Of a stretch of DNA of 64,000 nt, positions 1 through 64,000 are shown piece after piece. Positions within the stretch are counted from its first letter, which is position 1. Every line of letters begins with the position of its first letter. This DNA is from Saccostrea cucullata (Eukaryota). The notes under the pieces are model-generated. The model saw only the letters and a program-made list of their open reading frames with translations, had not been told where the DNA came from and did not search any database. The DNA is taken from positions 62,001 to 126,000 of the forward strand of contig NW_026930741.1 of the NCBI RefSeq assembly GCF_032062105.1, read 5' to 3'. Both the position numbers and the translations under genes were made by a program.

Positions 1-5
1 TTCAG

Positions 6-3000
6 AGAGTGATATGTCAGGATCAAAAGATTTTAATCGCCGTGGAACACAAAGGGATTGGGAGAAGCTGGAAGAAAGGTCAGGTGGTGATGGGCAGTCC
101 GAAATGGGACTGCACCCTTAACACGTTACCAGGGGGTTCGTCAAAACAGAGAGGGGTCTACGCCAAAATTAAGGAAATATTCTTCCCAACGGAAACCGGA
201 GTAGTCCTTCACACCCAGTCGGTTAGGTAAGGGTTCTTTATTCTGAAAAATAGAAAAAAAGGACATAATTTTAAATCTGAGAAATTGAAATATTAAACTT
301 TTTCAGAGCCTTCGATGTGATAGACGAAGCGGACATTAAGTTCCGCTATACTCCTGGAAACAGTGCATCTCATCCACCAGAAACGCGGAGAAGACATCGC
401 CGATACATCGCCAATGTACTGTCTGAACTCCTGGGAAACATCACGTGGCAGTACAGTGACACGACTTCTATTCCGTGGAATAAAGACGACTCTAGGGCGA
501 TTGGATCGTTTGGTTTAGCAATTGGAGAAAACGACACAGACTACCGTTATACTGAGAACGTAACAGATAGTGAAGTCATGAGCTTCGTCTGCGAGGACTG
601 CAGTGGAACATCCCACATGTCGTATGAATTGTAAGTGCCAAACTTGACAGTATCTAGCACGCTTGCAATGTACAAAACATGTATACATTTATGACAAATT
701 GTGTTAATTTTCCAGTGACTTAATCATAAAGAAGAATGCCATGAATGAACCAGAGATTCATCGCTACCTCAACAAGGTTTGTCATGATTTTATCTCAAAT
801 TTCTACTTTCATGCATGAAATTGTTAAAAGAGTAAATCAAAATTGTTTCATAATTGATTTGTTATAGCTTGAATCAAATACTACAATGAATTTGAAAACA
901 AGTTTCCAGACTTCAAAAGATATCAAGTTTGAGTTGCATAAAGAAATGGAAGAATTACGTGTTCCACCGACAATGCTGTTTTCGGTGCCTCTTGCGCATG
1001 TGCGAAATCTCCCGCCAGTGATGCTGACGGTGAAATATACGGGATCTACTTATGTTGACTTGCAAGTTGACACAAGATCAGCCGTTACTATGGAAACGGA
1101 CATTAAAGTTGGAGGAAAATATTCTTTTGGCAAGTCTGCTATAATTTCAAATTCTACTCATTTCGAATAATGGAAGTTATATTCTTAAAATATAAACCAT
1201 AAGAACAATCTTACATGTAATTAGAGTAAATTAAACATCCTTTTGTTCTTTTAGTTCATGAATACAGTGGAACTTCGTCTCTAGGAGGAGACGTTGTACC
1301 ACACAACTGGACGTCTACCACCGATCGCAATACTGTAAACAGCGACAAAGACATGTCCGTCAACATATCCGTGTATCAGCAGGTCGGGGCACATTTTTTT
1401 CTGTTAATCCACTCAGTAGATTTTTTAATACTTGATTCTGCTCATTCATGATTATAAGAGTATTTTCTTATTTTTTGACATTTTAGATTTTATTTAACAC
1501 AACAATTGGGTGGTTTGCTCGGGACATGGAGATTGATTTTTCACCTCCAATAAACTATAGGTAAAAAATAAATCTGCACTTCATTTATATACTCGGACAT
1601 TAACAAAAATGTATAAAAAAGTAATCTTTTTCTTGGATTTTTCTTTGAAAGATTGAAACCGACTATTCGCGGTAAATCTGCCGTTAATGACGTCCAGCGG
1701 TGCACCACGAAATCAGCCGACCTTGGTGGAGAGTTCAATGTTACAGAGGCCAGACTCACGGTGGAGGCCTTCGGAGTGTCGATATGGTATAACCCCGAAA
1801 AGGAGACACATCTAGTCTAACAATTTTAAATGAAATATTTTAAGATATATCATTTGTACATACCTTGATTAAAAATACACATGTAAAATACGTATTTTTT
1901 TATTCCTTTTTTAGGAATAGTCTAATTGCAAAGGGCTTCAATAAGAAAGTGAATTTTGAGAATGAAACTTTGTATCAGAAATGTTCCGCGGATTGTCCAA
2001 CATCAACAAAGATATCTTTATACGACGGACTAACAATGTCGGATGTTGTAGGAAATCCCAGAATGTCGATCAGGAGAAAAGATCCCGACTTCAGAATGTG
2101 AGTACGATGTGCAATACTTCCTAATCATTTTAAAATATATCAGTAGATCTCTAGCTTGTTGGTCTTAAGTAATTGGTATGGAGAACCAGAGAGCTACAGT
2201 GCCACCTGTTAATTACGCTCGATTCTGGATTTATTTCTCCAACTTACCTCAGCTTTACAAAAAGCTTAATTTCGGAAAATTCTTTAAACCTTTATTATCC
2301 ACTCTCGCAGCTGACATTTGCATGGAGCGCGTTGCACAGAGCTATCTTTCTATACAAATTGGCTGTATAAATAGGCGAAGTTTGTAGTCGTTTGAGATGG
2401 CGTTTTTTTTATTGGGTGGCATAGCGGCTCTCCAATCTGTTGATTTTTTTCATAGAGGTACAGTTCTGCATTCTAATAACTCCTTTCTGATTTCATTTTA
2501 TTTTCTAGTTTGACACAGATGTGGGGAGACAACGTCCTGTTTTCGTCTGAGGAGGCGAACTTTTCCTCCTGGTGCGGGACCCCTGGTCGTCCCTGCGGAA
2601 GTTGTGTTTATCAGGGCGCCGACGACATTGACCAGGAGTGTGCTGACCGTCTGATGGTTCCAAAACTAGCTACAAAAATCAGCCTTCTAGGGAAATATGT
2701 ATCTGCAGAATGGCCAGATAGTAAGTTTATTAAATACCTTTTTAAAACCGACTTGATACGATGTCAAAGATTACGCTCAGTATTTGATTACTTTTGCACA
2801 GTTAATATTGTACAAATCTATAAAGTTTACCAAAGCAATCTTTTTCCCTTTACAATTTGCCCATCATCCGTTTATATCCGACTCAGGTCATTGCTGTGAA
2901 ACTTATTTCAAAGCTTTATGCCATTTACAATTTTTATTTTCATTAATTTCAGAAAAACTGGTAGTTGTTGAAGCTTGGGATGAACCTACGTCGTCACATC

Positions 3001-6000
3001 CACACGGAAAACATGGCGATAAAAGCTTGTACTATGAGGGAAAAGCTGCTCAACTTGCTATAACTTACGCCAACAACAACTTTTCAGTTCCTCCGCCTGT
3101 TATTAAAGATGATAAAGATAATAAGCGCCTTGAACAAATGGCAGTATGCTCAGGCTTTCAATATGTGTCAAAGGTGAAACTAGAAGCAGGCATAGAGGTT
3201 GCAGTGGGTGATAAACAGACTCCATCAAGGGAAGTTAAGAGGACAAAGAAAGTTTCTCTTAGTGGCAAAGACGCGGCGGATAAAGAAGCCATGGTCAACG
3301 CAATGAAACGCCTTGGTTTGTAATTTATTCTGAAAATGATTACATGTATTTGTATTTGGCATATGATTTGTACTTATAATCCTTGCATTATCAATTTTAG
3401 AGTCTATATTGCCTGGAAAGAAGTGTCCTAAATTTGACGTGGTGAAGCTTGGACGTGGGGAATCTTTTCCTTCTAATTATCTTGGCGAGGTGGAGGCTGC
3501 CGTCGGCCCTGCTTTAGGACAAATTCATCGAGAGAACTCCGAGGAAATGAACAAGTAGGTTTCTCACAGAGAAACAAATAAAGGACAACTTATATCGTGA
3601 GTACTAAATTTAACTTTCTACCTTTGCTTTAGATTGTATGAATATCAGTTTGACGATTTCGAGTTCCTACATGAAAGACGAGAAAATCAAAGCAATGACC
3701 AATGTGGAACAATGAGAAAGTGCCAGGATGGAAGCTTTTCTAATGCAGACGACCCTTGGAGCTGGAGTGCCAATCGAGTTATGGCCCCAAGACTTGCATT
3801 TCGCATGAGAAGATTAGCCTTGATAGCAAAAGATGAGTTGCAGGGTGAGCATATGGTTGTGTCTTGACATTTCCTATTGTGAAAAAACAAAAAACAAAAT
3901 ATCACCAGCAATTTTATAACCTTATTAATGTATTGTAGGATTGAACGTCACCGTGGAGAGGGCATTTGCAGATAAAGTGGATCGAGGAGAGTCCGAACTG
4001 TTTCTTGAAGGAAGGCAAGTCATTTGAATGGTTTGCATTTAAGAAAGAGGGGAGAATTCTTTGACCAATAAAGGCATTGATGATTTCTATTTTTCAGGGG
4101 AGCACGACTAACAGTTAAAGAAAACCCTAATGTTAGCATTCCTATTCTTGGGCATGCTGCGATATGTGCTGGTTTTGATTTTGTTCGCAATATCGATAAT
4201 GCAGCAATAGAGGTATTTGTAAAACTACAGGATGGGTTTAGAACCACTCTGATTCCTTATCCCAGTGGTGACGTGCTTATTGCCGTTGCTCCCCCTTCAT
4301 CAGAGGAAGATGAGTATTCCTACAGTGCAGAATTTGACCACGAGAATAAGAAACCTCTCTTAGTAGATGGTGCAAGAGAAGAGATAAAACTGTCCAAACA
4401 TTTCAAATTAGCTGATTTTAAATTTGAAGGTCATCGTTTCCTGCGCATTGACCCCTCTCTCGTCGAATGTTTAGATCTGACACAGCAGGACTTTAGAGGA
4501 AAAATACAAGTTCTCACTGGATATAGACCAAAATCTGCTAACGAACAAGAGGTTGGATGGAGTAGGCGACAATTAGCTAGATTCCAGATGGGTCAAGCAG
4601 CTGAAATAATGTCGAGCAGTGAGGATGAAGTCCTATCCTTGGCTAAAATGTTGATGGTTACGTGCACCCCGTTCCTCCGTCTTCAGCGAAGAGGACTAGG
4701 TATCCATGTAAAGCAAAATGAAGAAATCGGACGAATTAGCATCTATGTTGATCTTTATCCTCTCCGTGACGATAATAGAGTTATTGATTTGAAGATAAAA
4801 TGTCCGGTTAACAAAGAAACAGAGTGCATGTGGAACGAGCTTAAGTTGTACTGGTCAGAAATAACGAAGGGTGGTCCAGGTATCATACCATATGATGTCA
4901 AGAGTGCGTGTAAAAAGCCTGACCTCAAAAAGAAAACTTATCTCAACTTTAATCTGAACAGACCAGGGTAATATTTATTGAAAATAAATGGATATTAATA
5001 AAAAAAAATTAAACTAACATTTGTCTGGAGTAGCTATATACCAGATAGATAGAAATTCATTGATATTTGTTGATCGGTACTTTTAATTTCATTTCTTGCA
5101 GATTCTGCTTACAATTCCATGATATTAAGTTCTGCCAGAACTCTACCAAGGCCCGAAAAGAACTCGCGGAGGATCTCCTGAAACAATTACAGAGTGTGGC
5201 GGGAACTGATCGGCTGGACATAGCAACAACTCGAGAACAGATTAGACAGTGTATCGTCACTGGCTGTGGGGGATGTTCAGGATCGGGTAAAGAAACAATA
5301 AAGAAGTATCTGTCAGTTATTATCGCGACTCCGAACATGTGTTAAGGTGTTATTAACTAATATATACTTAAGAAACATTCGATTAAATTACAGAAGAACA
5401 AGGGAGAAATATATCAGTAATCTATCTTTTCAGTGAAAATCATGAAGCATTTTTTTCATTCAAGTTTGCTAAATTCAAAAACTGAACTTTTAAAACCATT
5501 AAAACATTAAAATTTGAAAAGAAAAAAACATTGAAAATGAAAACATAGGTTGCTTTTCGATATCAAAGAGTCCTTAAACTTTTAATGATGTTGGAAATTC
5601 TCTGTTTTGAGGAACTACTCTGCTACCTATATCTTAGTCTTTATTAACTAACTTTAGGAAAGAAGTGGGATGGGAAGGTAAGAGCATGTTCAGAACTCGT
5701 GGATAACTTTATGAAGCATGCAAGTATACCACTGATCAAGCCGACAGAGAGCATGTCCTTTTTTAACCCGGATAATGTTGACTCAGCTGCACATGCGTAT
5801 GCCTGTAAGAAAGATGGAACCAAATGTCAAGAGACCGTACAACTATACTCGATATTCCGTAAGTTGGCATTGGAACGAGTTAACACTTCTAGCAACTTAT
5901 CATTACTTCTTATTTTTAATTCATTTTATCCTCCAGGGCACTTGATCCCACCTCTGATTTTTCGGAGATCCGTGTTTGCTCTGCTCCTATTTTGTATTGT

Positions 6001-6688
6001 GTTATGGATTTTGAGATTGAATACTGTTCGTTATCTCCATATCCTTCATCCAACTCATGTTTACATTTACATTTATTTTTCATTTAAAAGAAACTTTACT
6101 TGCGAAAACCTACAAACCGAATCCTAACACGAGTATCGAGGAGGAGGTATTTGGTGCCACAGACAATCCTAGCCCTCTTCTACAGATCGTGGAACAGGAG
6201 ATCGCCATGAATGTCTCGGGAAATGTGTCAGTTGTAATAGACCGCTACAAAGATATTTCTGCTCTTCGGAGTGTTCTCAAGGTAACAGTCTGGTCCTGAG
6301 AGATATCTAACCGTATTTTTGTCCATATCATAACGTATTTTAAGAATTTCATACGATAGAAATTTTAAAAAAAGTGTTTGTTTGGATGCAAATAATCTAT
6401 ATTTCAATTATGAAGGTTTTGATGATCCACAACCGGAAAGTCAATTTTGTAAACTTCCACGTTATGCACGGCGTGAATCCTGACAAGATCGTGACCACTC
6501 TACAACGGAAGCTGGAGACTTGGTCTGGTTTGTCCTGTCCCAAATGGAGCAGGTTCGCCGCGGCTCCTTTCACTATTGAGATTGTATCCAAGGAAAGAAA
6601 GAAAAGAAGTATTGAGGACAGCAGGCAGCGGAACGAGGCTCGGAAACGAAAACGAGACTGGGAACGGGACTGGATATTGCAAACTTAG
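6..6688 (+). CDS. 5'-incomplete multi-exon gene: beta-rich N-terminal region, two Hedge-like domains, peptidase M15A-like domain, Cys-rich C-terminus (uncharacterised Hedgehog/DD-peptidase fold protein)
   Basis: Approximate exons joined by eye: 6-226, 307-630, 716-776, 867-~1130, 1255-1382, 1488-1560, 1652-~1787, 1915-~2097, 2509-2720, 2953-~3315, 3401-3554, 3633-3844, 3939-4014, 4098-4967, 5102-~5286, 5658-5858, 6091-6281, ~6416-6688 (TAG). AATAAA at 6711. Hh-like motifs FSSEE..CADRLM..WPD/KLVVVEAWDE..SLYYEGKA and AGFDFV..IEVFVK. Start codon lies upstream of the window. Confidence 0.85.
2020..3210 (+). other. Hedge-like domain 1 (spliced over three exons)
   Basis: SIRRKDPDFRILTQMWGDNVLFSSEE...CADRLMVPKLATKISLLGKYVSAEWPD..KLVVVEAWDEP..HGDKSLYYEGKAAQL...AVCSGFQYV...IEVAV aligns by eye to Shh [79 protein letters not shown]...AVEAGFDWV...IHCSV. 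Confidence 0.85.
3455..4235 (+). other. Hedge-like domain 2 (more diverged)
   Basis: GESFPSNYLGEVEAAVGPALGQIHREN...SANRVMAPRLAFRMRRLA...LNVTVERAF...SELFLEGRGARL...AICAGFDFVRNIDNAAIEVFVK keeps the same motif order as the Hh-N domain. Confidence 0.75.
4385..4760 (+). other. Peptidase M15A-like (D-Ala-D-Ala carboxypeptidase fold) domain, predicted inactive
   Basis: LSKHFKLADF..IDPSLVECLDLTQQDFRGKIQVLTGYRPKSAN..RFQMGQAAEI..GLGIH..IYVDL matches the M15A pattern LS.hF...EF..ID..L...L..lR...g.pi.i.SGYR...N..S.H..G.AaDi..GiG.Y..fvHvD, with H>F, D>E and H>Y at the metal ligands. Confidence 0.75.
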
Positions 6689-6710
6689 AACTACTTTTTA
6701 TACATGATTT

Positions 6711-6716
6711 AATAAA
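6711..6716 (+). promoter_or_regulatory. Polyadenylation signal of gene 1
   Basis: AATAAA ~22 nt after the stop codon, followed by a T-rich stretch. Confidence 0.6.
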
Positions 6717-8744
6717 GTATATCTGTCAGCATCAATATCGTCTTTTGTTTAGCACACTTGACCCAAAGTCTCAAGTGATCTTTTCTCACCAAAATTTGTC
6801 CATTTTCTGTCACCGTTGTCATTGTTGGGGTCCTAAACCTTTACCATGTTATCTTTCTCTCTAGAAGCACTGAGTAAAGACCGAAGTACGTTATTGACTG
6901 TATACGACCGAGAATTTTTTTGTACATTACGGAGGCTAAGTTTAGAACGTTTTGTTTACATTGGGATTAAAGTTAATGTCAACTTCTCCCAAGCATTCTT
7001 TTTGAAGAGAATTCAAACTTTTCATCCAGATCCAGACAGGAGAGCCACGGCCCTACATTTTAAACCTATTTCATTCAATATTAATAGTAATTTGGCCATA
7101 AAATCTTTGTTGAATGAAAAGATCTGTTCAATTATAATTGATTAATTATTTTAATACCAATGTATAATAGTTAATTACCTTCAGCTCTTTAAAAAAAAAA
7201 AAACCCGGCTTTACACCATCACCGTATTTTAAAGTAGCTGAAGAATAAATGACACATGTTCTAAGCATATGAAATTAAACATATATCATTAATGAAATAC
7301 ACATGTATTATGTTTTAGTTGTTAACCCCTTTGAAATTGGTGAAAAATTAACTTTAATCATTTTTTTGGTAATCGTGAAACACAAAAAGCTTTGGTATGA
7401 TAATTGACGTATATTACCTGTATAATGGAATTTTTGTTTCACAGGGGGGGGGGGTAAAAAAGCTTCCCTTATTTTATGTGACCAAAATTAAGGGGTTATC
7501 TCTTTTTGTTTTCCCAAATAAGTAATTTTTAATGGAAATTCATGAAAATATGAATATAAATATAAATATGGAAAATCATTCAAACATATTAACTTTTGAA
7601 AATTGACTTGGAGGTAGGCGGGAGAACAATACTATCGTTCGTAGTTCTTTATTGAATATTTAATGTACCACTCAAAAACCTTCATAAAACACTTAAACAG
7701 AAACTCAAGTGAAGGTATATTACGTTGACAAACAAGTTGATGAAATATATAGGAAAAATCGGTTAAAAACATTCTTCCCAGAACAGCAAAGCTTTGGTTA
7801 GAAGCACAGTCATATAGTTGATATAGATTCATTGCCCTTAATGTTTGCAGCAAATACAATAAAATTATACACGGTAAGTCTTAAAAATATTTTTTTTTGA
7901 GAGCAGCACAGTCAATAGACAATTTTCTCTTTTAAATAATATAAATTAATTTATTCCTCACTAAAACATTAACAGTAGTGAAAGAGAAACTTCAAGAGTA
8001 CTGTGCAACAATATATTCCAGAAGTGGTGTTAACCAGATGTGGATACTTAAAAATTCTAATTAACTTTAAGCCTATTTGAAATCACAAGATTTTACCAAA
8101 ATCAACAGCTTTAAAAAAACTCACGACTTTTCAAACTTTATTCACAACCATTCCCCATGATAAATTACAGTTAAGGAGTTTTGATATCATTGACAGCTGC
8201 GTTTTCAATAAAAATGGAACTTGTCATTGGTTATTGCGGGTGTAAAATTTGGCGTTTTGCCTGCTTAAGGGTATGCCAATAATTTAAGCGCCAAAAGAAG
8301 CCAAAATTAGCACCCCGCTAAAATAACCCGCTATACGGTATTTTAAGAAACAGCAGATAATGATACATTGTGGAAACAAGTTTTAGAATCATCGGTTCCT
8401 TTTTCCTCCACTAAATATAGAGGGAAATTGCACCAGATACATTTTTGTACTTTTCAGTTTTGAACTGATTTTATAATGATTGATGAGCAATACAGCTCAT
8501 TGGCCTCTTGATACATTTTATTTTCTTATATATCTTGCCTTCCTTTGTCAAAAAAATGTTGAAAACATGCAATATTAAAGCCAGAACATTTTTCAAAAGA
8601 AATGTTAACATATATTTTTTGAAAAAAAATTTTAAGTACAAAAAAATATAATACATCAAAGAAAAAGTTTTCAATTTATTGTAAATAATTGATAAAAACC
8701 CTATATGATAAACTGATAATTTTAACTTTTCTTTTAAATATGCG

Positions 8745-11700
8745 TAATATTTATATCTATCGTGTAATATATTTTTATAGGCACCTCCAACGTATGGTGG
8801 TGGTTGGGAAGGGGTTGTTGTCTGATTTTATTAAAAAGAGAATAGATTATTATTTTATTTTACTTACAAATTAACAAAACCCCCACAAAATTGAAATTTA
8901 AAACAGATTCCAGTGAGCATTTTAATATTTATTTTGTCTTACTTTTGATAATGTTACACTTATTAGCTTGAACATTGTAATAATTTTTCAGATTTGCAAG
9001 ACACTGTAATCAAAATTGGCTCTGAGGCTCCATCATAAGGCCGAGTTGTTAGGTTCTGTATTAGGATGCTACTTTGTACATGTATTCTAGGGGTATCAAA
9101 GAGAGGAAGTTACCTTATGCGTAGAATAAATACAGCACTTTTAAAATGTCTCGCACCGAATTTCCCTATTTGATACGAGTTTCTTCGGTACTTCTGGTAA
9201 CATGTGTTGCTGAACCCTCTTTCTTTCTACGTCGTAAAATTAATTTTCTATATAATTGAAGCGTCCTCTTACTGCACATGAATGCAATGAAAATAAATAC
9301 ACCTTGTAGACTGTTAATTGCGCCAACCACATCGGAGAACCCCGAATCTTCTAGAAAGCCGTCCAGAATCTGTAACAACCATGTTGCTCCGGTTATTGTG
9401 AGTAAGCGCGCAAATATGGAGAACTCATTTGTCGTTGCTTTATTCTTGCGGACTTTGGGGGATCGAATTATTGTGGACAAGGTTTTGATAAAGAAAATTA
9501 AGTTCACTGTACACAGCAACCCAACAGGAAGGAGGAAAGATACGATCAAGTGTAGGCTTTCATCTATAAAGCATTTTACTTTTCCGTATCCGATATCATT
9601 ATGTTTTGCCACCGACACTGCTATGTTGCTTGAAACAACCACCATCGGGGTAACAAAGATATAAACTGAATATTTACCCAAGATGCACCATTTGTTAGCT
9701 TGGTTGTGCAGAGCAAATTTTGAGTGGAATACTCGATACAAATGAAAGCTACATATGTTCATAGAAAAGAATGAACTAAGCCACAGGTAGTGGGTAATTA
9801 TTCCATATACAAAACATCCCTTAGTATTGACCTCATTACCTTTGCGTATAAGGATGAAAACGTCTGTCGCGAACAAAACAGCAATAAGAATCATAATAGT
9901 TCCTCCTGGCAATGTCCGGAGCTCCTGGAAGATACAGTAGGTGCAAAACGTAATCAATAGAAAAATACAGGACAGCGTCTGGAAGGCAAATTCTATAGTG
10001 GAATCCTGTGAAATCTCCTTCAGAGTAGATTTGTAAGTCGTTCTTGTGTCATCATAAATCTGACGCAACGTAGAGACACATACTCTTGCTGGGCCTTCGG
10101 GCAAAATATCAAAATCGTCATCCTCTAAAGTTATGTTGTACATTTTTAGAAGAATATTGTTATTCTCTCCAGTTTTATAAATTTCAAATTCTTGTGGACT
10201 AAACTCTATTTGAGCGCAAACTAAAAGCTTGCTCACTCGAACTTCACGATATTTAGCCCAATCATAAGAAGTATTGACGTAGCTAAAGGAACAAGACCAG
10301 TTAGATTCGGGGGAAGGTACATTTGAAATCATGATGAAACCGGGAATGCTGAAATTGTGCTTGATATACAAGAGATCTAATTCTGTTTGAAGTCTCTGGA
10401 CTGGATTTTCAAAAAATAATTTGAAACTCAAATGCAATTGAAAATAATTTTCCAGAAGAGTTTCTCTATTACAAGGTAAATTAATGTCCGTTATCAGTTC
10501 TCTCACAGAATTTTGTCCAAAGAGAGATTGCAATTTAGAGAATGTAAATCGATGAATATGTGTCAAGATATCCCCAATAGAAGTGTTAAACTGAGTAGAG
10601 CAGTTGAAATAGGCATCCATACGGTACCGGAGATTTCGTGCTTCTCTAAATAGTGGCAAACAAGACTGACCAAGATTCAGAGTTTTTCCAGGATAACATG
10701 TGACGTTTCTGCAGCCTCCCTAAAACAGAAAATGTATAGGCTTTAACAAAATCATTTGGGAATAAAGTATAGTACAAGAACTTGTATATAAGTAAAGCAA
10801 AAGATTGACTTTTGAAACAAACTACAGAAATGCAAATACCATCAATGAGTTTTGTGCTTCCCTACATTGACGTTCACTGGCTTCTTCGGGGCTGTAATTG
10901 TCGTTCGGATATTTATATAAATAATTTAAGGATTTCATAACAGGTCTGAACGGTGAGAAATAATATCGCAAAAGAAAGTCTTTTCTCTCGGATACTTCTG
11001 GGTGTTCGGATCCGTAGCAAATTTTGCTAGAGTCTGTTTTAATTTTCAGAGATTCATTTGTACAAATTTCACAAAAGGTATTCTTGTAAGGATATGTAAA
11101 ATAGATTTTGGGGGAAAAGTTGCACTTTTTAAGGCTGATTTCACTGACTCCAGAGGAACAGTTGTCAACAAAGGCATCAGACCATTCCAGGGGATTGCAT
11201 AACGCACAATAAACATTTTTATAAGCTGTCAGTTGACCATTGTCATTCTCGTGCCACAAAGGCAAGGAACCAGGTGGCATCAATTCACATGCCCAGAGAA
11301 TATCCGGATCTTTATGTGGCCAGTTTCCTGTTTTGTTACATTTGTCTATTATGTTGTCAGATTTCCGGAAACACGTTTTACCCTTGCTATTTTGACAAGA
11401 AGTCACTGAACGAGGAGGGTGATAATATGATTCACATCCTGCAGCTTGTAATGCATTTAGAAAATCCAAAAAAAGTAAGAAATTGGACATGTCTATATAG
11501 AAGGAACAATCTGCTGTGATGTCCCATGGTTTGTGCCATACTAGTTTGGTTGATGGAAACTGGTTGCATTGTAAACAATACATATTTAGATACGGGATAT
11601 CAGATTGATCTGTGACAGGGTGCATTGAAAAAACATCTTCAAATTGTTGATGACATCCTCTTACAATAAATTCTGGTATTTCTTTTCTTCCATAGCACCC

Positions 11701-14700
11701 ACTTGTAACCAGAAGTTCTTCTGCGTTCCGTTGTGCCTCTTTCCTCGATAATTTCTTTTCACTCAGACAAACCGAGGGATTTCTTAGAGGGACATCAGCA
11801 CAACACCTCTGAGATCCGTAAAGACCATCAGTAAAAATGCATTTTGGGTCACATGAACAATCACTTTCGAAAGAAGAAAACAGGTTTGGAATACCATAGT
11901 TTCCACAAGTGTTCATGTTACCTTCTAGAGAAATTCTTTTGAATACAAGGTTTGTTATGTTTGGAGACTGGGTAACTGCATCTTTTGTGGTTTCGTTAGA
12001 CCTCTCCTTAAAATCCGCTTGCTCACCATTGATTTTAGTTTGGAAGAAGTCCTCATCAAAGTTAAAAATGTTTATTTCATAATGAAAGGTTGTAGATACT
12101 TCGGTATTTGTAATATCACCAATTTTTGTCTTTATTTCTGCGTCGACATCAAGAAAATTTGACTTGAATCGTACAGGTTTATTGCATGAAAAACAGAATA
12201 CATTTTTATACGGAATTGAACCCGGGTTAGTGTCATTGCTTAGACATGCTCCTTCATGTGTTGGATCGTATTCATCCCACTTACCTGTGACATTACATCG
12301 ACCAATCACATTCTCTGTATAGATAGGAGGGTTGCAGATTTTGCAGAACATGTTTTTATACATCTTGTCCTTATTGATATACCTTGATTCGCAACCTCTT
12401 TTAATATCGTAGTCAAATGTTTTCCAGCTTCCGGTTTTATTGCAAGAGTCAAAGTGCACTTGTACTTGCATATCTTGTGTACACTTGTAGTTGATCTCTT
12501 CTTGCGGAGGATATGACAATATGTTACACCGATTCATTTTCCCCTTTTCTATCAATTCTTCGTACGAAGAAAAGAAGTTTATGTCTAAGAACTCGTCACA
12601 GACAATACTTAATGGCCAGGGATCGTACTGGAAATCATTATTGCAGTCAGCACAGTAACGGTTAAGGTACGCCAGGGGGGTGTTCTGACTGGTCACAGGA
12701 GGAAAGAGAATTTTCTCGGTAGAACTCGAATCACCTTCACATTTCCGTTTTGTCTCTTCGACTGTAGTTTTGGGACAGGAATCGACCACAAGAAAGGTAG
12801 AACTTCCGTCGTAGTATAATGATTCATTTAGAATGGCAGCAGATGTGCAGATAGGCTCTGGATAGGAGAAGTACAAATCCGGACAACAGTTGCAATCTGA
12901 CCAGCATTTTTTTTGACAGGAACATGGCGGACAGTTGTGCTGGATATTATCAGCTTGTGTTGTCCATGGAAAGAGAAAATCATGCATAAAGCAAAAGTGA
13001 CTTCGGCCACACAACGTAAAGTATTGCTGAAGAAGGTTCCTGATATTCCAGTCTGATGATGCACCCACTTTAAAGGTTGAAAGTAAAATTATGAACATAA
13101 TTGAAATATTGTAGTCCATGTTGATTGAATGCTAGCAGCTAATATTTTCAGTGAAACTCCGTGAATCTCTTTATTTATAAATATTTTTTTCAAATTGCCT
13201 TACAATTTACAAAGTGTTTCTTATGTTTCTTTTTCAATGGAGTCTTTATTAACTATGAATAAACAAGTGAAGAAGAAAAAGAACGTAAATTGTCTATTAA
13301 ATTGCGTTTTTCCTGTGTATTAATCGTGTGATTATTCAGGCAGCTATACTTTATTTTATAAACAAAGACTTTAGTATTTTTAATATTTAAAAGACCCGAT
13401 ATATATATGGTTAATGTATGAAGGTTTCTTTTTTAAAACTTGTATGAAATATTGACATTTTTGCGAATTTAACTTCAATTTTTGTTTATTGTCCTTTTAA
13501 AAATTCTTTAAGGAGATTGCATGGTTAATAAATTAGCCACTGCATTGACCTGGTTCTTTAACTATTAAGTATTTAAAAGCATGCAAATTTTTCTTCAAAA
13601 TAAATAAAATATAGGAAGACTAAAAATTATTAATCAATTTATAAGTAGAAATATTTAATATTAATTGATTGATTTTATAGTGTTTTTACCTGCCTTTCGA
13701 AAATTTGTTTCACTCATATAGAGGAATACGGGTTAAGGGCTTCATTAAGACCTATATAAGGCAGTCAGTGCCATTGAACAGTTAACAAAGGAAAGCTTAC
13801 TACCTATGTTAACGTCATAGGTTTGACGCGGTGCGGCCGAAGGCAGTCCGAGCACGGGTCTCCTGATCATGAAGGAGTCATTTGGTTAGTTCAGAGGTTT
13901 TTTATTCTATCTTTAATGGCTGGATAACCGACCGATCATATAGAGAAGGGTTTCCTCTCTAAACCCTCCTCCCGCCGCCCGAACATGTGTTCTAGTGTAG
14001 GATTCCTCTTACGCAAAACTTACTCTAAGATGTTCCTAAAGATATCAAACAATGAGTAAAATTATCCTAGTGAGTGGTTCTTCCTATATCCCAAGTAATT
14101 AAAAAAATGGTAGCTATGTTTAGATCAAACTGAGGGGGTTCGTATTAGCTTTACAAAAAGGTTTATTTTCGTATAGCTTAAAGAACTTTGCTTTGTGTAT
14201 TTTAATTTTTCATGCTGATATATATTTATCTATATTTCAGTATCTTGCAGTATGTTTGATTGATTAAATATACCCTTTAATTGAGGTCTTTGAACAGTAC
14301 GTCAAAGATAAAGGAATTTGTGTTTCTTTCAGATTTACTAATCAGGTTTGGCATCCCTCTGTTTTTAGATTTTTTTTCTATTTGCTTGATTTACAGTTTT
14401 CCAATAAGGAGACATATCATTATATGTTTGCTTTTATCTAATTTCTGAGTGTCACAAGGGCCACAATCTTTCAAAAAGATTGTGACACAAAAAGGTACGA
14501 TAATCGATACCTACAAACAATGTTATCAAAGTAGGTTGACATCTCTTTGGTGTTGGAGCCGAAACATTGACTCGGACGAAGAACTTCCTCCTTCGCCCAA
14601 AAATATAATCCCTTAGCAACCTACGAACTTATGCGAGATAGTGTGAAATCAAGGAAGATATCTTCTGGCCATGATGGCGACGTGTTCGTTTTTGCTTTAC

Positions 14701-14705
14701 TGTGG
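8745..14705. repeat. Segmental duplication copy A (intact GPCR, upstream region, stub of LLT-gene exon 1)
   Basis: Aligns by eye to 17270-25135, e.g. 13800-13880 vs 23830-23900, 13920-14130 vs 24330-24565, 14230-14700 vs 24670-25130. Confidence 0.85.
9166..13119 (-). CDS. Class B (secretin/adhesion/Methuselah-like) GPCR with large Cys-rich SMB-like ectodomain; two exons, 13119-10840 and 10719-9166 (~1277 aa)
   Basis: Hydrophobic signal peptide MDYNISIMFIILLSTFKVGAS. SMB-like CPPCSCQKKCWSDCNCCPD and CSCDPKC..RCCAD, plus repeated CNxTGxW...YKNxxCxxCN modules. In-frame phase-0 intron 10839-10720 (ATG|gtattt ... ttttag|GGA). 7TM with class B hallmarks ELRTLPG, THYLWLSSFFSM, GYG..KCFI, LTITGATWL, INSLQGVFIFIAF. 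No GPS motif seen. Confidence 0.9.
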
Positions 14706-14900
14706 GTGGCTTAACTAGAGATTATAGCCGTAGAACGCTGACAGAAATGAAAGTAAAAAACTTTATTTTAGGGGAAACTTGTTTCTTCAAAGGTCTAAGA
14801 ATTTCTTTACTTTTAACATTACTTACTAAAATATCCAAAAAACAAACTTCGAAAGCGTTTTGTTAGGCTTGGAAAACAAGATAGAATTAAGCTATTCGAC

Positions 14901-15364
14901 CTTCATCACCTGCGTACGGAGTGTATATATCTCAGTTTATTTGATAGGCAAGAGCATGATCTACGTATGAACAATTTCTAAAACGAGGTAAATTATTGAC
15001 AAGCAAGTTGATGAAACAAGAATATCAACAGTCTAGTTTAAAGTCATCATTTCGTAAGTTCTATGGTCGATACAATGACCTTGTCAGCAAATACAATTTA
15101 TAATTGAGTCAAATGCTGACTTACTTTTTTCATACCAATTGTTAGTCCACTATTTATACACTGAATTGACGACGGATTTTTCTGTTATTTCCTGTTCATG
15201 TCAAGGAGCACACGGCGGGTGTGACCGGTCAGCAGGGGATGCTCACTCCTCCATGGCACCTGATTCCACCTCTGATGTTTCGGAGGTCCGTGTATGCTCT
15301 GCTCTTATTTTGTATTGTTTTATGGACTTTGAAATTGAATACTGTTCGTTATCTTCATATCCTT
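14901..15364 (+). mobile_element. Shorter copy of the same Penelope-like element
   Basis: Highly similar to ~55862-56316. Confidence 0.8.
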
Positions 15365-16099
15365 CATTTATCAAAAGTTTAACTGTTAAGAAAAGCTGCT
15401 GAACTAGAACGTGCATTTGATTTTTTTGAAGATGATTTTTGTTTGCCCCTGTCGAGCGGTCACATCGGCCCTTTGTCCATTGTATTCATCTTGACAACAT
15501 TCAGTGACACTTATGCTTTTTAAATCTTTGTATAATTCATCGCATGCAATGCTTTAAACTCTTTGTGTATTGTACGATCATAGATATTCTCATCTATTTA
15601 TGACAACTTTAGATAAAAAAAGTGTTTTTTTAACAAAATATTTTTTTGTTACATAACTTGAGTGGAAGATATACTACAAATTATTCTAGGTTAAGTTAAT
15701 AAAGGACACTTTAAACATCAAAGTGGCTTCGTTGATAAATGTTGATTTTCGCTGCCTTACAGAATATACATTATTATAATTATTTTTTATCATACAATAT
15801 CTGTTTTAACAGATTTATCGGAAGAAAAGCATTAAACATATTATGATAGAAACACAAGAAAATGACCTCGATGAGCTTAATTTTACCTTTATTTTAACAA
15901 TTGAAGCATGCTCTCACATACCTCCAGGCTATGTCCAGTGCACGATGTTTCTTTTCCGATATTGTCGACATCGCTGTAAAAATACCAGTTCTCCTACTAT
16001 CATTACATATTCAACATGACAATGCTGGATAATACCTTTGTTTATCTCTCTATATATTACATTGTTTGACGATATTGAGTCCAAATCTTGTTAAAATTG

Positions 16100-16815
16100 C
16101 CTTCCCCTTTTCTGTTTTTTACATCGCTCACTTCGTCGACATCGCAATGTAGATTGACATCAAGTCGACATCGTGTCAACATTGCCTTTTTATTTTTCTT
16201 GTTTACATCGTTAACATCGTCGACATCGCAATGTTGGTTGATATCGAGTCGGTATAGTGTCTACACATCCTTCTTATTTTTCTTGTTTACATCGTTCACA
16301 TCGTCAACATTGCAATGTTGGTCGATATCAAGTCGACATCATGTCAACATTGCCTTCTTATTTTTCTTGCCTACATAGCGATGTGAACGTCGACGATGTC
16401 GACATGTAGAAACAATAACAATGTCGACGATGTATACGCGATATCGTTTCAACATTTTTTACATTGCGATGTCGACGATGTCGATATACAATATAAAAAT
16501 ATTTACAATTTAGACGATATAGAAGAATATCGTTTCAACATTGTTTACATTGCGATTTCGACATCGTCGACATCGCAATGTAAAAATAATTACGATGTAG
16601 ACTATGTAAACGCGATATTGTATCAACATTGCTTACATTTCAATGTCGACGTTGACGATGTCGTCATGTAGAAACAATAACAGTGTAGACGATGTTAACG
16701 CGATATTGCATCAACATTGTTTACATTGCAATGTCTTCATAATGAATGAAAACAATGTAGATAATTTAATCACAATATCGTGTCAACATTGTCATCATTG
16801 CGATGTCGACAATAT
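16100..16815. repeat. CpG-rich degenerate tandem arrays: 84-bp units at 16121, 16205, 16289, then a related array in opposite orientation
   Basis: Recurrent ACATCGTCGACATCGCAATGT in the left array and its reverse complement ACATTGCGATGTCGACGATGT in the right array. Confidence 0.75.
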
Positions 16816-16849
16816 CGAATTGATAACGTGAACTGGACATGAATTGGTA

Positions 16850-17230
16850 GGGCGGGCCCAATAGCAAATCTAAGTTTTTCGTTGAAATACATGTATATTG
16901 GAAAAATTTTCTTCTCCATAAGCTTTGGACCGTAAAAGCTGAAACTTATGTAGAAGCATAATGGGGTAGTGTAGATTCTAACTTATTTAATGACCCCTAT
17001 GGGTAGGGCGGGGCTGCAATGGGGAATCTAAGTTTTACCTTGAAATATATAGGAGAAATATTTTTCTAAAGAACAGCTTGCCTGGGGTAGTGCAGATTCT
17101 GAATTATATCAAAACATGACCCCTGGGGTAGGACGGTGTCACAATAGGTATTACAAGAGGGAAAGTCAGATGAAAAACAGCAGGTCCTAAGTTACTCAGG
17201 TTAGGGTTGCTACCTATGAGCCTCTTGTTA
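16850..17230 (+). mobile_element. 3' fragment of a related Helentron/HINE element
   Basis: Same satellite motifs (gaaacttatgtagaagcat..gtagtgtagattc..atgacccct) and the terminal actcaggttag..gagcctcttgtt. Further fragments at ~6748-7030, ~31330-31550 and ~52810-54250. Confidence 0.7.
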
Positions 17231-17542
17231 TAATTTATATCAGGAAGTAACTGAATTCTTATCAGTAGCACATTTATATCTATTGTTGATTTTCATACAT
17301 GTACGTACCTATAACGAAAGGAGGGGGTTGTTTTCTGGATTTAAAAAAAGGGGAATAGATAATTATTTTATTTTCCCTACAAATATACAAATTTGAAATT
17401 TGAAATTAACTCCCCAGAGCAGTTTAGTTTTTAATTTTGTCTGACGTTAGATAATATTACATTTCTCAGCTAGAACTTAACATTGTCATCATTGCTCAGA
17501 CACACTGGTCCTTAAAACACTGGATTAAAATAAAGAGGCACT

Positions 17543-18878
17543 GAGGCTCCTCCATAAGGCCTAGTAGTTAGACTTAGTATGAGGCTCCTCCATAAGGCCT
17601 AGCAGTTAGACTTAGTATTAGGCTCCTCCATAAGGCCTAATAGTTAGACTTAGTATGAGGCTCCTCCATAATGCCTAGTAGTTAGACTTAGTATTAGGCT
17701 CCTCCATAAGGCCTAATAGTTAGACTTAGTATGAGGCTCCTCCATAAGGCCTAATAGTTAGACTTAGTATGAGGCTCCTCCATAAGGCCTAGTAGTTAGA
17801 CTTAGTATGAGTCTCCTCCATAAGGCCTAGTAGTTAGACTTAGTATGAGGCTCCTCCATAAGGCCTAATAGTTAGACTTAGTATGAGGCTCCTCCATAAG
17901 GCCTAGTAGTTAGACTTAGTATGAGGCTCCTCCATAAAGCCTAATAGTTAGACTTAGTATGAGGCTCCTCCATAAGGCCTAGTAGTTAGACTTAGTATGA
18001 GTCTCCTCCATAAGGCCTAGTAGTTAGACTTAGTATGAGGCTCCTCCATAAGGCCTAATAGTTAGACTTAGTATGAGATTCTGAATTATATCAAAACAAC
18101 CCCTGGGGTTCACAATAGGATCCTCCATAAGGCCTAGTAGTTAGACTTAGTATGAGGCTCCTCCATAAGGCCTAATAGTTAGACTTAGTATTAGGCTCCT
18201 CCATAAGGCCTAGTAGTTAGACTTAGTATGAGGCTCCTCCATAAGGCCTAGTAGTTAGACTTAGTATGAGGCTCCTCCATAAGGCCTAGCAGTTAGACTT
18301 AGTATGAGGCTCCTCCATAAGGCCTAGTAGTAAGACTTAGTATTAGGCTCCTCCATAAGGCCTAGTAGTTAGACTTAGTATGAGGCTCCTCCATAAGGCC
18401 TAGTAGTTAGACTATATATATCAGGCTCCTCCATAAGGCCTAGCAGTTGGACTTAGTATGAGGCTCCTCCATAAGGCCTAGTAGTTAGACTTAGTATGAG
18501 GCTCCTCCATAAGGCCTAGTAGTTAGACTTAGTATGAGGCTCCTCCATAAGGCCTAATAGTTAGACTTAGTATTAGGCTCCTCCATAAGGCCTAGCAGTT
18601 AGACTTAGTATGAGGCTCCTCCATAAGGCCTAGTAGTTAGACTTAGTATGAGGCTCCTCCATAAGGCCTAGTAGTTAGACTTAGTATGAGGCTCCTCCAT
18701 AAGGCCTAGTAGTTAGACTTAGTATGAGGCTCCTCCATAAGGCCTAGTAGTTAGACTTAGTATTAGGCTCCTCCATAAGGCCTAGTAGTTAGACTTAGTA
18801 TGAGGCTCCTCCATAAGGCCTAGTAGTTAGAATTAGTATTAGGCTCTTCCATGAGGCCATTTAGTAAGACTTAGTATT
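17543..18878. repeat. 38-bp minisatellite, ~34 near-identical units (GAGGCTCCTCCATAAGGCCTAGTAGTTAGACTTAGTAT)
   Basis: Head-to-tail copies with no spacers, one ~44-bp interruption at 18077-18120. Confidence 0.97.
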
Positions 18879-18938
18879 AGGATGCTACTATGGTTTATAT
18901 GTACAGTGTATTCTAAACTGATTGGAAGAAGAAACTCC

Positions 18939-19110
18939 ATGAATGCGCAGTATAAATAAAGCAGTGAATAGTCATGTGTCACACTGAAGTTCTGGATTTG
19001 ATGAGCGATTTTCGGTAATTTCGGTAACACGTGTTGTGGAACCCTCTTTCTTCCAACGTCGTAAAATTAATCTTTGATATATTTTCAGAGATTTTCAACT
19101 GCACATAAAA
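18939..19110 (-). repeat. Diverged extra copy of the GPCR 3' coding end and 3' flank
   Basis: 18939-19110 is a ~180-bp direct repeat of 19120-19290 (gaatgcgcagtataaataaagca...cgtcgtaaaattaat...actgcacat). Confidence 0.85.
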
Positions 19111-19169
19111 ATTAACTTTATGAATGCGCAGTATAAATAAAGCACTGAATAGTCATTTGTCACACTGAA

Positions 19170-22100
19170 GTACTGGATTTGATGAGCGTTTTATCGGTAC
19201 TTTTGGTAACATGCGTTGTGGAACCTTTTTTTCCGACGTCGTAAAATTAATTTTTGATATAATTGAAGCGTTCTCCTACTGCACATGAATGCAATGAAAA
19301 TAGATACACCTTGTAGACTGTTAATTGCGCTAACTACAGGGGAGAACGTCGAATCTTCTAGAAAGCCGGCCAGAATCTGTAACAACCATGTTGCTCCGGT
19401 TATTGTGAGTAAGCGTGCAAATATGGAGAACTCATTTGTCTTTGCTTTATTCTTGCGGACTTTGGGAGATCGAATTATTGTGCACAAGGTTTTAATAAAG
19501 AAAACTAAGTTCTCTATACACAGCAGCCCAACAGGAATGAGCTATACACAGCAGCCCAACAGGAATGAGGAAAAATGCTATCAGGTACAGGCTTTCATCT
19601 ATAAAGCATTTTACTTTTCCGTATCCGATATAGCTTTGTTTTGCCATCGTCACTGCTATGTTGCTTAAAACCACCACCAGTGGAGTAACAAAGATATGAG
19701 TAGAATATTTACCTAAGATACACCATTTGTTAGTTTGGTTGACCAGAGCAACTTTTGAGTGAAAAACCCGATACAAATGAAAGCTACATATGTTCATAGA
19801 GAAGAATGAGGTCAGCCACAGGTAGTGGGTAATTATGCTGTAAACTACACATCCTGTAGTATTGATCTCCCTCCCGCTACCAGTAAGGATGAAAACGTCT
19901 GTCGTGAGCAAAACGGCAATGAGAATCATAATAGTTCCTCCTGGCAATGTCCGAAGCTCCTGGAATATACAGTAGGTGCAAAACGTATTAAAAAGAAAAA
20001 TTCTGGATAAAGTCAGTAAGGTAAAGTCTGTGATGGAATACTGTGAGATTTTCTTCAAATTAGGTTTGTAAGTCGTTCTTGTGTCATCGTGAATCTGACG
20101 CAACATAGAGACACATACTCGTGCAGTGCCTTCGGGCAAAATGTCAAAATCATCAGCATCTAAAGTCATGTTGTTCATTTTTAGAAGCATATAAGTATTT
20201 TTTTCAGTTTCATAAATTTCCAATTCTTGTGGATTAAACTCAATTTGAGTGCAAACTAAAATGTTGCTAACTCGAACTTCAGTCCAAGCGTAAGATCCAT
20301 CATCATAGTTAAAGGAACAAGACCAGTTAGATTCATCGGAAGGAACATTTGAAATCAGGGTAAATCCAGGAATGCTAAAGTTGTATTTGATATTCAAGAG
20401 ATTTAATTCTCTTTAAGTCTCTGGACTGGATTTTCAAAAAATAATTTGAAACTCAAATGCAATTGAAAATAATTCTCCAGAAAAATTCCTTGTTTACAAG
20501 GTATATCAATGTTCGTTATTAGTTCTCTCACAGATCTTTATCCAAAAAGAGATTGCAGTTTGGAAAATGTAAATCGGTGAATATGTGTCAAAATATCCCC
20601 TAAAGAAGCGTTATACTGAGTAGAGCAGTTGAAATAGGCATCCAAGTTGTACCGGAGATTTCGTGCTTCTCTAAATAGTGGCACACAAGATTTACCTAAA
20701 TTCAAAGTTTTTCCCGGGATAACATGTGACGTTTCTGCAGCCTCCCAAAAAACAGAAAATGTAAACGCTTTCATGATAAATTTAGAAACAAATTATTGCA
20801 CCCGTGCATAAACAAAGCAAAAATTGACTGTTGAGATAGAATACAGAAATACAAATATCATCATTGAGTAAAAGTTCTGTGCTTCCGTACATTGACCATC
20901 ACTGGCTGCTCCAGAGCTGAAATTGTCACTCGGATATTTATATAATATTTTAAGGATTTCACGACAAGTCTTGACGGTGAGAAGTCTTATTCTATAAGTG
21001 GTTCGAGGATTGGATCTGTGGATTCTTTGCGATAGCAAACTTCGTGAAAGTGTCTTCTAGGAGGTCCATATGTGCAAAATTTACAAAAGATATTCTTGTA
21101 AGGATATAGAAAATAAATTTGGGGGGAAAAGTTGCACATCTTTACGTGGATTTTACTGGAATGATACAAACATCTATCTACAAAGGTATCAGACCATTCT
21201 TGGGGGCTATATAACGCACAATAAACATTTTTATACTTTTTCGTTTGACCATTGACATTTTCGTGCCACAAAGGTAAGGAACCAGGTGGTATCAATTCAC
21301 ATGCCCAGATAATATCCGGATCTTTATGTGGCCAGTTTCCTGTTTTATTACATTTGTCTATTATGTTGTCAGATTTCCGGAAACACGTTTTACTTTTGCT
21401 ATTTTGACAAGAAGTCACTGAACGAGGAGGGTGATAGTATGTATCACAGCCTGCAGCTCGTAATGCTTTTAGAAAATCCGAAAAAAGTAGAAAATTTGTT
21501 TTGTCTATATAAACAGAGCAATTCGCTTTAATATCCCATGGTTTGTGTCTTGCTACTTTCGTTGATGAAGACTGTTTGCATAGTAAACAATACATATTCA
21601 GATACGGAATATCAGTTGATGGATCCGTGACAGGGTGCATTGAAAAAATATCTTCAAATTGTTGATGACATCCTCTTACAATAAATTCTGGAAATTCTTT
21701 ACTTCCATAGAACCGGCTTGTAACCAGAAGTTCTTCTGCGTTCCTTTGTGCGTCTTTCCTCGATTATTTGTTTTCACTCAGGCAAACTGAAGGGTAGTTC
21801 AGAGCAACATCAGCACAACAGCTCTGAGACCTGGAAAGACCATCAGTAAAATGCATTTTGGGTCACAAGAACAATAACTTTCGAATGAAGACAACGAAAA
21901 CAGGCTTGGAATGCTAGACTTTCCATAGGTGTTTACGTTTCCTTCTAGAGAAATCATTTTAGATAAAAGGTTACTTATGTTTCGAGACTGGGTAACTGCA
22001 TCTCTCGCGGTTTTGTTAGTCCCATTGCTCACCAGTGATTTTAGTTAAAAAGAAGTCCTCATCAAAATCACAATACTAATGTCAGAATAAAAAGTTGTAG

Positions 22101-23123
22101 TCCTTCCGGTATCTTTAATATCATCAATTTTTGTCTTAATTTCCGCGCTGACATCAAGAAAATTGGAATTGAATTGTGATGGTTTATTGCACGATAAACA
22201 AAATACATTTTTGTACGGAAGTGAACCTTGGTTGGCGTCATTATTTAGACATGCTCTCTCCTGTGTTGGATTATAGTCATCATACATACCTGTGACATTA
22301 CATCGACCAATCACATTCTCTGTATAGATAGGAGGGTTGCAGATTTTACAGAACATGTTTTTATACATCTTGTCATTATTGATATACCTTGATTCGCAGC
22401 TTCGTTTTATATGGGAGTCAAATATTTTCCAGCTTCCGGTTTTATTACAAGAGTCAAAGTACACTTTTTCTTGCATACCTTGTGTACAATTGTAGTTGAT
22501 CTTTTCTTGCGGAGGATATGACAATATGATACATCGATTCTTTTTCCCTTTTTCAATCAATTCATCATAGGAAGAAAAGAAGTTGATGTCTAAGAACTCA
22601 TCACAGACAATATTCAAAGGCCAGGGATCGTAACTGAATTCAAAATTGCAGTCAGTGCAGTAACGGTTTAGGTAGGCCAGGGAGGAGGTTTGCCTGGTCA
22701 CTGGAGGATAGAGAATTTTCTCAATGGAACTCAAATCCCCTTCACATTTCCGTTTTGTTTCCTCGACTGTATTTTTCGGGCAGGAATCGATCATAAGAAA
22801 TGTTGAACTTTCTTTAATGTCTAATGATCTATTAAGAATGGCAGCAGATGTGCAGAATGGCTCTGGATGAGAGAAAATATAAATCCGGGCAACAGTTGCG
22901 ATCTGACCAGCATTTCTTTTGACAGGAACATGGCGGACCGCTATGCGTGATATCATCAGCTTGTGTTGTCCAAGGAAAGATAAAATCATGCATAAAGCAA
23001 AAGTGACTTGGGCCTTACAACGTAAAGTACTGCTGAAGAAGGTTTCCGATATTCCAGTCCGAATACCAATTCTTTAGAGGTTGAAATTAAAATGAGAAAC
23101 AAAACTGAAATATTGTGTTCCAT
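19170..23123 (-). pseudogene. Pseudogenised paralogue of the 9166-13119 GPCR
   Basis: Collinear with the intact gene from ATG at 23123 but broken into at least 7 ORF fragments. Donor GT changed to AT (~20858), acceptor AG lost (~20747), 28-bp frameshifting duplication at ~19514-19569, and several 1-bp indels. Confidence 0.85.
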
Positions 23124-25101
23124 GTTTAGTGAATATTAGCAGCTAATACTGTCAGCAAAACTTCATGCATCTCTTTACTTATTATTGATTTTCTAAAAAA
23201 TGGCCTCTTTGCTTACACACTGTATTTTATGTATCTTTTTTCAACAGTCTTTTTATTAAGCATGAATAAACAAGTGAACAAGAAGAAAGTTTCTTGGAAA
23301 TGTGTGTATATCTTGTGTATTTATCGTGTGATTATTCAGACAGTTATGTAATATCTTATAATCAAAGAGATCAGTATTTTTTGATATTTAAAATAGCCAG
23401 TATCATCTACATGTTTCAATCCTTCTTTAAAAAAACAGGTGAACAAGGCCGACGAATTACTAACGTTGTAGTACGAATGAAGCTGAACACAATTATAACA
23501 AAATTTTCGTTGTTATTTAATCTAACATTGAAGTAAACTTTATGTAAATTTGCAAAATTAATATGTCACAAAAAATATATGCAGGTCAAAATAACATACA
23601 CACACAAAACGAGTAAAAAGAAAAAGTTTGGCCACTGTAACAAAAATTGTCAATATTAGTGTGTTTTAGGTTCATATTTTTGATAGCTAATCCTAAAAAA
23701 TCAAAAATGGACCAAACACCCACTATACCTGAAAAATACATTTTTATTATTAAAAATTTGCATCTCCGAGAAAAAACTAGAAACCTCTGTAGTCATTGGT
23801 CATATCACGAACATGATTAAAATACCATCCTATGTTAACGCGGTTTTGACGCGGTGCAGCCAAAGGCAATCCAAACACGGGTCTCCTGATCATGAAGCGA
23901 ACCATTATGCTGGATCAGAGGGATTTTTTTTCTCTATCTTAAAGAAGCTCTAAACACTAATAGTAACTGCTTTTTAGACTCAGAGAAAAATATATCATGT
24001 AAAGATATGCATATTGAGACTTTTGCATTCATTTAGAACATAGGGCACGTGCCTTATTTGCGCAGGAAAAAATTTCAAAGACAATGGATTGTTTGTGAGC
24101 AGAAATCACTGTTGTTTACTTACATTGGGAAAATCAATGAAAATAATTAACTAAATTTCTTCTTCTTACTCTTATATACCGCTAAAAATATTTTAATCTA
24201 TTACAAATCGTGTAATTAATGGTAAATAGCAATTTCTTTAATCTTACATCTACGGGCAGATCACTCTAACTGCATAAAACTACCGAATAATTGGAGCTCT
24301 TTAGTGTGAAGTGTTTAGAACGTCCTTAAATGGCTGAATAACCGAAAGCTTATGCAGAGAAGGGTTTTCTCTCTGAACCCTTCTCCCGCCGCCCAAAATA
24401 TGGTTTTAAAATAGGATTTCTCTTACGGAAAACTTACTCTGAGATGTTTCCAAAAGAAATCACACAATGGGTTCAAATTATCCTAGTGAGTGTTTCTTCT
24501 TATAGCCCAAGTAATTAAAAAAGGTTATTTAAGATACATGTGATAGCTATGTATAGATCAAACTGATAACATCAATTTTATTCATTTTTCAAAAATGATT
24601 TTAAAACTGTCAATAGGAACTGAGGGTATGCATTTAATTTTTCATGCTCAAATACTCAGTACATGTATCTTATCAGTATTGTGCAATATGTTTGATTGAA
24701 TAAATATACCCTTTAGTTAAGTTCTTTGAACAGTCAAAGATAAAGGAATTTGTGTTTCTTTCTGATTTGCTAATCAGTTTTTGAATCCCTCTGTTTCTAG
24801 ATTTTTTTCTATTTGTTTGATTTACAGTTTTCCAATAAAGAGACATATCTGAATAGATGTTTGCTTTTATCTAATTTCTGAGTGTCATGGGGGCCAAAAT
24901 CTTTCAACATGACACAAAAAGGGTACGATAATCAATACCTACAAACAAGGTTATCACAGATGGTTGACATCTCTTCGGTATTGGAGACGAAACATTGACT
25001 CGGACGAAGAACTTCCTCCTTCGCCCCAAAACATAATCCCTTAGCAACCTACGTACATATGCGAGATAGTGTGAAATCCAGGTAGATCTGTTCTGGCCGT
25101 G

Positions 25102-27310
25102 ATGGCGGCCGGTTCGCTTTTACTTTACCTGTGTCTATGGGTGACCGTGGATGTAACAGGGGGCTACTTTTTCGAGCCCGGCTATACACATCACTACACC
25201 TACTCCTCTACCACGGATACTCTGGGGATGCATAATATCACCACTGTCATAAGGGTAAGCTAATGGCCCGGGGGGATTAAATTGATTAAAAAAAGATGAA
25301 CTTCAGAGTTTTTTTTTTTTAAATGCGCATTTATATTGATTTATTTTTTCAATTACACATAAAAACTGTTAAGTGATTTGAAACTTACAAAAAGTGATTT
25401 CCCTCTTTTTTAAAGTTTCAAATTCGAGATGTCAACCATAGTGACAGCCACACCTTGTACGAGCTGAAAGTGGACTCATTCACCCAGCACTCACAACGAG
25501 GCTACTGTAAGAATTCAATTATTTATACTGTTGTCCAGTTTCAAATTATAATGTCTTTTGACTGGCAGGAATTTAGTTTTTGCTGCTTGCCAATTTGAAT
25601 TGAAAGAGATTAGCTTAAAAAGTCTTCAAAAAGCTTATACACGTTAAAAAAACAAGATGTGATTCAATTATGCCTATGAAATAAATTCTTAAAATTTTCC
25701 TAAACAGAATGCCATTAAATGAAAGGTGATTTCTTTTAGATGCGGATAATCCACTGAAATGGAACCTCAGTAGACAGTGAGTTCATTTTAAAAATATATA
25801 CCATGTATGAAATATAAAACATTGGAAGTAGAGAGTGAGTTCTAAATTTTAAAAATATATACTTTAAAAACGGTAATGAAATATAAAAACATTTTGAAAG
25901 ATCATGAAACGTCTTAAGCTTAAGTCAAAATATTCATGTTGAAATTAAGTCAAGTATATAAAAAAATATATATTTTTTTATTTGTGTGCAAAATTAGAAA
26001 TTTGTTCAATAATAAATAAACATTTCAACGATTAAAAAACTTTAAAACCTTTTGACCTTGGAGATTTATGTATTTTAAAAAAAACTTTAACCTAGGTCAT
26101 AACTTTCAAATGATACGGGCTAGGTCTTTTATACTACATGTATATATATGAAATTCCAGTGAAAAGACCTTTATCATTGGACACAGTTTACTAAAAATAC
26201 ATTGACATTTTTATAATTGATTGACCTTCTTATGATCATCAAAAATGTGACCTCCTTTTTAAAAACAAACTTTGACTTTAACTTCTAAACAAGGTGTCAT
26301 GTTTTTGTTTACATAGGTTGAAATATTAATATATCCTTGTTCAAAGCAGATAATTTCAATTGAAGTAAATTCTAATTCAAGAACTTTGATTTTGAACTTC
26401 ATTTTGTTATAGATATGAAATTTTCTACTTTTGTAAACAAAAACTTTAACTTCATTACATTATAATTTTTAAGTTCGTTTATTAATAAACAAATGGTGTT
26501 TAATTTTTTGCTGATCATTAGATGATGCTTTAGTTAGAAATTGTAAATTGGTTTTAAGAATTCAGTTGAAACCGTGTCCATGCCCCTTTAAATGTGTCAG
26601 CGTAGATGTTCTTCTTCATTTGACAGTGAGCTGTTGATCAAACTACCTGTCTAAATCTTCATCAAAGACTCAAATAACTTTTGTAATCAAAAAGATGGTG
26701 TCTTCCTCTCTGTCTGTCTGTTTATCTGTTTGTCCGCAAAAACTTTAACCTTGCCCATATCTTTTGATTTAGTGGAGCTATCACTTTCATATTTCACATG
26801 TGTATTCCTTTTAAAGACCTTTCTATGTGTACTACCAAATTTGACCTTTGGCCTTGATCTTGGAGTTTGAAACAATTTTACTAAAAAATTCCAAAGTTTT
26901 ACTTTCGCCATAACTTTTGAATGGTTATGACTAGGAAATTCATCCTTCAAATATGTATTATTTGTGTCAAGACCTTTCATTGGATACCAACAATTAAGTT
27001 TGACCTTTTAAGCTAGATGACACCGGACTGGTTCATATTTAGTCTGTTTTTTTTTTAAATTAAAAAAAAACTTAAACGTAGGTCATAACTTTCAAATACT
27101 ATACTATACTATATATATGAAATTCCAGTGAAAAGACCTTTCATTTGATACCAAGAACTTTGACCCTTTTACTTTGACCCTGGAGTTTGACCTCCTTTTT
27201 AAAAACAAACTTTGACTTTAACTTCTGAAGGGTTAGGACTCTTATACTTCACATATTTAATCCTTGTGACAAGACCTTTCATTGGATGTAAAGAACTTTG
27301 ACCCTTTGAT

Positions 27311-27348
<38 letters not shown>

Positions 27349-30300
27349 ACCATAATTTTTGAACCTCCTTTTTCATACATGTAACAAACTTTGACTTTCT
27401 TTAAAATCCTTTGAAGGGTTTGATCTACCTTTAAACAAACTCCAACATATAACTTTTGAAAAGATGCTTGTGACTTATATTTCGATTGAATTTGGATGTA
27501 AAGAACTTTGCGTACCACCAAATCTGATTTGCATTTGAGAAAGTTTAACTTTGCTATGTTACCATACGGGGTATCAGTGTTTCACAAACTCATCTTTTTT
27601 TGTAGTTTTCTGTTTAAGCTAGATGACACCGGACTGGTTCATATTTAGTCTGTTTTTTTTTTTTTAAATTTATGTAATTCTTATGACAAGGGGAGAGAAA
27701 TCCAATCATCTCTGTGTGTGTGCGTGTGTGTGTGTGTCTGTGGGTGAGTGAGTTAGTACTGTGCGCACTGGTAGTAACTTTTTTAAAAATCGGAATCGAT
27801 GTCGAATGCTGTTTTGATTTATATATCCTTTTGGAGGGGAGGTTTCGATTTGATGTGCCCTTGTACAGTTGGGTTGAGCTGAGAAAGTGCGTGGTTAATA
27901 TTTGGACTGATTTGACTGTTTTCTGTTTGATTAGATAGGACAGGACTAATTCATTTTTAGTCTGACTTTTATATTTTGTTTGCGCTTCGGGAGACAAGAC
28001 TTGTTCAAATTCCGTCTAATTTTAGAGTATTTTGTTTGGACTGTGGGACACAGGAGAAATAGGAATATGCCTTGTCTCCTTCATCTTAAACAGAAAAAAC
28101 TATAAAAATCAGACCAAGATGAAACAGTCCCGCTTCCCCTAGTCAGTTTCCGATTGAGATAGACAGGACAGGGCTGTTTCAAATATCTTATTGGTAGTTT
28201 CCTGTTTGAGCCGGGGTGTGGTAAGTTCGAAATTGGTTCATTTTAACTCCGATTATTACAGTTTCCTGTTTGAGCTGGGGGAGACGGGAGTGGTTCATTT
28301 TGTGCATTACCATCCAGAGGATAAAGAGGAGGTCGTCACTGTGAAGAAGGCAATTGTCGGTACAATGTCAGCCCATTTCAAGGTAAGGGATTGGTCGGTA
28401 CAATATCATCTCACTTCAAGGTAGAGGATTGGTCGGTATGATGTCAGCTCACTTTCAGGTAAGGGATTGGTCGGTACAATGCAGCTCACTTCAAGATAAG
28501 AGATTAGTCAGTATATAGAGTCAGCTCCAAGTATGGGATTGGTCGATACAATGTCAGCTCACTTCCAGGTAAGGGATTGGTCTGTACAATGTCAGCTCAC
28601 TTCCAGGTGAGGGTTTGGTCGGTACAATATTAGCTCACTTTCAGGTAAGGGATTGGTCAGTACAATGTCAGCTCACTTCAAGATAAGAGATTAGTCAATA
28701 CAGAGTCAGCTCCAATTAAGGGATTGGTCGGTACATTGTCAGCTCACTTCCAGATAGGGGATTGGTCGGTACAATGTCAGCTCACTTCAAGGTAAGGGAT
28801 TGGTCGGTACAATATCAGCTCACTTCCAGTTATAAGGGATTAGTCGGTACAATGTCAGATAACTTTCAAGTAAGGGATTGGTCTGTACAATGTCAGCTCA
28901 TCTCCAGGTAAAGGATTGATCGGGACAATGGCAGTTAGCTTTGTGAACTTAATTCCATGTAAAATTGTGTTCGTACTTTATCAGGCCAATTAAGGTAAAT
29001 GATTGATCTATACTTTGTCCTTCAACCTCTAAAATATCATTCAGTATTTTATCAGCTCTATTCCTGATCAATTCATTTAAAAATTTCAAATTTCAAATTT
29101 CCTTTCTTTTGCATCGTAAGGTATCAGAAAAAGATCGATGGACATACACTTCAAACGAAATAGATCACGGAGGTACATATTTCATCTTTTCAGATTTCGT
29201 ATTCTAAATGATTAAAATAAGTTTCAAGTTATTTCTCAATTTATGCATGCTTGTAAAATATTTCATGTAAATACCGGTAAAATATTTCAGGACATCTGTT
29301 ACATACTTACGAGGGGCAGAAGACGTCTGAAGGTCACATGTTATCCAGATACCACTATAGCGATGACAATGTCATTCGTACACACAAAAAGGTCAGGTGG
29401 AAAAACACACAGTACACGGCTTTCGGCGATACGTTTCTCTGAAATACTGAAGCATATTTAAGTGATTTTATTCTGTAATTTTTCTTTTGTCATAAACAAT
29501 GCATTATTTGATATTTTTTGGTTATTTGTGTGATTATCTAGGTCCTGCATTACAACAATAACGGCATGATACACAGAATCCATCTGGTGGACAACATAAC
29601 AACATACGACACAAAAGATTCTAGATTCCAGTAAAGTGTCTCTCTTTCCTTTTGTCTTTTCTCTCTCTCCTCTCTCTCAATTTTTACGCTACTTCTTCGA
29701 AATGATTGTATGGGCAACTACTGGAAGTATAATATACCATAGCAAAGTATAGGGAAAGGGAGTAATTTATGGGAGTAAGAGGTACAAAAGGTAGAAATAA
29801 CGAACGGTGATCGATCTCAAAATAACTATAAACAATACAAATATGTGAAAAGAACATGAACAAGAAGTCAGGAGCCCAGTAGTGTCATAAAAGCAATAAT
29901 TTGTAGTCGATATTATTATTTAGAAGAAATAATACAAATTAAAATGGTAAACTGATATAGTATGTCACCTTTGTTGAAGGGCTAACTATAAGATGTCTTT
30001 GAAATATTTTTCAGTAATGGGTTGCATGACAATGGAGCTATAAAGATCTACTCATCAGGAGGTTTGTATAATAACAATTCTACACGTACTTATAGGTACA
30101 CCTCGTTAACTAAAAATAAGGTTCTGATATTTAATTAAAAGTATTGATTAGTTTATTTACAATGACCAACCAACAATTGTTTTCCAGAATTTCCTACCAT
30201 CCAAACAATAGGAGAGACGCATGTCACATTTCAGGAGAAAAAGTAAATTAAAAACAGTGGTCTTACCACTTATTAAGAAAGAAAAATAACTATGATATAA

Positions 30301-33300
30301 ACAAAAATCAATTTTATAATTTTCATTTCGTATACAAATAAACAAAAATCTTCAAGTGACTTTATTTTGTTATGTAGGAAATATAAAGAAGACGGGGTAC
30401 AAGGTGTGATAGCAGCCTTAGTGAAGGACATCTTAACAGTTATAAAGGTCAGCTATCAAATTGAATTTATCCACTCAAAACATACAGGAGTGTTGGGTCA
30501 ACTTGTATCATTTTCATAAATATTTTATTTTTAGAGACCAGAAAAACCTCTAGAGTTGAAGACGATAGAAAAGAACATAGATGCTATGATAGAATGCATA
30601 CATAGATACGACGACAAAAGTAAGTAAATCTTTACATCTTCGATGATGTATCTCCCCGACTTTCCGTGTACGCATTGCAGTAGTGTTTTTGCCTTATATC
30701 GAAGTCTAAGAATTTTTTTTGTTCTTTCTATGGACAAGTTTTACGCTTTAAAAATTGTTGTATCAGGGAACCTGGTTTTGTCCATTGTGATTGAAATTTG
30801 AACTTGAAAAGGTTTTTTAAAATGGCTTAAAGGATAATCAAACCATCTGTTAACATTGCTTACTTTATGATGTTTCACCACAAATGTTTACAAATTGAAA
30901 ACATAATGTGAAACCCTTTGTATTCTGTTCTTTCAGCTGCCGTGGGAAGAACTGAATGTGTCAAGCAGCTTCAGGAGAATGTTACCCGTCTGATTGACTC
31001 AGACTTGATAGCTTTAGCTGAAAAATTCCTCCTTAAAAATGAGTGTGATAGAAATTATACAAGATGCACTGACGAGCGCCATCTGATGATAGATGTTATA
31101 GCACGTGTCGGAAGTGACGTGGCACAACAGATTGTCATAAGACATGTTCTCAATAACAGCGCTGCTAGTGATGAGGAGATGCGCCATGCTCTCATTCATT
31201 CCATAAGTTTTCAAAATCCAGTTTATGTAGGTTTCCTATATAAGGCATCCGATTTCTTTTTACAAAACTAGCAGATTATTCATTATCTAACGTATTCATA
31301 GTGATAAAAAAGATAAATGTGTTTGCTGTGTTTCTTATTTTTTCGATCACATTTTGTCCGCCGTCCGTCCGTCTATTCACAATAGTATACAAAGCATCCT
31401 TGGGTAAAGGGGAATTTAAATTGTTTCAAGTCCCCTCACGATAATCAAGAAAAGACAAAAATAGGGTGGGGTCATTAAAAAATCTTTTTCAAGAACCACT
31501 GGGCCAGAAAAGCTGAAACTTATGTGGAAGCATCCTGGGGTAGTGTATCCAAAATACAAAAAAGTTGATTTAAATGCGTCAATAATAGCAGAGTGCATTC
31601 TAATATATTTCAGGAACTCATCACTGCAGTAAATGCATTATGCTTTTCAAGGAATTTAAAGCTAGGTAACTTGAAGTCTGACATTGTTTTATTTTAAAAA
31701 GTTAAGTTCATTTATAAATTTTATTCTAATGTAAATCATTGTTTTTAATATTAATATTCTATTGTAAAATCATTGTTTTAACATATATTCAGAGCCTAGT
31801 TTTGTCAGTGACACACAAAGGCGTGCATGCCTTACTCTTGGTGCCATTGTGAAAAACCTTCGTCAGAATGGAAACGCTTCGTTGGCTTTACAGCTTGTAC
31901 ATAAGTTGGAGGAAGCTTTAGGGCATCATAATGAAAGTAATATTAAAAAAAAGTGTGATTTAATAATATTCATTCTCCAAATTAAGTAAACTTGTCTTCA
32001 ATAATTCATGTTGTAAAATACAGTTTCAGGCCTAATCGATTCTTGTCTAATAGAAATTATTTTAAAATAACACAGCTGAATTTCAAGACCTGTACAAGCC
32101 CAGGAACCGCCGATCTGCAGAGGAACCACACACAAAAGAAAACAACCACTTACGAAAGAAGAGAATGCTGGTCCATGCTCTAGGTAATGCAGGTCATCCC
32201 AGTTCTGTCCAGCACATAGTGTCGTACATGGAAGCTAACAAAGCCACACCGTCATTGAGGAGAGCAGCCGCTTATGCCCTCAGACATTTTTCTTGTAATG
32301 AGGTAAACTGTAACTTATTAATAAAGTCAACTGTAAATAAAAAATAAACATTTTAACTTAGTTAATTAGAAACACATCTCTTGTTTTAATTTTTAGAGCG
32401 CCAATGCTTTACTGAAGTCGGCTGTGAACGATCTGGAGAATATAGTGAAACAGGCATCATATGAAGTTTATTCTTCTCACCCTGCCGGAAAATCTTTCAC
32501 TCACGAACAAGAAAATATCATTCTAGCGTAAATGCCCTTTCTGTTATTCGCTTTAAATTTGAAAAAAAAATACACTCTCTGTAAACAATGTAAAAAACAT
32601 CAAATATATATAATGCAGGGCCCGGTACTCCTATCCCGTTGTTACGCGGGTCAGACGAGGAACTTTTGCAGACATCCTGAAAGCTCTGAGCTTTGAACTT
32701 GTCCTTCCAAAGGTCGACTGGAAGAAGATCATCGGAAGCAATAAGATTGGGGCATCGTTTGGAATCTTTATGGAAAACTACATCAAACTTAAATTAGGTT
32801 TCTGAAAATTTGCCTTCGAATTAGCTACATAATGAAATATATGTGTAAAGAATATAATATTGATGTTAATTTGTTTTTTCTTTTTCAGCCCCCTTTAGCG
32901 GTTTATTTGACTTAAAAGTTCACGACGAAGCTTGGGCTACTGCAAATTTGGGATTGATCAATCAATTCATAGACATCTTCAGAGTGAAAGTCTGCTACCA
33001 AATAAACTTTCACTACGACTTAAATATTCTAAAGGTAAAATTTTCATATGTTATTAAAATGCATAATTCATAAATACGTAGAAAATCTTAATTTTAAAAT
33101 AATGCATAACAGGGTGTTTTAGTAAATCATATATAATACTAGATAACAAAAATGGCATATAAAAATGTATTTTTATGAAAGATTATTTTTTTCCAAAAAA
33201 AAAAAATTTTAGGTTTTAGAAAAGATTTTAGAACTATAGAGACCGATCTCATGAATTTTGATCCATAACCAGTACAATAATTTATAGATTTATTTAAATG

Positions 33301-36300
33301 ATAAAAAAAATAATTAGGGAAAAAAAATCAAATATTTTTGGATGAATTATCAATTATTATGGGAAGCGGGCGAAAAACAGCATTCAGCACTTAGCCATAA
33401 CAGGGTGGCCTTTGACAGACTTTATCACAATATTGTGGACCCAATAAAGGAAGCAGTAGATCTAATTAGTGACCTCATTGACATGGGAAGGAATCATGTC
33501 TTAGAAAAGATGATCACAGACCTTGTACAACTTCTGAAGGATTTACCTTCATTGATAAAAGAGATGGCGGAAAACGTATGGAAATCGCTGCAGAAGATAA
33601 ACAATTTTGATGGTAACCCTCTGGCAGACCGAGTCAAAAAGTTAATCAACCGTGTTAAAGTTTTCATCGATGACGTCAAAGGTGACATATTAGGATTCTA
33701 TCACGTGAGTTTTCGTTCATTATAATCATTTTACTTTTATCAGGAATCATGTAGACGAAGAGCTGTTTAGTAATAATAAAATAAAAAACCTTAATTCCTG
33801 TTTTAAGCTATTGGAAGGAATTTAAGAAAATTATAAGTAGATTTTAGCTCATTGTAATGGATTATATTTTGATATTCTGAAGTAGCTTTACATGTATATG
33901 CCCTATTCTAATGAATCTATTTATAAATATGAGCTTCTTCAATTTTCTATCCTATTTAATCTTTATAAATTGACATTTAATAACTTTCCTGACAGAGTGT
34001 GGCAGATGCCATCACTGTGTCCTTACCTTTTGTCGGCAAAGAAATAAAGGAAGGGTTTGAACTCATCGGAGATTCCTGGAAATTCTGGGAAAACCCCATA
34101 GCGTCATTTCATGGCATGGAGAACGCACTTCTGAAGTAAGATATATATTTATTATTCGTTTATAAAAACTTTGTGACTGATCATCACTGAGGAATGCTTA
34201 GATTTTAATTATGGTTTATGATAATGTGTTGTGAGTTTTTTTTCAAAAATATGACATTATTAACACTGTTGATATTTTCCCTCTGATTTCCTTAGGTTTA
34301 AACTAGCTGTTATAACTTTCGTAGAAGCAAAAGAGAGAGTAATGGATTCCTTAAACATTTTTAAAGGTAATGATTTTGTTAGTTAAATGTATCAACAGAT
34401 AGTTCTTGAGCCCCGAAATGTACCAGTTGCTGTAACTCATTTTGCAATATTTCAGGTACACGTTAAGATAAAGCAATGAAATATGCGGAGATAACGAACA
34501 GTATTCGAGTTCAAAAGTCCATTAAACATAACAAAATAGGAACAGAGCAAACACGGACCTCCAAAACATCAGAAGTGGGATCAAATGCTATGGAGGAGGG
34601 AGAGCGATAAAATCAAATCAGGAAAAATCATTATCATTTACTCCTCATGTCTAACTTAAGTAAGCTGAATTTTATATGTTACAAATAAAGGGGGACTTCC
34701 ATACTGGTTTCACCCCATTGAAGAAGTTAAAGGCATGATGAACGACGTTATGGACATTATGGGTCTGATCAATGACGAAGTATTCCACTACAAAACAGAT
34801 CCAGCCTCAAATTTTTCCGTGGCCGACATCACGGACGGACTTATGATGTGTGTAAGTACAAACGTTACAAAAGATTCAAATACGGGAACACTTTGATTAG
34901 ATAATGTTCAAAGTAAATTTAAAATTAATTTCCTCAGGAAAACAAAAGGATCATCCATGATCTGGTAAAGGATGCCGTTATGCCTGTTTTAAATCAAACA
35001 CTGGATAGAGTTAAAGAGATTGCCAAACCTTTCTGGGACAAAGTTACAGAAGTAATTGACCTCTTCAAGAGAATCAAGAGTTCTTATGACTTCGTAAGAG
35101 AGGCGTAAGTTTTAGTATTTATAATGTACCTTTCATTAACATAAACTCACTGTCTTCCAACAAAGAAGTTAAGAATAACGAGTGAAATATTTATGGAAAC
35201 AATTATGAATATTACCTTATTACAGCATTAACAAAGGAAAATTCTTTATCCAAAAAATCTTCGGAGCCAAATTTCACAGAAAGTTTCCAAAAACTCCCGG
35301 CCCTTGTGATGTACCTTCATGTGCCTGTGGTGAATACAGGAAGATAAGTAACGGAATGATGGGGATAGATCTGATGATAGACTCCAAGAGTAAAATGGTA
35401 TGTTTATATTGTATTGGTTTTCATATAGATATGTATTAACGCATTAAGTCCGTGCATGGTATATAATTTCGACCGTATCTTATCATTATTCTTCCTCTCG
35501 ACTTATATTTCCTTGTTGCTTTTCAAAATTAAAAATTTAATGCACTATCTGTCATCTTTCAGGACGTACTTAATCCTATGACTGGTCTAGTCTCCTGGTA
35601 CAGCGATACTGAGGTTCTTATCATTCCTCACAGAGTAGACGTCAGCATGTATGAAATTATTGTGTCAAACCTTAAACAAGTAAGCCCAAAAATTCCTAGA
35701 AACAGGAAGAAAAAGTTCTTCCTTGGCGGTCATAAAATTGGCAGGGTTGTTGATAATCTTGAAAATTGCGATTTTAACTTTATCACTGTGTCCATGAGAA
35801 AGAGAGTAGAGAATTCAACAGGTTTGGCAGAGGAAAATTATGAATACATCGATCCTTCTAAATACATAAAGAAGAAAAAACCAAAATCGTTTTGGAAACC
35901 AGTGTGCAAAGAGGCATTTTATCATTACATTGGACAAGTGGCAGACGACCTTGACATGGGAGATGAACCCGAGGAAGACGAAACCGAGACAACAAGAGAA
36001 GTAGACAGCAAGAAAATCAAAGGACCAAAGTTCTTGCATCGACATCATGTGGGAAAGCGGTCCTTAGAAATCAAATATAAGGGGATACGTGATAAAAGAG
36101 CTGTAGAATGCAACGACGAAAACGATAAATCCTTCAAATGCAAACTTAAGAGGTTCGGTACAAAAGTTGGAGAAATGAGAGAATCACTTATACTGAAGAC
36201 GTATGTAATTTATTTTGAATTCAAACAATAGAATGATAATACCTGTAATTGTAAGTATATTAAAAGAAAAAAATTGATATTAAAAAAAAAAAGTAAAGCA

Positions 36301-39300
36301 AAATGTGTTTCAGACACTGAAAAGAATACATGTCATACACAAGAGTTTCAAAATAATGAAATAATCTAATTACAGAAAAGGAGCCATCATGCCAAATTTT
36401 GACATTTTTGAAATTTCCATTTCGGAAATCCAGTCCTTGAACATCAATGGGACTCTAATGATGCAGTTGAACAACAGTATAATGTCACTGAGTAAAGCAA
36501 TGAAAGAAGCGCCGATTGAATACCCAGACAGTCTACCTATCCACAGAATAAGACATAAGCTTCGTGAAGCTGGAGCTGACTATCATGATATAGCCAGTGC
36601 AGACAGGTTAACGCTTGTGGATAAACTTCTCACGAAGCCTTTAGAAGGTAAAGAATCCATATTTCTTAAAAAAAAAAAACACTATTCAATACAAAGTCTT
36701 TAGATCCTTCTCATTTGACATTTCTTTTTCACCATTACTATGATTAACTCCAGTAAAACTGTTTCAATAATCTTTTAAGAGTGCCCATCTTTCCTGGATT
36801 CTGTTGCTTTGGAGTATGGACACCTGTGTGATGCCCACAGAGACTGTCTGGGGTTGACTTGTGGAGCGGTGTTTAAAGAGGGATATCAGAGACACCTTAT
36901 CAAGTTAACTGTTCGCTGGAATCAATGTAATCAAAAGTTTGAAGTATCAATGGACGGAATGAAGCGACTCACTCATGTCTCAATAAACGGTAAACCAGTG
37001 TAGTTTAGGAACATATTTTCATTTGCTTGTTTCTTTTCTTTAATGATTTTTGAGGAAAAACTGAAAGAGGCAAAGTCTATTTTTATTAATCTTTATTCCA
37101 GAAACAAAGGAACTTCCTTTCACACTTCATGGCGAGACAAGTAAAGATATAATTTTTCTTATGTCTGTGACTGCTCGGAATCTGACCAATGGGACGACTT
37201 ATTTTTTTAACATGTCAGGATCATTGTGTAACTCCGACTATTTTTCATGCTACGCTGACGTATACATACTGTCCAATTTACAAATGCACAACACCTCAAC
37301 TGATCACTGCAAAGGACAAGGTAAAGAACTGTTAGATAACAAACGATATCTTGATACGCTTTTCTGTATTTTCATATGTCTTTAATTATACAAACACATT
37401 GAATACAAACATATTTTCATCTATGATACACTGTAGTATCTGGGTTTGATGGAATTTGTTATGTTATCACTACAGGTGACTATGACCCATACATCGCAAG
37501 AATCCGTGCATTAAACCTACAGGACCTTATTGAGGAAACCTCTGAGTTTGGTCTAGATATCCATTCACTGTTAATTCTGGTGAATAAGCTGAGAGAGGAA
37601 ATAATCAAAGAGGTAAAGAGCATTACATAAAGACAGAAACGAAAAATAATGAACTTTCAAAAAAAAAATGTATATGATGAAAGACAATGTATGATTATTC
37701 ATGAACTTTACATGTAAATTACACATTGACAAGAAAAGAACAAAAGGTATATGCATATTTTTATGTAATTGTTCATCCTCCAGGTTACGACAATTCAATT
37801 TACATCAGAATGCCATTGATCCTGATGCTATGGAGAACGCCTTTCCAGCGGCAATGGATCTCAAAATGAGCAAATTTATGCCTCTTGGTCACATAGATAT
37901 TACGATATTTGAAATCAGCTTTCATTTTATGGTTGGACCCATTCCACTCGAATTATGTAAGTTTGAAATGGATCTAAAAGACGTTAGAGATATTTTAACG
38001 CAACTAAATTGACATACATTCAGAATGGAATGCAACTGCCTTTAAACATATGTAGTTCAATTATACTTTGATATTTTACAATACTTCAAAAATGATTTTT
38101 GAAAGGACATCGTTTATTTTTACAAATGTCCTTGATTTCAAAATGAGAATAGGTTGTGCTATTTAATAGTATAATAGTACTATTTAAAACATAATTATAC
38201 TATTTTTTCATATATGTTTTGGATTTTGTCTTTTCTTTCTCGTTTAAGCCTTTGGAGCAGGAGCAAATATTGGAGCAGATTTAGAAATTTCATTGGCATT
38301 AATGAGTTTGCAAGCCAACGTATGTATATCATCTGTTGATTTTTATGCATCAAAAAGAGGTTTTATTTTACGAGGATACATTATCTAAAAACTCATTTTT
38401 ATCCTCTATATAACAGTTAAGAATAAGTTGTGTCATATCCAAGTTAATAGAAGATACTGATGACATTTAAAAAAAGCATTACCTCATGATCAATTACCAT
38501 AAACATCTGTTTGCAGGGCACGGTTATTCCTCGCATTGGGGCAATTGTTTGGGGTGAACTTAATGTGGACATTGGTATTGCTTATGGTGGAATTCGACTA
38601 GAGGGACACTTAGTCCAAACATCTTTTCCAATAACCATTTCACTAACATTTTCTAAGTTCCCAATTGCTACAGTGTAAGTTTAAACCACACAAAATCTTT
38701 AATTCTTAAAATCTATATTTTCCTAATTAAGGGATACTTAATTAACCAATAATTATCAAATATATCTCAGATTCAATGCTTAATTAACCAATTATTAACA
38801 AATATATTTCAGATTCAAACTTGATTTGGTACTTGTGCCTCTAGAATTGAGACTTAAAGCATTCGCAAAAATCAGACTTTTCTCTATAACTGTATTTGAT
38901 GCTTGCATATGGAGATACAAAATGAATACAATAAAGAAGAACTTGATTACGAAGGAACACAATAAAAAAGACGATTCCCCACCAAATATTTCGCATGTTT
39001 CTCAAAATTCGAGACGCAAGAGAAGTGGTGAAGGTGGTTGTGACATAACTCAGTTTAAAAACAGAGATCCTACTGATCCGGCTTTTCTTCTGGAAGTAAG
39101 TGCTGATGACGAGGTTAGTGACGTCACCCTCACGTATGCAATCGGGACACACAGAGGTGGATCTAACGTTGTTAATTGGACGGGAATGAAAGGTTCCTCT
39201 TTGACAGCACCTGTTACTTTACCAAATGGTATTCCTCTGTATTGGACAGTGAAAGCTCAAAACAGCAATGGAGGCACTGCGGTTGTCGAGTGCTCTTTAA

Positions 39301-42300
39301 ATACTTATGATAACACCATACCTGATGGACGAATCGAAGCTTCATACCCATTTACCAGTCATCCAAACCTACTTTCAGGAACAGTAATTGTCTTCGATGA
39401 TTCCAAACTCATTGAAACACATTCACATAGTGTTGGGTTTTCTCATGGGGAGTTAGGAAATGAAGTTGTAGACTGGGATCTTCTTCTCCTTCAGTCCACC
39501 CATAAAAGAGAAGGATCAAATGACAGACATCTTCAATATTTCACTGTTCCAAGGGAAGGAAAATTAACTTCAATGTTTATGAGAAGAACAAAAGTTAATT
39601 CTGCCGATGAATGCGCTGAAAACTGTCTCAACTATGGAGACAAATGCATTTCGTTTGATTTTGAATTTCATACTGAAACTTGTGACCTCCAATCTGTTAT
39701 TGAGGGACCAAATGCTGAACTAAGAATAAGTGGAACGTACAAGAACTACGAACGATTAGGACTGGGCTATGATGCATTTGTGTCGTACAACATATCCCTT
39801 CAACACGGGGTGATATACTTCATTAACGCAGACGTAACAAATGACTTAGGATACAAAGCATTCATTACATCTAGGGGGACTATGGTTGACTACACTCCAC
39901 CTGAGCCGGTCAATGTTGGAAATGCCACAAAAGACTACGTGAAAGCCGATGCTTGTAATGCTGCAATAACACAAAGATGTGTTGATGTTACCACAAATCC
40001 TAACCACAGGTGATTTTAGTAAAAATTTGGAGAAGCAATAACAAGCAATGAAATGAATTACAGTGTATAATGTTGTTGATCTTTGCTCTTTGTTGCAGGC
40101 ATATCATAGACGGCCCAAACGCAAGTACTGTATTTAATGGACACGAATCTTTGAAGGAGACGTTATATACTATCACCAACCATTTTGTTTCAGGTAATTA
40201 TACAGGCACCATTAGGTATTTTTATAGGAAGTTGTACGAAAAAAAATATTTCATACTTTAATTATGTTAAACAATTTTTTTGTTTTTGCAGCTAATTTTG
40301 ACAGTTTTGTGGATAAAGAGAGTGGGATTTTCGGTTACACGTGGGCAGTAGGTAGACATATTTGTGGAACTGACATTTCTCCTTTTGCTGACCCCCATGC
40401 TCACTTATCAAGTCCAAAGTTTTGGACTAATACCGGTTACGCTAGAGACGTACACCTGTCTGATGGTCAGTATTATGTCACTGTGCAGTCACTGAACAAT
40501 GTTGTGCATGGCGGATCTCTTGTCACAACGGTTTGTCATTCTGTTCCATTAACCGTCGATACTTCACCTCCAGAATTTAAAGGCTTGACAGATATTATAT
40601 TTGATGAGGATTTTAACTTGATGGCCATCTATTTTGGTGCGGAAGATCAATTATCAAAGATTGCAAGAGTAGACTTTGGACTGGGAAAAACAAAGCATGA
40701 CGTGGAAGTACGAGGATATTCGAAATTTGACTACAAGCAGACGGAAAATCCATACATTGTCATTAAAGACCTGAATTTAACTGATGGGGAACCGGCTTGG
40801 ATTCGCCTACGTGCTGTAAACAACGGTATGCAAGATGTTAATTAATGGCATACTTTCTCCCTCCTTTTTCCTTTTAGAAAGCATGTTAAGCCGCCTTATT
40901 CGTAATGATTTTTTTTTCGATAAATGAATGCATAGGTTAAAGGGTACTGCATATTTTCCTTCATATATCTTTTTTTAGTTGAACTTTTTACCGCCGGTCA
41001 CAGTGATGACCCCATCTTAATTGATAGAACGAAACCATATCCAGGTAAAGTTTTGGATGGCTCCACCCTTGATGAGGATGAAGCATACCAATCAAAGACT
41101 AATGAGATATGTGCAAGTTGGAAGGGATTCTATGACCCTGAATCAGGAATCAGTCAGTATGTATGACAAAGTAGTTATTTTTGTCCTACTTTTCCCCTAT
41201 TCGAAAAACAGAGATTGATTGATTTATTGAATGTTTTTAACGTCCCTCTGGAGAATTTTTCACTCAAATGGAGAAGCCTGAAAAGCAGAGATGAAGAGTA
41301 TAAAATAATTTTTGTCAGATACACCTGGGGAGTTGGAACTGAAGCTGGAAAAGATGACATCGTCAATTTCATTGTTTTGTCTCGTGATGTCAAAGAAAAA
41401 TGTTCCCAAGCCAATTTGACCCATAACAAAAAATACTATAGCACAGTTGTGGCCAAAAATAGTGCACTCAATCCAAAGACTATAAAATCCTCATCTGATG
41501 GAGGTATGCTTCGAATATTGGACTTGCTAGCTCAATTATGTTTTAAAGCTGTCCTTTTTTCTTTGTTACTATTAAAAAATGTATAATTTATTCCCTTCTT
41601 GTAGTTTTGATAGATACAACATCACCAGTCACAGGATACGTAAAGGATGGCGATAACCCGGCAGAAGATATCGAGTTTTCGTCAGAAACTGCAGAGCTTG
41701 CCGTTAACTTTGGGGGGTTCAGAGATCCAGAGAGTAGTATTGCTGCGTATGCTATTCATGTGTTTGTCAACGGCGAGAAAAGACGATCATTTCAAGCAGG
41801 ACTTTCCACAACATTTAAAGACTTCTCGATGTCCTTTCAACAAGGCGATCATGTTATTTCCCAAGTCACTGCTAGAAACAAGGCTGGATTGGAATCATCG
41901 GTTATATCCTCAGGCTTCGTAGTAGACCTTTCCCCTCCTGTCATTAAGTTTATTTACTCGTCTAAAGAAGGGAGAAAGTACCAAACTGATAATTCTAGTT
42001 TATCTCTTTCTTGGTTGTTTATCGATCCTGAATCTGGTATGAAACTGTATAGGTATAGAATTTATGATTTTTATCAAGGAACGAAAACACCTAAAACGAA
42101 AGAATTTGCAACAAATATGACATCTGTGAAACTGCCTCTGCAGATGGCAGAAGGCCATAGTTATTCTGTAAAGGTAATCGCAATAAATAATGCAGATATG
42201 CCAATCTCCCAGGAATCTGAAGGTGTAATGATAGACACATCACCACCGAAAATACGAGAGGTAAACTTGTGAAATTGTCGTTAAAAAGATATCAAATTTT

Positions 42301-45300
42301 AAAAGTAAAGCTTTTTTAAAATGATATGTAAATTTTATTTTTCAGGTCCACGTTGGTTTAATAAACGTGCCAGAAGATACCTTTGATAATGGCACGGTCA
42401 TGCATGCGGATGAAAAGCGAATTACTCTCAGTTTTCGAGCACTAGATGCTGAAAGTGGTGTTTCCAAGATTTTTGTTGCAATTCTTTCAGAAGGAAGACA
42501 AGCGAGTCCCAATGATTATCGTTCCTATGCATTCTCCCACACAATAGATATTGAAAAGTAAATCATTTAAATCTTGAGTTTCACAAAAGTTTAGGTTAAA
42601 TATTATGCATAAAAATGAGTAAATCAAAAATGTTGTTAGTACTTTATATACATTTTGACAACACGTTTGAGAGGTTTATTTCTTTGTAAAATTTATTATA
42701 TATAGTAAACGAAAAAAGAATAGGATAAAAAGTAAAACTATATTTTCTTCAATTATTTGTTATTTGTTTGACATTAATGTTACTTTAACTAATTTTTTGT
42801 TCTTATTTTCCTAGTTTAAAATTAATACCCTCCAACGTGTACCGAATTTTTGTTATTGTTGAGAATGGCGCTGGCATAAATTCGACAATAAATAAAGAGA
42901 AAACAATCTACATCATGAAGAAGAATATTCCCGGAACAGTTTTTGATGGAAGACAACTTTTAGTGGATGAGGACTTCACGGAAGACAGGACATCTTTAGC
43001 GATGTCTTTTGTCGGTTTTAAAAGCGAAAGTTGTAACATTGTGAAGTATGAGTGGGCTATAGGTTATCAACCTTTTGTATACGATGTTCTACCGTTCACT
43101 GATTACGGTATTGTCATGCATAATGAAAGTTTTGGTCAAGGCCAAATGCACCTTCGTTTATACGAAGATTCTACATATTATATTACCGTTCGGGCTAGAA
43201 CAGGTTATAATTGCAAAGTTGGACAATATATCGTTTCAACTTCTGACGGAATAAAATTGGACACAATACCTCCAGAAATAAAGATAATCGAGTTTGGAGA
43301 AAAAATCATTGATTCCGATCTGAAAGGAGAAACTCTTTATCTAGATCGAACTGATGCAGCGTCAGTCCGTTGGAATTCTTCAGACTCCTCGGGTATAGCA
43401 GAAACATGGTGGTCTATCGGAACGCTGCCTGGAAAAGATGATCTTCACCAAAGAACTTTCACAAGAATAAATTTCATTCCGGCTGGAGCAGCATCTTTCA
43501 CAAACGGTCAAACTTTCTATCTTAACATTGGCGCTACAGACAATGCCAGGAACAAAAAAATTGTTACTTCACCAGCTATCACTATTGACATTACGGCTCC
43601 AGTCATCACGGATTACCATTGCACCCCGTTTATATCAGATAGAAGATCTCTAGTGGAATGCCAATGGGGAATGGTACAAGATCAAGAAAGTATGATCACA
43701 AAAGTATTTGTTGGTGTAGGAACGAATGAAACGGTCCCTGATATTTCTGAATTTCATGAAATTCCAATGCTGAAGAGAAACTGGATTCGAGATATGCACA
43801 CCAAACTTAAAAACAATTTAGTTTCTAAAATTTATATAATTATAAAGGTAATCAATGGGGTTGGTTTAATTTCTGTTAAACCTTATGAAATAAGTGTAGA
43901 CAGAACACCACCCGAGAAAGGCCGAGTTGAAATTATCACTTCACTTGACCTGGACCAGCCGCCAAACAGACAGTTATGCCAGATCCCTCAAACATTTATC
44001 GAAGTAAGGACTTTTGGTTGGATTGATAAGGAATCGGAACTACTGAGGTATCGTATTTTACAATAAATTGATAAATGTTTTTATGACACCATGTCTTTCT
44101 ATAATTCTACCGTGATTAAAAAGATAAATAGCACAAAATTGATTTCATTATTTCTTACGTTAAATCGATTCTGAAAGACCTCTTCAAAGGAAAACAATCT
44201 TAATAGTTCATTTTATTTTCAAGGTATGAGGTTGCCGTTGGAACGAATGGCAAAACGACAAACATAAAAGATTTTATAACCCTTGAAAATCCAGAGAAAT
44301 TTTTGATCAACGGTATTTTTATGCCTGAAGGAAGTAAAGTCTACGCCACCGTTCGAACCTTCAACAAAGCTGGATTATATGGTCAAATGAGATCAGATCC
44401 AGTTGTGATAAGTTCACAGCCTTCTCTAATGGTTATCGATGGGCCTTCAGATGAAGATATTGATTTCCAGTCATCGTTGGGTATTCTTCAAGGACGATGG
44501 ATATATTCTGATCCATGTAATATCATCAGTGCTGAATGGTCAGTAGAAATGTTAGATGGTTCAATTTTTAAATCGCCATCTTTAATCCCAAAAGGTTTGA
44601 CTCATTTCTATTCTGATTTAGTGACTCTTCAGAATGGAATAACATATATTAACGTCATCAAAACAACTGATGCTTTAAATAGAACGAGAATCAGTAGATC
44701 GAATGGGGTGGCGGTTAAAATACAGCCACCTATTCCTGGCGATGTTCGTGATGGTATTCAGGAGGATCTAAACTACCAAGAGTCAGTAACATCTTTAAGT
44801 GCTAACTGGGATGCATTTGGCAAAAGTTTGAACTCCAGAGACCCGACCCAGCAAATTGTATATTACGAAGTGGCCATTGGAAACGACAGGCGTTTTCCAA
44901 ATACGAGAACGAACGTTCATTATTTTGAAAACGTAGGCCTTAACACTACATATACATTTACTGGGCTAAACCTTACCGCCAAAATTGTCAAATACTATAT
45001 CACTGTACGAGCAATGAGTCGTGCTGGGAGTACACAGGAAAGTTATTCTAATGGAATCCGTGTAGGGTATAGAAACGAAATAATTCCTGGGGAAATCGAG
45101 TCTTCAAATATACAGTCCTCTACTTCCGATCTTGCTGTTTCTTGGACTGGATTCCAGGCTGACATGGGTATAGACTATTTCCGCATTGGATTAAGTTCAT
45201 TTTCCCCCAGTCTACCTAACGGAACTCTAAATTGTGTAGAATTTAATAGCATTTTACCAGAACTTGATCAAGTACCAGTTTTTAAGGTCGAGAGAGATAC

Positions 45301-48300
45301 TTTTTTCCAATTTAAGAATCTGCATTTAAAACATAATCACAACTATTTTGTTACTGTTGTGGCAACGGATGTTACTGGGCGTTGCATCGGCGTGCATGGT
45401 GATCCTATTCTTATAGACACCACTCCTCCAAAGCCGGGAGGTATTTTTGTTGAAGGTAGCGAGGGTGATAATGTTCTTTACTCAACAGAACCTGATCACT
45501 TTTTACTTGAATGGGATCCTTTCCAAGATAAGGAAAGCAAAGTTAAATTATACGAAATATCAATCTTCAGCACAATGGCTTGCTCTGATAAAGATGCAAA
45601 AAATGCGGAAACATCTGATTTTTATACTCTTGTGAAAGAGGATCGCGTTGAAAATGATAATAAAATTGTTTTCTATGACTTAAAACTTGAACCAGGAGTT
45701 TCCTACATTGGACGAGTAAAAGCTTGGAATGAAGCAGGCTTGGAAGCAAACATTGTTTCAAAACATATTCGATTTGATTTCTCATCTCCTATGCCAGGAG
45801 CAGTGAAAAGAGGAAATAGTTGGTTCAAAGAACTTTCATTCCAACCATTCACTAGTCACGTGGACGGACTGTTTGGTATATCAAATCCTTCAAACAATGC
45901 TCCCTTTAGATGTGAATCTCAGGAAGTTTTGGTTCCTTTTGCAGATAAAAAGAAATCATATTCTATTTTAGATGATCAATTTTCTCCCAAGTGTATTGAA
46001 ACAGATGGAAACAAAATAAGTTTGTTAATTCGTCACGATGATAATTTGAGAAGCGTTATCAAGGGAGGAATTTTAGTGGAAAATAAAGATTTACGAAATG
46101 GCAATTACACTGTTAACATTAAATCTGTGTTGGGCCTTAATATGGTCTCTACAATATTCTTTGGATCGGACAAAGATTCAGTTGTATCCAACTTTGAATA
46201 TACACCAGAAAAGAGAGTTAACTCATCTTTTAAAGAATGGAATGATAAATCTGATTACCGGAGTAAAAATATAACGAATTCTGTTGATAACGAAAACCTA
46301 ACCATGACAACAGAAAGTACCCACATTAGCAAGTCATGGACAACACAAGACTCTCTCAAACAAGAGGACCCTGAAAATAATGAAAATGCGATGAACAAGT
46401 CTAAAAGAAATTCCATGAGTATTGGAAAGGAAGGAGAATACAGCTTCGGCGTCCACCTTCCTGGTTATCAGTTTGATGATAACTGGGTCGCTTTCTTTTG
46501 GATAAAGGACAAATATAGATCTGAGGTAAAGCAAGTTGTTCTCGAATATAACCCTACTTCATCAGGGACAGAATTTTCTTTCAGCACAGCAAAAAATGAA
46601 CTGGCTACACACACAACATGGGGATTGCGATTTTTCATTAATGGTGTATTGAAGGGGGAATACAGTGGTTTGAGACTTTCAAGTGAAGGGATAATGGGCA
46701 TTTACAATTGGAATAAGGATAACTACTTTCCACCAATTTCAGACCCCGACTTTCCTGTTGCCTACAAATCAGTTGCTGTTATTTCTGACCTTAAAATACC
46801 TTTACCAATGGAAAAACCGTGTATGCACGGCTTACCCTTTTCAGACACCGAGAGTGGAATAAAAGAGATTTTTGTTGGTCTGTCGGATACCAAGAGCACC
46901 AATAACACTGCATCAATTTCTCCGTTCACCAGATTTAAAACTTTTTGTAAACCCTGTAAATCCGATTGTAACATTGATTGTGATTCTTTATGTAAAACTC
47001 ATCAAGCAGATTTTAATATTTTGCCTTTTACCATAAATAATGTAAATCTGCAATATGCAACAATCGATAAAACAGATATCAAAGCCAATGGATCCAGCTT
47101 CCATGCTCCGACCTATTACATTAATGTGAAAGCGATTAATTATGCAGGACTGGAAACCGTTGTTTCTTCCGATGCTGTTATGGTGGACATTTCTCCACCT
47201 GTTCTTGATTTTGTTCGTTGCCTTGATCCTTCAGACTCCATGGACGCTCCTTCACTTTTCCAGGGGACAAATAAAAGTATCGCTGCGTACTGGGATGGCT
47301 CTGAAGACGTTGGGGATATCGTAGCGTATAATATTTCCATCGGAACAACTCCAGGTAAATCTAAAAAAAAACATTGATATCAATAATACTTTTAAATGAA
47401 AGGTAACAAGGTAAAATAAAATGTTATTTTTTGAAGGTGGAGAAGACATATACAATAAAACAGGAGTTGGTTTGGCTACGAAGATAAAAATTGATGACCT
47501 AGATGGTAAACTTCTTCACGATCATACTTACTTCATCACAATAACAGCGATTAACTCTGCCGATTTAACGGCAACGAAAACGTGTAACATCACGGTAGAA
47601 ACCAAAGCCCCTGATATCAGTGGCCTGAAGGTTAAACTTCTGTTTGGTAAATCAAGAAGTCAAGGTCGCTTCACAACTGAAAATAGTAGAGAACTTGGAA
47701 TAACATGGACAGGTGGAAAGGCTGATGTGGAATTTTATGGTAGGATATGGTTTCTAAATTTGAAGAATCGTTTAACAATTATCTTGAAATTCATTATTTG
47801 ACTTTTTTTTAAAATTTAAATTGAATTTTGTTAAAGAGTGGCAAGTTGGATCTGTGCCAAGGGGAGATGACATATTTCCACGGGTGAAGATAGGATTAAA
47901 AAATTCCAAGAAAGCTGCTATTGAGAACGGGGAGCTGCGAATTGATGACAAATCATTAAATGCAACTGTTGGCGAATACGCAAAACGGAATTGGACAGAA
48001 GAAACACTTAAAGAAGCCAAAGCAAACACTTTCTTCAATATGGAGCCAGGGCTTTGTCTCTATATTACGTTGTTTGCTGTAGGGAGGTCTCACTTATCAA
48101 GTTCCAGACAAATTGAGCCATTCTGTATAAAACGTATGTTAACCAAAATTCTTTTTTTTGGGGGTGAATTTTCGTGAGGATGAATGATAATGAATTCTGA
48201 TTAATATTCAAATGTACATAAAAAGCTTTTATGCTTTTATTATCTTTCATCAGGCAACGAAGACAAAGAATTTACAGTACATAAAAGACGCAGAACTTCG

Positions 48301-50628
48301 AATCAAATTCATGTTGGAAGAAATCTTGAAATCAACCCAAATGGTATAACGCAATTTGAAATCATTTAAATTTTGAAATTTAAACATATTATATAAATAA
48401 TTGATAAATAAAAAAAAATTAAGGAGGAGCTTATTTCTAAAGTAATCTTTTCTCTCTTTTTTAGCTATATTTTCGGTTTTTATTTAATAGTAAACTTATC
48501 ACGTTATATTGTCAATTATAATTTGTGCATTGATTAATCAATGAGACTGATAATAGGCGGTGTTCTGAGTGGGATTCTAACAGAGAAGGACTACACAGAG
48601 GAGTACGGGTCTGCTGCCTCCGGAAGTTACATAAGATACATTGTGAACCCAACAGAAAGATTTTCTGATACCTCTCGATTTCTGAGGAACAGGTTAACTT
48701 TGAAAACTAATATAAATGAACTATTTAAGCACTTTAAGATATCTCAAATCAAGTTTAAGTTTCAAGATAGTACTCAGTACACGAAATATATGACGTCCGA
48801 AAATAATTCTTGTCACATGCAAATTATCTAACAATTTATTGAGAAAAATCTAGTCTAAGAAAGTTTGTAAATCAAGATCACGTAAAAAAGAAAATGACTC
48901 CTAGTCCCTTTTTTAGAATCCTTTCGAACACAGGACCTTCTTTTTATATCACACCCACAGAGGAATTGGTGGATGTCATCACAAAAATTGCCGTAAACTC
49001 CTCCGATTTTGATATAAATATGAACATTCCAGCTCTTGTGTATTGGGATAGAGGTGAGTTATCCAATCTTTCCTGGCTTTGTGTTTATCTGATAGATGGA
49101 ATGTTATTTCAAGCAACTCTATCCTTGTATACCTGGATAGAGATAGATTGCTCAAATTTAAAACAGTACAGTTATCACTTGTGTTGATATAAATATCAAT
49201 TGTTCAATGCACGGCTTACTCTGTTCCTTAGAAATACAGAAATGGGTCTCCGTTGAGGAAATGTGCAAGGGTTCAAACATCCCTACAAATATTCTTGATA
49301 CATTGGTATGTTCAAAAACTATTTTATTTCACTTATCGTTTTTAATGTAATAAGACACATTTTGTACATTGAGATGATGTAATTATTGAATTATATTTGC
49401 CTCAGGTCTGCTCTAAAGTATTCCAAACAGATCTTAGAAGAAACAAAAGAAGTACAGGCAATAAAACATTGGAAAGCCATCCTCGAATGTTTACAGTAAT
49501 GAAAATCAAAAGAGATGCACAAAATAACAAACCGATCATTACCACAAACGGTCCTCTGCACTACCTGGAAGATAATACAACTACTGCTAAGGTTCTAATA
49601 GAATCCTATGATATTGAGAATGACAGTTTGCATTATTCTATAGAAGAAAACTCTAGAAATGGTCAAGCTAATATATCATTAGACGGTTGGTTTATTTATG
49701 TTCCAAACGAGGATTTCAGTGGAAATGACTCTGTAAAGATATGCGTAACCGAAGTAAATGTATCGTCACCGTTTGTAGCAACAAAATCCTGCAAGGTCTT
49801 TGACATTGAAATCGATCCTACAAATGATGATCCCACAATAGAATTCCATCCTCATTTTCCACTAAATTCTAGTGGAGATACGCATACAATTGTTTTTGAG
49901 GGAAATATCACAAGAGATAATATATATGGAATTATCTCGGCCGATGACGTTGATAAAAACAATAATTTAACAATCAGGCTGATAAACGATTCCGCAAGCC
50001 AACTTTCTTCATTCAAGCTGACAAAATCTGGGACTAACCGCATTCAAAGTTCTCACTCAAGTTCTCATGTTGAAATGTATCTAAGTCACCATCTGAGTAA
50101 AGAATTTAGTGGCCTCAGTGAAGTTGGAATCAGAGCCCATGACGACCAGCTTGACTCTCGAAATCTGTATGGCTACAGTAAAGAGATAACTATCCAAGTT
50201 TTTGTTTTGAAAAATCCTTGTGTTCACGGTAAATGCATAAACTTAACAGAAACGTCTTGCACTGATTCATCACGTGCATATAGTTTCCATAATTTTGCCT
50301 GCGATTGTAGCCTTGGTTACGATGGACAATGGTGTGAAACTGACATTAATGAATGTCACCCAAACCCCTGTTCGGTCTTTTACGACTGTGAAAACTTAAT
50401 TGGTCGGTATGAATGTGTCTTGAATGGTCCTAAAACCTTTGGACTAGCGATAGGATTCCTCTTCATCATTGGTTTCCCCGTCCTGTTATTCTGGAGACAT
50501 GTGAAAAAGCGTCGACCCAGTAGCAAAGTCTCTGACAGTATGTTTCTCCCACCATCAAATAGAAGGTAATCTATCACATCCACAGTATTACATGTACATG
50601 AAGAAATTAAATGCAATTTCTAAATACA

Positions 50629-50674
<46 letters not shown>

Positions 50675-52582
50675 CTCGTTGTTCAAACGAAGGGCCACGC
50701 CCTCTTCCAAGGGGACATTATTATAAATTAGTGAAAAATTAAGGGCATTTTCATCTTCCTCTCAAGAACCACTGGGCCAGGAAAAACCAAACTTGCTATT
50801 AAGTATTCATGGGTAAAGGGAATTCAAATTTGTTCAAATGAAGGGCCACGCCCTCTTCCAAGGGGACATTATTATGAATTAGTGAAAAATTAAGGGCATT
50901 TTTAAAAAATCTTCTTCTTAAGAAACACTGGGCCAGGAAAAATGAAACTCATGTGAAATCATCCTCAGCTAGTGTAGATTTAAATTTGTTCAAATCATGA
51001 CCCTGGGGGCAAGGGTTGGGGCAAAATGGCCGATCAAATTTTTATATAGGAATATATTGGGAAAATCTTTAAAAATCTTCTTCTCAAGAACCATTGGGAC
51101 AGGAAAAATGAAACTCATGTTGAATCATCCTCAGATAGTGTATATTCTAGTTTGTTCAAATCATGGCCCCCGGGGATAGAGTACGTTGGCCCACAATGGC
51201 CGATCAAAGTTTTACATAGGAATATAAAAGAAAAATCTTTAAAAATCTTCTTTCAAGATCCATTGGGACGGGAAAGATGAAACTCATGTTGAGTCATCGT
51301 CAGGTAGTGTAGATTTAAGTGTGTTCAAATCATGACCCCTGGGGCAAGGGATGGGGAAAAATGGCCGATCAAAGTTTTACATCGGAATATAAAGGAAAAA
51401 CCTTTAAAAACATTCTTCTCAAGAACCATTGGGACAGGAAAGATGAAACTCATGTTGAATCCTCCTCAGCTAATGTACTATGAATATGTAGGGAAATTTT
51501 TAAAAAATTCTTCTCAAGTACTGCAAAGCCATGATTAGTGATATTTTTATGGAAGCATCCTCGGATACTATAGATTCTAGTTTGTTCAAATCATAACCCC
51601 CAGGGAAAGGGTGGGGCAACAATGGGGGATTCAAGTTTTACATTAAAATATATTTTAAAAATCCTTTTTTTAGAATAGCAAATTATGATTAGTGATATTT
51701 ATATGGAAGCATCCTTATGAAGTGTAGAATTAAATTTATACAAATCATAACATCGAAGAGTTGGGAAGGGTACCAATGGTAGATCAAAGTTTTACAAAGG
51801 ACAATAAAGGGAAAAATCTCAGTAACAGAGAAGCTATGTTAAGTCATATTAACATGTTAATCCTCATGTATTGAAGATTTAATTTATTTTAAAATCATGA
51901 GTACCCTTTAGGATAGGGAGGGAAATGATGGGGAGTCAAATTCAAATTATTACAAAGTAATATACAAACAAAAGGTTTAAAAAATCTATAAAAATCTTTT
52001 TCTTAAAAACTTTCTTTAGAAGTTATATGCAGAATTGATATGGAGGCACTCTCAAGTAGTATTAGAATTCAACCCCCCCCCCTCTTTAGTAAACATTTCA
52101 ATTCCGATCTGATTGTGCGTTTTCCTAGCCGATGTGCTCAGGTTAGCGATGTGGCCCCTGGGCCTCTTGTAAAATGCTTTTTCTTTCAATGTGCAGACAT
52201 TATTACATCTTTTTCATTTATCTCTTTTGTAAGACTTGCACGAAGAGGCAGATACAATCCAAAGCTTTTAGCTCCTAAAAGCGATATACCAACAACGTCA
52301 AGTGATGAAACCTGGAGGAAATCCTTCCCCTTTGAGAGCGAAGAACAGAGGATGTCAGCCATGAATTCTTTAGCAGAACACAATGCCAATATAAGAAAGA
52401 ACGACACAACATCGATGTCTGAAACTGCATTCAAAAAGTGGGCAATGCCTCGGAAAAAGATATTTACTGGCAGACAACTTATTAAACGTGATGGAATTTC
52501 TTCGACCGAATCTGGAATTCCCGAGCCACCACAAAGAGTTGCAACTCCGAGCGGCATTACTGGGATGTTTTCAGTCGAATAA
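25102..52582 (+). CDS. Giant type I membrane protein with N-terminal vitellogenin/LLT domain, LECT2/M23-like domain, PAN, FN3-like repeats, cadherin-like repeats, EGFs and TM helix (~50 exons, roughly 5,000 aa)
   Basis: Exon 1 25102-25254 (MAAGSLLLYLCLWVTVDVTGGYFFEPGYTHHYTYSSTT...), missed by the ORF track. It is followed by phase-compatible exons 25416-25506, 25740-25776, 28262-28382, 29121-29172, 29291-29391, 29542-29630 ... 35226-35397, 35563-~36200 ... 38813-~40008, 42815-~44047, ~44224-47354, 49406-50564, 52234-52582. Splicing across 33034-33400 is uncertain. Confidence 0.88.
26030..27600. mobile_element. Degenerate Helentron-like elements of a second family (tgacctt/aaaactttaacct repeats)
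   Basis: Repeated tgaccttggagtttgacc, aagacctttcatt and aactttaaccttg motifs, a (TGTC)n-like stretch near 26710, and the end gggtatcagtgtttcacaaactcatctt. Confidence 0.6.
28356..28935 (+). repeat. 38-bp minisatellite (~15 units) spanning the exon 4 donor site
   Basis: Unit GTCGGTACAATGTCAGCTCACTTCAAG|GTAAGGGATTG; the first unit is the true exon end at 28382. Confidence 0.92.
35300..35868 (+). other. LECT2 / peptidase M23-like domain, predicted inactive
   Basis: CDVPSCACGEYRKISNGMMGIDLMIDSKSKM|DVLNPMTGLV...YEIIVSNLK...GHKIGRV...NFITVSMR...IDPSKYI resembles LECT2 CD..GCGQY..R..HQGVDILC...VYAPFTG...KGEKLG...SHVHIE..DPTAYL. The His residues of HxxxD and HxH are missing. Confidence 0.6.
39050..48130 (+). 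other. Array of FN3-like Ig-fold repeats
   Basis: Recurrent motif (I/V)DxTPPxxGxVxDG...DxDxQ...AxW..FxDxESGI..YxxxxG...Y...V.A.N.AG, more than 10 copies across the ORFs from 38826 to 48177. Confidence 0.75.
39590..39755 (+). other. PAN/apple domain
   Basis: SADECAENCLNYGDKCISFDFEFHTETCDL...YKNYER (C-x3-C...C-x-SF...C-x-L...Y-ER). Confidence 0.8.
49520..50515 (+). other. Two cadherin-like/bacterial Ig-like repeats, two EGF-like domains and transmembrane helix
   Basis: NNKPII..DIENDSLHYSI..NG...[80 protein letters not shown] followed by the basic stop-transfer RHVKKRR. Confidence 0.85.
50631..52170 (+). mobile_element. Non-autonomous Helentron/HINE-type element with ~166-bp internal satellite, in the last intron of gene 4
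   Basis: Subterminal inverted repeats AGCTCACCTGAGC (50634) and GCTCAGGTTAGC (52136), 3' hairpin GGCCCCTGGGCC, T-rich 5' flank, and internal units (TTCTTCTCAAGAACC...GTTTGTTCAAATCATGACCCC) spaced ~166-169 bp. Confidence 0.85.
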
Positions 52583-54545
52583 TTGTAATCGACATGAAAA
52601 AAAACTCTTATTTTTTACCTTTTCTCTTTCAATTCAGAACAACGTGACTTCTTGTTTGCTGTTTTGAACTTAGTTTAGAATCTTTATTAAAGCATCATTA
52701 AAAATCTTGCTGACTTTGAATTCATGTAAAAAAAGAAGGAGGAAATGTCCAACAAGCTTACAATTGGTTTTCACTAACTGACTAAGGCTAGGGTATAGCA
52801 AGATTTTGAGGTCACATGCGTCGCTCAGGTGCACATGACCTATTGCTATCGTTTTCTTCCGTCTACATCATCTTCAGCCGTACGTCGTGTATCATTCAAA
52901 AACATTTGAATATTTTCAATTCTTCTCCTGAACCACTGAACCAATTATGGGATACAGACATTGGTTATTGAGTCAGGGTGTGGCTCCAATGATCGTATAG
53001 TGAAAGTGCATAAACTCTTTTTAAATATTCTTTCCCCCTTTACGTGTATAAAGCAGAAAAACTAGCTGTATGGTTATGGTGATCAAGATATCCTTTTCAA
53101 AATTGTGAAAATTTGTGACCCAAAGATGATAAATTGTATAGGAGCGGTTGGACTATTATAATGAGAAATAAGAAGAAGGAACAGTTTGGTCTGTATTGTG
53201 CCCTTAAAATTAAATTTTCTTAAAAATTTATGAAATTGGCTTTCTGCAAAAAAAAGCCTTATAATGACTCATTTCTGTGGTTATTTTCATATAGAAAATG
53301 ATATCTACAGCCATCACCCACTTCAATTTTTGGATATATTGTGTAAAATGCTTTAAAAAGGACATATATGTATTTAAAAATCTTTGTGGGTGATACATGT
53401 GCTACATGTTTCCTAAAAGATCATTCCATTGAAAATCGATGTCTCCTGCAATTTTTTAAAGAAAATACGAGAAAATGCACAAGTTCATGACGTCACAATC
53501 AGCATTAAGGGGTCATATAAGACAAATGATTCGTAGATTTTTACTGCATGGAATTTAAGAAATTGGGAAAGATGAATTTTAATTTCTTACTTCACTTTCA
53601 TATTTTATAAAAATAAAGGACAAAATTTGTATTGAATCTTTACTTTGTCCTTTTCTTTTAAATCATTTCCACATCTACCTCTAGGTATTTAGCAGATAAA
53701 CTAGATGCATGGTTAAGATGAGCAAGGATGCCTCTCTCAGAATTGTAGAATTCATGGTTTATGTTCAGGGTTCCTAGGTGCTATTTAACATAAAGTGGTG
53801 ATGCAGTATGTATCATTAAACATATAAAGATAACGAACAGTATTCAAAATCAAAAGTTCATAAATTAATACAAACAGGAGCGAAGCAAACACAGTGTATT
53901 AATAATGGACTAACAATTAGTATGAAAAATGTCATTCAGCATTTAACTCATATTTTGAAATATACTCTTCTTTATTATGGTGTATGGTAAAGATGAGCGA
54001 GAATCTCTTTCCAAAAAAAAATTATAAACCGGGGTCAGAGATTTTGGTAACACTAAGCTGAATATATGGTGGAAATGACTTTTTAAAAGATATATTCTTT
54101 AATGTGCATTTTTATTAAGGAAACACAAATACGTACATTGTTATGATGAGCAACAGTTCCTCTTCCAAAATTGTGAATATTTTTGTCTCTTGGTAGGACC
54201 TTTTGAATTAAGGTGGTGTTATATTGAATCTATAGTGAAAATCGATAATTTGTAGGTGTCAAACAGGATTCTTATAAAAAGTGCAGAGTTTCGACCAGAT
54301 TTTGTAATTTAATTGATTTTGATCAATTTATTAGTTTCCAGTGAAAGAAGTTATTACCTTTGCTATATGATGGTAAATCACAGTACACCGCAGATGAATT
54401 TAACAGAATTAAACAAACGTTATGGTCAGGTAATATTTTTAATGATAGATAAATGAAAATGAAATAAGATTACCGTATCTTTGTACATTAAATAATCTTC
54501 ACAGAGTAAGAAAAGCCAATGTGATGAACGACAAATTGTGGTAAT

Positions 54546-54722
54546 GAATTATTTTAGGATTAAACTTTCTTTTTTCAGAATTTATCAATGTGTAAACTCT
54601 GCCTTTTTACTCACAAACTGAATAAAAGTGCTTCGCACTTTTATGTAAAGTTTGTGAGTAAAAAGGCAGAGTTTACACATCGATAAATTCTGGAAAAAAA
54701 GAACGTTTAATTCTTATAATTC
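54546..54722. repeat. Long near-perfect palindrome (~85-bp arms, TTC loop), probably part of a non-autonomous element extending to ~55470
   Basis: CAGAATTTATCAATGTGTAAACTCTGCCTTTTTACTCACAAACT..AAAAGTGC-TTC-GCACTTTT..AGTTTGTGAGTAAAAAGGCAGAGTTTACACATCGATAAATTCTG. Confidence 0.9.
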
Positions 54723-55629
54723 AAATTACGAATTTTTTAAATTATTAGAATTATTTCTCATTGAGGCTGCCATACAATCCGTTATTTTGTACGGCGTAGG
54801 AATACCTTATGCCGCAAAGAAACGTATACAAGATGAATATCGATAAAATCCAACTTAAATTGTCAAAACAATCAATAAATAAATGTATAAAAACTCCTTG
54901 AATGTTGTTTAAGTCAACAAATATCGCAAATACGCGTATTCTCCAGAATAATTCGTCCTTGACCATGGTCATGTTGACATTAGCCTAATGACAACGTCAT
55001 AGGGAAAGTTGCAGACCGACGTCGTCCTCGATTTGCTCTGTTTCGTTCAAAGATTTAGGGAGAAATGGGATATGTAGGATGTATATATGAATTTGATGCT
55101 GATAAGGCAAGTGTCTGAAGTACGTTTCTTTTCCCTATCAGCAAGATACCAACTGAGCTGTTATGGAACGTCGAGAAAAAATGACAGCATGATCAGCGAT
55201 TTTTTAAAATTCACATTCGTGATCCGACAGTGACATAAACATAATATTCCCGTCTGTCAGTCCTGTTTATCTCCTTTTAATTCATTCATTCAATTTTTGA
55301 TTTGAAGTTTCTTGTAATCATAGTTTAGCTAAAACGGACTAGAAGTATCTATTAAGTGTTTTCACAGTTTTTACAGCAGTGAAAAATTCATCGATGTGTA
55401 AACTTTTTCTTGAATTTGTTCTCGTCCAATCAAAATACAGGGAATCAATGAATAAAATTAAGATTGGAATTATATGGAGATAACGACCAGTATTCAAGCT
55501 CAAATTAACCTATGAAATATTAAACACACACTTAATAAAGCAAAAAGGATAATTTTCTCAAACTATAACACTATTTCTCGATATGATTGGGTCTTTGCTC
55601 TATTTTTTAAAAACTCAATCCTCATTTAG

Positions 55630-56316
55630 ATAAATCGTCGAAGGATTGTCAATTAATAATGGTAATTTCCATTCCTACGTAGATACAATATATCCTGGTG
55701 AGCTTGAGATCAAAGATACCACAGAGTCTGACACTTCTGTTTCAAACTTGGATATTTTACTTGAAAGAGACACTAATGGTAATCTAACAACCAAGCTATA
55801 TGGTAAACGTGATGACTAACTTTTCTATCGTCAACTTCCCTTACTTATGCAGCAATAAAATTTCATCACCTGCATACGGAGTATATATGTACCATTTGAT
55901 TCGATACGCAAGAGCATGCTCTACGTATGAACAATTCTAAAACGAGGTAAATTATTGACAAGCAAGTTGATGAAACAAGAATATCAGCAGTCTCGTTTAA
56001 AGTCATCAAGTTCTATGGTCGATACAATGACCTTGTCAGCAAATACAATTTATCATTGAGTCAAATGCTGACTGACTTTTTTCATACCTATTGTTAGTGC
56101 ATTATTTATACACTGAATTGACGACGGATTTTCCTATTATTTCATGATCCTGACAAGGAGCAAACGGCGGGTGTGACCGGTCGGCAGGGGATGCTCACTC
56201 CTCCATGGCACCTGATCCCACCTCTGATGTTTCGGGGTCCGTGTTTGCTCTGCTCTTATTTTGTATTGTTTTAAGGACTTTGAGATTGAATACTGTTCGT
56301 TATCTCCATATCCTTC
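55630..56316 (+). mobile_element. 5'-truncated Penelope-like (Naiad-type) retroelement: RT C-terminus and 3' terminal region
   Basis: Degenerate translation YPGELEIKDTTESDTSVSNLDILL..LTTKLYGKRDD..FSIVNFPYLCSN..SPAYGVY..LIRYARACSTYEQF..RGKLLTSKLMKQ. The ORF ends without a C-terminal GIY-YIG and is followed by a GC-rich terminal motif. Confidence 0.8.
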
Positions 56317-57310
56317 CTCAATGTTTTCATGAAAATATATCTTTTTTTTTTACCAAAATTATAGAGCATAGACCAACTATAACTTTAAAAATATTTTAAT
56401 GACATATCTTTTCAAGAAAAAGTTAAGTCAATTAAATTCAAATTCATTTCATAAGCAGGATTTAAATGCTGCTATTCAGCAGGGCTTTGTTATATCTCAT
56501 GTTAAAACAATAACAAACAAGCATTCTGAGTCCCCTACAATGTACCTTCTTTTCTCTTTAAGATGTCATTTCATGGAATCCGGTATATGAAAAGTGCCCC
56601 CAAAATGTAGTCATTTCGGCAATTACTTTTTTATGAATGAAATGGAATTATGTCTGCCCTACAAAGAAAGACGTGTTTGAATGCAATTAGACATACATGC
56701 ATGCTTTGTTCACCACAGCCCATTTTACATGGTCAAAACAATTTTACATATATATAAAATGCGATAATTCCGTCAAAATCAACGAATCTTGATTTTAAAA
56801 ACTACACCTTGTATTTCCTACAAATATGCATCGACTTTTGCTCCTTACTTTTTAATTAACAGAAAAGTTTACAGGGCCTGGATATCGAATATATTAAAGC
56901 TATATATGGTTTGCGCACCCGAGCTAAAAAAAAAGAACACAAGATTAATTGTAGATTTAAATGATATTTGTTATTTATGTTCAAATTCATTTTTTCACCG
57001 ATTTTTAAACTTAAATATTCCCACGTTTCTTCAGTTAAATTGACTTTAAACTGTGTCTGTTATTTAATTCCGAGTTGGAAATCGATTACTGTTATAAATC
57101 TGTGATATCTATGAAATGCAATTGATTTAAATTGTGAAATTTATGGAAATGTCCTATCTTTATATAAAGTAACAAAAATCAGATTAAATTTAGTAAGTGT
57201 GAACTTATCAAAAATACGCCACATACGACTTTACTAAAGGTTCTAAATATAAGGAACCTCGATCCTTCAAAAGGCCAAAGTATGGACCATAGTACTAACG
57301 AAATGATAGT

Positions 57311-57573
57311 CGTAAGGGCGGACGTTTATCCTTCCCCCTAACAACGGGGTCTATTGTGTTAGAGGACAATGTGGAGAACAATAGAATAAGCAATGTAGTG
57401 ACCCTGAACTAGTTATGGTTATTGTGAATGAGCACGGATATTTAAATGTTGATGAAAATGTCACTAGGTCAGGGTCACTGCATTGTCTTTCTTATTGCTC
57501 TCTCCATTGTTCTCCAACACAATATACCACCGTTGTTGGGGTGGGAGGGGGGAAGATCAACGTCCGCTCTTAC
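57311..57573. mobile_element. MITE-like foldback with ~100-bp imperfect inverted arms
   Basis: gtaagggcggacgtttatccttcccc..caacgg..tattgtgtt..caatgtagtgaccctgaactagt pairs with actaggtcagggtcactgcattg..aacacaata..ccgttg..gggaagatcaacgtccgctcttac. Confidence 0.75.
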
Positions 57574-57599
57574 TACTAATGATGACTTACTCTTACAAA

Positions 57600-57900
57600 A
57601 TTTATTATAGTAAATTATAGTTCACTTTAGTTTACTATAGTAAATCAAAGTTCCAAGGTTTTCACCATAGTAAATCAAAGGTTCCAAAGTTTTCACTATA
57701 GTACATCAAAGTTCCAAAGTTTTTACTTTAGTAAATCAAATTTCCAAAGTTAATCAAAGTAAATCAAAGTTTCAAAGTTTTAACTATAGTTAATCAAATT
57801 CCAAAATTTTCACTGTAGTAAATCAAAGTTCCAAAGTTTTAACGTTGGTACTATAGTTAACTGAAGTAAACTTTACTAAACTATTGTTTAATATAGTATT
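57600..57900. repeat. ~29-30-bp minisatellite (TTTACTATAGTAAATCAAAGTTCCAAAG-like)
   Basis: About 8 degenerate tandem units. Confidence 0.85.
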
Positions 57901-59646
57901 TTTGTTAGGGTTTAAAAGGGACTGCTGATATCCTTTTTTCAGGCAATTGCTTGTCAATCATTAACCTCGTTTTAAAAATTGTTCATACGTAGAGCATGCT
58001 TTTTTCGAACCAACTGAGAGATTTTAACACTGCACGTGTAAGGGAAGTCGACAATTTAAAAGTTAGAGACATCACTTTTATCATAGAGTTGGGCTGTTAG
58101 ATAGCTATTGACGTCTTTTTCAATGTGAAACAGAAGTGTCAGATTTTGTGCTTCTTTTATTGGAAATAACCATTGTTAATTTACAATACGTCTTCGATAT
58201 ATATATGAATGTTGAGTTCAAGGCCACAACAAGTGGGTTTTTTCACGTTTAAGATTTTGAACAAATTTCGCTTCATATGAATACAAAAATACGTCTGCTT
58301 ATAGCAGGGTGCAATTGGTACCCACAGGAATTCTAATAGAGTTAGAAGATCTGGTCCGGGGATAATGAAACATCTTAAGCTTAAGGATAAATAACACAAA
58401 CAAACTTTTTTTCAGAAATCAGTATTATTTCTCACAGATTTACATTTAAATTGACAACCTGAATAATGTTTACCAAGTAGAGTGGGAGAATTATAAAAGA
58501 TTTTGTCATAAAGTTCAAAAATTGTGCAAAATTTTGTATGGAATTATATAGAAGGCAAACGAAAATATCATATCTAAGCACCACGGAAAACCTACGATTT
58601 CTTTATATTTCAGGGATTTATTATTTATGTCATTTCAAATCAAAATCAGTCAAAAAATATATATCAACCCGCGCATCCATTTTTTGTTTGTGGTAAGTAC
58701 CCTTAAGTCAAAATCTCTATTTGATAATGAAATGTTGTAAAAGTCAAGCAGACCAAAATAAAAATATTTTTTTTAAATTGTTTCCCAGAAGTGTTGTTAT
58801 CTGCAAATTTCAAAATAAATTCCACAATTCATGAAAGTTTTATAGACAATGGAAGATTTGACTTAAGTCTAAGTTTGTTTCATGATCCTGAGGCTGCTCT
58901 CCAAAAAAATACATAGATATTGCCAATCAGAACTCAAGCATGTTTATAGTTTTATGTGCACAATCAGAAGCTTTTAAACAAAATAATTTTGCCAATGACC
59001 AATGACTATGTGAGTAAAGAATGGGTGGACTTAACTGGCCAGAAAAAATGCCGTAAATTTAAGTTTCACAAAATGTTTAATTTTTTCCATCATATAAACC
59101 CCCGATATTTTATCCGTGTATTCATGGTACGGATGTGAATTCAAAACGTTTTTTTTTTAGGTAAACTAAATAAATATCGAAGGCATTGTGCCTGGAGATA
59201 TCTTGAATATCAATAGATAATCAAAGTCACGCGTTTTTCATCGTCCGAATACATAGTCAGCACATGTTTGTCGACTGTTCTTAAGAAAACTGTAGTTGTA
59301 TATTGAACAAAATAATGTTATATTAAAAGGAAAAGAGCCGAGGAACATGTGCTCACACTTAATTTAACAAAAAACATGTTCGAAAGAAACTTCTCGCTTC
59401 CATTGCTATGTGTTCGATTGACCTGTTTAATATTACAATTCATCACGTGATGTCCACCTGCGAGTGTACTCGTGAAAACAGTTATATTGTATTCTTCACC
59501 CTGACCTTGATCTAAATCATGTCTTTGAGTGTGTTTGGTTGCCATTTTCAGAATTTAGCAAATTAAAAGTTGTTTTAATTTTGCGTGTCATCACTTTTTT
59601 AAATAATGACATCGCTGTAATATTCTAAACACGCATCTGAATTTCT

Positions 59647-59677
59647 GGAGAGAGAGAGAGAGGGAGAGAGAGAGAGA
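59647..59677. repeat. (GA)n microsatellite
   Basis: Seen directly. A (TG)n tract also occurs at 27714-27737. Confidence 0.9.
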
Positions 59678-60184
59678 TGTCAACAATGACGCCGATCGAT
59701 AGCCCCGCCTCCTATAAATATTGATTGTGTGACATAAAAACCACTCCGGGTACATGTCAAATTCCGGAAGACGATACTTATGTGTCGTTGCTTCAATTTT
59801 GATACATGACAACAGGACATTGTTTTTGCACAAATGTTCCACCTAATATAACCAAGTATATGTAGCTCTTTCCATTTCTCTTAATATATTTTGGAATCAC
59901 AACATTTACAGCTTGGTAGAGAAGTCGCAAAAAGATTCAAAATAGGGCGTTAAGTCCGCCTATTCTTTACAAGTTCCGTTTTGATTGAAAGGGCAGCTGT
60001 CATTGATATCAAAAAGCCGGGACTTTTATTTGTCGTTGGGAATTGTTGTATATCAACTTTGTTCATTTATAAAATATACAATCTGATGAAAACATTTTTC
60101 AGACTGTCGAGATTTTTGTTCCCTTCATTTTAAAATTTTGCAAGTCCAGGAGAGAAATGTAGGGTGATATGTTCTTTTCATTGA

Positions 60185-60850
60185 TAAAAGATATGAAGAT
60201 AATGAACAGTATTCAATATCAAAGTCCATAAAACAATACAAAATCGGAGCAGAGCAAACACAGACCTCCAAAACATCAGAAGTGGGATCAGGTGCCATGG
60301 AGAAATGAGCATCCCCCTGCCGACGGGTCACAGCAGTCGTGTGTTCCTTGTCATGATCATGAAATAACGGAAAAATCCGTCCTCAATTCAGTGTATAAGT
60401 ACTAGCAAGTAGCATGAAGAACGTCAGTCAGCATTTGACTCAATGATGAATTGTATCTGCTGACAAAGTCATTGTATCGACCGTAGAACTTACAAAACGA
60501 TGACTTTAAACGAGATTGATGATATTCTTGTTTCATCAACTTATTTGTCAATAATTTACCTCGTTTTAGAAATTGTTCATACGTAGAGCATGCTCTTGCG
60601 TATCATACTGGGATATGTTAACTCCGTATGCAGGTGATAAATGTATATTGCTGCATAAGTAAGAACAGTTTACAATAGAAAGGTTAAAGTCATCATGTTT
60701 ATCATAGAGCTTGGTTGTTTATTACCATTAGGGTCTTTTTCAAGTAAAATATTCAAGTATGAAACAGATGTGTAAGACTCTGTGGTATCTTTTATCTCAA
60801 GCTCACCATTCCTATATCGTATCGACATAGGAATAGAAATGATCATTGTT
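60185..60850 (-). mobile_element. Third copy of the Penelope-like element (reverse strand)
   Basis: ORF 60670-60924 contains GELEIKDTTES.TSVSYL; the remainder is the reverse complement of ~55690-56316. 3'-end-only fragments at ~5930-6047, 34480-34600, 53820-53895, 61195-61290 and 62470-62515, plus a decayed RT piece at 57950-58110. Confidence 0.8.
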
Positions 60851-63800
60851 AATTGACAATGTGTCGTCGATATATCTAAATGTTGAGATGAAGGGTACTG
60901 CAAGTGTTTCTTCTTTTCACGCAAAGAAAGTACTAAATGACGACTTTAAACGGGTTTATTGAAATACCTGTAACACCACCTTATCAGTGAGAAGCCAGCC
61001 TCGTTTTAAAATTTCCCATACTAAGAGGAATTGTGCTGAGGTTTCCCCTTTGCAGCAGTTAAGATTTTCTACAAAGTAAAGATAAGGGCTTTTTACGTGA
61101 TTTGGTGGACCCAGCATGATAATCATTAATAAAATTGAACCTATTTTTGGCTTTATCTGCTAAGAATGTACGCTTTTTTATGCCTAATTGCTCCGATAAA
61201 TTTGGAGGTTCGACTTTGATCTGCTCCTATTTTGTATTGCTTGAAGGACTTTTGATCTTATGTACTGTTCATTATCTCCATATCTTTCACTGCAGTAGTA
61301 AAAATACATTGCTGAATTAAACATAAGCGCTTTGCGCTGCGCTTAGCGCTTAAACAGAAGGCTGGCGCTGATGTACAAAAGTTATCACGTTCATCATAAA
61401 GTTTATTGTTTAGAAACCAGAAGGTCTCATTAAAGATCCAAACATGAAATACTGTAGCTGACTCTATCTGACATATCTTTTATATCAGCTTCAAAGAGAA
61501 ATATTTAATCATCGAAGTAATGAAAATAAATGTTGTTTATTAATAAATCGACCTTGATCTATCTTAATTTTGAAATTCATGTCACAACAAGAGACTTCTT
61601 AAAATTTAGAAAGTGATGTTTAATCAATTCTAATCCATATGATTATAAAAATGTCTGTTTAAATGGCGCACCAATAAAGTGTTTGAAGACTTGATCTCAA
61701 AGAAAAACAACCTACAAAATTATTTTGCTTATGACCAATGACAAGGTAAATAAATCAATAAGTTTCATTTTTACTGAAAAAGCAGATGTTAATGATGTAC
61801 ATGTACAAAACGCTGAACGTGAATTTATTCGAGGTACGTATGTAAAATCGCACGTTCTGATGTAATTTTGTAAAGTTTGTGATTTAAAATTTTCTTAGAG
61901 TCTTTTTGAGTTTTGAAGTGAATTACTGTTGCTCCGTCTCATTTACCTCATCTCTTAAATATATGTTTGTACAGTATTCCTGAAGTTTCTCTTTCTGTTG
62001 ATATTTTAGTGTGGAGAAAAGAAAGAAGCAAGGTAGAACATTTACTGAAATAGCAAACTTCCTCAAAATCATATTTCAAGTATTCAAATTACATGTATGA
62101 ACAGGGTAAATACAAAAGTGGGTCAAGAATAAGGACTTTCTTCCAAGAAGTCAGACAGATGTTTGATTTTTCTCTTGATTGGGAAAAAAAGAAAATTCGG
62201 TCAACTTCTTGCAATATTACAGCTTAATAATTTGTATAAAAGACGTCAGTAATCAATTGAAGCAACAACAGAAAGTATTTTAGAAATTAACATATCGAGC
62301 ATAATTTTTAAAAAATGATAACTTTTAACTAGATTCCTGACACATTGATCAATACATGTATCATTTAATCATTTATATTTTGCAAATGGCACTGATTGTT
62401 TGGAAAATATTTAAATATAGATCGTTTCCATGAATATAAAGTTTATTTGGAGACATATTATACTCAGTTTTTTTGGACTTTTGATCATGAATATTGTTTG
62501 TTATCTCCATATTATGTTTCATTCAGCATTCAGGTGAATTGCTACTTACGGACGGACTTAGTCGATAGAATATGAAGTTGTCATGTTTTTACAAGGATTT
62601 GTTTTCAGTTTGCTATCAATATCTTTCAATATATCGTATGTGTCTAAAGTTAAACATCTAAATGTTGAAGAAACACATGGTTTTAAAAAGCTTCCGTTAT
62701 TAGGATGGGTATTAGGTATTTTTAATCCTACCATGCAATTTTCTTGGAAAAGAAAGCAAAATTTGGATCATTTTAGTATTGCCTGAAAAGAAAATTTATC
62801 TTGTAATATTACTTTTGGTTATTCATAAATTGTATTCAAAGAGGTATGTGAAAGTAAGCAGTCCATTTTCTATAAACAATTTTATTTTGTCAAGAAATTT
62901 TTATGATATTGACGTAAATGTAAACTCAAAGTGGAAATGCATTTTCTTTGTGTTTGTCTAGTTTACCTCTGGGCATTAAAGGTAAATGTAAATATTTAAG
63001 AAAAGTTAAAACATGGTGCATTCTGTATTATTTTATAATTAGTTTGCTCTGGGTTTGGTTAAATCAATTCTTAGAGTTAGTAAAAGAGTATATAATAATA
63101 ACATTATTATGGTTGTTTGTTATGAATAAATGCATGATTAGTTTCCTTTTCATTATAGAAAAATATTTTTGAATATTTTTTTCTTATTTCCGGGAGGTAA
63201 CATATAACACAAATCAAATTATTTTCATATCAGAAAAAGGATTATTCGAAGTCTACATATATTAATCACTACATTTAATTTCACAACGTGTGGTGTTTTT
63301 TATCTCTTTTATCTACAGATAAACACAAGAATTTTTTACCAGAAACAAATAATATATGTGTATTTAAATCAAATAAATGTGCTTTTCTGTGGCCATCATT
63401 CTTTGAAGTCCTGACAAAATGACAAGTTTTATCTGATTTGATCTTTGTCATTACCCAATACAAATATATGACCAGATGTAAACACCGCGGGTTCTTTTAT
63501 ACATGTACCACTTCAATTAATCAGTTGACGTTTTTATGATGTGGCATTCATTAAAAAAGAGATAACCAATTTTCTCTTCCTGATATTTAAATCAATATGT
63601 GACAAAATGCACGCGGTGGTCTTTGTAAGAAATATATAAATGTATCTACATACATCAAGAAATTGAAATGTTGTTTAATCTTATCTTAAAATGGACAACA
63701 AAAGATTAAAGGGTGGGAACCACCTGGATGGAGAAAAAAATTGCTTGAACCTGCTACCCTCGTACCCAAACTTACAAAGTAATATAAATTTAATATAATA

Positions 63801-64000
63801 CAAATATAATGGGAAATGAAAACAATTTACAATATTTCATCATAAAGCATAAATGTTCTAGGTATAGTCTGTACATGAAGCTCATATTAATTTTGTTAAA
63901 TTGTTTTGAACAGGGCTACTTGGAAGGTTTTTAATTCATTAGATGTTTCTCTGTCTGTTGGTCGATCTATCTGCCTAGCTGTTTGTCTGTCCAAATTGAT

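Follow-up and report, generated by a model that had tools for sequence, protein, structure and literature searches.

The locus examined here raises the question of whether neighboring genes with degenerate peptidase folds, in the oyster Saccostrea cucullata, belong to one functional unit. The window is the whole 64,000-nucleotide stretch of DNA that was analysed. A first-pass annotation placed dead Hedgehog-, M15-, and M23-type domains and a GPCR between positions 2020 and 35868 and proposed a sensing system. These limits are too narrow. Gene 1 starts ~520 bases upstream of the window, where its first exon encodes the signal peptide, and gene 4 reaches ~52,582. Gene 1 and gene 4 appear to be an ancient mollusc pair that duplicated together, and their linkage is conserved. 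The conserved pairing suggests an undescribed cell-surface partnership; that it consists of a co-regulated secreted subunit and a membrane scaffold, with dead folds as binding surfaces, is judged an even call.

Gene 1 is a member of the Hedglets, named by Jägers and Roelink in 2021 and called enigmatic (PMC8052667; bioRxiv 10.1101/2019.12.17.880039). There, Hedglets are described from molluscs, echinoderms, and amphioxus as Hedge proteins that have no Hint domain and are predicted to be non-catalytic. The gene is organized as follows.

1..6688, plus strand: gene 1, a secreted long-type Hedglet of ~1,430 aa
1..2098, plus strand: N-terminal region of ~480 aa, seen only in the long mollusc type
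2510..3221, plus strand: Hedge domain 1, with a Cys-rich insert
3632..4242, plus strand: Hedge domain 2
4258..4851, plus strand: M15A-derived pseudo-peptidase domain
4880..6600 (start approximate), plus strand: CD38/ADP-ribosyl-cyclase-fold domain
6608..6688, plus strand: conserved C-terminal peptide of ~26 aa, behind a basic convertase-like site

Gene 1 is intact, and its introns are compatible with GT-AG. Window exons were searched individually, with database proteins as full-length stand-ins; O. edulis XP_048781054.2 matches every exon at ~65-90%. On this ortholog, Pfam HH_signal matches twice (1e-13 and 1e-9), giving two Hedge domains, and a Hint match was not obtained. The first Hedge is internal, starting at residue ~520. 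The family profile matches SHH at E=3e-22. Orthology of gene 1 to hedgehog itself was rejected, as a canonical hh-type locus exists separately in the genome. The N-terminal region is kept in snails and cephalopods; it had no Pfam match, and its ESM Atlas feature look-alikes all scored <0.9.

The Hedge-Hedge-M15A-like order had been proposed earlier and is borne out, with one further domain that had been missed. The M15A-like domain aligns with bacterial M15A proteins that have intact sites (hhalign P=99.7, E=9e-26). The C-terminal domain shares the fold of CD38, BST-1, and Aplysia ADP-ribosyl cyclase and is fused behind the Hedge and M15-like domains. This call comes from a model of the S. echinata paralog (residues 600-901, pLDDT 89.5), with Foldseek prob 1.0 and VIA Z of 11.3, 11.1, and 10.6 to CD38, Aplysia cyclase, and BST-1. 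The superposition has an rmsd of ~4 A over ~190-200 residues at ~12% identity. The basic site and a W-E-x-x-W tail are common to molluscs, amphioxus, starfish, and a hemichordate, and cleavage at this site is predicted.

Gene 4 encodes a giant type I membrane protein in the order signal peptide, LLT, M23-like, PAN, FN3-like repeats, cadherin-like, EGF, transmembrane helix, and tail.

25102..52582, plus strand: gene 4, with a predicted last exon
25102..32527, plus strand: Vitellogenin_N (LLT) module, PF01347 E=4.4e-7 on one exon
35226..35870, plus strand: M23/LECT2-like pseudo-peptidase domain, two exons (35226-35396 and 35562 onward)
39588..47800, plus strand: PAN domain, then at least nine FN3/Ig-like repeats (PAN_1 E=3.6e-5, fn3 E=8e-6, repeat motifs)
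49523..50500, plus strand: cadherin-like/Big_9 domain, two EGF repeats, and transmembrane helix

The LLT exons have their counterparts in the Sinanodonta gene that carries PF01347. Among large lipid transfer proteins, vitellogenin, apolipophorin, and MTP likewise carry Vitellogenin_N at the N-terminus and contain basic cleavage sites. They are soluble carriers, whereas gene 4 adds the M23-like, PAN, FN3, cadherin-like, and EGF parts and a membrane anchor. The LECT2/M23-like assignment holds at the level of fold. When the second exon was folded alone, the top 27 VIA rows were all of M23/LytM fold (Z 5.5-7.5 to 26 M23-fold chains), including LECT2 at Z 6.2; the next unrelated chain had Z 4.3, and the Foldseek E was ~0.02. 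The splice joint of the two exons is present in RNA. No sequence-level match of this domain to M23 was obtained, a Pfam M23 profile search of the genome found no gene, and the M15-like, CD38-like, and M23-like pieces drew no meaningful match when their sequences were searched against the PDB; the three assignments are based on comparisons of profiles and folds.

A complete zinc site is missing from all four peptidase-like domains of the window, and, as the first-pass annotation reported, no His ligand is left. The Hedge zinc triad is replaced by Y/Q/E in Hedge 1 and F/R/E in Hedge 2. In the M15-like domain, H/D/H has become F/E/Y, which is the most frequent state in the long clade and is itself mostly conserved throughout it. 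The HxxxD/HxH of M23, with the register read from the motif, has become M/D/F-x-T, leaving only the Asp. Loss of His is not family-wide. The first Hedge His is kept in many relatives, and one His of HxH in some gene 4 paralogs; a full site is found in no relative or paralog examined, and all three M15A ligands in no Hedglet-family domain examined. Five calcium-site acids are kept in Hedge 1 and only one in Hedge 2, and several gene 1 orthologs lack the calcium site. The locus had been framed around the shared active-site arrangement of the three LAS families. All three folds are present. The framing adds little, because the arrangement itself is lost, because gene 1 has a fourth dead fold, CD38-like and unrelated to peptidoglycan, and because Hedge and M15A form one related group in the published analysis (PMC8052667).

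The sites bear on two further readings. In one, the pair would recognize peptidoglycan or microbes, with the dead M15 and M23 grooves serving as sensors. The M15-like domain has bacterial M15A proteins as its nearest outside relatives, some of them fused to glucosaminidase/lysozyme domains, and still has the GYR-motif Arg in its groove; the M23-like domain resembles cell-wall hydrolases in fold, and an H-type lectin gene lies upstream. Bulky residues in place of the zinc ligands argue against this reading, as do the CD38-like fold and LLT module, which are unconnected with peptidoglycan. Peptidoglycan sensing is improbable and less likely than the co-regulated subunit and scaffold.

Alternatively, the CD38-like domain could be the core of gene 1, binding or slowly turning over extracellular NAD+ or ADP-ribose, with the peptidase-like domains as spacers or anchors. 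It is among the best-conserved parts of the family from sponge to amphioxus, and an aromatic residue, joined in most members by an acid, lies at positions resembling the CD38 pocket. The register of these residues is presumed from secondary structure and from the known features of CD38. The position of the catalytic Glu is occupied by Leu or Ile in 21/21 members, with a Glu one place later in 2/21, so that the domain apparently lacks the catalytic Glu. A terminal Glu is given as a defining feature of enzymes with this fold (PMC3482391). The NAD+ reading is very improbable.

The window has two copies of the GPCR.

9166..13119, minus strand: Cys-rich GPCR of the secretin class (7tm_2), an intact copy in two exons, PF00002 E=2.8e-15
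13911..14715, plus strand: dead duplicate of the gene 4 upstream region and first codons, 81% identical to 24325-25133
19011..23123, minus strand: second copy of the GPCR, with a frameshift and stops, facing gene 4 head-to-head

The receptor had been placed between the two genes and head-to-head with gene 4. The second copy is so placed but is broken, and the intact copy faces only the gene 4 first-exon remnant, which has a stop after 14 codons. Pfam matched 7tm_2, and GPS/GAIN was matched on neither exon. A sensing unit of three genes, with the GPCR signalling on behalf of the pair, draws support from an upstream region common to the GPCR and gene 4, which was duplicated with both, and from a same-family GPCR that follows the O. 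edulis ortholog at a distance of 9 kb. That copy looks frameshifted too. The family has at least 45 related loci in the genome; no member is on the other three pair contigs, and none is in the DNA obtained from five non-oyster pair loci, leaving a GPCR at the pair in two oysters only. The GPCR was rejected as a conserved member of the pair on these grounds, and the three-gene unit is largely refuted, its probability being close to nil. The receptor may be a later insertion in the oyster lineage.

The linkage of gene 1 and gene 4 is conserved. All four long Hedglet copies in the genome have a gene 4 copy within ~8-72 kb, against a chance expectation of ~0.1-0.3% per locus; the pair contigs of this genome could be parts of one cluster and are thus not fully independent. 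The pair recurs in Pecten (scallop), Sinanodonta (freshwater mussel), and the snails Haliotis and Batillaria. It is head-to-head in Pecten, at <2 kb, and in Sinanodonta; it is head-to-tail in this window and in Haliotis. The Sinanodonta annotation shows a gap of 379 bases, but its gene model is wrong and the two genes are really a few kb apart. Other neighbors change while this linkage persists. Between two sister copies, likeness is 77% for gene 1 and 69% for the partner, against 30-38% to the pair of the window; these parallel values fit duplication as a unit. No LLT neighbor turned up within 10 kb in O. edulis or S. echinata; the partner may be more distant in these species.

Such linkage could also be an inherited neighborhood or shared regulatory DNA, with proteins that act independently. 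Orientation and distance vary, gene 4 copies outnumber gene 1 copies and some are unpaired, and no LLT or gene 4-type neighbor was seen for the short Hedglets. Co-expression was found in part: gene 1 is present in four RNA-Seq runs, and gene 4 is spliced in two of them and not seen among the contigs of the other two, where absence of contigs is weak evidence. Independent action is nevertheless doubtful, for the linkage has outlasted the bivalve/gastropod split and duplications whose products have diverged to the identity given above.

Conservation of the linkage across paralogs, bivalves, and gastropods makes a secreted pseudo-enzyme with a membrane-tethered LLT/FN3 partner, as first proposed, a reasonable hypothesis once the GPCR is set aside. 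In the co-regulated subunit and scaffold reading, both proteins would be cut at basic sites of convertase type. The Hedglet, once secreted, would have no enzymatic role and would dock as a subunit or ligand on the gene 4 ectodomain; the likeliest contacts are the Hedge 1 calcium site and the FN3-like repeats, by analogy with Hedgehog, which binds CDON, BOC, and Ihog. The dead M15, M23, and CD38 folds would serve as binding surfaces. The dead M23 folds EnvC, DipM, SpoIIQ, and LECT2 are protein-binding modules that work without proteolysis, and all four are among the fold matches of the gene 4 domain. The latter is embedded in a giant membrane protein and, unlike LECT2, which keeps its zinc ligands, has lost them. 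The linkage, often head-to-head, would be retained for co-regulation.

The adjoining gene for an FN3-rich membrane protein resembles the co-receptor logic of Hedgehog with Ihog, CDON, and BOC, and gene 1 has the Hedge fold with calcium-site acids. Hedgehog differs in having Hint, a mature N-terminal Hedge, and a zinc triad, while gene 1 ends in a CD38 fold. Hedgling of sponges, cnidarians, and choanoflagellates is also a Hedge protein without Hint or a full zinc site, and its Hedge and its cadherin-like, EGF, and transmembrane parts are here split between two adjacent genes. The single Hedge-VWA-cadherin-EGF-TM chain of Hedgling is absent here; gene 1 has no VWA, cadherin, or transmembrane part, and it has two Hedge domains, both internal. 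It is rather unlikely that the long Hedglet acts with the LLT-FN3 membrane protein as a mollusc Hedge ligand and receptor independent of Patched. Such a system would be built on a Hedge/M15-like/CD38-like cassette that a sponge already has and that therefore need not derive from hedgehog.

A search on locus identifiers and domain combinations, in literature outside subscription journals, found only the mention of Hedglets. The published analysis, in its accessible part, is limited to the ~105-aa Hedge core and does not mention M15-like or CD38-like domains, a sponge member, or a gene pairing (PMC8052667). Gene 1 agrees with it as a mollusc Hedge protein without Hint or catalytic residues, and the homology extends beyond the core. 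The family thereby gains a domain architecture with dead M15A-derived and dead CD38-like domains, which bears on the Hedge domain's emergence from M15A-type peptidases. The published B. floridae members, as far as that text goes, are of the short type; their core of Hedge, M15-like, and CD38-like domains is also that of gene 1, which falls in a separate mollusc-only long clade with two Hedge domains and the extra N-terminal region. A second, mollusc-only Hedglet subfamily is thus recognised, and the orphan family obtains a specific candidate partner gene, linked in bivalves and gastropods and open to direct test. The sponge member, known as an Oscarella transcript, conflicts with the statement that every Hedglet-bearing animal has hedgehog (PMC8052667). 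An amphioxus member carries the annotation SHH, which makes the family a source of confusion in gene annotation as well.

Gene 1 is a Hedglet whose architecture and conserved partner gene, gene 4, are undescribed as far as the searchable literature shows. The feature is real and was named in part before. The window contains no N runs and belongs to a 445-kb contig of the 1.17 Gb genome. Gene 1 exons match O. edulis XP_048781054.2 (1,434 aa) at ~65-90%, and two paralogs have almost the same sequence as proteins of Saccostrea echinata, which points to an oyster, probably of the genus Saccostrea. The introns of gene 1 are consistent with GT-AG, and spliced models were analysed one exon at a time.

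~520 bases upstream of the window, + strand: signal-peptide exon of gene 1, by match to XP_048781054.2
1 to 6,688, + strand: remainder of gene 1, a secreted long-type Hedglet
9,166 to 13,119, - strand: intact Cys-rich GPCR copy
19,011 to 23,123, - strand: second GPCR copy
25,102 to ~52,582, + strand: gene 4, a giant membrane-anchored LLT protein gene

Directly before gene 1, just upstream of the window, is a nuclear speckle splicing regulator-like gene (L008:1378-7849; NSRP1/CCDC55-like by eye). An H-type lectin gene lies upstream of O. edulis gene 1 (L011:5529-5741), and a frame of similar look is found ~35 kb upstream in this genome (L043:3255-4229).

The first-pass annotation read gene 1 as Hedge-Hedge-M15A-like; these three domains stand, but a C-terminal CD38-like domain had been overlooked. 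Pfam identifies two HH_signal domains and no Hint domain in the O. edulis ortholog, and a profile built from the Hedge domains of the family matches SHH at E=3e-22. Hedge 1 retains acidic residues at five calcium-site positions (positions from PMC8052667, the first two assigned by motif across a Cys-rich insert), and its zinc triad is Y/Q/E. In Hedge 2, neither the calcium site nor the zinc site is left. The domain that follows retrieves bacterial M15A proteins (alignment P=99.7) and possesses F/E/Y in place of H/D/H. A conserved C-terminal peptide sits behind a basic site.

A model of the C-terminal ~300 residues, made from a paralog (pLDDT 89.5), resembles CD38, Aplysia cyclase, and BST-1 (Foldseek probability 1.0; VIA Z 11.3, 11.1, and 10.6, next 8.0). 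A nucleotide-binding role for this CD38-like domain is improbable; the presumed catalytic Glu position, in an inferred register, is Leu/Ile in 21/21 sequences. Three exon matches to ADP-ribosyl cyclase (PF02267) form one cluster at G000:C13871:368584-410956, so conventional CD38-like genes are also present in this genome.

The common core of the family (Hedge, M15-like, CD38-like) occurs in two forms. The short form (M15-like, Hedge, M15-like, CD38-like; ~920-960 aa) is present in amphioxus, hemichordates, echinoderms, and bivalves. The long form has an N-terminal region and two Hedge domains (~1,400 aa) and is a well-supported clade confined, among the sequences found, to bivalves, gastropods, and cephalopods. 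The short form is the Hedglet of Jägers & Roelink, since the same amphioxus sequences are on their list (PMC8052667). In that paper, the Hedge core alone is analysed, Hedglet distribution is termed enigmatic, and every Hedglet-bearing animal is stated to possess hedgehog. If confirmed, the Hedglet of the sponge Oscarella, a single transcriptome protein, contradicts this last statement. This protein (P0039, Oscarella pearsei, 2,253 aa) carries the short-form domains, M15-like, Hedge, M15-like, and CD38-like, after trypsin and PLAT domains. Its Hedge retains 2/3 zinc ligands. The protein may correspond to an Oscarella Hedge EST that lacks Hog and VWA, noted in PMC2362128.

This genome has a canonical hedgehog-type locus separate from gene 1, and a short-type Hedglet (G000:C14000:306052-311289) on a contig without a gene-4 match. 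Proteins P0055, P0057, and P0063 have intact M15A sites and are apparently secreted, with profiles near that of the Hedglet M15-like domain. A phage-type lysozyme is fused to one of them, while another carries LDLa plus a Hint domain. A short Hedglet of Branchiostoma lanceolatum (P0198) is labelled SHH in NCBI and UniRef.

Gene 4 encodes a signal peptide, Vitellogenin_N, a helical stretch, an M23-like domain, PAN, FN3-like repeats, a cadherin-like region, EGF, a membrane helix, and a tail. A model of the second M23 exon by itself reaches pLDDT 79. Its VIA Z values are modest (best 7.5, LECT2 6.2, first unrelated 4.3), but the call is sound because the list is uniform: the top 27 rows are all M23/LytM-fold proteins. 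The top Foldseek matches are also of this fold, with weak E-values. Asp alone is left of the zinc motifs, and some paralogs retain one His. RNA contigs of a close relative contain 14 splice joints within 33,300-39,200, including the joint between the two M23 exons. Peptidoglycan sensing by the pair, in which the M15-like and M23-like folds would take part, is unlikely; both folds have lost zinc ligands.

Microsynteny of the Hedge-M15 gene with the LLT-FN3-TM gene, which the first-pass annotation proposed as a check, is kept in bivalves and gastropods. This genome has four long-type Hedglet copies, with a gene-4 copy on the same contig in 4/4.

Arrangement of the pair in this genome
Window contig: gene 4 18 kb downstream of gene 1
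Contig C20375: head-to-head, <8 kb
Contig C14078: head-to-head, <15 kb
Contig C14548: gene-4 copy within ~72 kb

Chance linkage is ~0.1-0.3% per locus, the four copies not being independent. Between the C20375 and C14078 pairs, similarity is 77% for gene 1 and 69% for gene 4, compared with 30-38% to the pair in the window; joint duplication of the two genes would give this pattern. The pair is head-to-head in Pecten and Sinanodonta and head-to-tail in Haliotis; in Batillaria, FN3-type giants flank the long Hedglet on both sides. No gene-4 partner was seen within 10 kb of the long Hedglet in S. echinata, O. edulis, or Argonauta, which is uninformative in view of the gaps in oyster orthologs. 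At short Hedglet loci, no gene-4 partner was seen. Independent genes in a retained neighbourhood would also produce such linkage, and this account is rather doubtful. The public Hedglet model of Sinanodonta (L029, 10001-11824) has an incorrect start and an overlap with LLT gene exons 1 and 2, which lie on the opposite strand.

The receptor between the genes is of the 7tm_2 type. The annotation had joined it to three LAS families of dead enzymes as a candidate sensing system, and both the LAS-triad and GPCR framings are to be dropped. At least 45 loci belong to the receptor family, and the remaining three contigs with a pair carry no member. The O. edulis locus is the sole examined one with a GPCR nearby, in an apparently frameshifted copy. 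Within the window, the GPCR and the gene 4 upstream region were tandemly duplicated together (82% identity). Of the two GPCR copies, the one that faces gene 4 is broken; the other, intact, is opposite a dead remnant of the gene 4 first exon. A three-gene unit including the GPCR is highly improbable.

Gene 1 sequence is present in 20 sequencing runs, four of them recorded as RNA-Seq. The proposed co-expression is seen only in part: spliced gene 4 occurs in 2/4 examined RNA-Seq runs with gene 1 and was not seen in the other two. RNA contigs give presence only, so co-regulation is neither proven nor excluded.

Hh binds FN3 co-receptors. The architecture, dead zinc sites, linkage, and transcription are observed; on the proposed reading, the Hedglet would be secreted, processed by a convertase, and docked on the membrane-anchored LLT-FN3 protein of gene 4. 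The calcium site is perhaps the contact, as for Hh, and the dead folds would serve as binding surfaces. This reading as a whole has about an even chance of being correct.

Tandem repeats occupy gene 4 introns at 28420-28930 and 50700-51800 of the window, and the latter family recurs upstream and on other contigs. Gene-4-type M23 exons with the same translation are found at G000:C3448:6929 and G000:C12379:5671, possibly as uncollapsed haplotypes.

What the first reader, a model, noticed from the sequence alone, without database searches (positions are those of the whole stretch)
2020..4760. Hint-less protein with tandem Hedge domains fused to an M15A peptidase domain
Seen: two internal Hedge domains directly followed by an M15A-like domain, with no CF-initiated Hint/Hog domain, VWA or cadherin in the visible part. 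Established: canonical Hh is one Hedge plus Hint, and Hedgling is Hedge-VWA-cadherin-TM. Inference: this is a different architecture that joins Hedge to its bacterial structural relative in one chain, relevant to the origin of Hedgehog.
Basis: partly seen in the sequence, partly recalled or inferred. Interest (0 to 1): 0.82.

Follow-up and report, generated by a model that had tools for sequence, protein, structure and literature searches.

The report
Long oyster Hedglet with CD38-like tail
An expressed oyster gene encodes a large secreted protein built from probably inactive enzyme folds (two Hedgehog-signal-like domains, a bacterial cell-wall-peptidase-like domain and a previously unnoticed CD38-like domain); it is a longer, mollusc form of the barely studied 'Hedglet' family and is more likely an extracellular binding protein than a missing link in Hedgehog evolution.

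Summary
Observation confirmed. The region is the middle of one spliced gene (19 exons, 1432 aa by phase arithmetic; RNA contigs join the Hedge and M15A exons). Layout: signal peptide, ~470-aa beta-sheet module, Hedge1, Hedge2, M15A-like domain, C-terminal domain; no Hint, VWA, cadherin or membrane anchor. All three peptidase-type domains lack their zinc ligands; Hedge1 keeps most calcium-site residues. New here: the C-terminal domain models as a CD38/ADP-ribosyl-cyclase fold (Foldseek E 9e-6; VIA Z 11-12), apparently without the catalytic Glu. The same long form occurs in bivalves, gastropods and cephalopods. A shorter form (M15A-Hedge-M15A-CD38-like) occurs in molluscs, an annelid, echinoderms, hemichordates, amphioxus and a sponge, and includes a protein that Jagers and Roelink (2021) named a 'Hedglet' from its Hedge segment alone. 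So the family is named but uncharacterised; the tandem form, the CD38-like domain and the sponge member were not found in the papers searched. The scan had already described the short paralog elsewhere in this genome (s1-716462). Trees cannot tell whether these Hedge domains came from Hh, so the 'origin of Hedgehog' claim is unproven. Most likely a secreted pseudo-enzyme binding scaffold, perhaps for bacterial wall material.

The parts
6..1786 (+). Exons 2-8 (6-226, 307-630, 716-776, 868-1129 GC donor, 1255-1382, 1487-1560, 1652-1786): N-terminal all-beta module (~aa 20-490). Exon 1 with Met and signal-peptide-like stretch lies upstream of the window (L005:9478-9651).
   Evidence: phases; family N-terminal profile hits; joints from 868 on in RNA; model of orthologue all beta, pLDDT 80; nearest predicted folds bacterial DUF8402/8403 and fungal DUF7029/7223 proteins, TM about 0.5; no clear PDB match
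1988..3212 (+). Hedge domain 1 (exons 1915-2097, 2509-2720, 2953-3315) with a four-Cys insert; Zn ligands replaced (His>Tyr, Asp>Gln, His>Glu, catalytic Glu>Val); five of six calcium-site residues kept
3213..3450 (+). Basic linker between the Hedge domains (furin-type sites at this place in many orthologues)
3451..4233 (+). Hedge domain 2 (exons 3401-3554, 3633-3844, 3939-4014 GC donor, start of 4098-4967); Zn ligands lost
4387..4770 (+). M15A-like (D-Ala-D-Ala peptidase fold) domain; substrate Arg kept, ligands His/Asp/His read Phe/Glu/Tyr
4855..5120 (+). Cys-rich connector (end of exon 4098-4967, start of exon 5102-5286)
5121..6628 (+). CD38/ADP-ribosyl-cyclase-fold domain (exons 5102-5286, 5658-5858, 6091-6281, 6416-); catalytic Glu and the two active-site Trp apparently not kept
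   Evidence: orthologue model pLDDT 91; Foldseek and VIA; motif columns
6596..6688 (+). Conserved RKKR|S furin-type site followed by a ~26-residue conserved C-terminal peptide and stop; AATAAA at 6711

Best explanation
A secreted, soluble, glycosylated ~1430-aa protein made of catalytically dead enzyme folds that works by binding rather than cutting. Shown: one spliced, transcribed gene; the domain order; loss of the zinc ligands in Hedge1, Hedge2 and the M15A-like domain; retention of most calcium-site residues in Hedge1; a CD38-like fold at the C-terminus; no membrane anchor; conservation across Mollusca and of a shorter form from sponge to amphioxus. Inferred: signal peptide cleavage and furin trimming; loss of NAD-cleaving activity (no acidic residue in the helix that carries CD38 Glu226, read from motif correspondence, not from a residue-level superposition). 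Most likely role (inferred): an extracellular matrix, mucus or haemolymph scaffold whose peptidoglycan-hydrolase-derived clefts bind bacterial wall fragments or glycans, like non-catalytic PGRPs, in marine invertebrates that live on or among bacteria. The long form arose in molluscs from the short Hedglet by swapping the first M15A domain for a beta module and adding a second Hedge.
For: RNA joints; collinear full-length homologues; ligand tables; calcium site; fold searches; C-terminal motif columns against Aplysia cyclase segments, the genome's own CD38-like exons with an intact Glu motif and the catalytic residues named in PMC2785692; no hydrophobic stretch except the N-terminus; taxa; five family members kept in this genome. 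Closest relatives of the M15A-like domain are bacterial wall peptidases, some fused to lysozyme or glucosaminidase.
Against: No binding, localisation or expression-site data exist; no paper on any member beyond the naming. Dead folds can be reused for any protein-protein contact. The substrate-side residues were not modelled with a ligand. Structures are of a freshwater mussel orthologue (35-52% identical per exon), not of the window protein. Signal peptide judged by hydrophobicity only.
Confidence: 0.5

Rival explanations
1. A Hedgehog-pathway modulator or ligand-like factor: Hedge1 keeps the calcium surface that Hh uses to bind CDO/BOC, Ptch and Hhip, and furin sites could release Hedge-bearing fragments or the conserved C-terminal peptide as signals.
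For: Five of six calcium-site residues kept in Hedge1; furin-type sites between the Hedge domains and before the C-terminal peptide in many members; the genome has a canonical hh.
Against: No N-terminal Cys after the signal peptide, no Hint, so no lipid modification; Hedge is internal and carries a four-Cys insert inside the calcium loop; 30-45% identity to Hh core only; family present in a sponge, where canonical Hh is absent (PMC8052667).
Confidence: 0.2
2. The C-terminal domain is a working NAD+ glycohydrolase or nucleotide-binding enzyme with a rearranged active site, and the peptidase-like domains target it to bacteria or matrix (a secreted antimicrobial or signalling enzyme).
For: Whole CD38 fold kept, both lobes (185-213 residues aligned); the Glu of the CD38 signature loop is kept in 28 of 38 members and the Asn-Pro before the Trp helix in all; three short members have Glu next to the catalytic position.
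Against: Window protein has Leu/Lys at the catalytic-Glu position and no Trp at either active-site Trp position; the candidate substitute Glu is not kept in the short form.
Confidence: 0.15
3. A structural component of secreted matrix (shell, periostracum, mucus, cuticle) whose folds serve only as stable disulfide-rich building blocks.
For: Secreted, Cys-rich, about 19 N-glycosylation sequons, all catalytic sites degenerate, gene expansion in oysters.
Against: No repeats or low-complexity tracts typical of matrix proteins; no proteome paper cites the member ids searched; present in soft-bodied amphioxus and hemichordates.
Confidence: 0.15

Closest known systems
Hedglets (Jagers and Roelink 2021, PMC8052667)
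   Same: Hint-less, catalytically degenerate Hedge domain in molluscs, echinoderms and amphioxus; their example XP_002607850.1 falls in a cluster I retrieved with the window's exon; shared M15A-like and C-terminal domains and four-Cys Hedge insert.
   Different: All Hedglets they list have a single Hedge at about residue 300-410 (short form). The window gene is the long mollusc form with two Hedges, one M15A-like domain and a 470-aa beta module. The paper described no architecture, no M15A-like or CD38-like domain, and no sponge member.
Hedgehog (Hh/Shh)
   Same: Full-length Hedge fold with calcium-site residues; secreted.
   Different: No Hint/SRR, no N-terminal Cys, zinc site lost, two internal copies, 1430 aa.
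Hedgling
   Same: Hint-less Hedge with degenerate zinc site in a large extracellular protein.
   Different: No VWA-cadherin-EGF-TM chain; soluble; different taxa. (One ark-clam model, P0095, has a VWA inserted in Hedge2.)
Bacterial M15A peptidases (Pfam Peptidase_M15_3; 1lbu) and bacterial Hh-like proteins
   Same: Fold and sequence relationship.
   Different: Bacterial ones keep His/Asp/His; none of 26 bacterial Hh-like ORFs carries a second, separate M15A domain within the fetched stretch.
CD38/CD157/Aplysia ADP-ribosyl cyclase
   Same: Both lobes of the fold (Z 11-12, about 200 residues).
   Different: 10-14% identity, no Pfam Rib_hydrolayse hit, different disulfides, catalytic Glu and active-site Trp apparently absent, fused at the end of a multidomain secreted protein.

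Membership tests
Hedgehog | N-terminal Hedge domain directly after the signal peptide | tested here: not met
   Hedge1 starts at about aa 485
Hedgehog | C-terminal Hint/Hog autoprocessing domain | tested here: not met
   No Hint in window exons or full-length homologues; gene ends at 6688 with RNA support
Hedgehog | His-x6-Asp ... His zinc site and catalytic Glu | tested here: not met
   Tyr/Gln/Glu and Val in Hedge1
Hedgling | Hedge-VWA-cadherin repeats-transmembrane | tested here: not met
Hedglet (Jagers and Roelink 2021) | Hint-less Hedge domain lacking catalytic residues, in lophotrochozoans/basal deuterostomes | tested here: met
Hedglet (Jagers and Roelink 2021) | Homology to the listed Hedglet proteins beyond the Hedge segment | tested here: met
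   P0098 = XP_002607850.1; window exons 15, 18, 19 and family profiles hit the short form (E to 1e-52)
Hedglet (Jagers and Roelink 2021) | Single Hedge at about aa 300-410 as in all listed examples | tested here: not met
   Two Hedges and a different N-terminus; separate paralogue class. The paper does not state this as a rule, so the gene is filed as a variant.
Peptidase M15A | LAS/DD-peptidase fold | tested here: met
   VIA Z 9.6 to 1lbu; bacterial-only profile E 7e-18
Peptidase M15A | His-x6-Asp and His-x-Asp zinc ligands | tested here: not met
   Phe/Glu/Tyr
Peptidase M15A | Peptidoglycan peptidase activity | not testable with these tools
   needs assay
CD38/ADP-ribosyl cyclase | Two-lobed cyclase fold | tested here: met
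   (orthologue model)
CD38/ADP-ribosyl cyclase | Sequence membership (Pfam PF02267 / PDB sequence match) | tested here: not met
CD38/ADP-ribosyl cyclase | Catalytic Glu226, Trp125, Trp189 | tested here: inconclusive
   Motif reading says absent; profile alignments with single short exons were too weak and the fold tools give no residue-level pairing

The most novel reading that the evidence does not exclude
Hedglets are a third ancient animal Hedge lineage, older than Hh (present in a sponge), built wholly from bacterial-type wall-peptidase and NADase folds that were switched off and reused as a secreted microbe-sensing or nucleotide-binding receptor; the mollusc tandem form is an elaborated version, and the CD38-like domain is the first such (pseudo)cyclase fused to Hedge.
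Probability: 0.3. Interest if true: 0.8.

Novelty: new variant of a known kind. Interest (0 to 1): 0.6.

Why it matters
It gives the first full anatomy of an 'enigmatic' Hedge-bearing family that has a name but no description, adds an unrecognised branch of the CD38 fold in animals, and shows the Hedge domain in a non-signalling, peptidoglycan-enzyme context. A sponge member, if genuine, undercuts the published guess that Hedglets derive from Hh. It makes a direct test possible: does a metal-less Hedge/M15A module bind bacterial wall, or Hedgehog receptors?

Tried and rejected
Separate genes: rejected by RNA joints and collinear homologues. A guessed 35-bp exon at 5937-5971 was rejected (breaks phase; RNA skips it; it lies in a common repeat). 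Pfam scan of window exons found only a sub-cut-off HH_signal hit and no M15_3; PDB sequence searches with the exon or family profiles found nothing. Word search with the sponge Hedge found nothing. Profile comparison with single CD38-like exons was too weak. ESM Atlas features gave no hit for the C-terminal domain. Catalytic-residue migration to the Ser193 position was considered and dropped (not kept in the short form). Bacterial precedent for a Hedge+M15A fusion not found in 26 loci (two ORFs run off the fetched stretch). Trees of the 94-column Hedge core could not root the family (one mis-cut M15A row and two long rows removed in 117; no Hedgling rows). N-terminal module has no clear solved fold.
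Full report
The locus. The window is animal DNA with short introns; a paralogue in the same genome is 100% identical over 220 aa to a protein annotated in Saccostrea cucullata, so it is almost certainly this oyster. The finding covers the middle of one gene. Reading AG/GT boundaries and checking phases exon by exon gives 19 exons, two with GC donors, no internal stop, 1432 codons. Exon 1 lies just upstream of the window (L005:9478-9651) and opens with a hydrophobic, signal-peptide-like stretch, the only such stretch in the protein. RNA contigs from four studies show the predicted joints between 1129 and 6416 (the 5286-5658 joint by loose ends), skip a small exon I had guessed at 5937, and single contigs run from 868 to 4967 across both Hedge regions and the M15A exon. 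One contig has 847 further letters upstream of exon 5, which fits 780 coding letters of exons 1-4 plus a short leader.

Domains. The exon at 2953-3315 hits HH_signal weakly. The big search with exon 4098-4967 (used because the word search gave only fragments) returned ~1400-aa proteins from abalone, freshwater mussel, mud snail, argonaut, scallop and oysters, which carry two HH_signal stretches and to which 15 window exons map in order. It also returned bacterial proteins with Peptidase_M15_3. A profile of those bacterial domains alone finds the window exon at E 7e-18, and the AlphaFold model of the mussel orthologue's last 539 residues (pLDDT 91) matches the M15A-type DD-peptidase 1lbu better than ShhN (Z 9.6 vs 6.6).

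All three are metal-less. In 35 Hh and bacterial Hh-like sequences the four zinc/catalytic positions read His, Asp, Glu, His without exception; window Hedge1 reads Tyr, Gln, Val, Glu, and no family copy has the full set. The M15A-like domain reads Phe, Glu, Tyr where all bacterial relatives have His, Asp, His, and keeps only the substrate Arg. Hedge1 keeps five of the six calcium-site acidic residues and has a four-Cys insert in the calcium loop, a signature shared down to the sponge member.

The unexpected part. The last ~260 residues model as the CD38/ADP-ribosyl-cyclase fold: Foldseek E 9e-6, all top rows CD38; in the Foldseek-independent search the top three of 48,161 chains are CD38, Aplysia cyclase and CD157 (Z 11.3, 11.2, 10.3), then 1lbu, then a CD38-like bacterial NADase domain; about 200 residues over both lobes align. 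Sequence identity is 10-14% and Pfam sees nothing. Reading motifs against tool-printed Aplysia segments, this genome's own ordinary CD38-like genes and the catalytic residues in PMC2785692: the signature-loop Glu (28 of 38), the Asn-Pro and the Ala-x-Gly-x-Val strand entry are kept, but both active-site Trp are gone and the catalytic-Glu helix has Leu/Lys. This mapping is an inference; I could not get a residue-level superposition. The N-terminal ~470 residues model as a long beta-sheet module with no clear PDB match and TM about 0.5 to bacterial secreted DUF8402/8403 and fungal DUF7029/7223 proteins; in this genome it occurs only in the four long-form genes. A furin-type site before a conserved ~26-residue C-terminal peptide is kept in nearly all members.

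The family. A shorter form of 915-960 aa (signal peptide, M15A-like, Hedge, M15A-like, CD38-like) occurs in oysters, limpets, mussels, the annelid Owenia, starfish, a crinoid, two hemichordates and amphioxus, and, behind trypsin and PLAT domains, in a transcript of the sponge Oscarella. This genome has four long genes and one short. No vertebrate or arthropod name appeared among the named hits, but not all hits could be named, so absence is not shown. Jagers and Roelink (PMC8052667) named 'Hedglets' in molluscs, echinoderms and amphioxus, called their distribution enigmatic, noted loss of catalytic residues and guessed they derive from Hh; their list includes XP_002607850.1, which is P0098 here, and only short-form proteins. 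Only that paper and its preprint use the term.

Origin of Hedgehog. Hh groups with bacterial Hh-like proteins and the family copies sit on long branches outside, Hedge1, Hedge2 and the short-form Hedge each clustering, but a tree forcing Hh and the family together is not rejected (AU p 0.77). The data thus neither place this protein on the line to Hh nor confirm derivation from Hh; the single sponge sequence is the best hint that the family is older than Hh, and needs genomic confirmation. The tandem form itself is a mollusc innovation and says little about origins.

How it most likely works. A secreted soluble protein in which four enzyme folds have all lost their chemistry is best read as a binding scaffold. 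Since the nearest intact relatives of three of them act on peptidoglycan, and the hosts are marine invertebrates, I favour binding of bacterial wall or glycan in mucus, matrix or haemolymph (0.5), ahead of an Hh-pathway modulator through the kept calcium surface (0.2), an active NAD enzyme (0.15) or a purely structural protein (0.15). None of these steps has experimental support.

Verdict. Real, expressed, conserved; a new variant (long, tandem-Hedge) of a named but uncharacterised family, with a new and well-supported CD38-like domain.

Noticed in passing
P0063 / P0131; L019:1475-4186, L020:10001-12808 (ENA metagenome contigs of ERZ26858995): Intronless gene on gene-sparse, eukaryote-like contigs encoding signal peptide + M15A domain with intact His/Asp/His + LDLa + Hint: a Hedgehog-like layout with a plain, apparently active M15A in place of Hedge. 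Organism unknown; arguably more relevant to Hedgehog's origin than the window gene.
   Followed up: partly
P0057; L021:746-2062: Phage-type lysozyme fused to an intact M15A domain that is among the closest relatives of the animal M15A-like domains; source organism unknown.
   Followed up: partly
P0095 (Tegillarca granosa) aa 729-890; P0030, P0094: VWA domain inserted inside Hedge2 in the ark-clam gene model; other oyster paralogues have a ~300-aa unassigned insert at the same place.
   Followed up: partly
P0039 (Oscarella pearsei): Sponge member with trypsin and PLAT domains ahead of the short Hedglet core; its Hedge keeps the first His and the Asp.
   Followed up: partly
G000 C14548, C14078, C20375, C14000; C13871: Four more family genes in this genome, and two ordinary CD38-like genes in opposite orientation on C13871.
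   Followed up: partly
window 9166-13119 (-): Secretin/adhesion-type GPCR with a long Cys-rich ectodomain, tail to tail with the gene; similar large ORFs at 19492-22989. No evidence of functional linkage tested.
   Followed up: no
   Followed up: no
L005:1378-7849 (+): Upstream neighbour looks like an NSRP1/CCDC55-type splicing regulator gene (from memory of the family), with a ~180-bp tandem repeat element in two introns.
   Followed up: no
window 5860-6050: Common repeat in intron 17, seen at very high depth in RNA contigs.
   Followed up: no

What the first reader, a model, noticed from the sequence alone, without database searches (positions are those of the whole stretch)
25102..52582. 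Membrane-anchored giant member of the large lipid transfer protein superfamily
Seen: the spliced frame appears to run from a signal peptide and Vg/apoB-like LLT module through M23-like, PAN, FN3-like, cadherin-like and EGF domains to a TM helix and ~140-aa tail. One junction (33034-33400) is unresolved. Established: Vg, apoB, apolipophorin and MTP are soluble, and Vg/apolipophorin typically end in a VWD domain. Inference: this is a receptor-like LLT protein that may capture lipids, lipid-bearing microbial ligands or lipidated signals at the cell surface. Exons 1-3 are invisible in the ORF track, so annotations may split or truncate the gene.
Basis: partly seen in the sequence, partly recalled or inferred. 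Interest (0 to 1): 0.8.

Follow-up and report, generated by a model that had tools for sequence, protein, structure and literature searches.

The report
Giant membrane-anchored LLT-domain protein gene
This is one real, expressed gene for a roughly 5,000-residue cell-surface protein. Its outer tip has the lipid-carrier fold of yolk and blood lipoproteins, a fold known so far only from soluble proteins, and the protein belongs to an unstudied family shared by molluscs, acorn worms and amphioxus.

Summary
From ATG 25102 to TAA 52580-52582 on the + strand, about 45 exons are collinear with full-length RefSeq "uncharacterized proteins" of Mercenaria, Haliotis, Ylistrum, Littorina, Saccoglossus and Branchiostoma. 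RNA-seq contigs from three studies show GT..AG splices inside the gene.

The N-terminus is a true LLT head:
- Pfam Vitellogenin_N passes its cut-off on one window exon and on two orthologs.
- The ortholog model's only strong fold matches are MTP, lipovitellin, honey-bee Vg and apoB.

M23-like (catalytic histidines lost), PAN, FN3-like, Big_9/cadherin-like and EGF domains, a TM helix and a 139-aa tail are all found.

New here:
- The head looks split. About 840 residues separate barrel, helical domain and first sheet from a long-strand sheet that matches the MTP lipid-binding A-sheet. The insert holds amphipathic helices and the M23-like domain.
- The genome has at least four more paralogs.
- The anchor is missing from the Haliotis and Branchiostoma models.
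- Junction 33034-33400 narrows to donor 33035 with acceptor 33380 (or 33317).

Lipid or microbe capture remains inference. No paper on such a protein was found. The scan's other notes on this window (s1-711121, s1-711120) overlap it.

The parts
25102..25254 (+). Exon 1: start codon, signal peptide, first strand of the LLT beta-barrel
   Evidence: Hydropathy 2.16. tblastn to P0224 residues 3-48 at 54% identity. Donor AGG|GTAAGC at 25255 and acceptor at 25415.
25416..30621 (+). Small beta-barrel exons of the LLT head. Approximate positions: 25416-25506, 28198-28382, 29121-29172, 29291-29391, 29542-29613, 30187-30242, 30537-30619. The chain from 29613 to 30537 is not resolved.
   Evidence: Collinear hits of the A1 profile, tblastn and frame-consistent GT..AG pairs.
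30937..32797 (+). Exons of the LLT alpha-helical (HEAT-like) domain and the start of the first sheet. Exon 32066-32344 carries the Vitellogenin_N hit.
   Evidence: Pfam 29.3 bits. A1 profile positions 223-560. Acceptor at 32618 coincides with the loose ends of RNA contigs at 32619. The joint 32795|32887 is seen in 3 runs.
32889..33034 (+). Conserved beta exon directly after the helical domain, in the position of the LLT C-sheet
   Evidence: 47-51% identical to the Mercenaria, Haliotis and amphioxus orthologs. RNA joint. Low-confidence strands 601-665 in the model.
33381..35104 (+). Amphipathic-helix insert: exons 33381 (or 33318)-33704, 33996-34135, 34296-34361, 34686-34851, 34938-35104
   Evidence: RNA joints 34135|34296, 34361|34686, 34851|34938 and 35104|35226. 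Helical hydrophobic moment z = 6.1, 4.5, 1.7 and 3.3, against 0.4 and -0.4 in control exons. Long helices 681-959 in the model.
35226..36200 (+). M23/LytM-like domain without the zinc and catalytic histidines (35226 to about 35403 and about 35560 to 36200), plus a charged linker
   Evidence: A2 profile against PDB 5KQB, E 4e-5, and LECT2, E 0.26. Peptidase_M23 below its cut-off in 7 of 19 orthologs. The window reads NGMMGID where M23 has HxxxD. The intron at 36201-36375 is seen in RNA.
36376..37800 (+). Helical segment (weak SAP-like hits) and a Cys-rich beta-sandwich, not assigned to a family
   Evidence: A2 profile hits at positions 265-533. Model elements 226-533. SAP in 5 of 19 orthologs.
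37824..39000 (+). Long-strand beta-sheet resembling the LLT/MTP lipid-binding A-sheet. Exons 37824-37956, 38249-38328, about 38493-38675, and from about 38799 onward.
   Evidence: Model residues 543-700 against MTP 722-878: Z 10.3, 152 aligned, rmsd 9.1. Foldseek top hit is MTP at 1.4e-6. MTP_lip_bd in 7 of 15 and Vit_open_b-sht in 4 of 15 orthologs, all below cut-off. MTP is the only PDB sequence hit by the A3 profile, at E 0.41. RNA joint 37956|38249.
39520..39770 (+). PAN/apple domain inside the most conserved exon (about 38799-40010)
   Evidence: PAN_1 23.9 bits on the window exon and in 18 of 19 orthologs. Model against the HGF N domain: Z 12.4, rmsd 2.2, 83 aligned.
40097..48174 (+). About 2,500 aa of FN3/Ig-like beta-sandwich repeats, including the 3,131-nt exon 44224-47354
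   Evidence: fn3 26.4 bits. Internal repeats in tblastn. 78 word-search hits and 1,096 library hits. Splice sites of the big exon.
48238..49302 (+). Small exons before the membrane-proximal part (48538-48696, 48912-49055 and others)
   Evidence: tblastx conservation with the related contig L003. tblastn.
49406..50565 (+). Exon with the Big_9/cadherin-like domain (49523-49750), two EGF-like domains (50213-50420), the TM helix (50438-50494) and the basic stop-transfer stretch
   Evidence: Pfam. Hydropathy 2.38. Coordinates. 67% identity to L003. Donor AAG|GTAATC at 50566.
52234..52582 (+). Last exon: 115 aa of cytoplasmic tail with the conserved KSFPFESE..MSAM..LAEHN motif, and stop TAA
   Evidence: Conserved in L003 directly behind its TM exon: tblastx 75.8 bits, local alignment score 218. 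Weak match to the Ylistrum tail. Acceptor at 52233.

Best explanation
Shown. Window 25102-52582 (+) is a single, intact, transcribed gene of about 45 exons. It encodes a type I membrane glycoprotein of roughly 5,000 residues, an ortholog or paralog of unnamed RefSeq proteins in molluscs, a hemichordate and amphioxus.

Order of parts:
1. Signal peptide.
2. LLT head: beta-barrel, then a helical domain of about 17 helices, then a short first sheet.
3. About 300 aa of strongly amphipathic helices.
4. A degenerate M23/LytM domain.
5. Helices and a beta-sandwich.
6. A long-strand sheet like the MTP/Vg lipid-binding A-sheet.
7. FN3-like domain, then PAN.
8. About two dozen FN3/Ig-like domains.
9. Cadherin-like domain and two EGF-like domains.
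10. TM helix and a 139-aa tail.

Inferred, about 40-45%. The long beta-sandwich stalk holds the head far above the membrane. There the barrel, the sheets and the amphipathic helices bind an amphipathic ligand such as lipid, lipoprotein, LPS or LTA. The dead M23 domain and the PAN domain add peptidoglycan, peptide or glycan contacts. The conserved tail couples binding to uptake or signalling. On this reading the protein is a surface lipid or microbe capture receptor, in a family expanded in this genome.
For: One gene:
- Collinear tblastn of P0224 (residues 3-4856) and P0082 (residues 6-4327) on the window.
- 28 collinear profile hits.
- GT..AG joints in RNA contigs of 3 studies.
- A 2,047-nt RNA contig that is spliced at 32619 and carries 1,726 nt further 5', which is the size expected for all upstream coding sequence.
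- The same order Vitellogenin, M23, PAN, then fn3 in B. belcheri.

LLT head:
- Pfam Vitellogenin_N at 29.3 bits (window exon), 50.6 bits (Mercenaria) and 31 bits (Haliotis), against a cut-off of 24.
- The A1 profile hits lipovitellin 1LSH at E 6e-4 over positions 21-432.
- In Foldseek the top 11 matches are all LLTPs, from 1.9e-15 down to 4.5e-6 (the full-length LLTP matches at 1e-10 or better), and the next class starts at 1e-4.
- VIA-align gives Z 16-18 for apoB, lipovitellin, MTP and Vg over model residues 18-598. Generic HEAT proteins reach at most 14, and only on the helical part.

A-sheet-like part.

Amphipathic helices.

Anchor:
- Hydropathy plus a basic stop-transfer stretch.
- TM helices at the same place in Mercenaria, Ylistrum, Littorina and Saccoglossus.
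- A conserved tail exon.

Family expansion.
Against: - The fold evidence comes from a Haliotis ortholog with a shallow alignment (14 and 19 rows, mean pLDDT about 62).
- TM-scores are low (0.2-0.26) and rmsd values are high.
- The A-sheet match is moderate (Z 10.3, rmsd 9.1), and every sequence signal for it is below threshold.
- Whether barrel, sheets and helices enclose a cavity was not modelled.
- No single RNA contig spans the gene, and the laid reads covered only 32600-38599.
- The four Haliotis models and the Branchiostoma models have no TM helix.
- Signal peptide and TM helix rest on hydropathy alone.
- No ligand, tissue or localisation data exist.
Confidence: 0.78

Rival explanations
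1. The head is a structural or protein-binding module. The protein would be an adhesion, matrix or glycocalyx component. For example, its barrel could be read by an LDLR-type receptor on another cell. It would have no lipid cargo of its own.
For: - The best VIA match is the apoB barrel as solved bound to the LDLR propeller.
- Most of the mass is FN3, cadherin-like and EGF adhesion-type domains.
- The lipid-binding sheets are only weakly detected and are interrupted.
Against: The sheet-like segment and its exon are the most conserved part of the protein, at 42-48% identity to distant molluscs. The insert helices are strongly amphipathic. Both features are easier to explain by binding to a lipid surface.
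Confidence: 0.3
2. The protein is a precursor. Convertase or sheddase cleavage releases the LLT head, or the whole ectodomain, as a soluble lipoprotein-like particle, as happens with apolipophorin II/I and Vg.
For: - Dibasic sites lie in a low-confidence loop of the helical domain (RNRR and RKKR in exon 32066-32344), and RRNKR lies before the cadherin-like domain.
- The Haliotis and Branchiostoma models have no anchor.
Against: These sites are not conserved in the ortholog consensus. The TM helix and the tail motif are conserved across phyla and between close relatives.
Confidence: 0.15
3. Two or more neighbouring genes have been read as one: an LLT gene and a separate FN3/TM gene.
For: One B. 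belcheri assembly annotates two genes. No RNA contig bridges the whole locus.
Against: - RefSeq models in several species of molluscs, a hemichordate and amphioxus join both parts (Mercenaria, Saccoglossus and Ylistrum carry both a Vitellogenin_N match and a TM helix), and they are collinear with the window.
- RNA joints run through the supposed boundary, from 32795 to 38249.
- No stop codon or start signal lies between the parts.
- The B. belcheri split sits at an RVT_1 insertion.
Confidence: 0.04
4. The N-terminus is only a generic HEAT/ARM repeat, and the Vitellogenin_N hit is a repeat artefact.
For: The A1 profile hits designed alphaRep proteins best, through the LGNAG repeat. HEAT_2 also scores on the same exon.
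Against: LLTP matches start at residue 16-23 and include the beta-barrel that HEAT proteins lack. They reach Z 16-18, against at most 14 for HEAT proteins. The lipovitellin sequence match spans both barrel and helices.
Confidence: 0.03

Closest known systems
Microsomal triglyceride transfer protein large subunit (PDB 6I7S, 8EOJ)
   Same: It is the best Foldseek match of the N-terminal model (1.9e-15), with barrel plus helical domain aligned at Z 16.5. It is also the only solved protein whose lipid-binding A-sheet (residues 722-878) matches the downstream sheet, both by fold and by weak sequence signal.
   Different: MTP has about 890 aa, is soluble in the ER lumen, is paired with PDI and is compact. 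The protein here has about 5,000 aa, an insert of about 840 aa inside the module, a long extracellular stalk and a TM anchor.
Vitellogenin / lipovitellin (PDB 1LSH, 9ENR/9ENS)
   Same: The Vitellogenin_N family match is above the cut-off. Collinear fold match over residues 21-556 against 17-553 (Z 17.2, 15% identity). N-terminal signal peptide followed by the F.PG..Y.Y.Y motif.
   Different: No DUF1943, no VWD and no polyserine region. The protein is not secreted as a soluble lipoprotein. The genome has classical LLTP loci elsewhere, which score far higher (up to 113 bits).
Apolipoprotein B / insect apolipophorin II/I
   Same: Giant size. A beta-alpha-1 type head (Z 17.9-18.2). Amphipathic helices after the head.
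   Different: No DUF1081 and no long amphipathic beta belts. The rest of the protein is FN3, PAN, cadherin-like and EGF domains, and it is membrane-anchored.
LECT2 and degenerate LytM/M23 domains (PDB 5KQB, 5B0H)
   Same: M23-type domain at profile level (E 4e-5). Like LECT2 and bacterial LytM factors, it is probably not a peptidase.
   Different: The first-motif histidine is lost as well. In the window the second-motif histidines are also gone. The domain is embedded in a giant protein, and its model is of low confidence.
HEG1-type EGF-TM-tail proteins
   Same: Membrane-proximal EGF domains, a single TM helix and a short conserved tail. One amphioxus family member is labelled HEG1 by its source.
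   Different: That label rests on the C-terminal end only. HEG1 has no LLT, M23 or PAN domain. The KRIT1-binding tail was not compared.

Membership tests
[quoted passage not shown] | N-terminal beta-barrel (N-sheet) followed by the alpha-helical domain (Pfam Vitellogenin_N / LPD_N) | tested here: met
   Pfam 29.3 bits on window exon 32066-32344 and 50.6 and 31 bits on orthologs, against a cut-off of 24. The ortholog model matches only LLTPs at the top. Window exons are collinear with that profile. The window's own joined protein was not folded.
[quoted passage not shown] | C-sheet and A-sheet that form the lipid cavity (Vit_open_b-sht, DUF1943, MTP_lip_bd) | tested here: inconclusive
   Short low-confidence strands lie right after the helices. 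A long-strand sheet about 840 residues later matches MTP 722-878 at Z 10.3. The Pfam hits (best E 0.0026) and the PDB profile hit (E 0.41) point only to MTP and Vg, but all are below threshold. Assembly of a cavity was not modelled.
[quoted passage not shown] | Binds or transfers lipid | not testable with these tools
   There is only indirect support: amphipathic helices with z up to 6.1.
Vitellogenin family | DUF1943 and a C-terminal VWD domain | tested here: not met
   No such hit on any window exon at E <= 0.1, nor on orthologs at E <= 0.05.
ApoB / apolipophorin family | DUF1081 and extended amphipathic beta regions | tested here: not met
   No DUF1081 hit. The downstream sequence consists of FN3, PAN, cadherin-like and EGF domains.
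MTP family | Compact soluble protein of about 900 aa made of the LLT module alone | tested here: not met
   The protein has about 5,000 aa, a TM helix and many added domains.
Peptidase M23 | Zn-binding HxxxD and HxH motifs | tested here: not met
   The family consensus has no histidine in the first motif and keeps one of the two in the second. The window reads NGMMGID and FNFITVSM at these places. The fold match is at profile level only (E 4e-5).
Type I membrane protein | Cleavable signal peptide, one TM helix, and positive residues on the inside | tested here: met
   Hydropathy 2.16 at the N-terminus and 2.38 at 50438-50494, followed by RHVKKRR. The same arrangement is seen in 4 orthologs. 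No dedicated predictor was available.

The most novel reading that the evidence does not exclude
This would be an ancient bilaterian clade of LLT proteins that went unnoticed. No vertebrate or arthropod member appeared among the named hits I looked up. In this clade the lipid-binding module is split by an insert of amphipathic helices and a dead peptidase, and it is displayed on a stalk of about 25 domains anchored in the plasma membrane. Such a protein would be a cell-surface lipid or microbe capture receptor. It is multiplied in this genome in the manner of invertebrate immune receptor families.
Probability: 0.35. Interest if true: 0.8.

Novelty: new variant of a known kind. Interest (0 to 1): 0.68.

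Why it matters
All described LLT proteins (Vg, apoB, apolipophorins, MTP and their crustacean and insect relatives) are soluble carriers or transfer factors. A 2024 census of mollusc LLTPs lists only Vtg and Apo types (PMC10799875).

A conserved, expressed, membrane-tethered member with an interrupted LLT module would matter in three ways:
- It widens what this fold is used for.
- It gives a candidate link between lipoprotein biology and surface recognition of lipids or microbes in invertebrates.
- It offers a natural experiment on how the LLT cavity tolerates a large insertion.

It also shows that gene models of this family are often split or truncated, so counts of LLTPs in invertebrate genomes are probably too low.

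Tried and rejected
- Word search with the Haliotis head (residues 1-960) found only 5 orthologs and no classical LLTP.
- The A2 profile against PDB gave no LLTP at E <= 1. Only the trimmed A3 profile did, at E 0.41.
- The ESM Atlas feature search of the big exon gave only generic FN3/Ig clusters, all under 0.9.
- Four literature searches found no paper on a membrane-bound LLTP or on this domain set. The starfish paper they turned up concerns ordinary Vtgs.
- A regex count of the repeat motif failed, so the number of FN3-like units is only an estimate from length.
- The look-up of encoding contigs had no record for P0027 or P0003.
- L002 does not reach the 3' end.
- Rfam found nothing at the intronic high-depth spot.
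- The odd TA..GA joint at 36201|36377 is explained by a one-base shift of a canonical GT..AG intron at 36201-36375.
- Left out on purpose: joining the exons into one protein, and any search or fold of that joined model.


Full report
**Setting.** The window is AT-rich (about 35% GC) and holds no N. It comes from a 1.17-Gb invertebrate assembly, and its nearest named protein relatives are bivalves and gastropods. Every search used single stop-free stretches by reference. Full-length database orthologs stood in for the spliced product in the alignments and folds.

**Is it one gene?** The 1,056-aa stretch 44207-47374 has 78 word-search hits and 1,096 library hits. Among them are long RefSeq "uncharacterized proteins":
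- Haliotis asinina, H. rubra and H. cracherodii (5,123-5,135 aa)
- Mercenaria (5,008 aa)
- Littorina (5,287 aa)
- Ylistrum (4,640 aa)
- Argopecten
- Saccoglossus (4,932 aa)
- Branchiostoma (5,244-5,363 aa)

Mercenaria residues 3-4856 map in order to window 25120-50515, and Haliotis residues 6-4327 to 25123-48696. Profiles built from the orthologs' first 960 residues (A1) and next 1,050 residues (A2) give 28 collinear exon hits from 28260 to 40010. In a B. belcheri assembly, the gene just upstream of the FN3 gene carries Vitellogenin, M23 and PAN matches. So the same order holds there, although that annotation cuts the gene at a reverse-transcriptase insertion.

**RNA.** Twenty runs hold part of the big exon, and four of them are recorded RNA-seq. 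I laid contigs of four runs from three studies on 32600-38599. They show these joints:
- 32795|32887, in three runs
- 34135|34296
- 34361|34686
- 34851|34938
- 35104|35226
- 37956|38249
- 36201|36377, which a one-base shift turns into the canonical intron 36201-36375

One 2,047-nt contig ends at 33030. It is spliced at 32619, exactly the acceptor that my frame analysis predicts. It carries 1,726 nt further 5', which fits the roughly 577 codons that the orthologs place upstream. That last step is inference.

**Ends.** ATG 25102 opens MAAGSLLLYLCLWVTVDVTGG, followed by YFFEPGYTHHYTYSS. This aligns with the Mercenaria, Haliotis and amphioxus N-termini. The TM exon ends at donor AAG|GTAATC at 50566. 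Its in-frame TAA is part of that donor, and the same arrangement is seen in the related contig L003. The tail exon from about 52234 to TAA 52580-52582 is conserved in L003, where it lies about 110 nt behind the TM exon. Both share the motif KSFPFESE..MSAM..LAEHN.

**Junction 33034-33400.** There is one good donor, AAG|GTAAAA at 33035, and two in-frame acceptors. Acceptor 33380 leaves 10 codons before the conserved block, against 13 in the orthologs. Acceptor 33317 leaves 31. I prefer 33380. Neither choice breaks the frame.

**The LLT head.** Exon 32066-32344 passes Pfam Vitellogenin_N (29.3 bits against 24). The Mercenaria and Haliotis orthologs score 50.6 and 31 bits over profile positions 292-531. 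The A1 profile hits lipovitellin 1LSH at E 6e-4 across barrel and helices. It also hits HEAT-type alphaRep designs through the LGNAG repeat.

The AlphaFold model of Haliotis residues 1-960 has mean pLDDT 61.7, with about 70-85 over residues 20-590. It shows, in order:
- a beta-barrel with its central helix (residues 26-247)
- a domain of about 17 helices (276-591)
- short low-confidence strands (601-665)
- long helices (681-959)

Foldseek ranks MTP, lipovitellin, honey-bee Vg and apoB in places 1-11, at 1.9e-15 to 4.5e-6. The next class starts at 1e-4. VIA-align gives Z 18.2-14.1 for these LLTPs, aligned from residues 16-23 up to 556-598. HEAT and ARM proteins reach at most 14, and only on the helical part.

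**A split module.** The N-terminal alignments stop before the LLT sheets. The model of Haliotis residues 960-2010 (pLDDT 61.5) contains a sheet of 14-24-residue strands at model residues 541-697. The evidence that this is an LLT sheet is as follows:
- Its best Foldseek match is again MTP (1.4e-6), with lipovitellin at 3.2e-4.
- VIA aligns model residues 543-700 to MTP 722-878, the lipid-binding A-sheet (Z 10.3, 152 residues, rmsd 9.1).
- Pfam MTP_lip_bd matches 7 of 15 orthologs and Vit_open_b-sht matches 4 of 15 at this spot, all below cut-off (best E 0.0026).
- A 201-column profile of this segment hits only MTP in the whole PDB, at E 0.41.

Each signal is weak, but all point to the same place. 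I put about 75% on this being the LLT A-sheet. It lies about 840 residues after the first sheet, and in the window it maps to about 37824-39000. Whether the parts close a cavity was not modelled.

**The insert and the rest.** The exons from 33381 to 35104 encode helices with high hydrophobic moments (z = 6.1, 4.5, 1.7 and 3.3). An LLT helical exon and an FN3 exon, used as controls, give 0.4 and -0.4.

The M23-like domain is real at profile level (5KQB, E 4e-5; LECT2, E 0.26) but lacks the zinc and catalytic histidines. This agrees with the scan's note s1-711121.

PAN is solid. After it come about 2,500 aa of FN3/Ig-like repeats, a Big_9/cadherin-like domain, two EGF-like domains, and the TM helix [19 protein letters not shown] followed by RHVKKRR. 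No VWD, DUF1943 or DUF1081 was found.

**Family.** TM helices sit at the same place in Mercenaria, Ylistrum, Littorina and Saccoglossus. The four Haliotis models and the Branchiostoma models have none. The Branchiostoma models end in a lectin-like sequence. The anchor is therefore old, being present in both protostomes and deuterostomes, but it has been lost or mis-annotated in some lineages.

This genome holds at least four further copies of the conserved PAN exon (44-53% identity) and a dozen or more loci with head-like exons. In two cases these are paired on the same strand of one contig. Classical LLTP loci lie elsewhere in the genome and score much higher on Vitellogenin_N.

**Function.** What is shown is a surface-anchored giant protein with an LLT head at its far end. 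The rest is inferred from what LLT modules, amphipathic helices, dead LytM domains and PAN domains do elsewhere. On that basis the head would capture lipids, lipoproteins or lipid-bearing microbial molecules, and the conserved tail would link this to uptake or signalling. I give this about 40-45%. A non-lipid adhesion or ligand role gets about 30%, and a shed precursor about 15%.

**Novelty.** Database entries exist, but all are unnamed. Four literature searches and a recent mollusc LLTP census (PMC10799875) show no description of such a protein. I rate it a new variant of a known kind.

Noticed in passing
window 14265-14704 versus 24701-25133: The promoter/5' region and the first ~32 nt of coding sequence of this gene are duplicated about 10 kb upstream at 87.6% identity. 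This matches the scan's note s1-711120. Whether the copy serves as an alternative first exon was not tested.
   Followed up: partly
window 34475-34586 (intron between exons 34296-34361 and 34686-34851): A piece of about 40-110 nt has very high word depth (1,200-2,800) in all four runs, and many short contigs run on into unrelated sequence there. It is probably a dispersed repeat. Rfam gives no hit.
   Followed up: partly
window 50600-51600 (last intron): Several open stretches encode the same repeat-like peptide (FSRTTGPGK..KL...). This repeat fills the 1.67-kb last intron, which is only about 110 nt long in the related contig L003.
   Followed up: no
G000 contigs C20375 (750-762 kb +; 876-938 kb -), C14548 (149-178 kb +), C3661, C10092, C14078, C12379 and others: Paralogs of this gene. 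There are at least four more copies of the PAN exon and a dozen or more loci with LLT-head exons. This is a multigene family in this genome.
   Followed up: partly
proteins P0159, P0119, P0116, P0098 (ENA, 4,031-6,087 aa): These are very long relatives called as single uninterrupted ORFs on contigs of 17-275 kb, with no name or taxon. They share the head-proximal and sheet regions at 21-25% identity. Their origin is unknown.
   Followed up: no
orthologs, model residues 261-276 of P0082:960-2010; UniProt C3ZSG1: Five of 19 orthologs give weak SAP-domain hits (best E 2e-4) in the helical segment after the M23-like domain. One amphioxus fragment is named 'SAP domain-containing protein'. This is odd for an extracellular protein.
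   Followed up: no
window 32066-32344 and 49373-49520: Dibasic convertase-like sites: RNRR and RKKR in a disordered loop of the helical domain, and RRNKR before the cadherin-like domain. They are not conserved in the ortholog consensus.
   Followed up: no
G000 contigs C9372, C9462, C20107, C20942: Classical Vitellogenin_N loci, scoring up to 113 bits. Two of them lie head to head on C9372.
   Followed up: no
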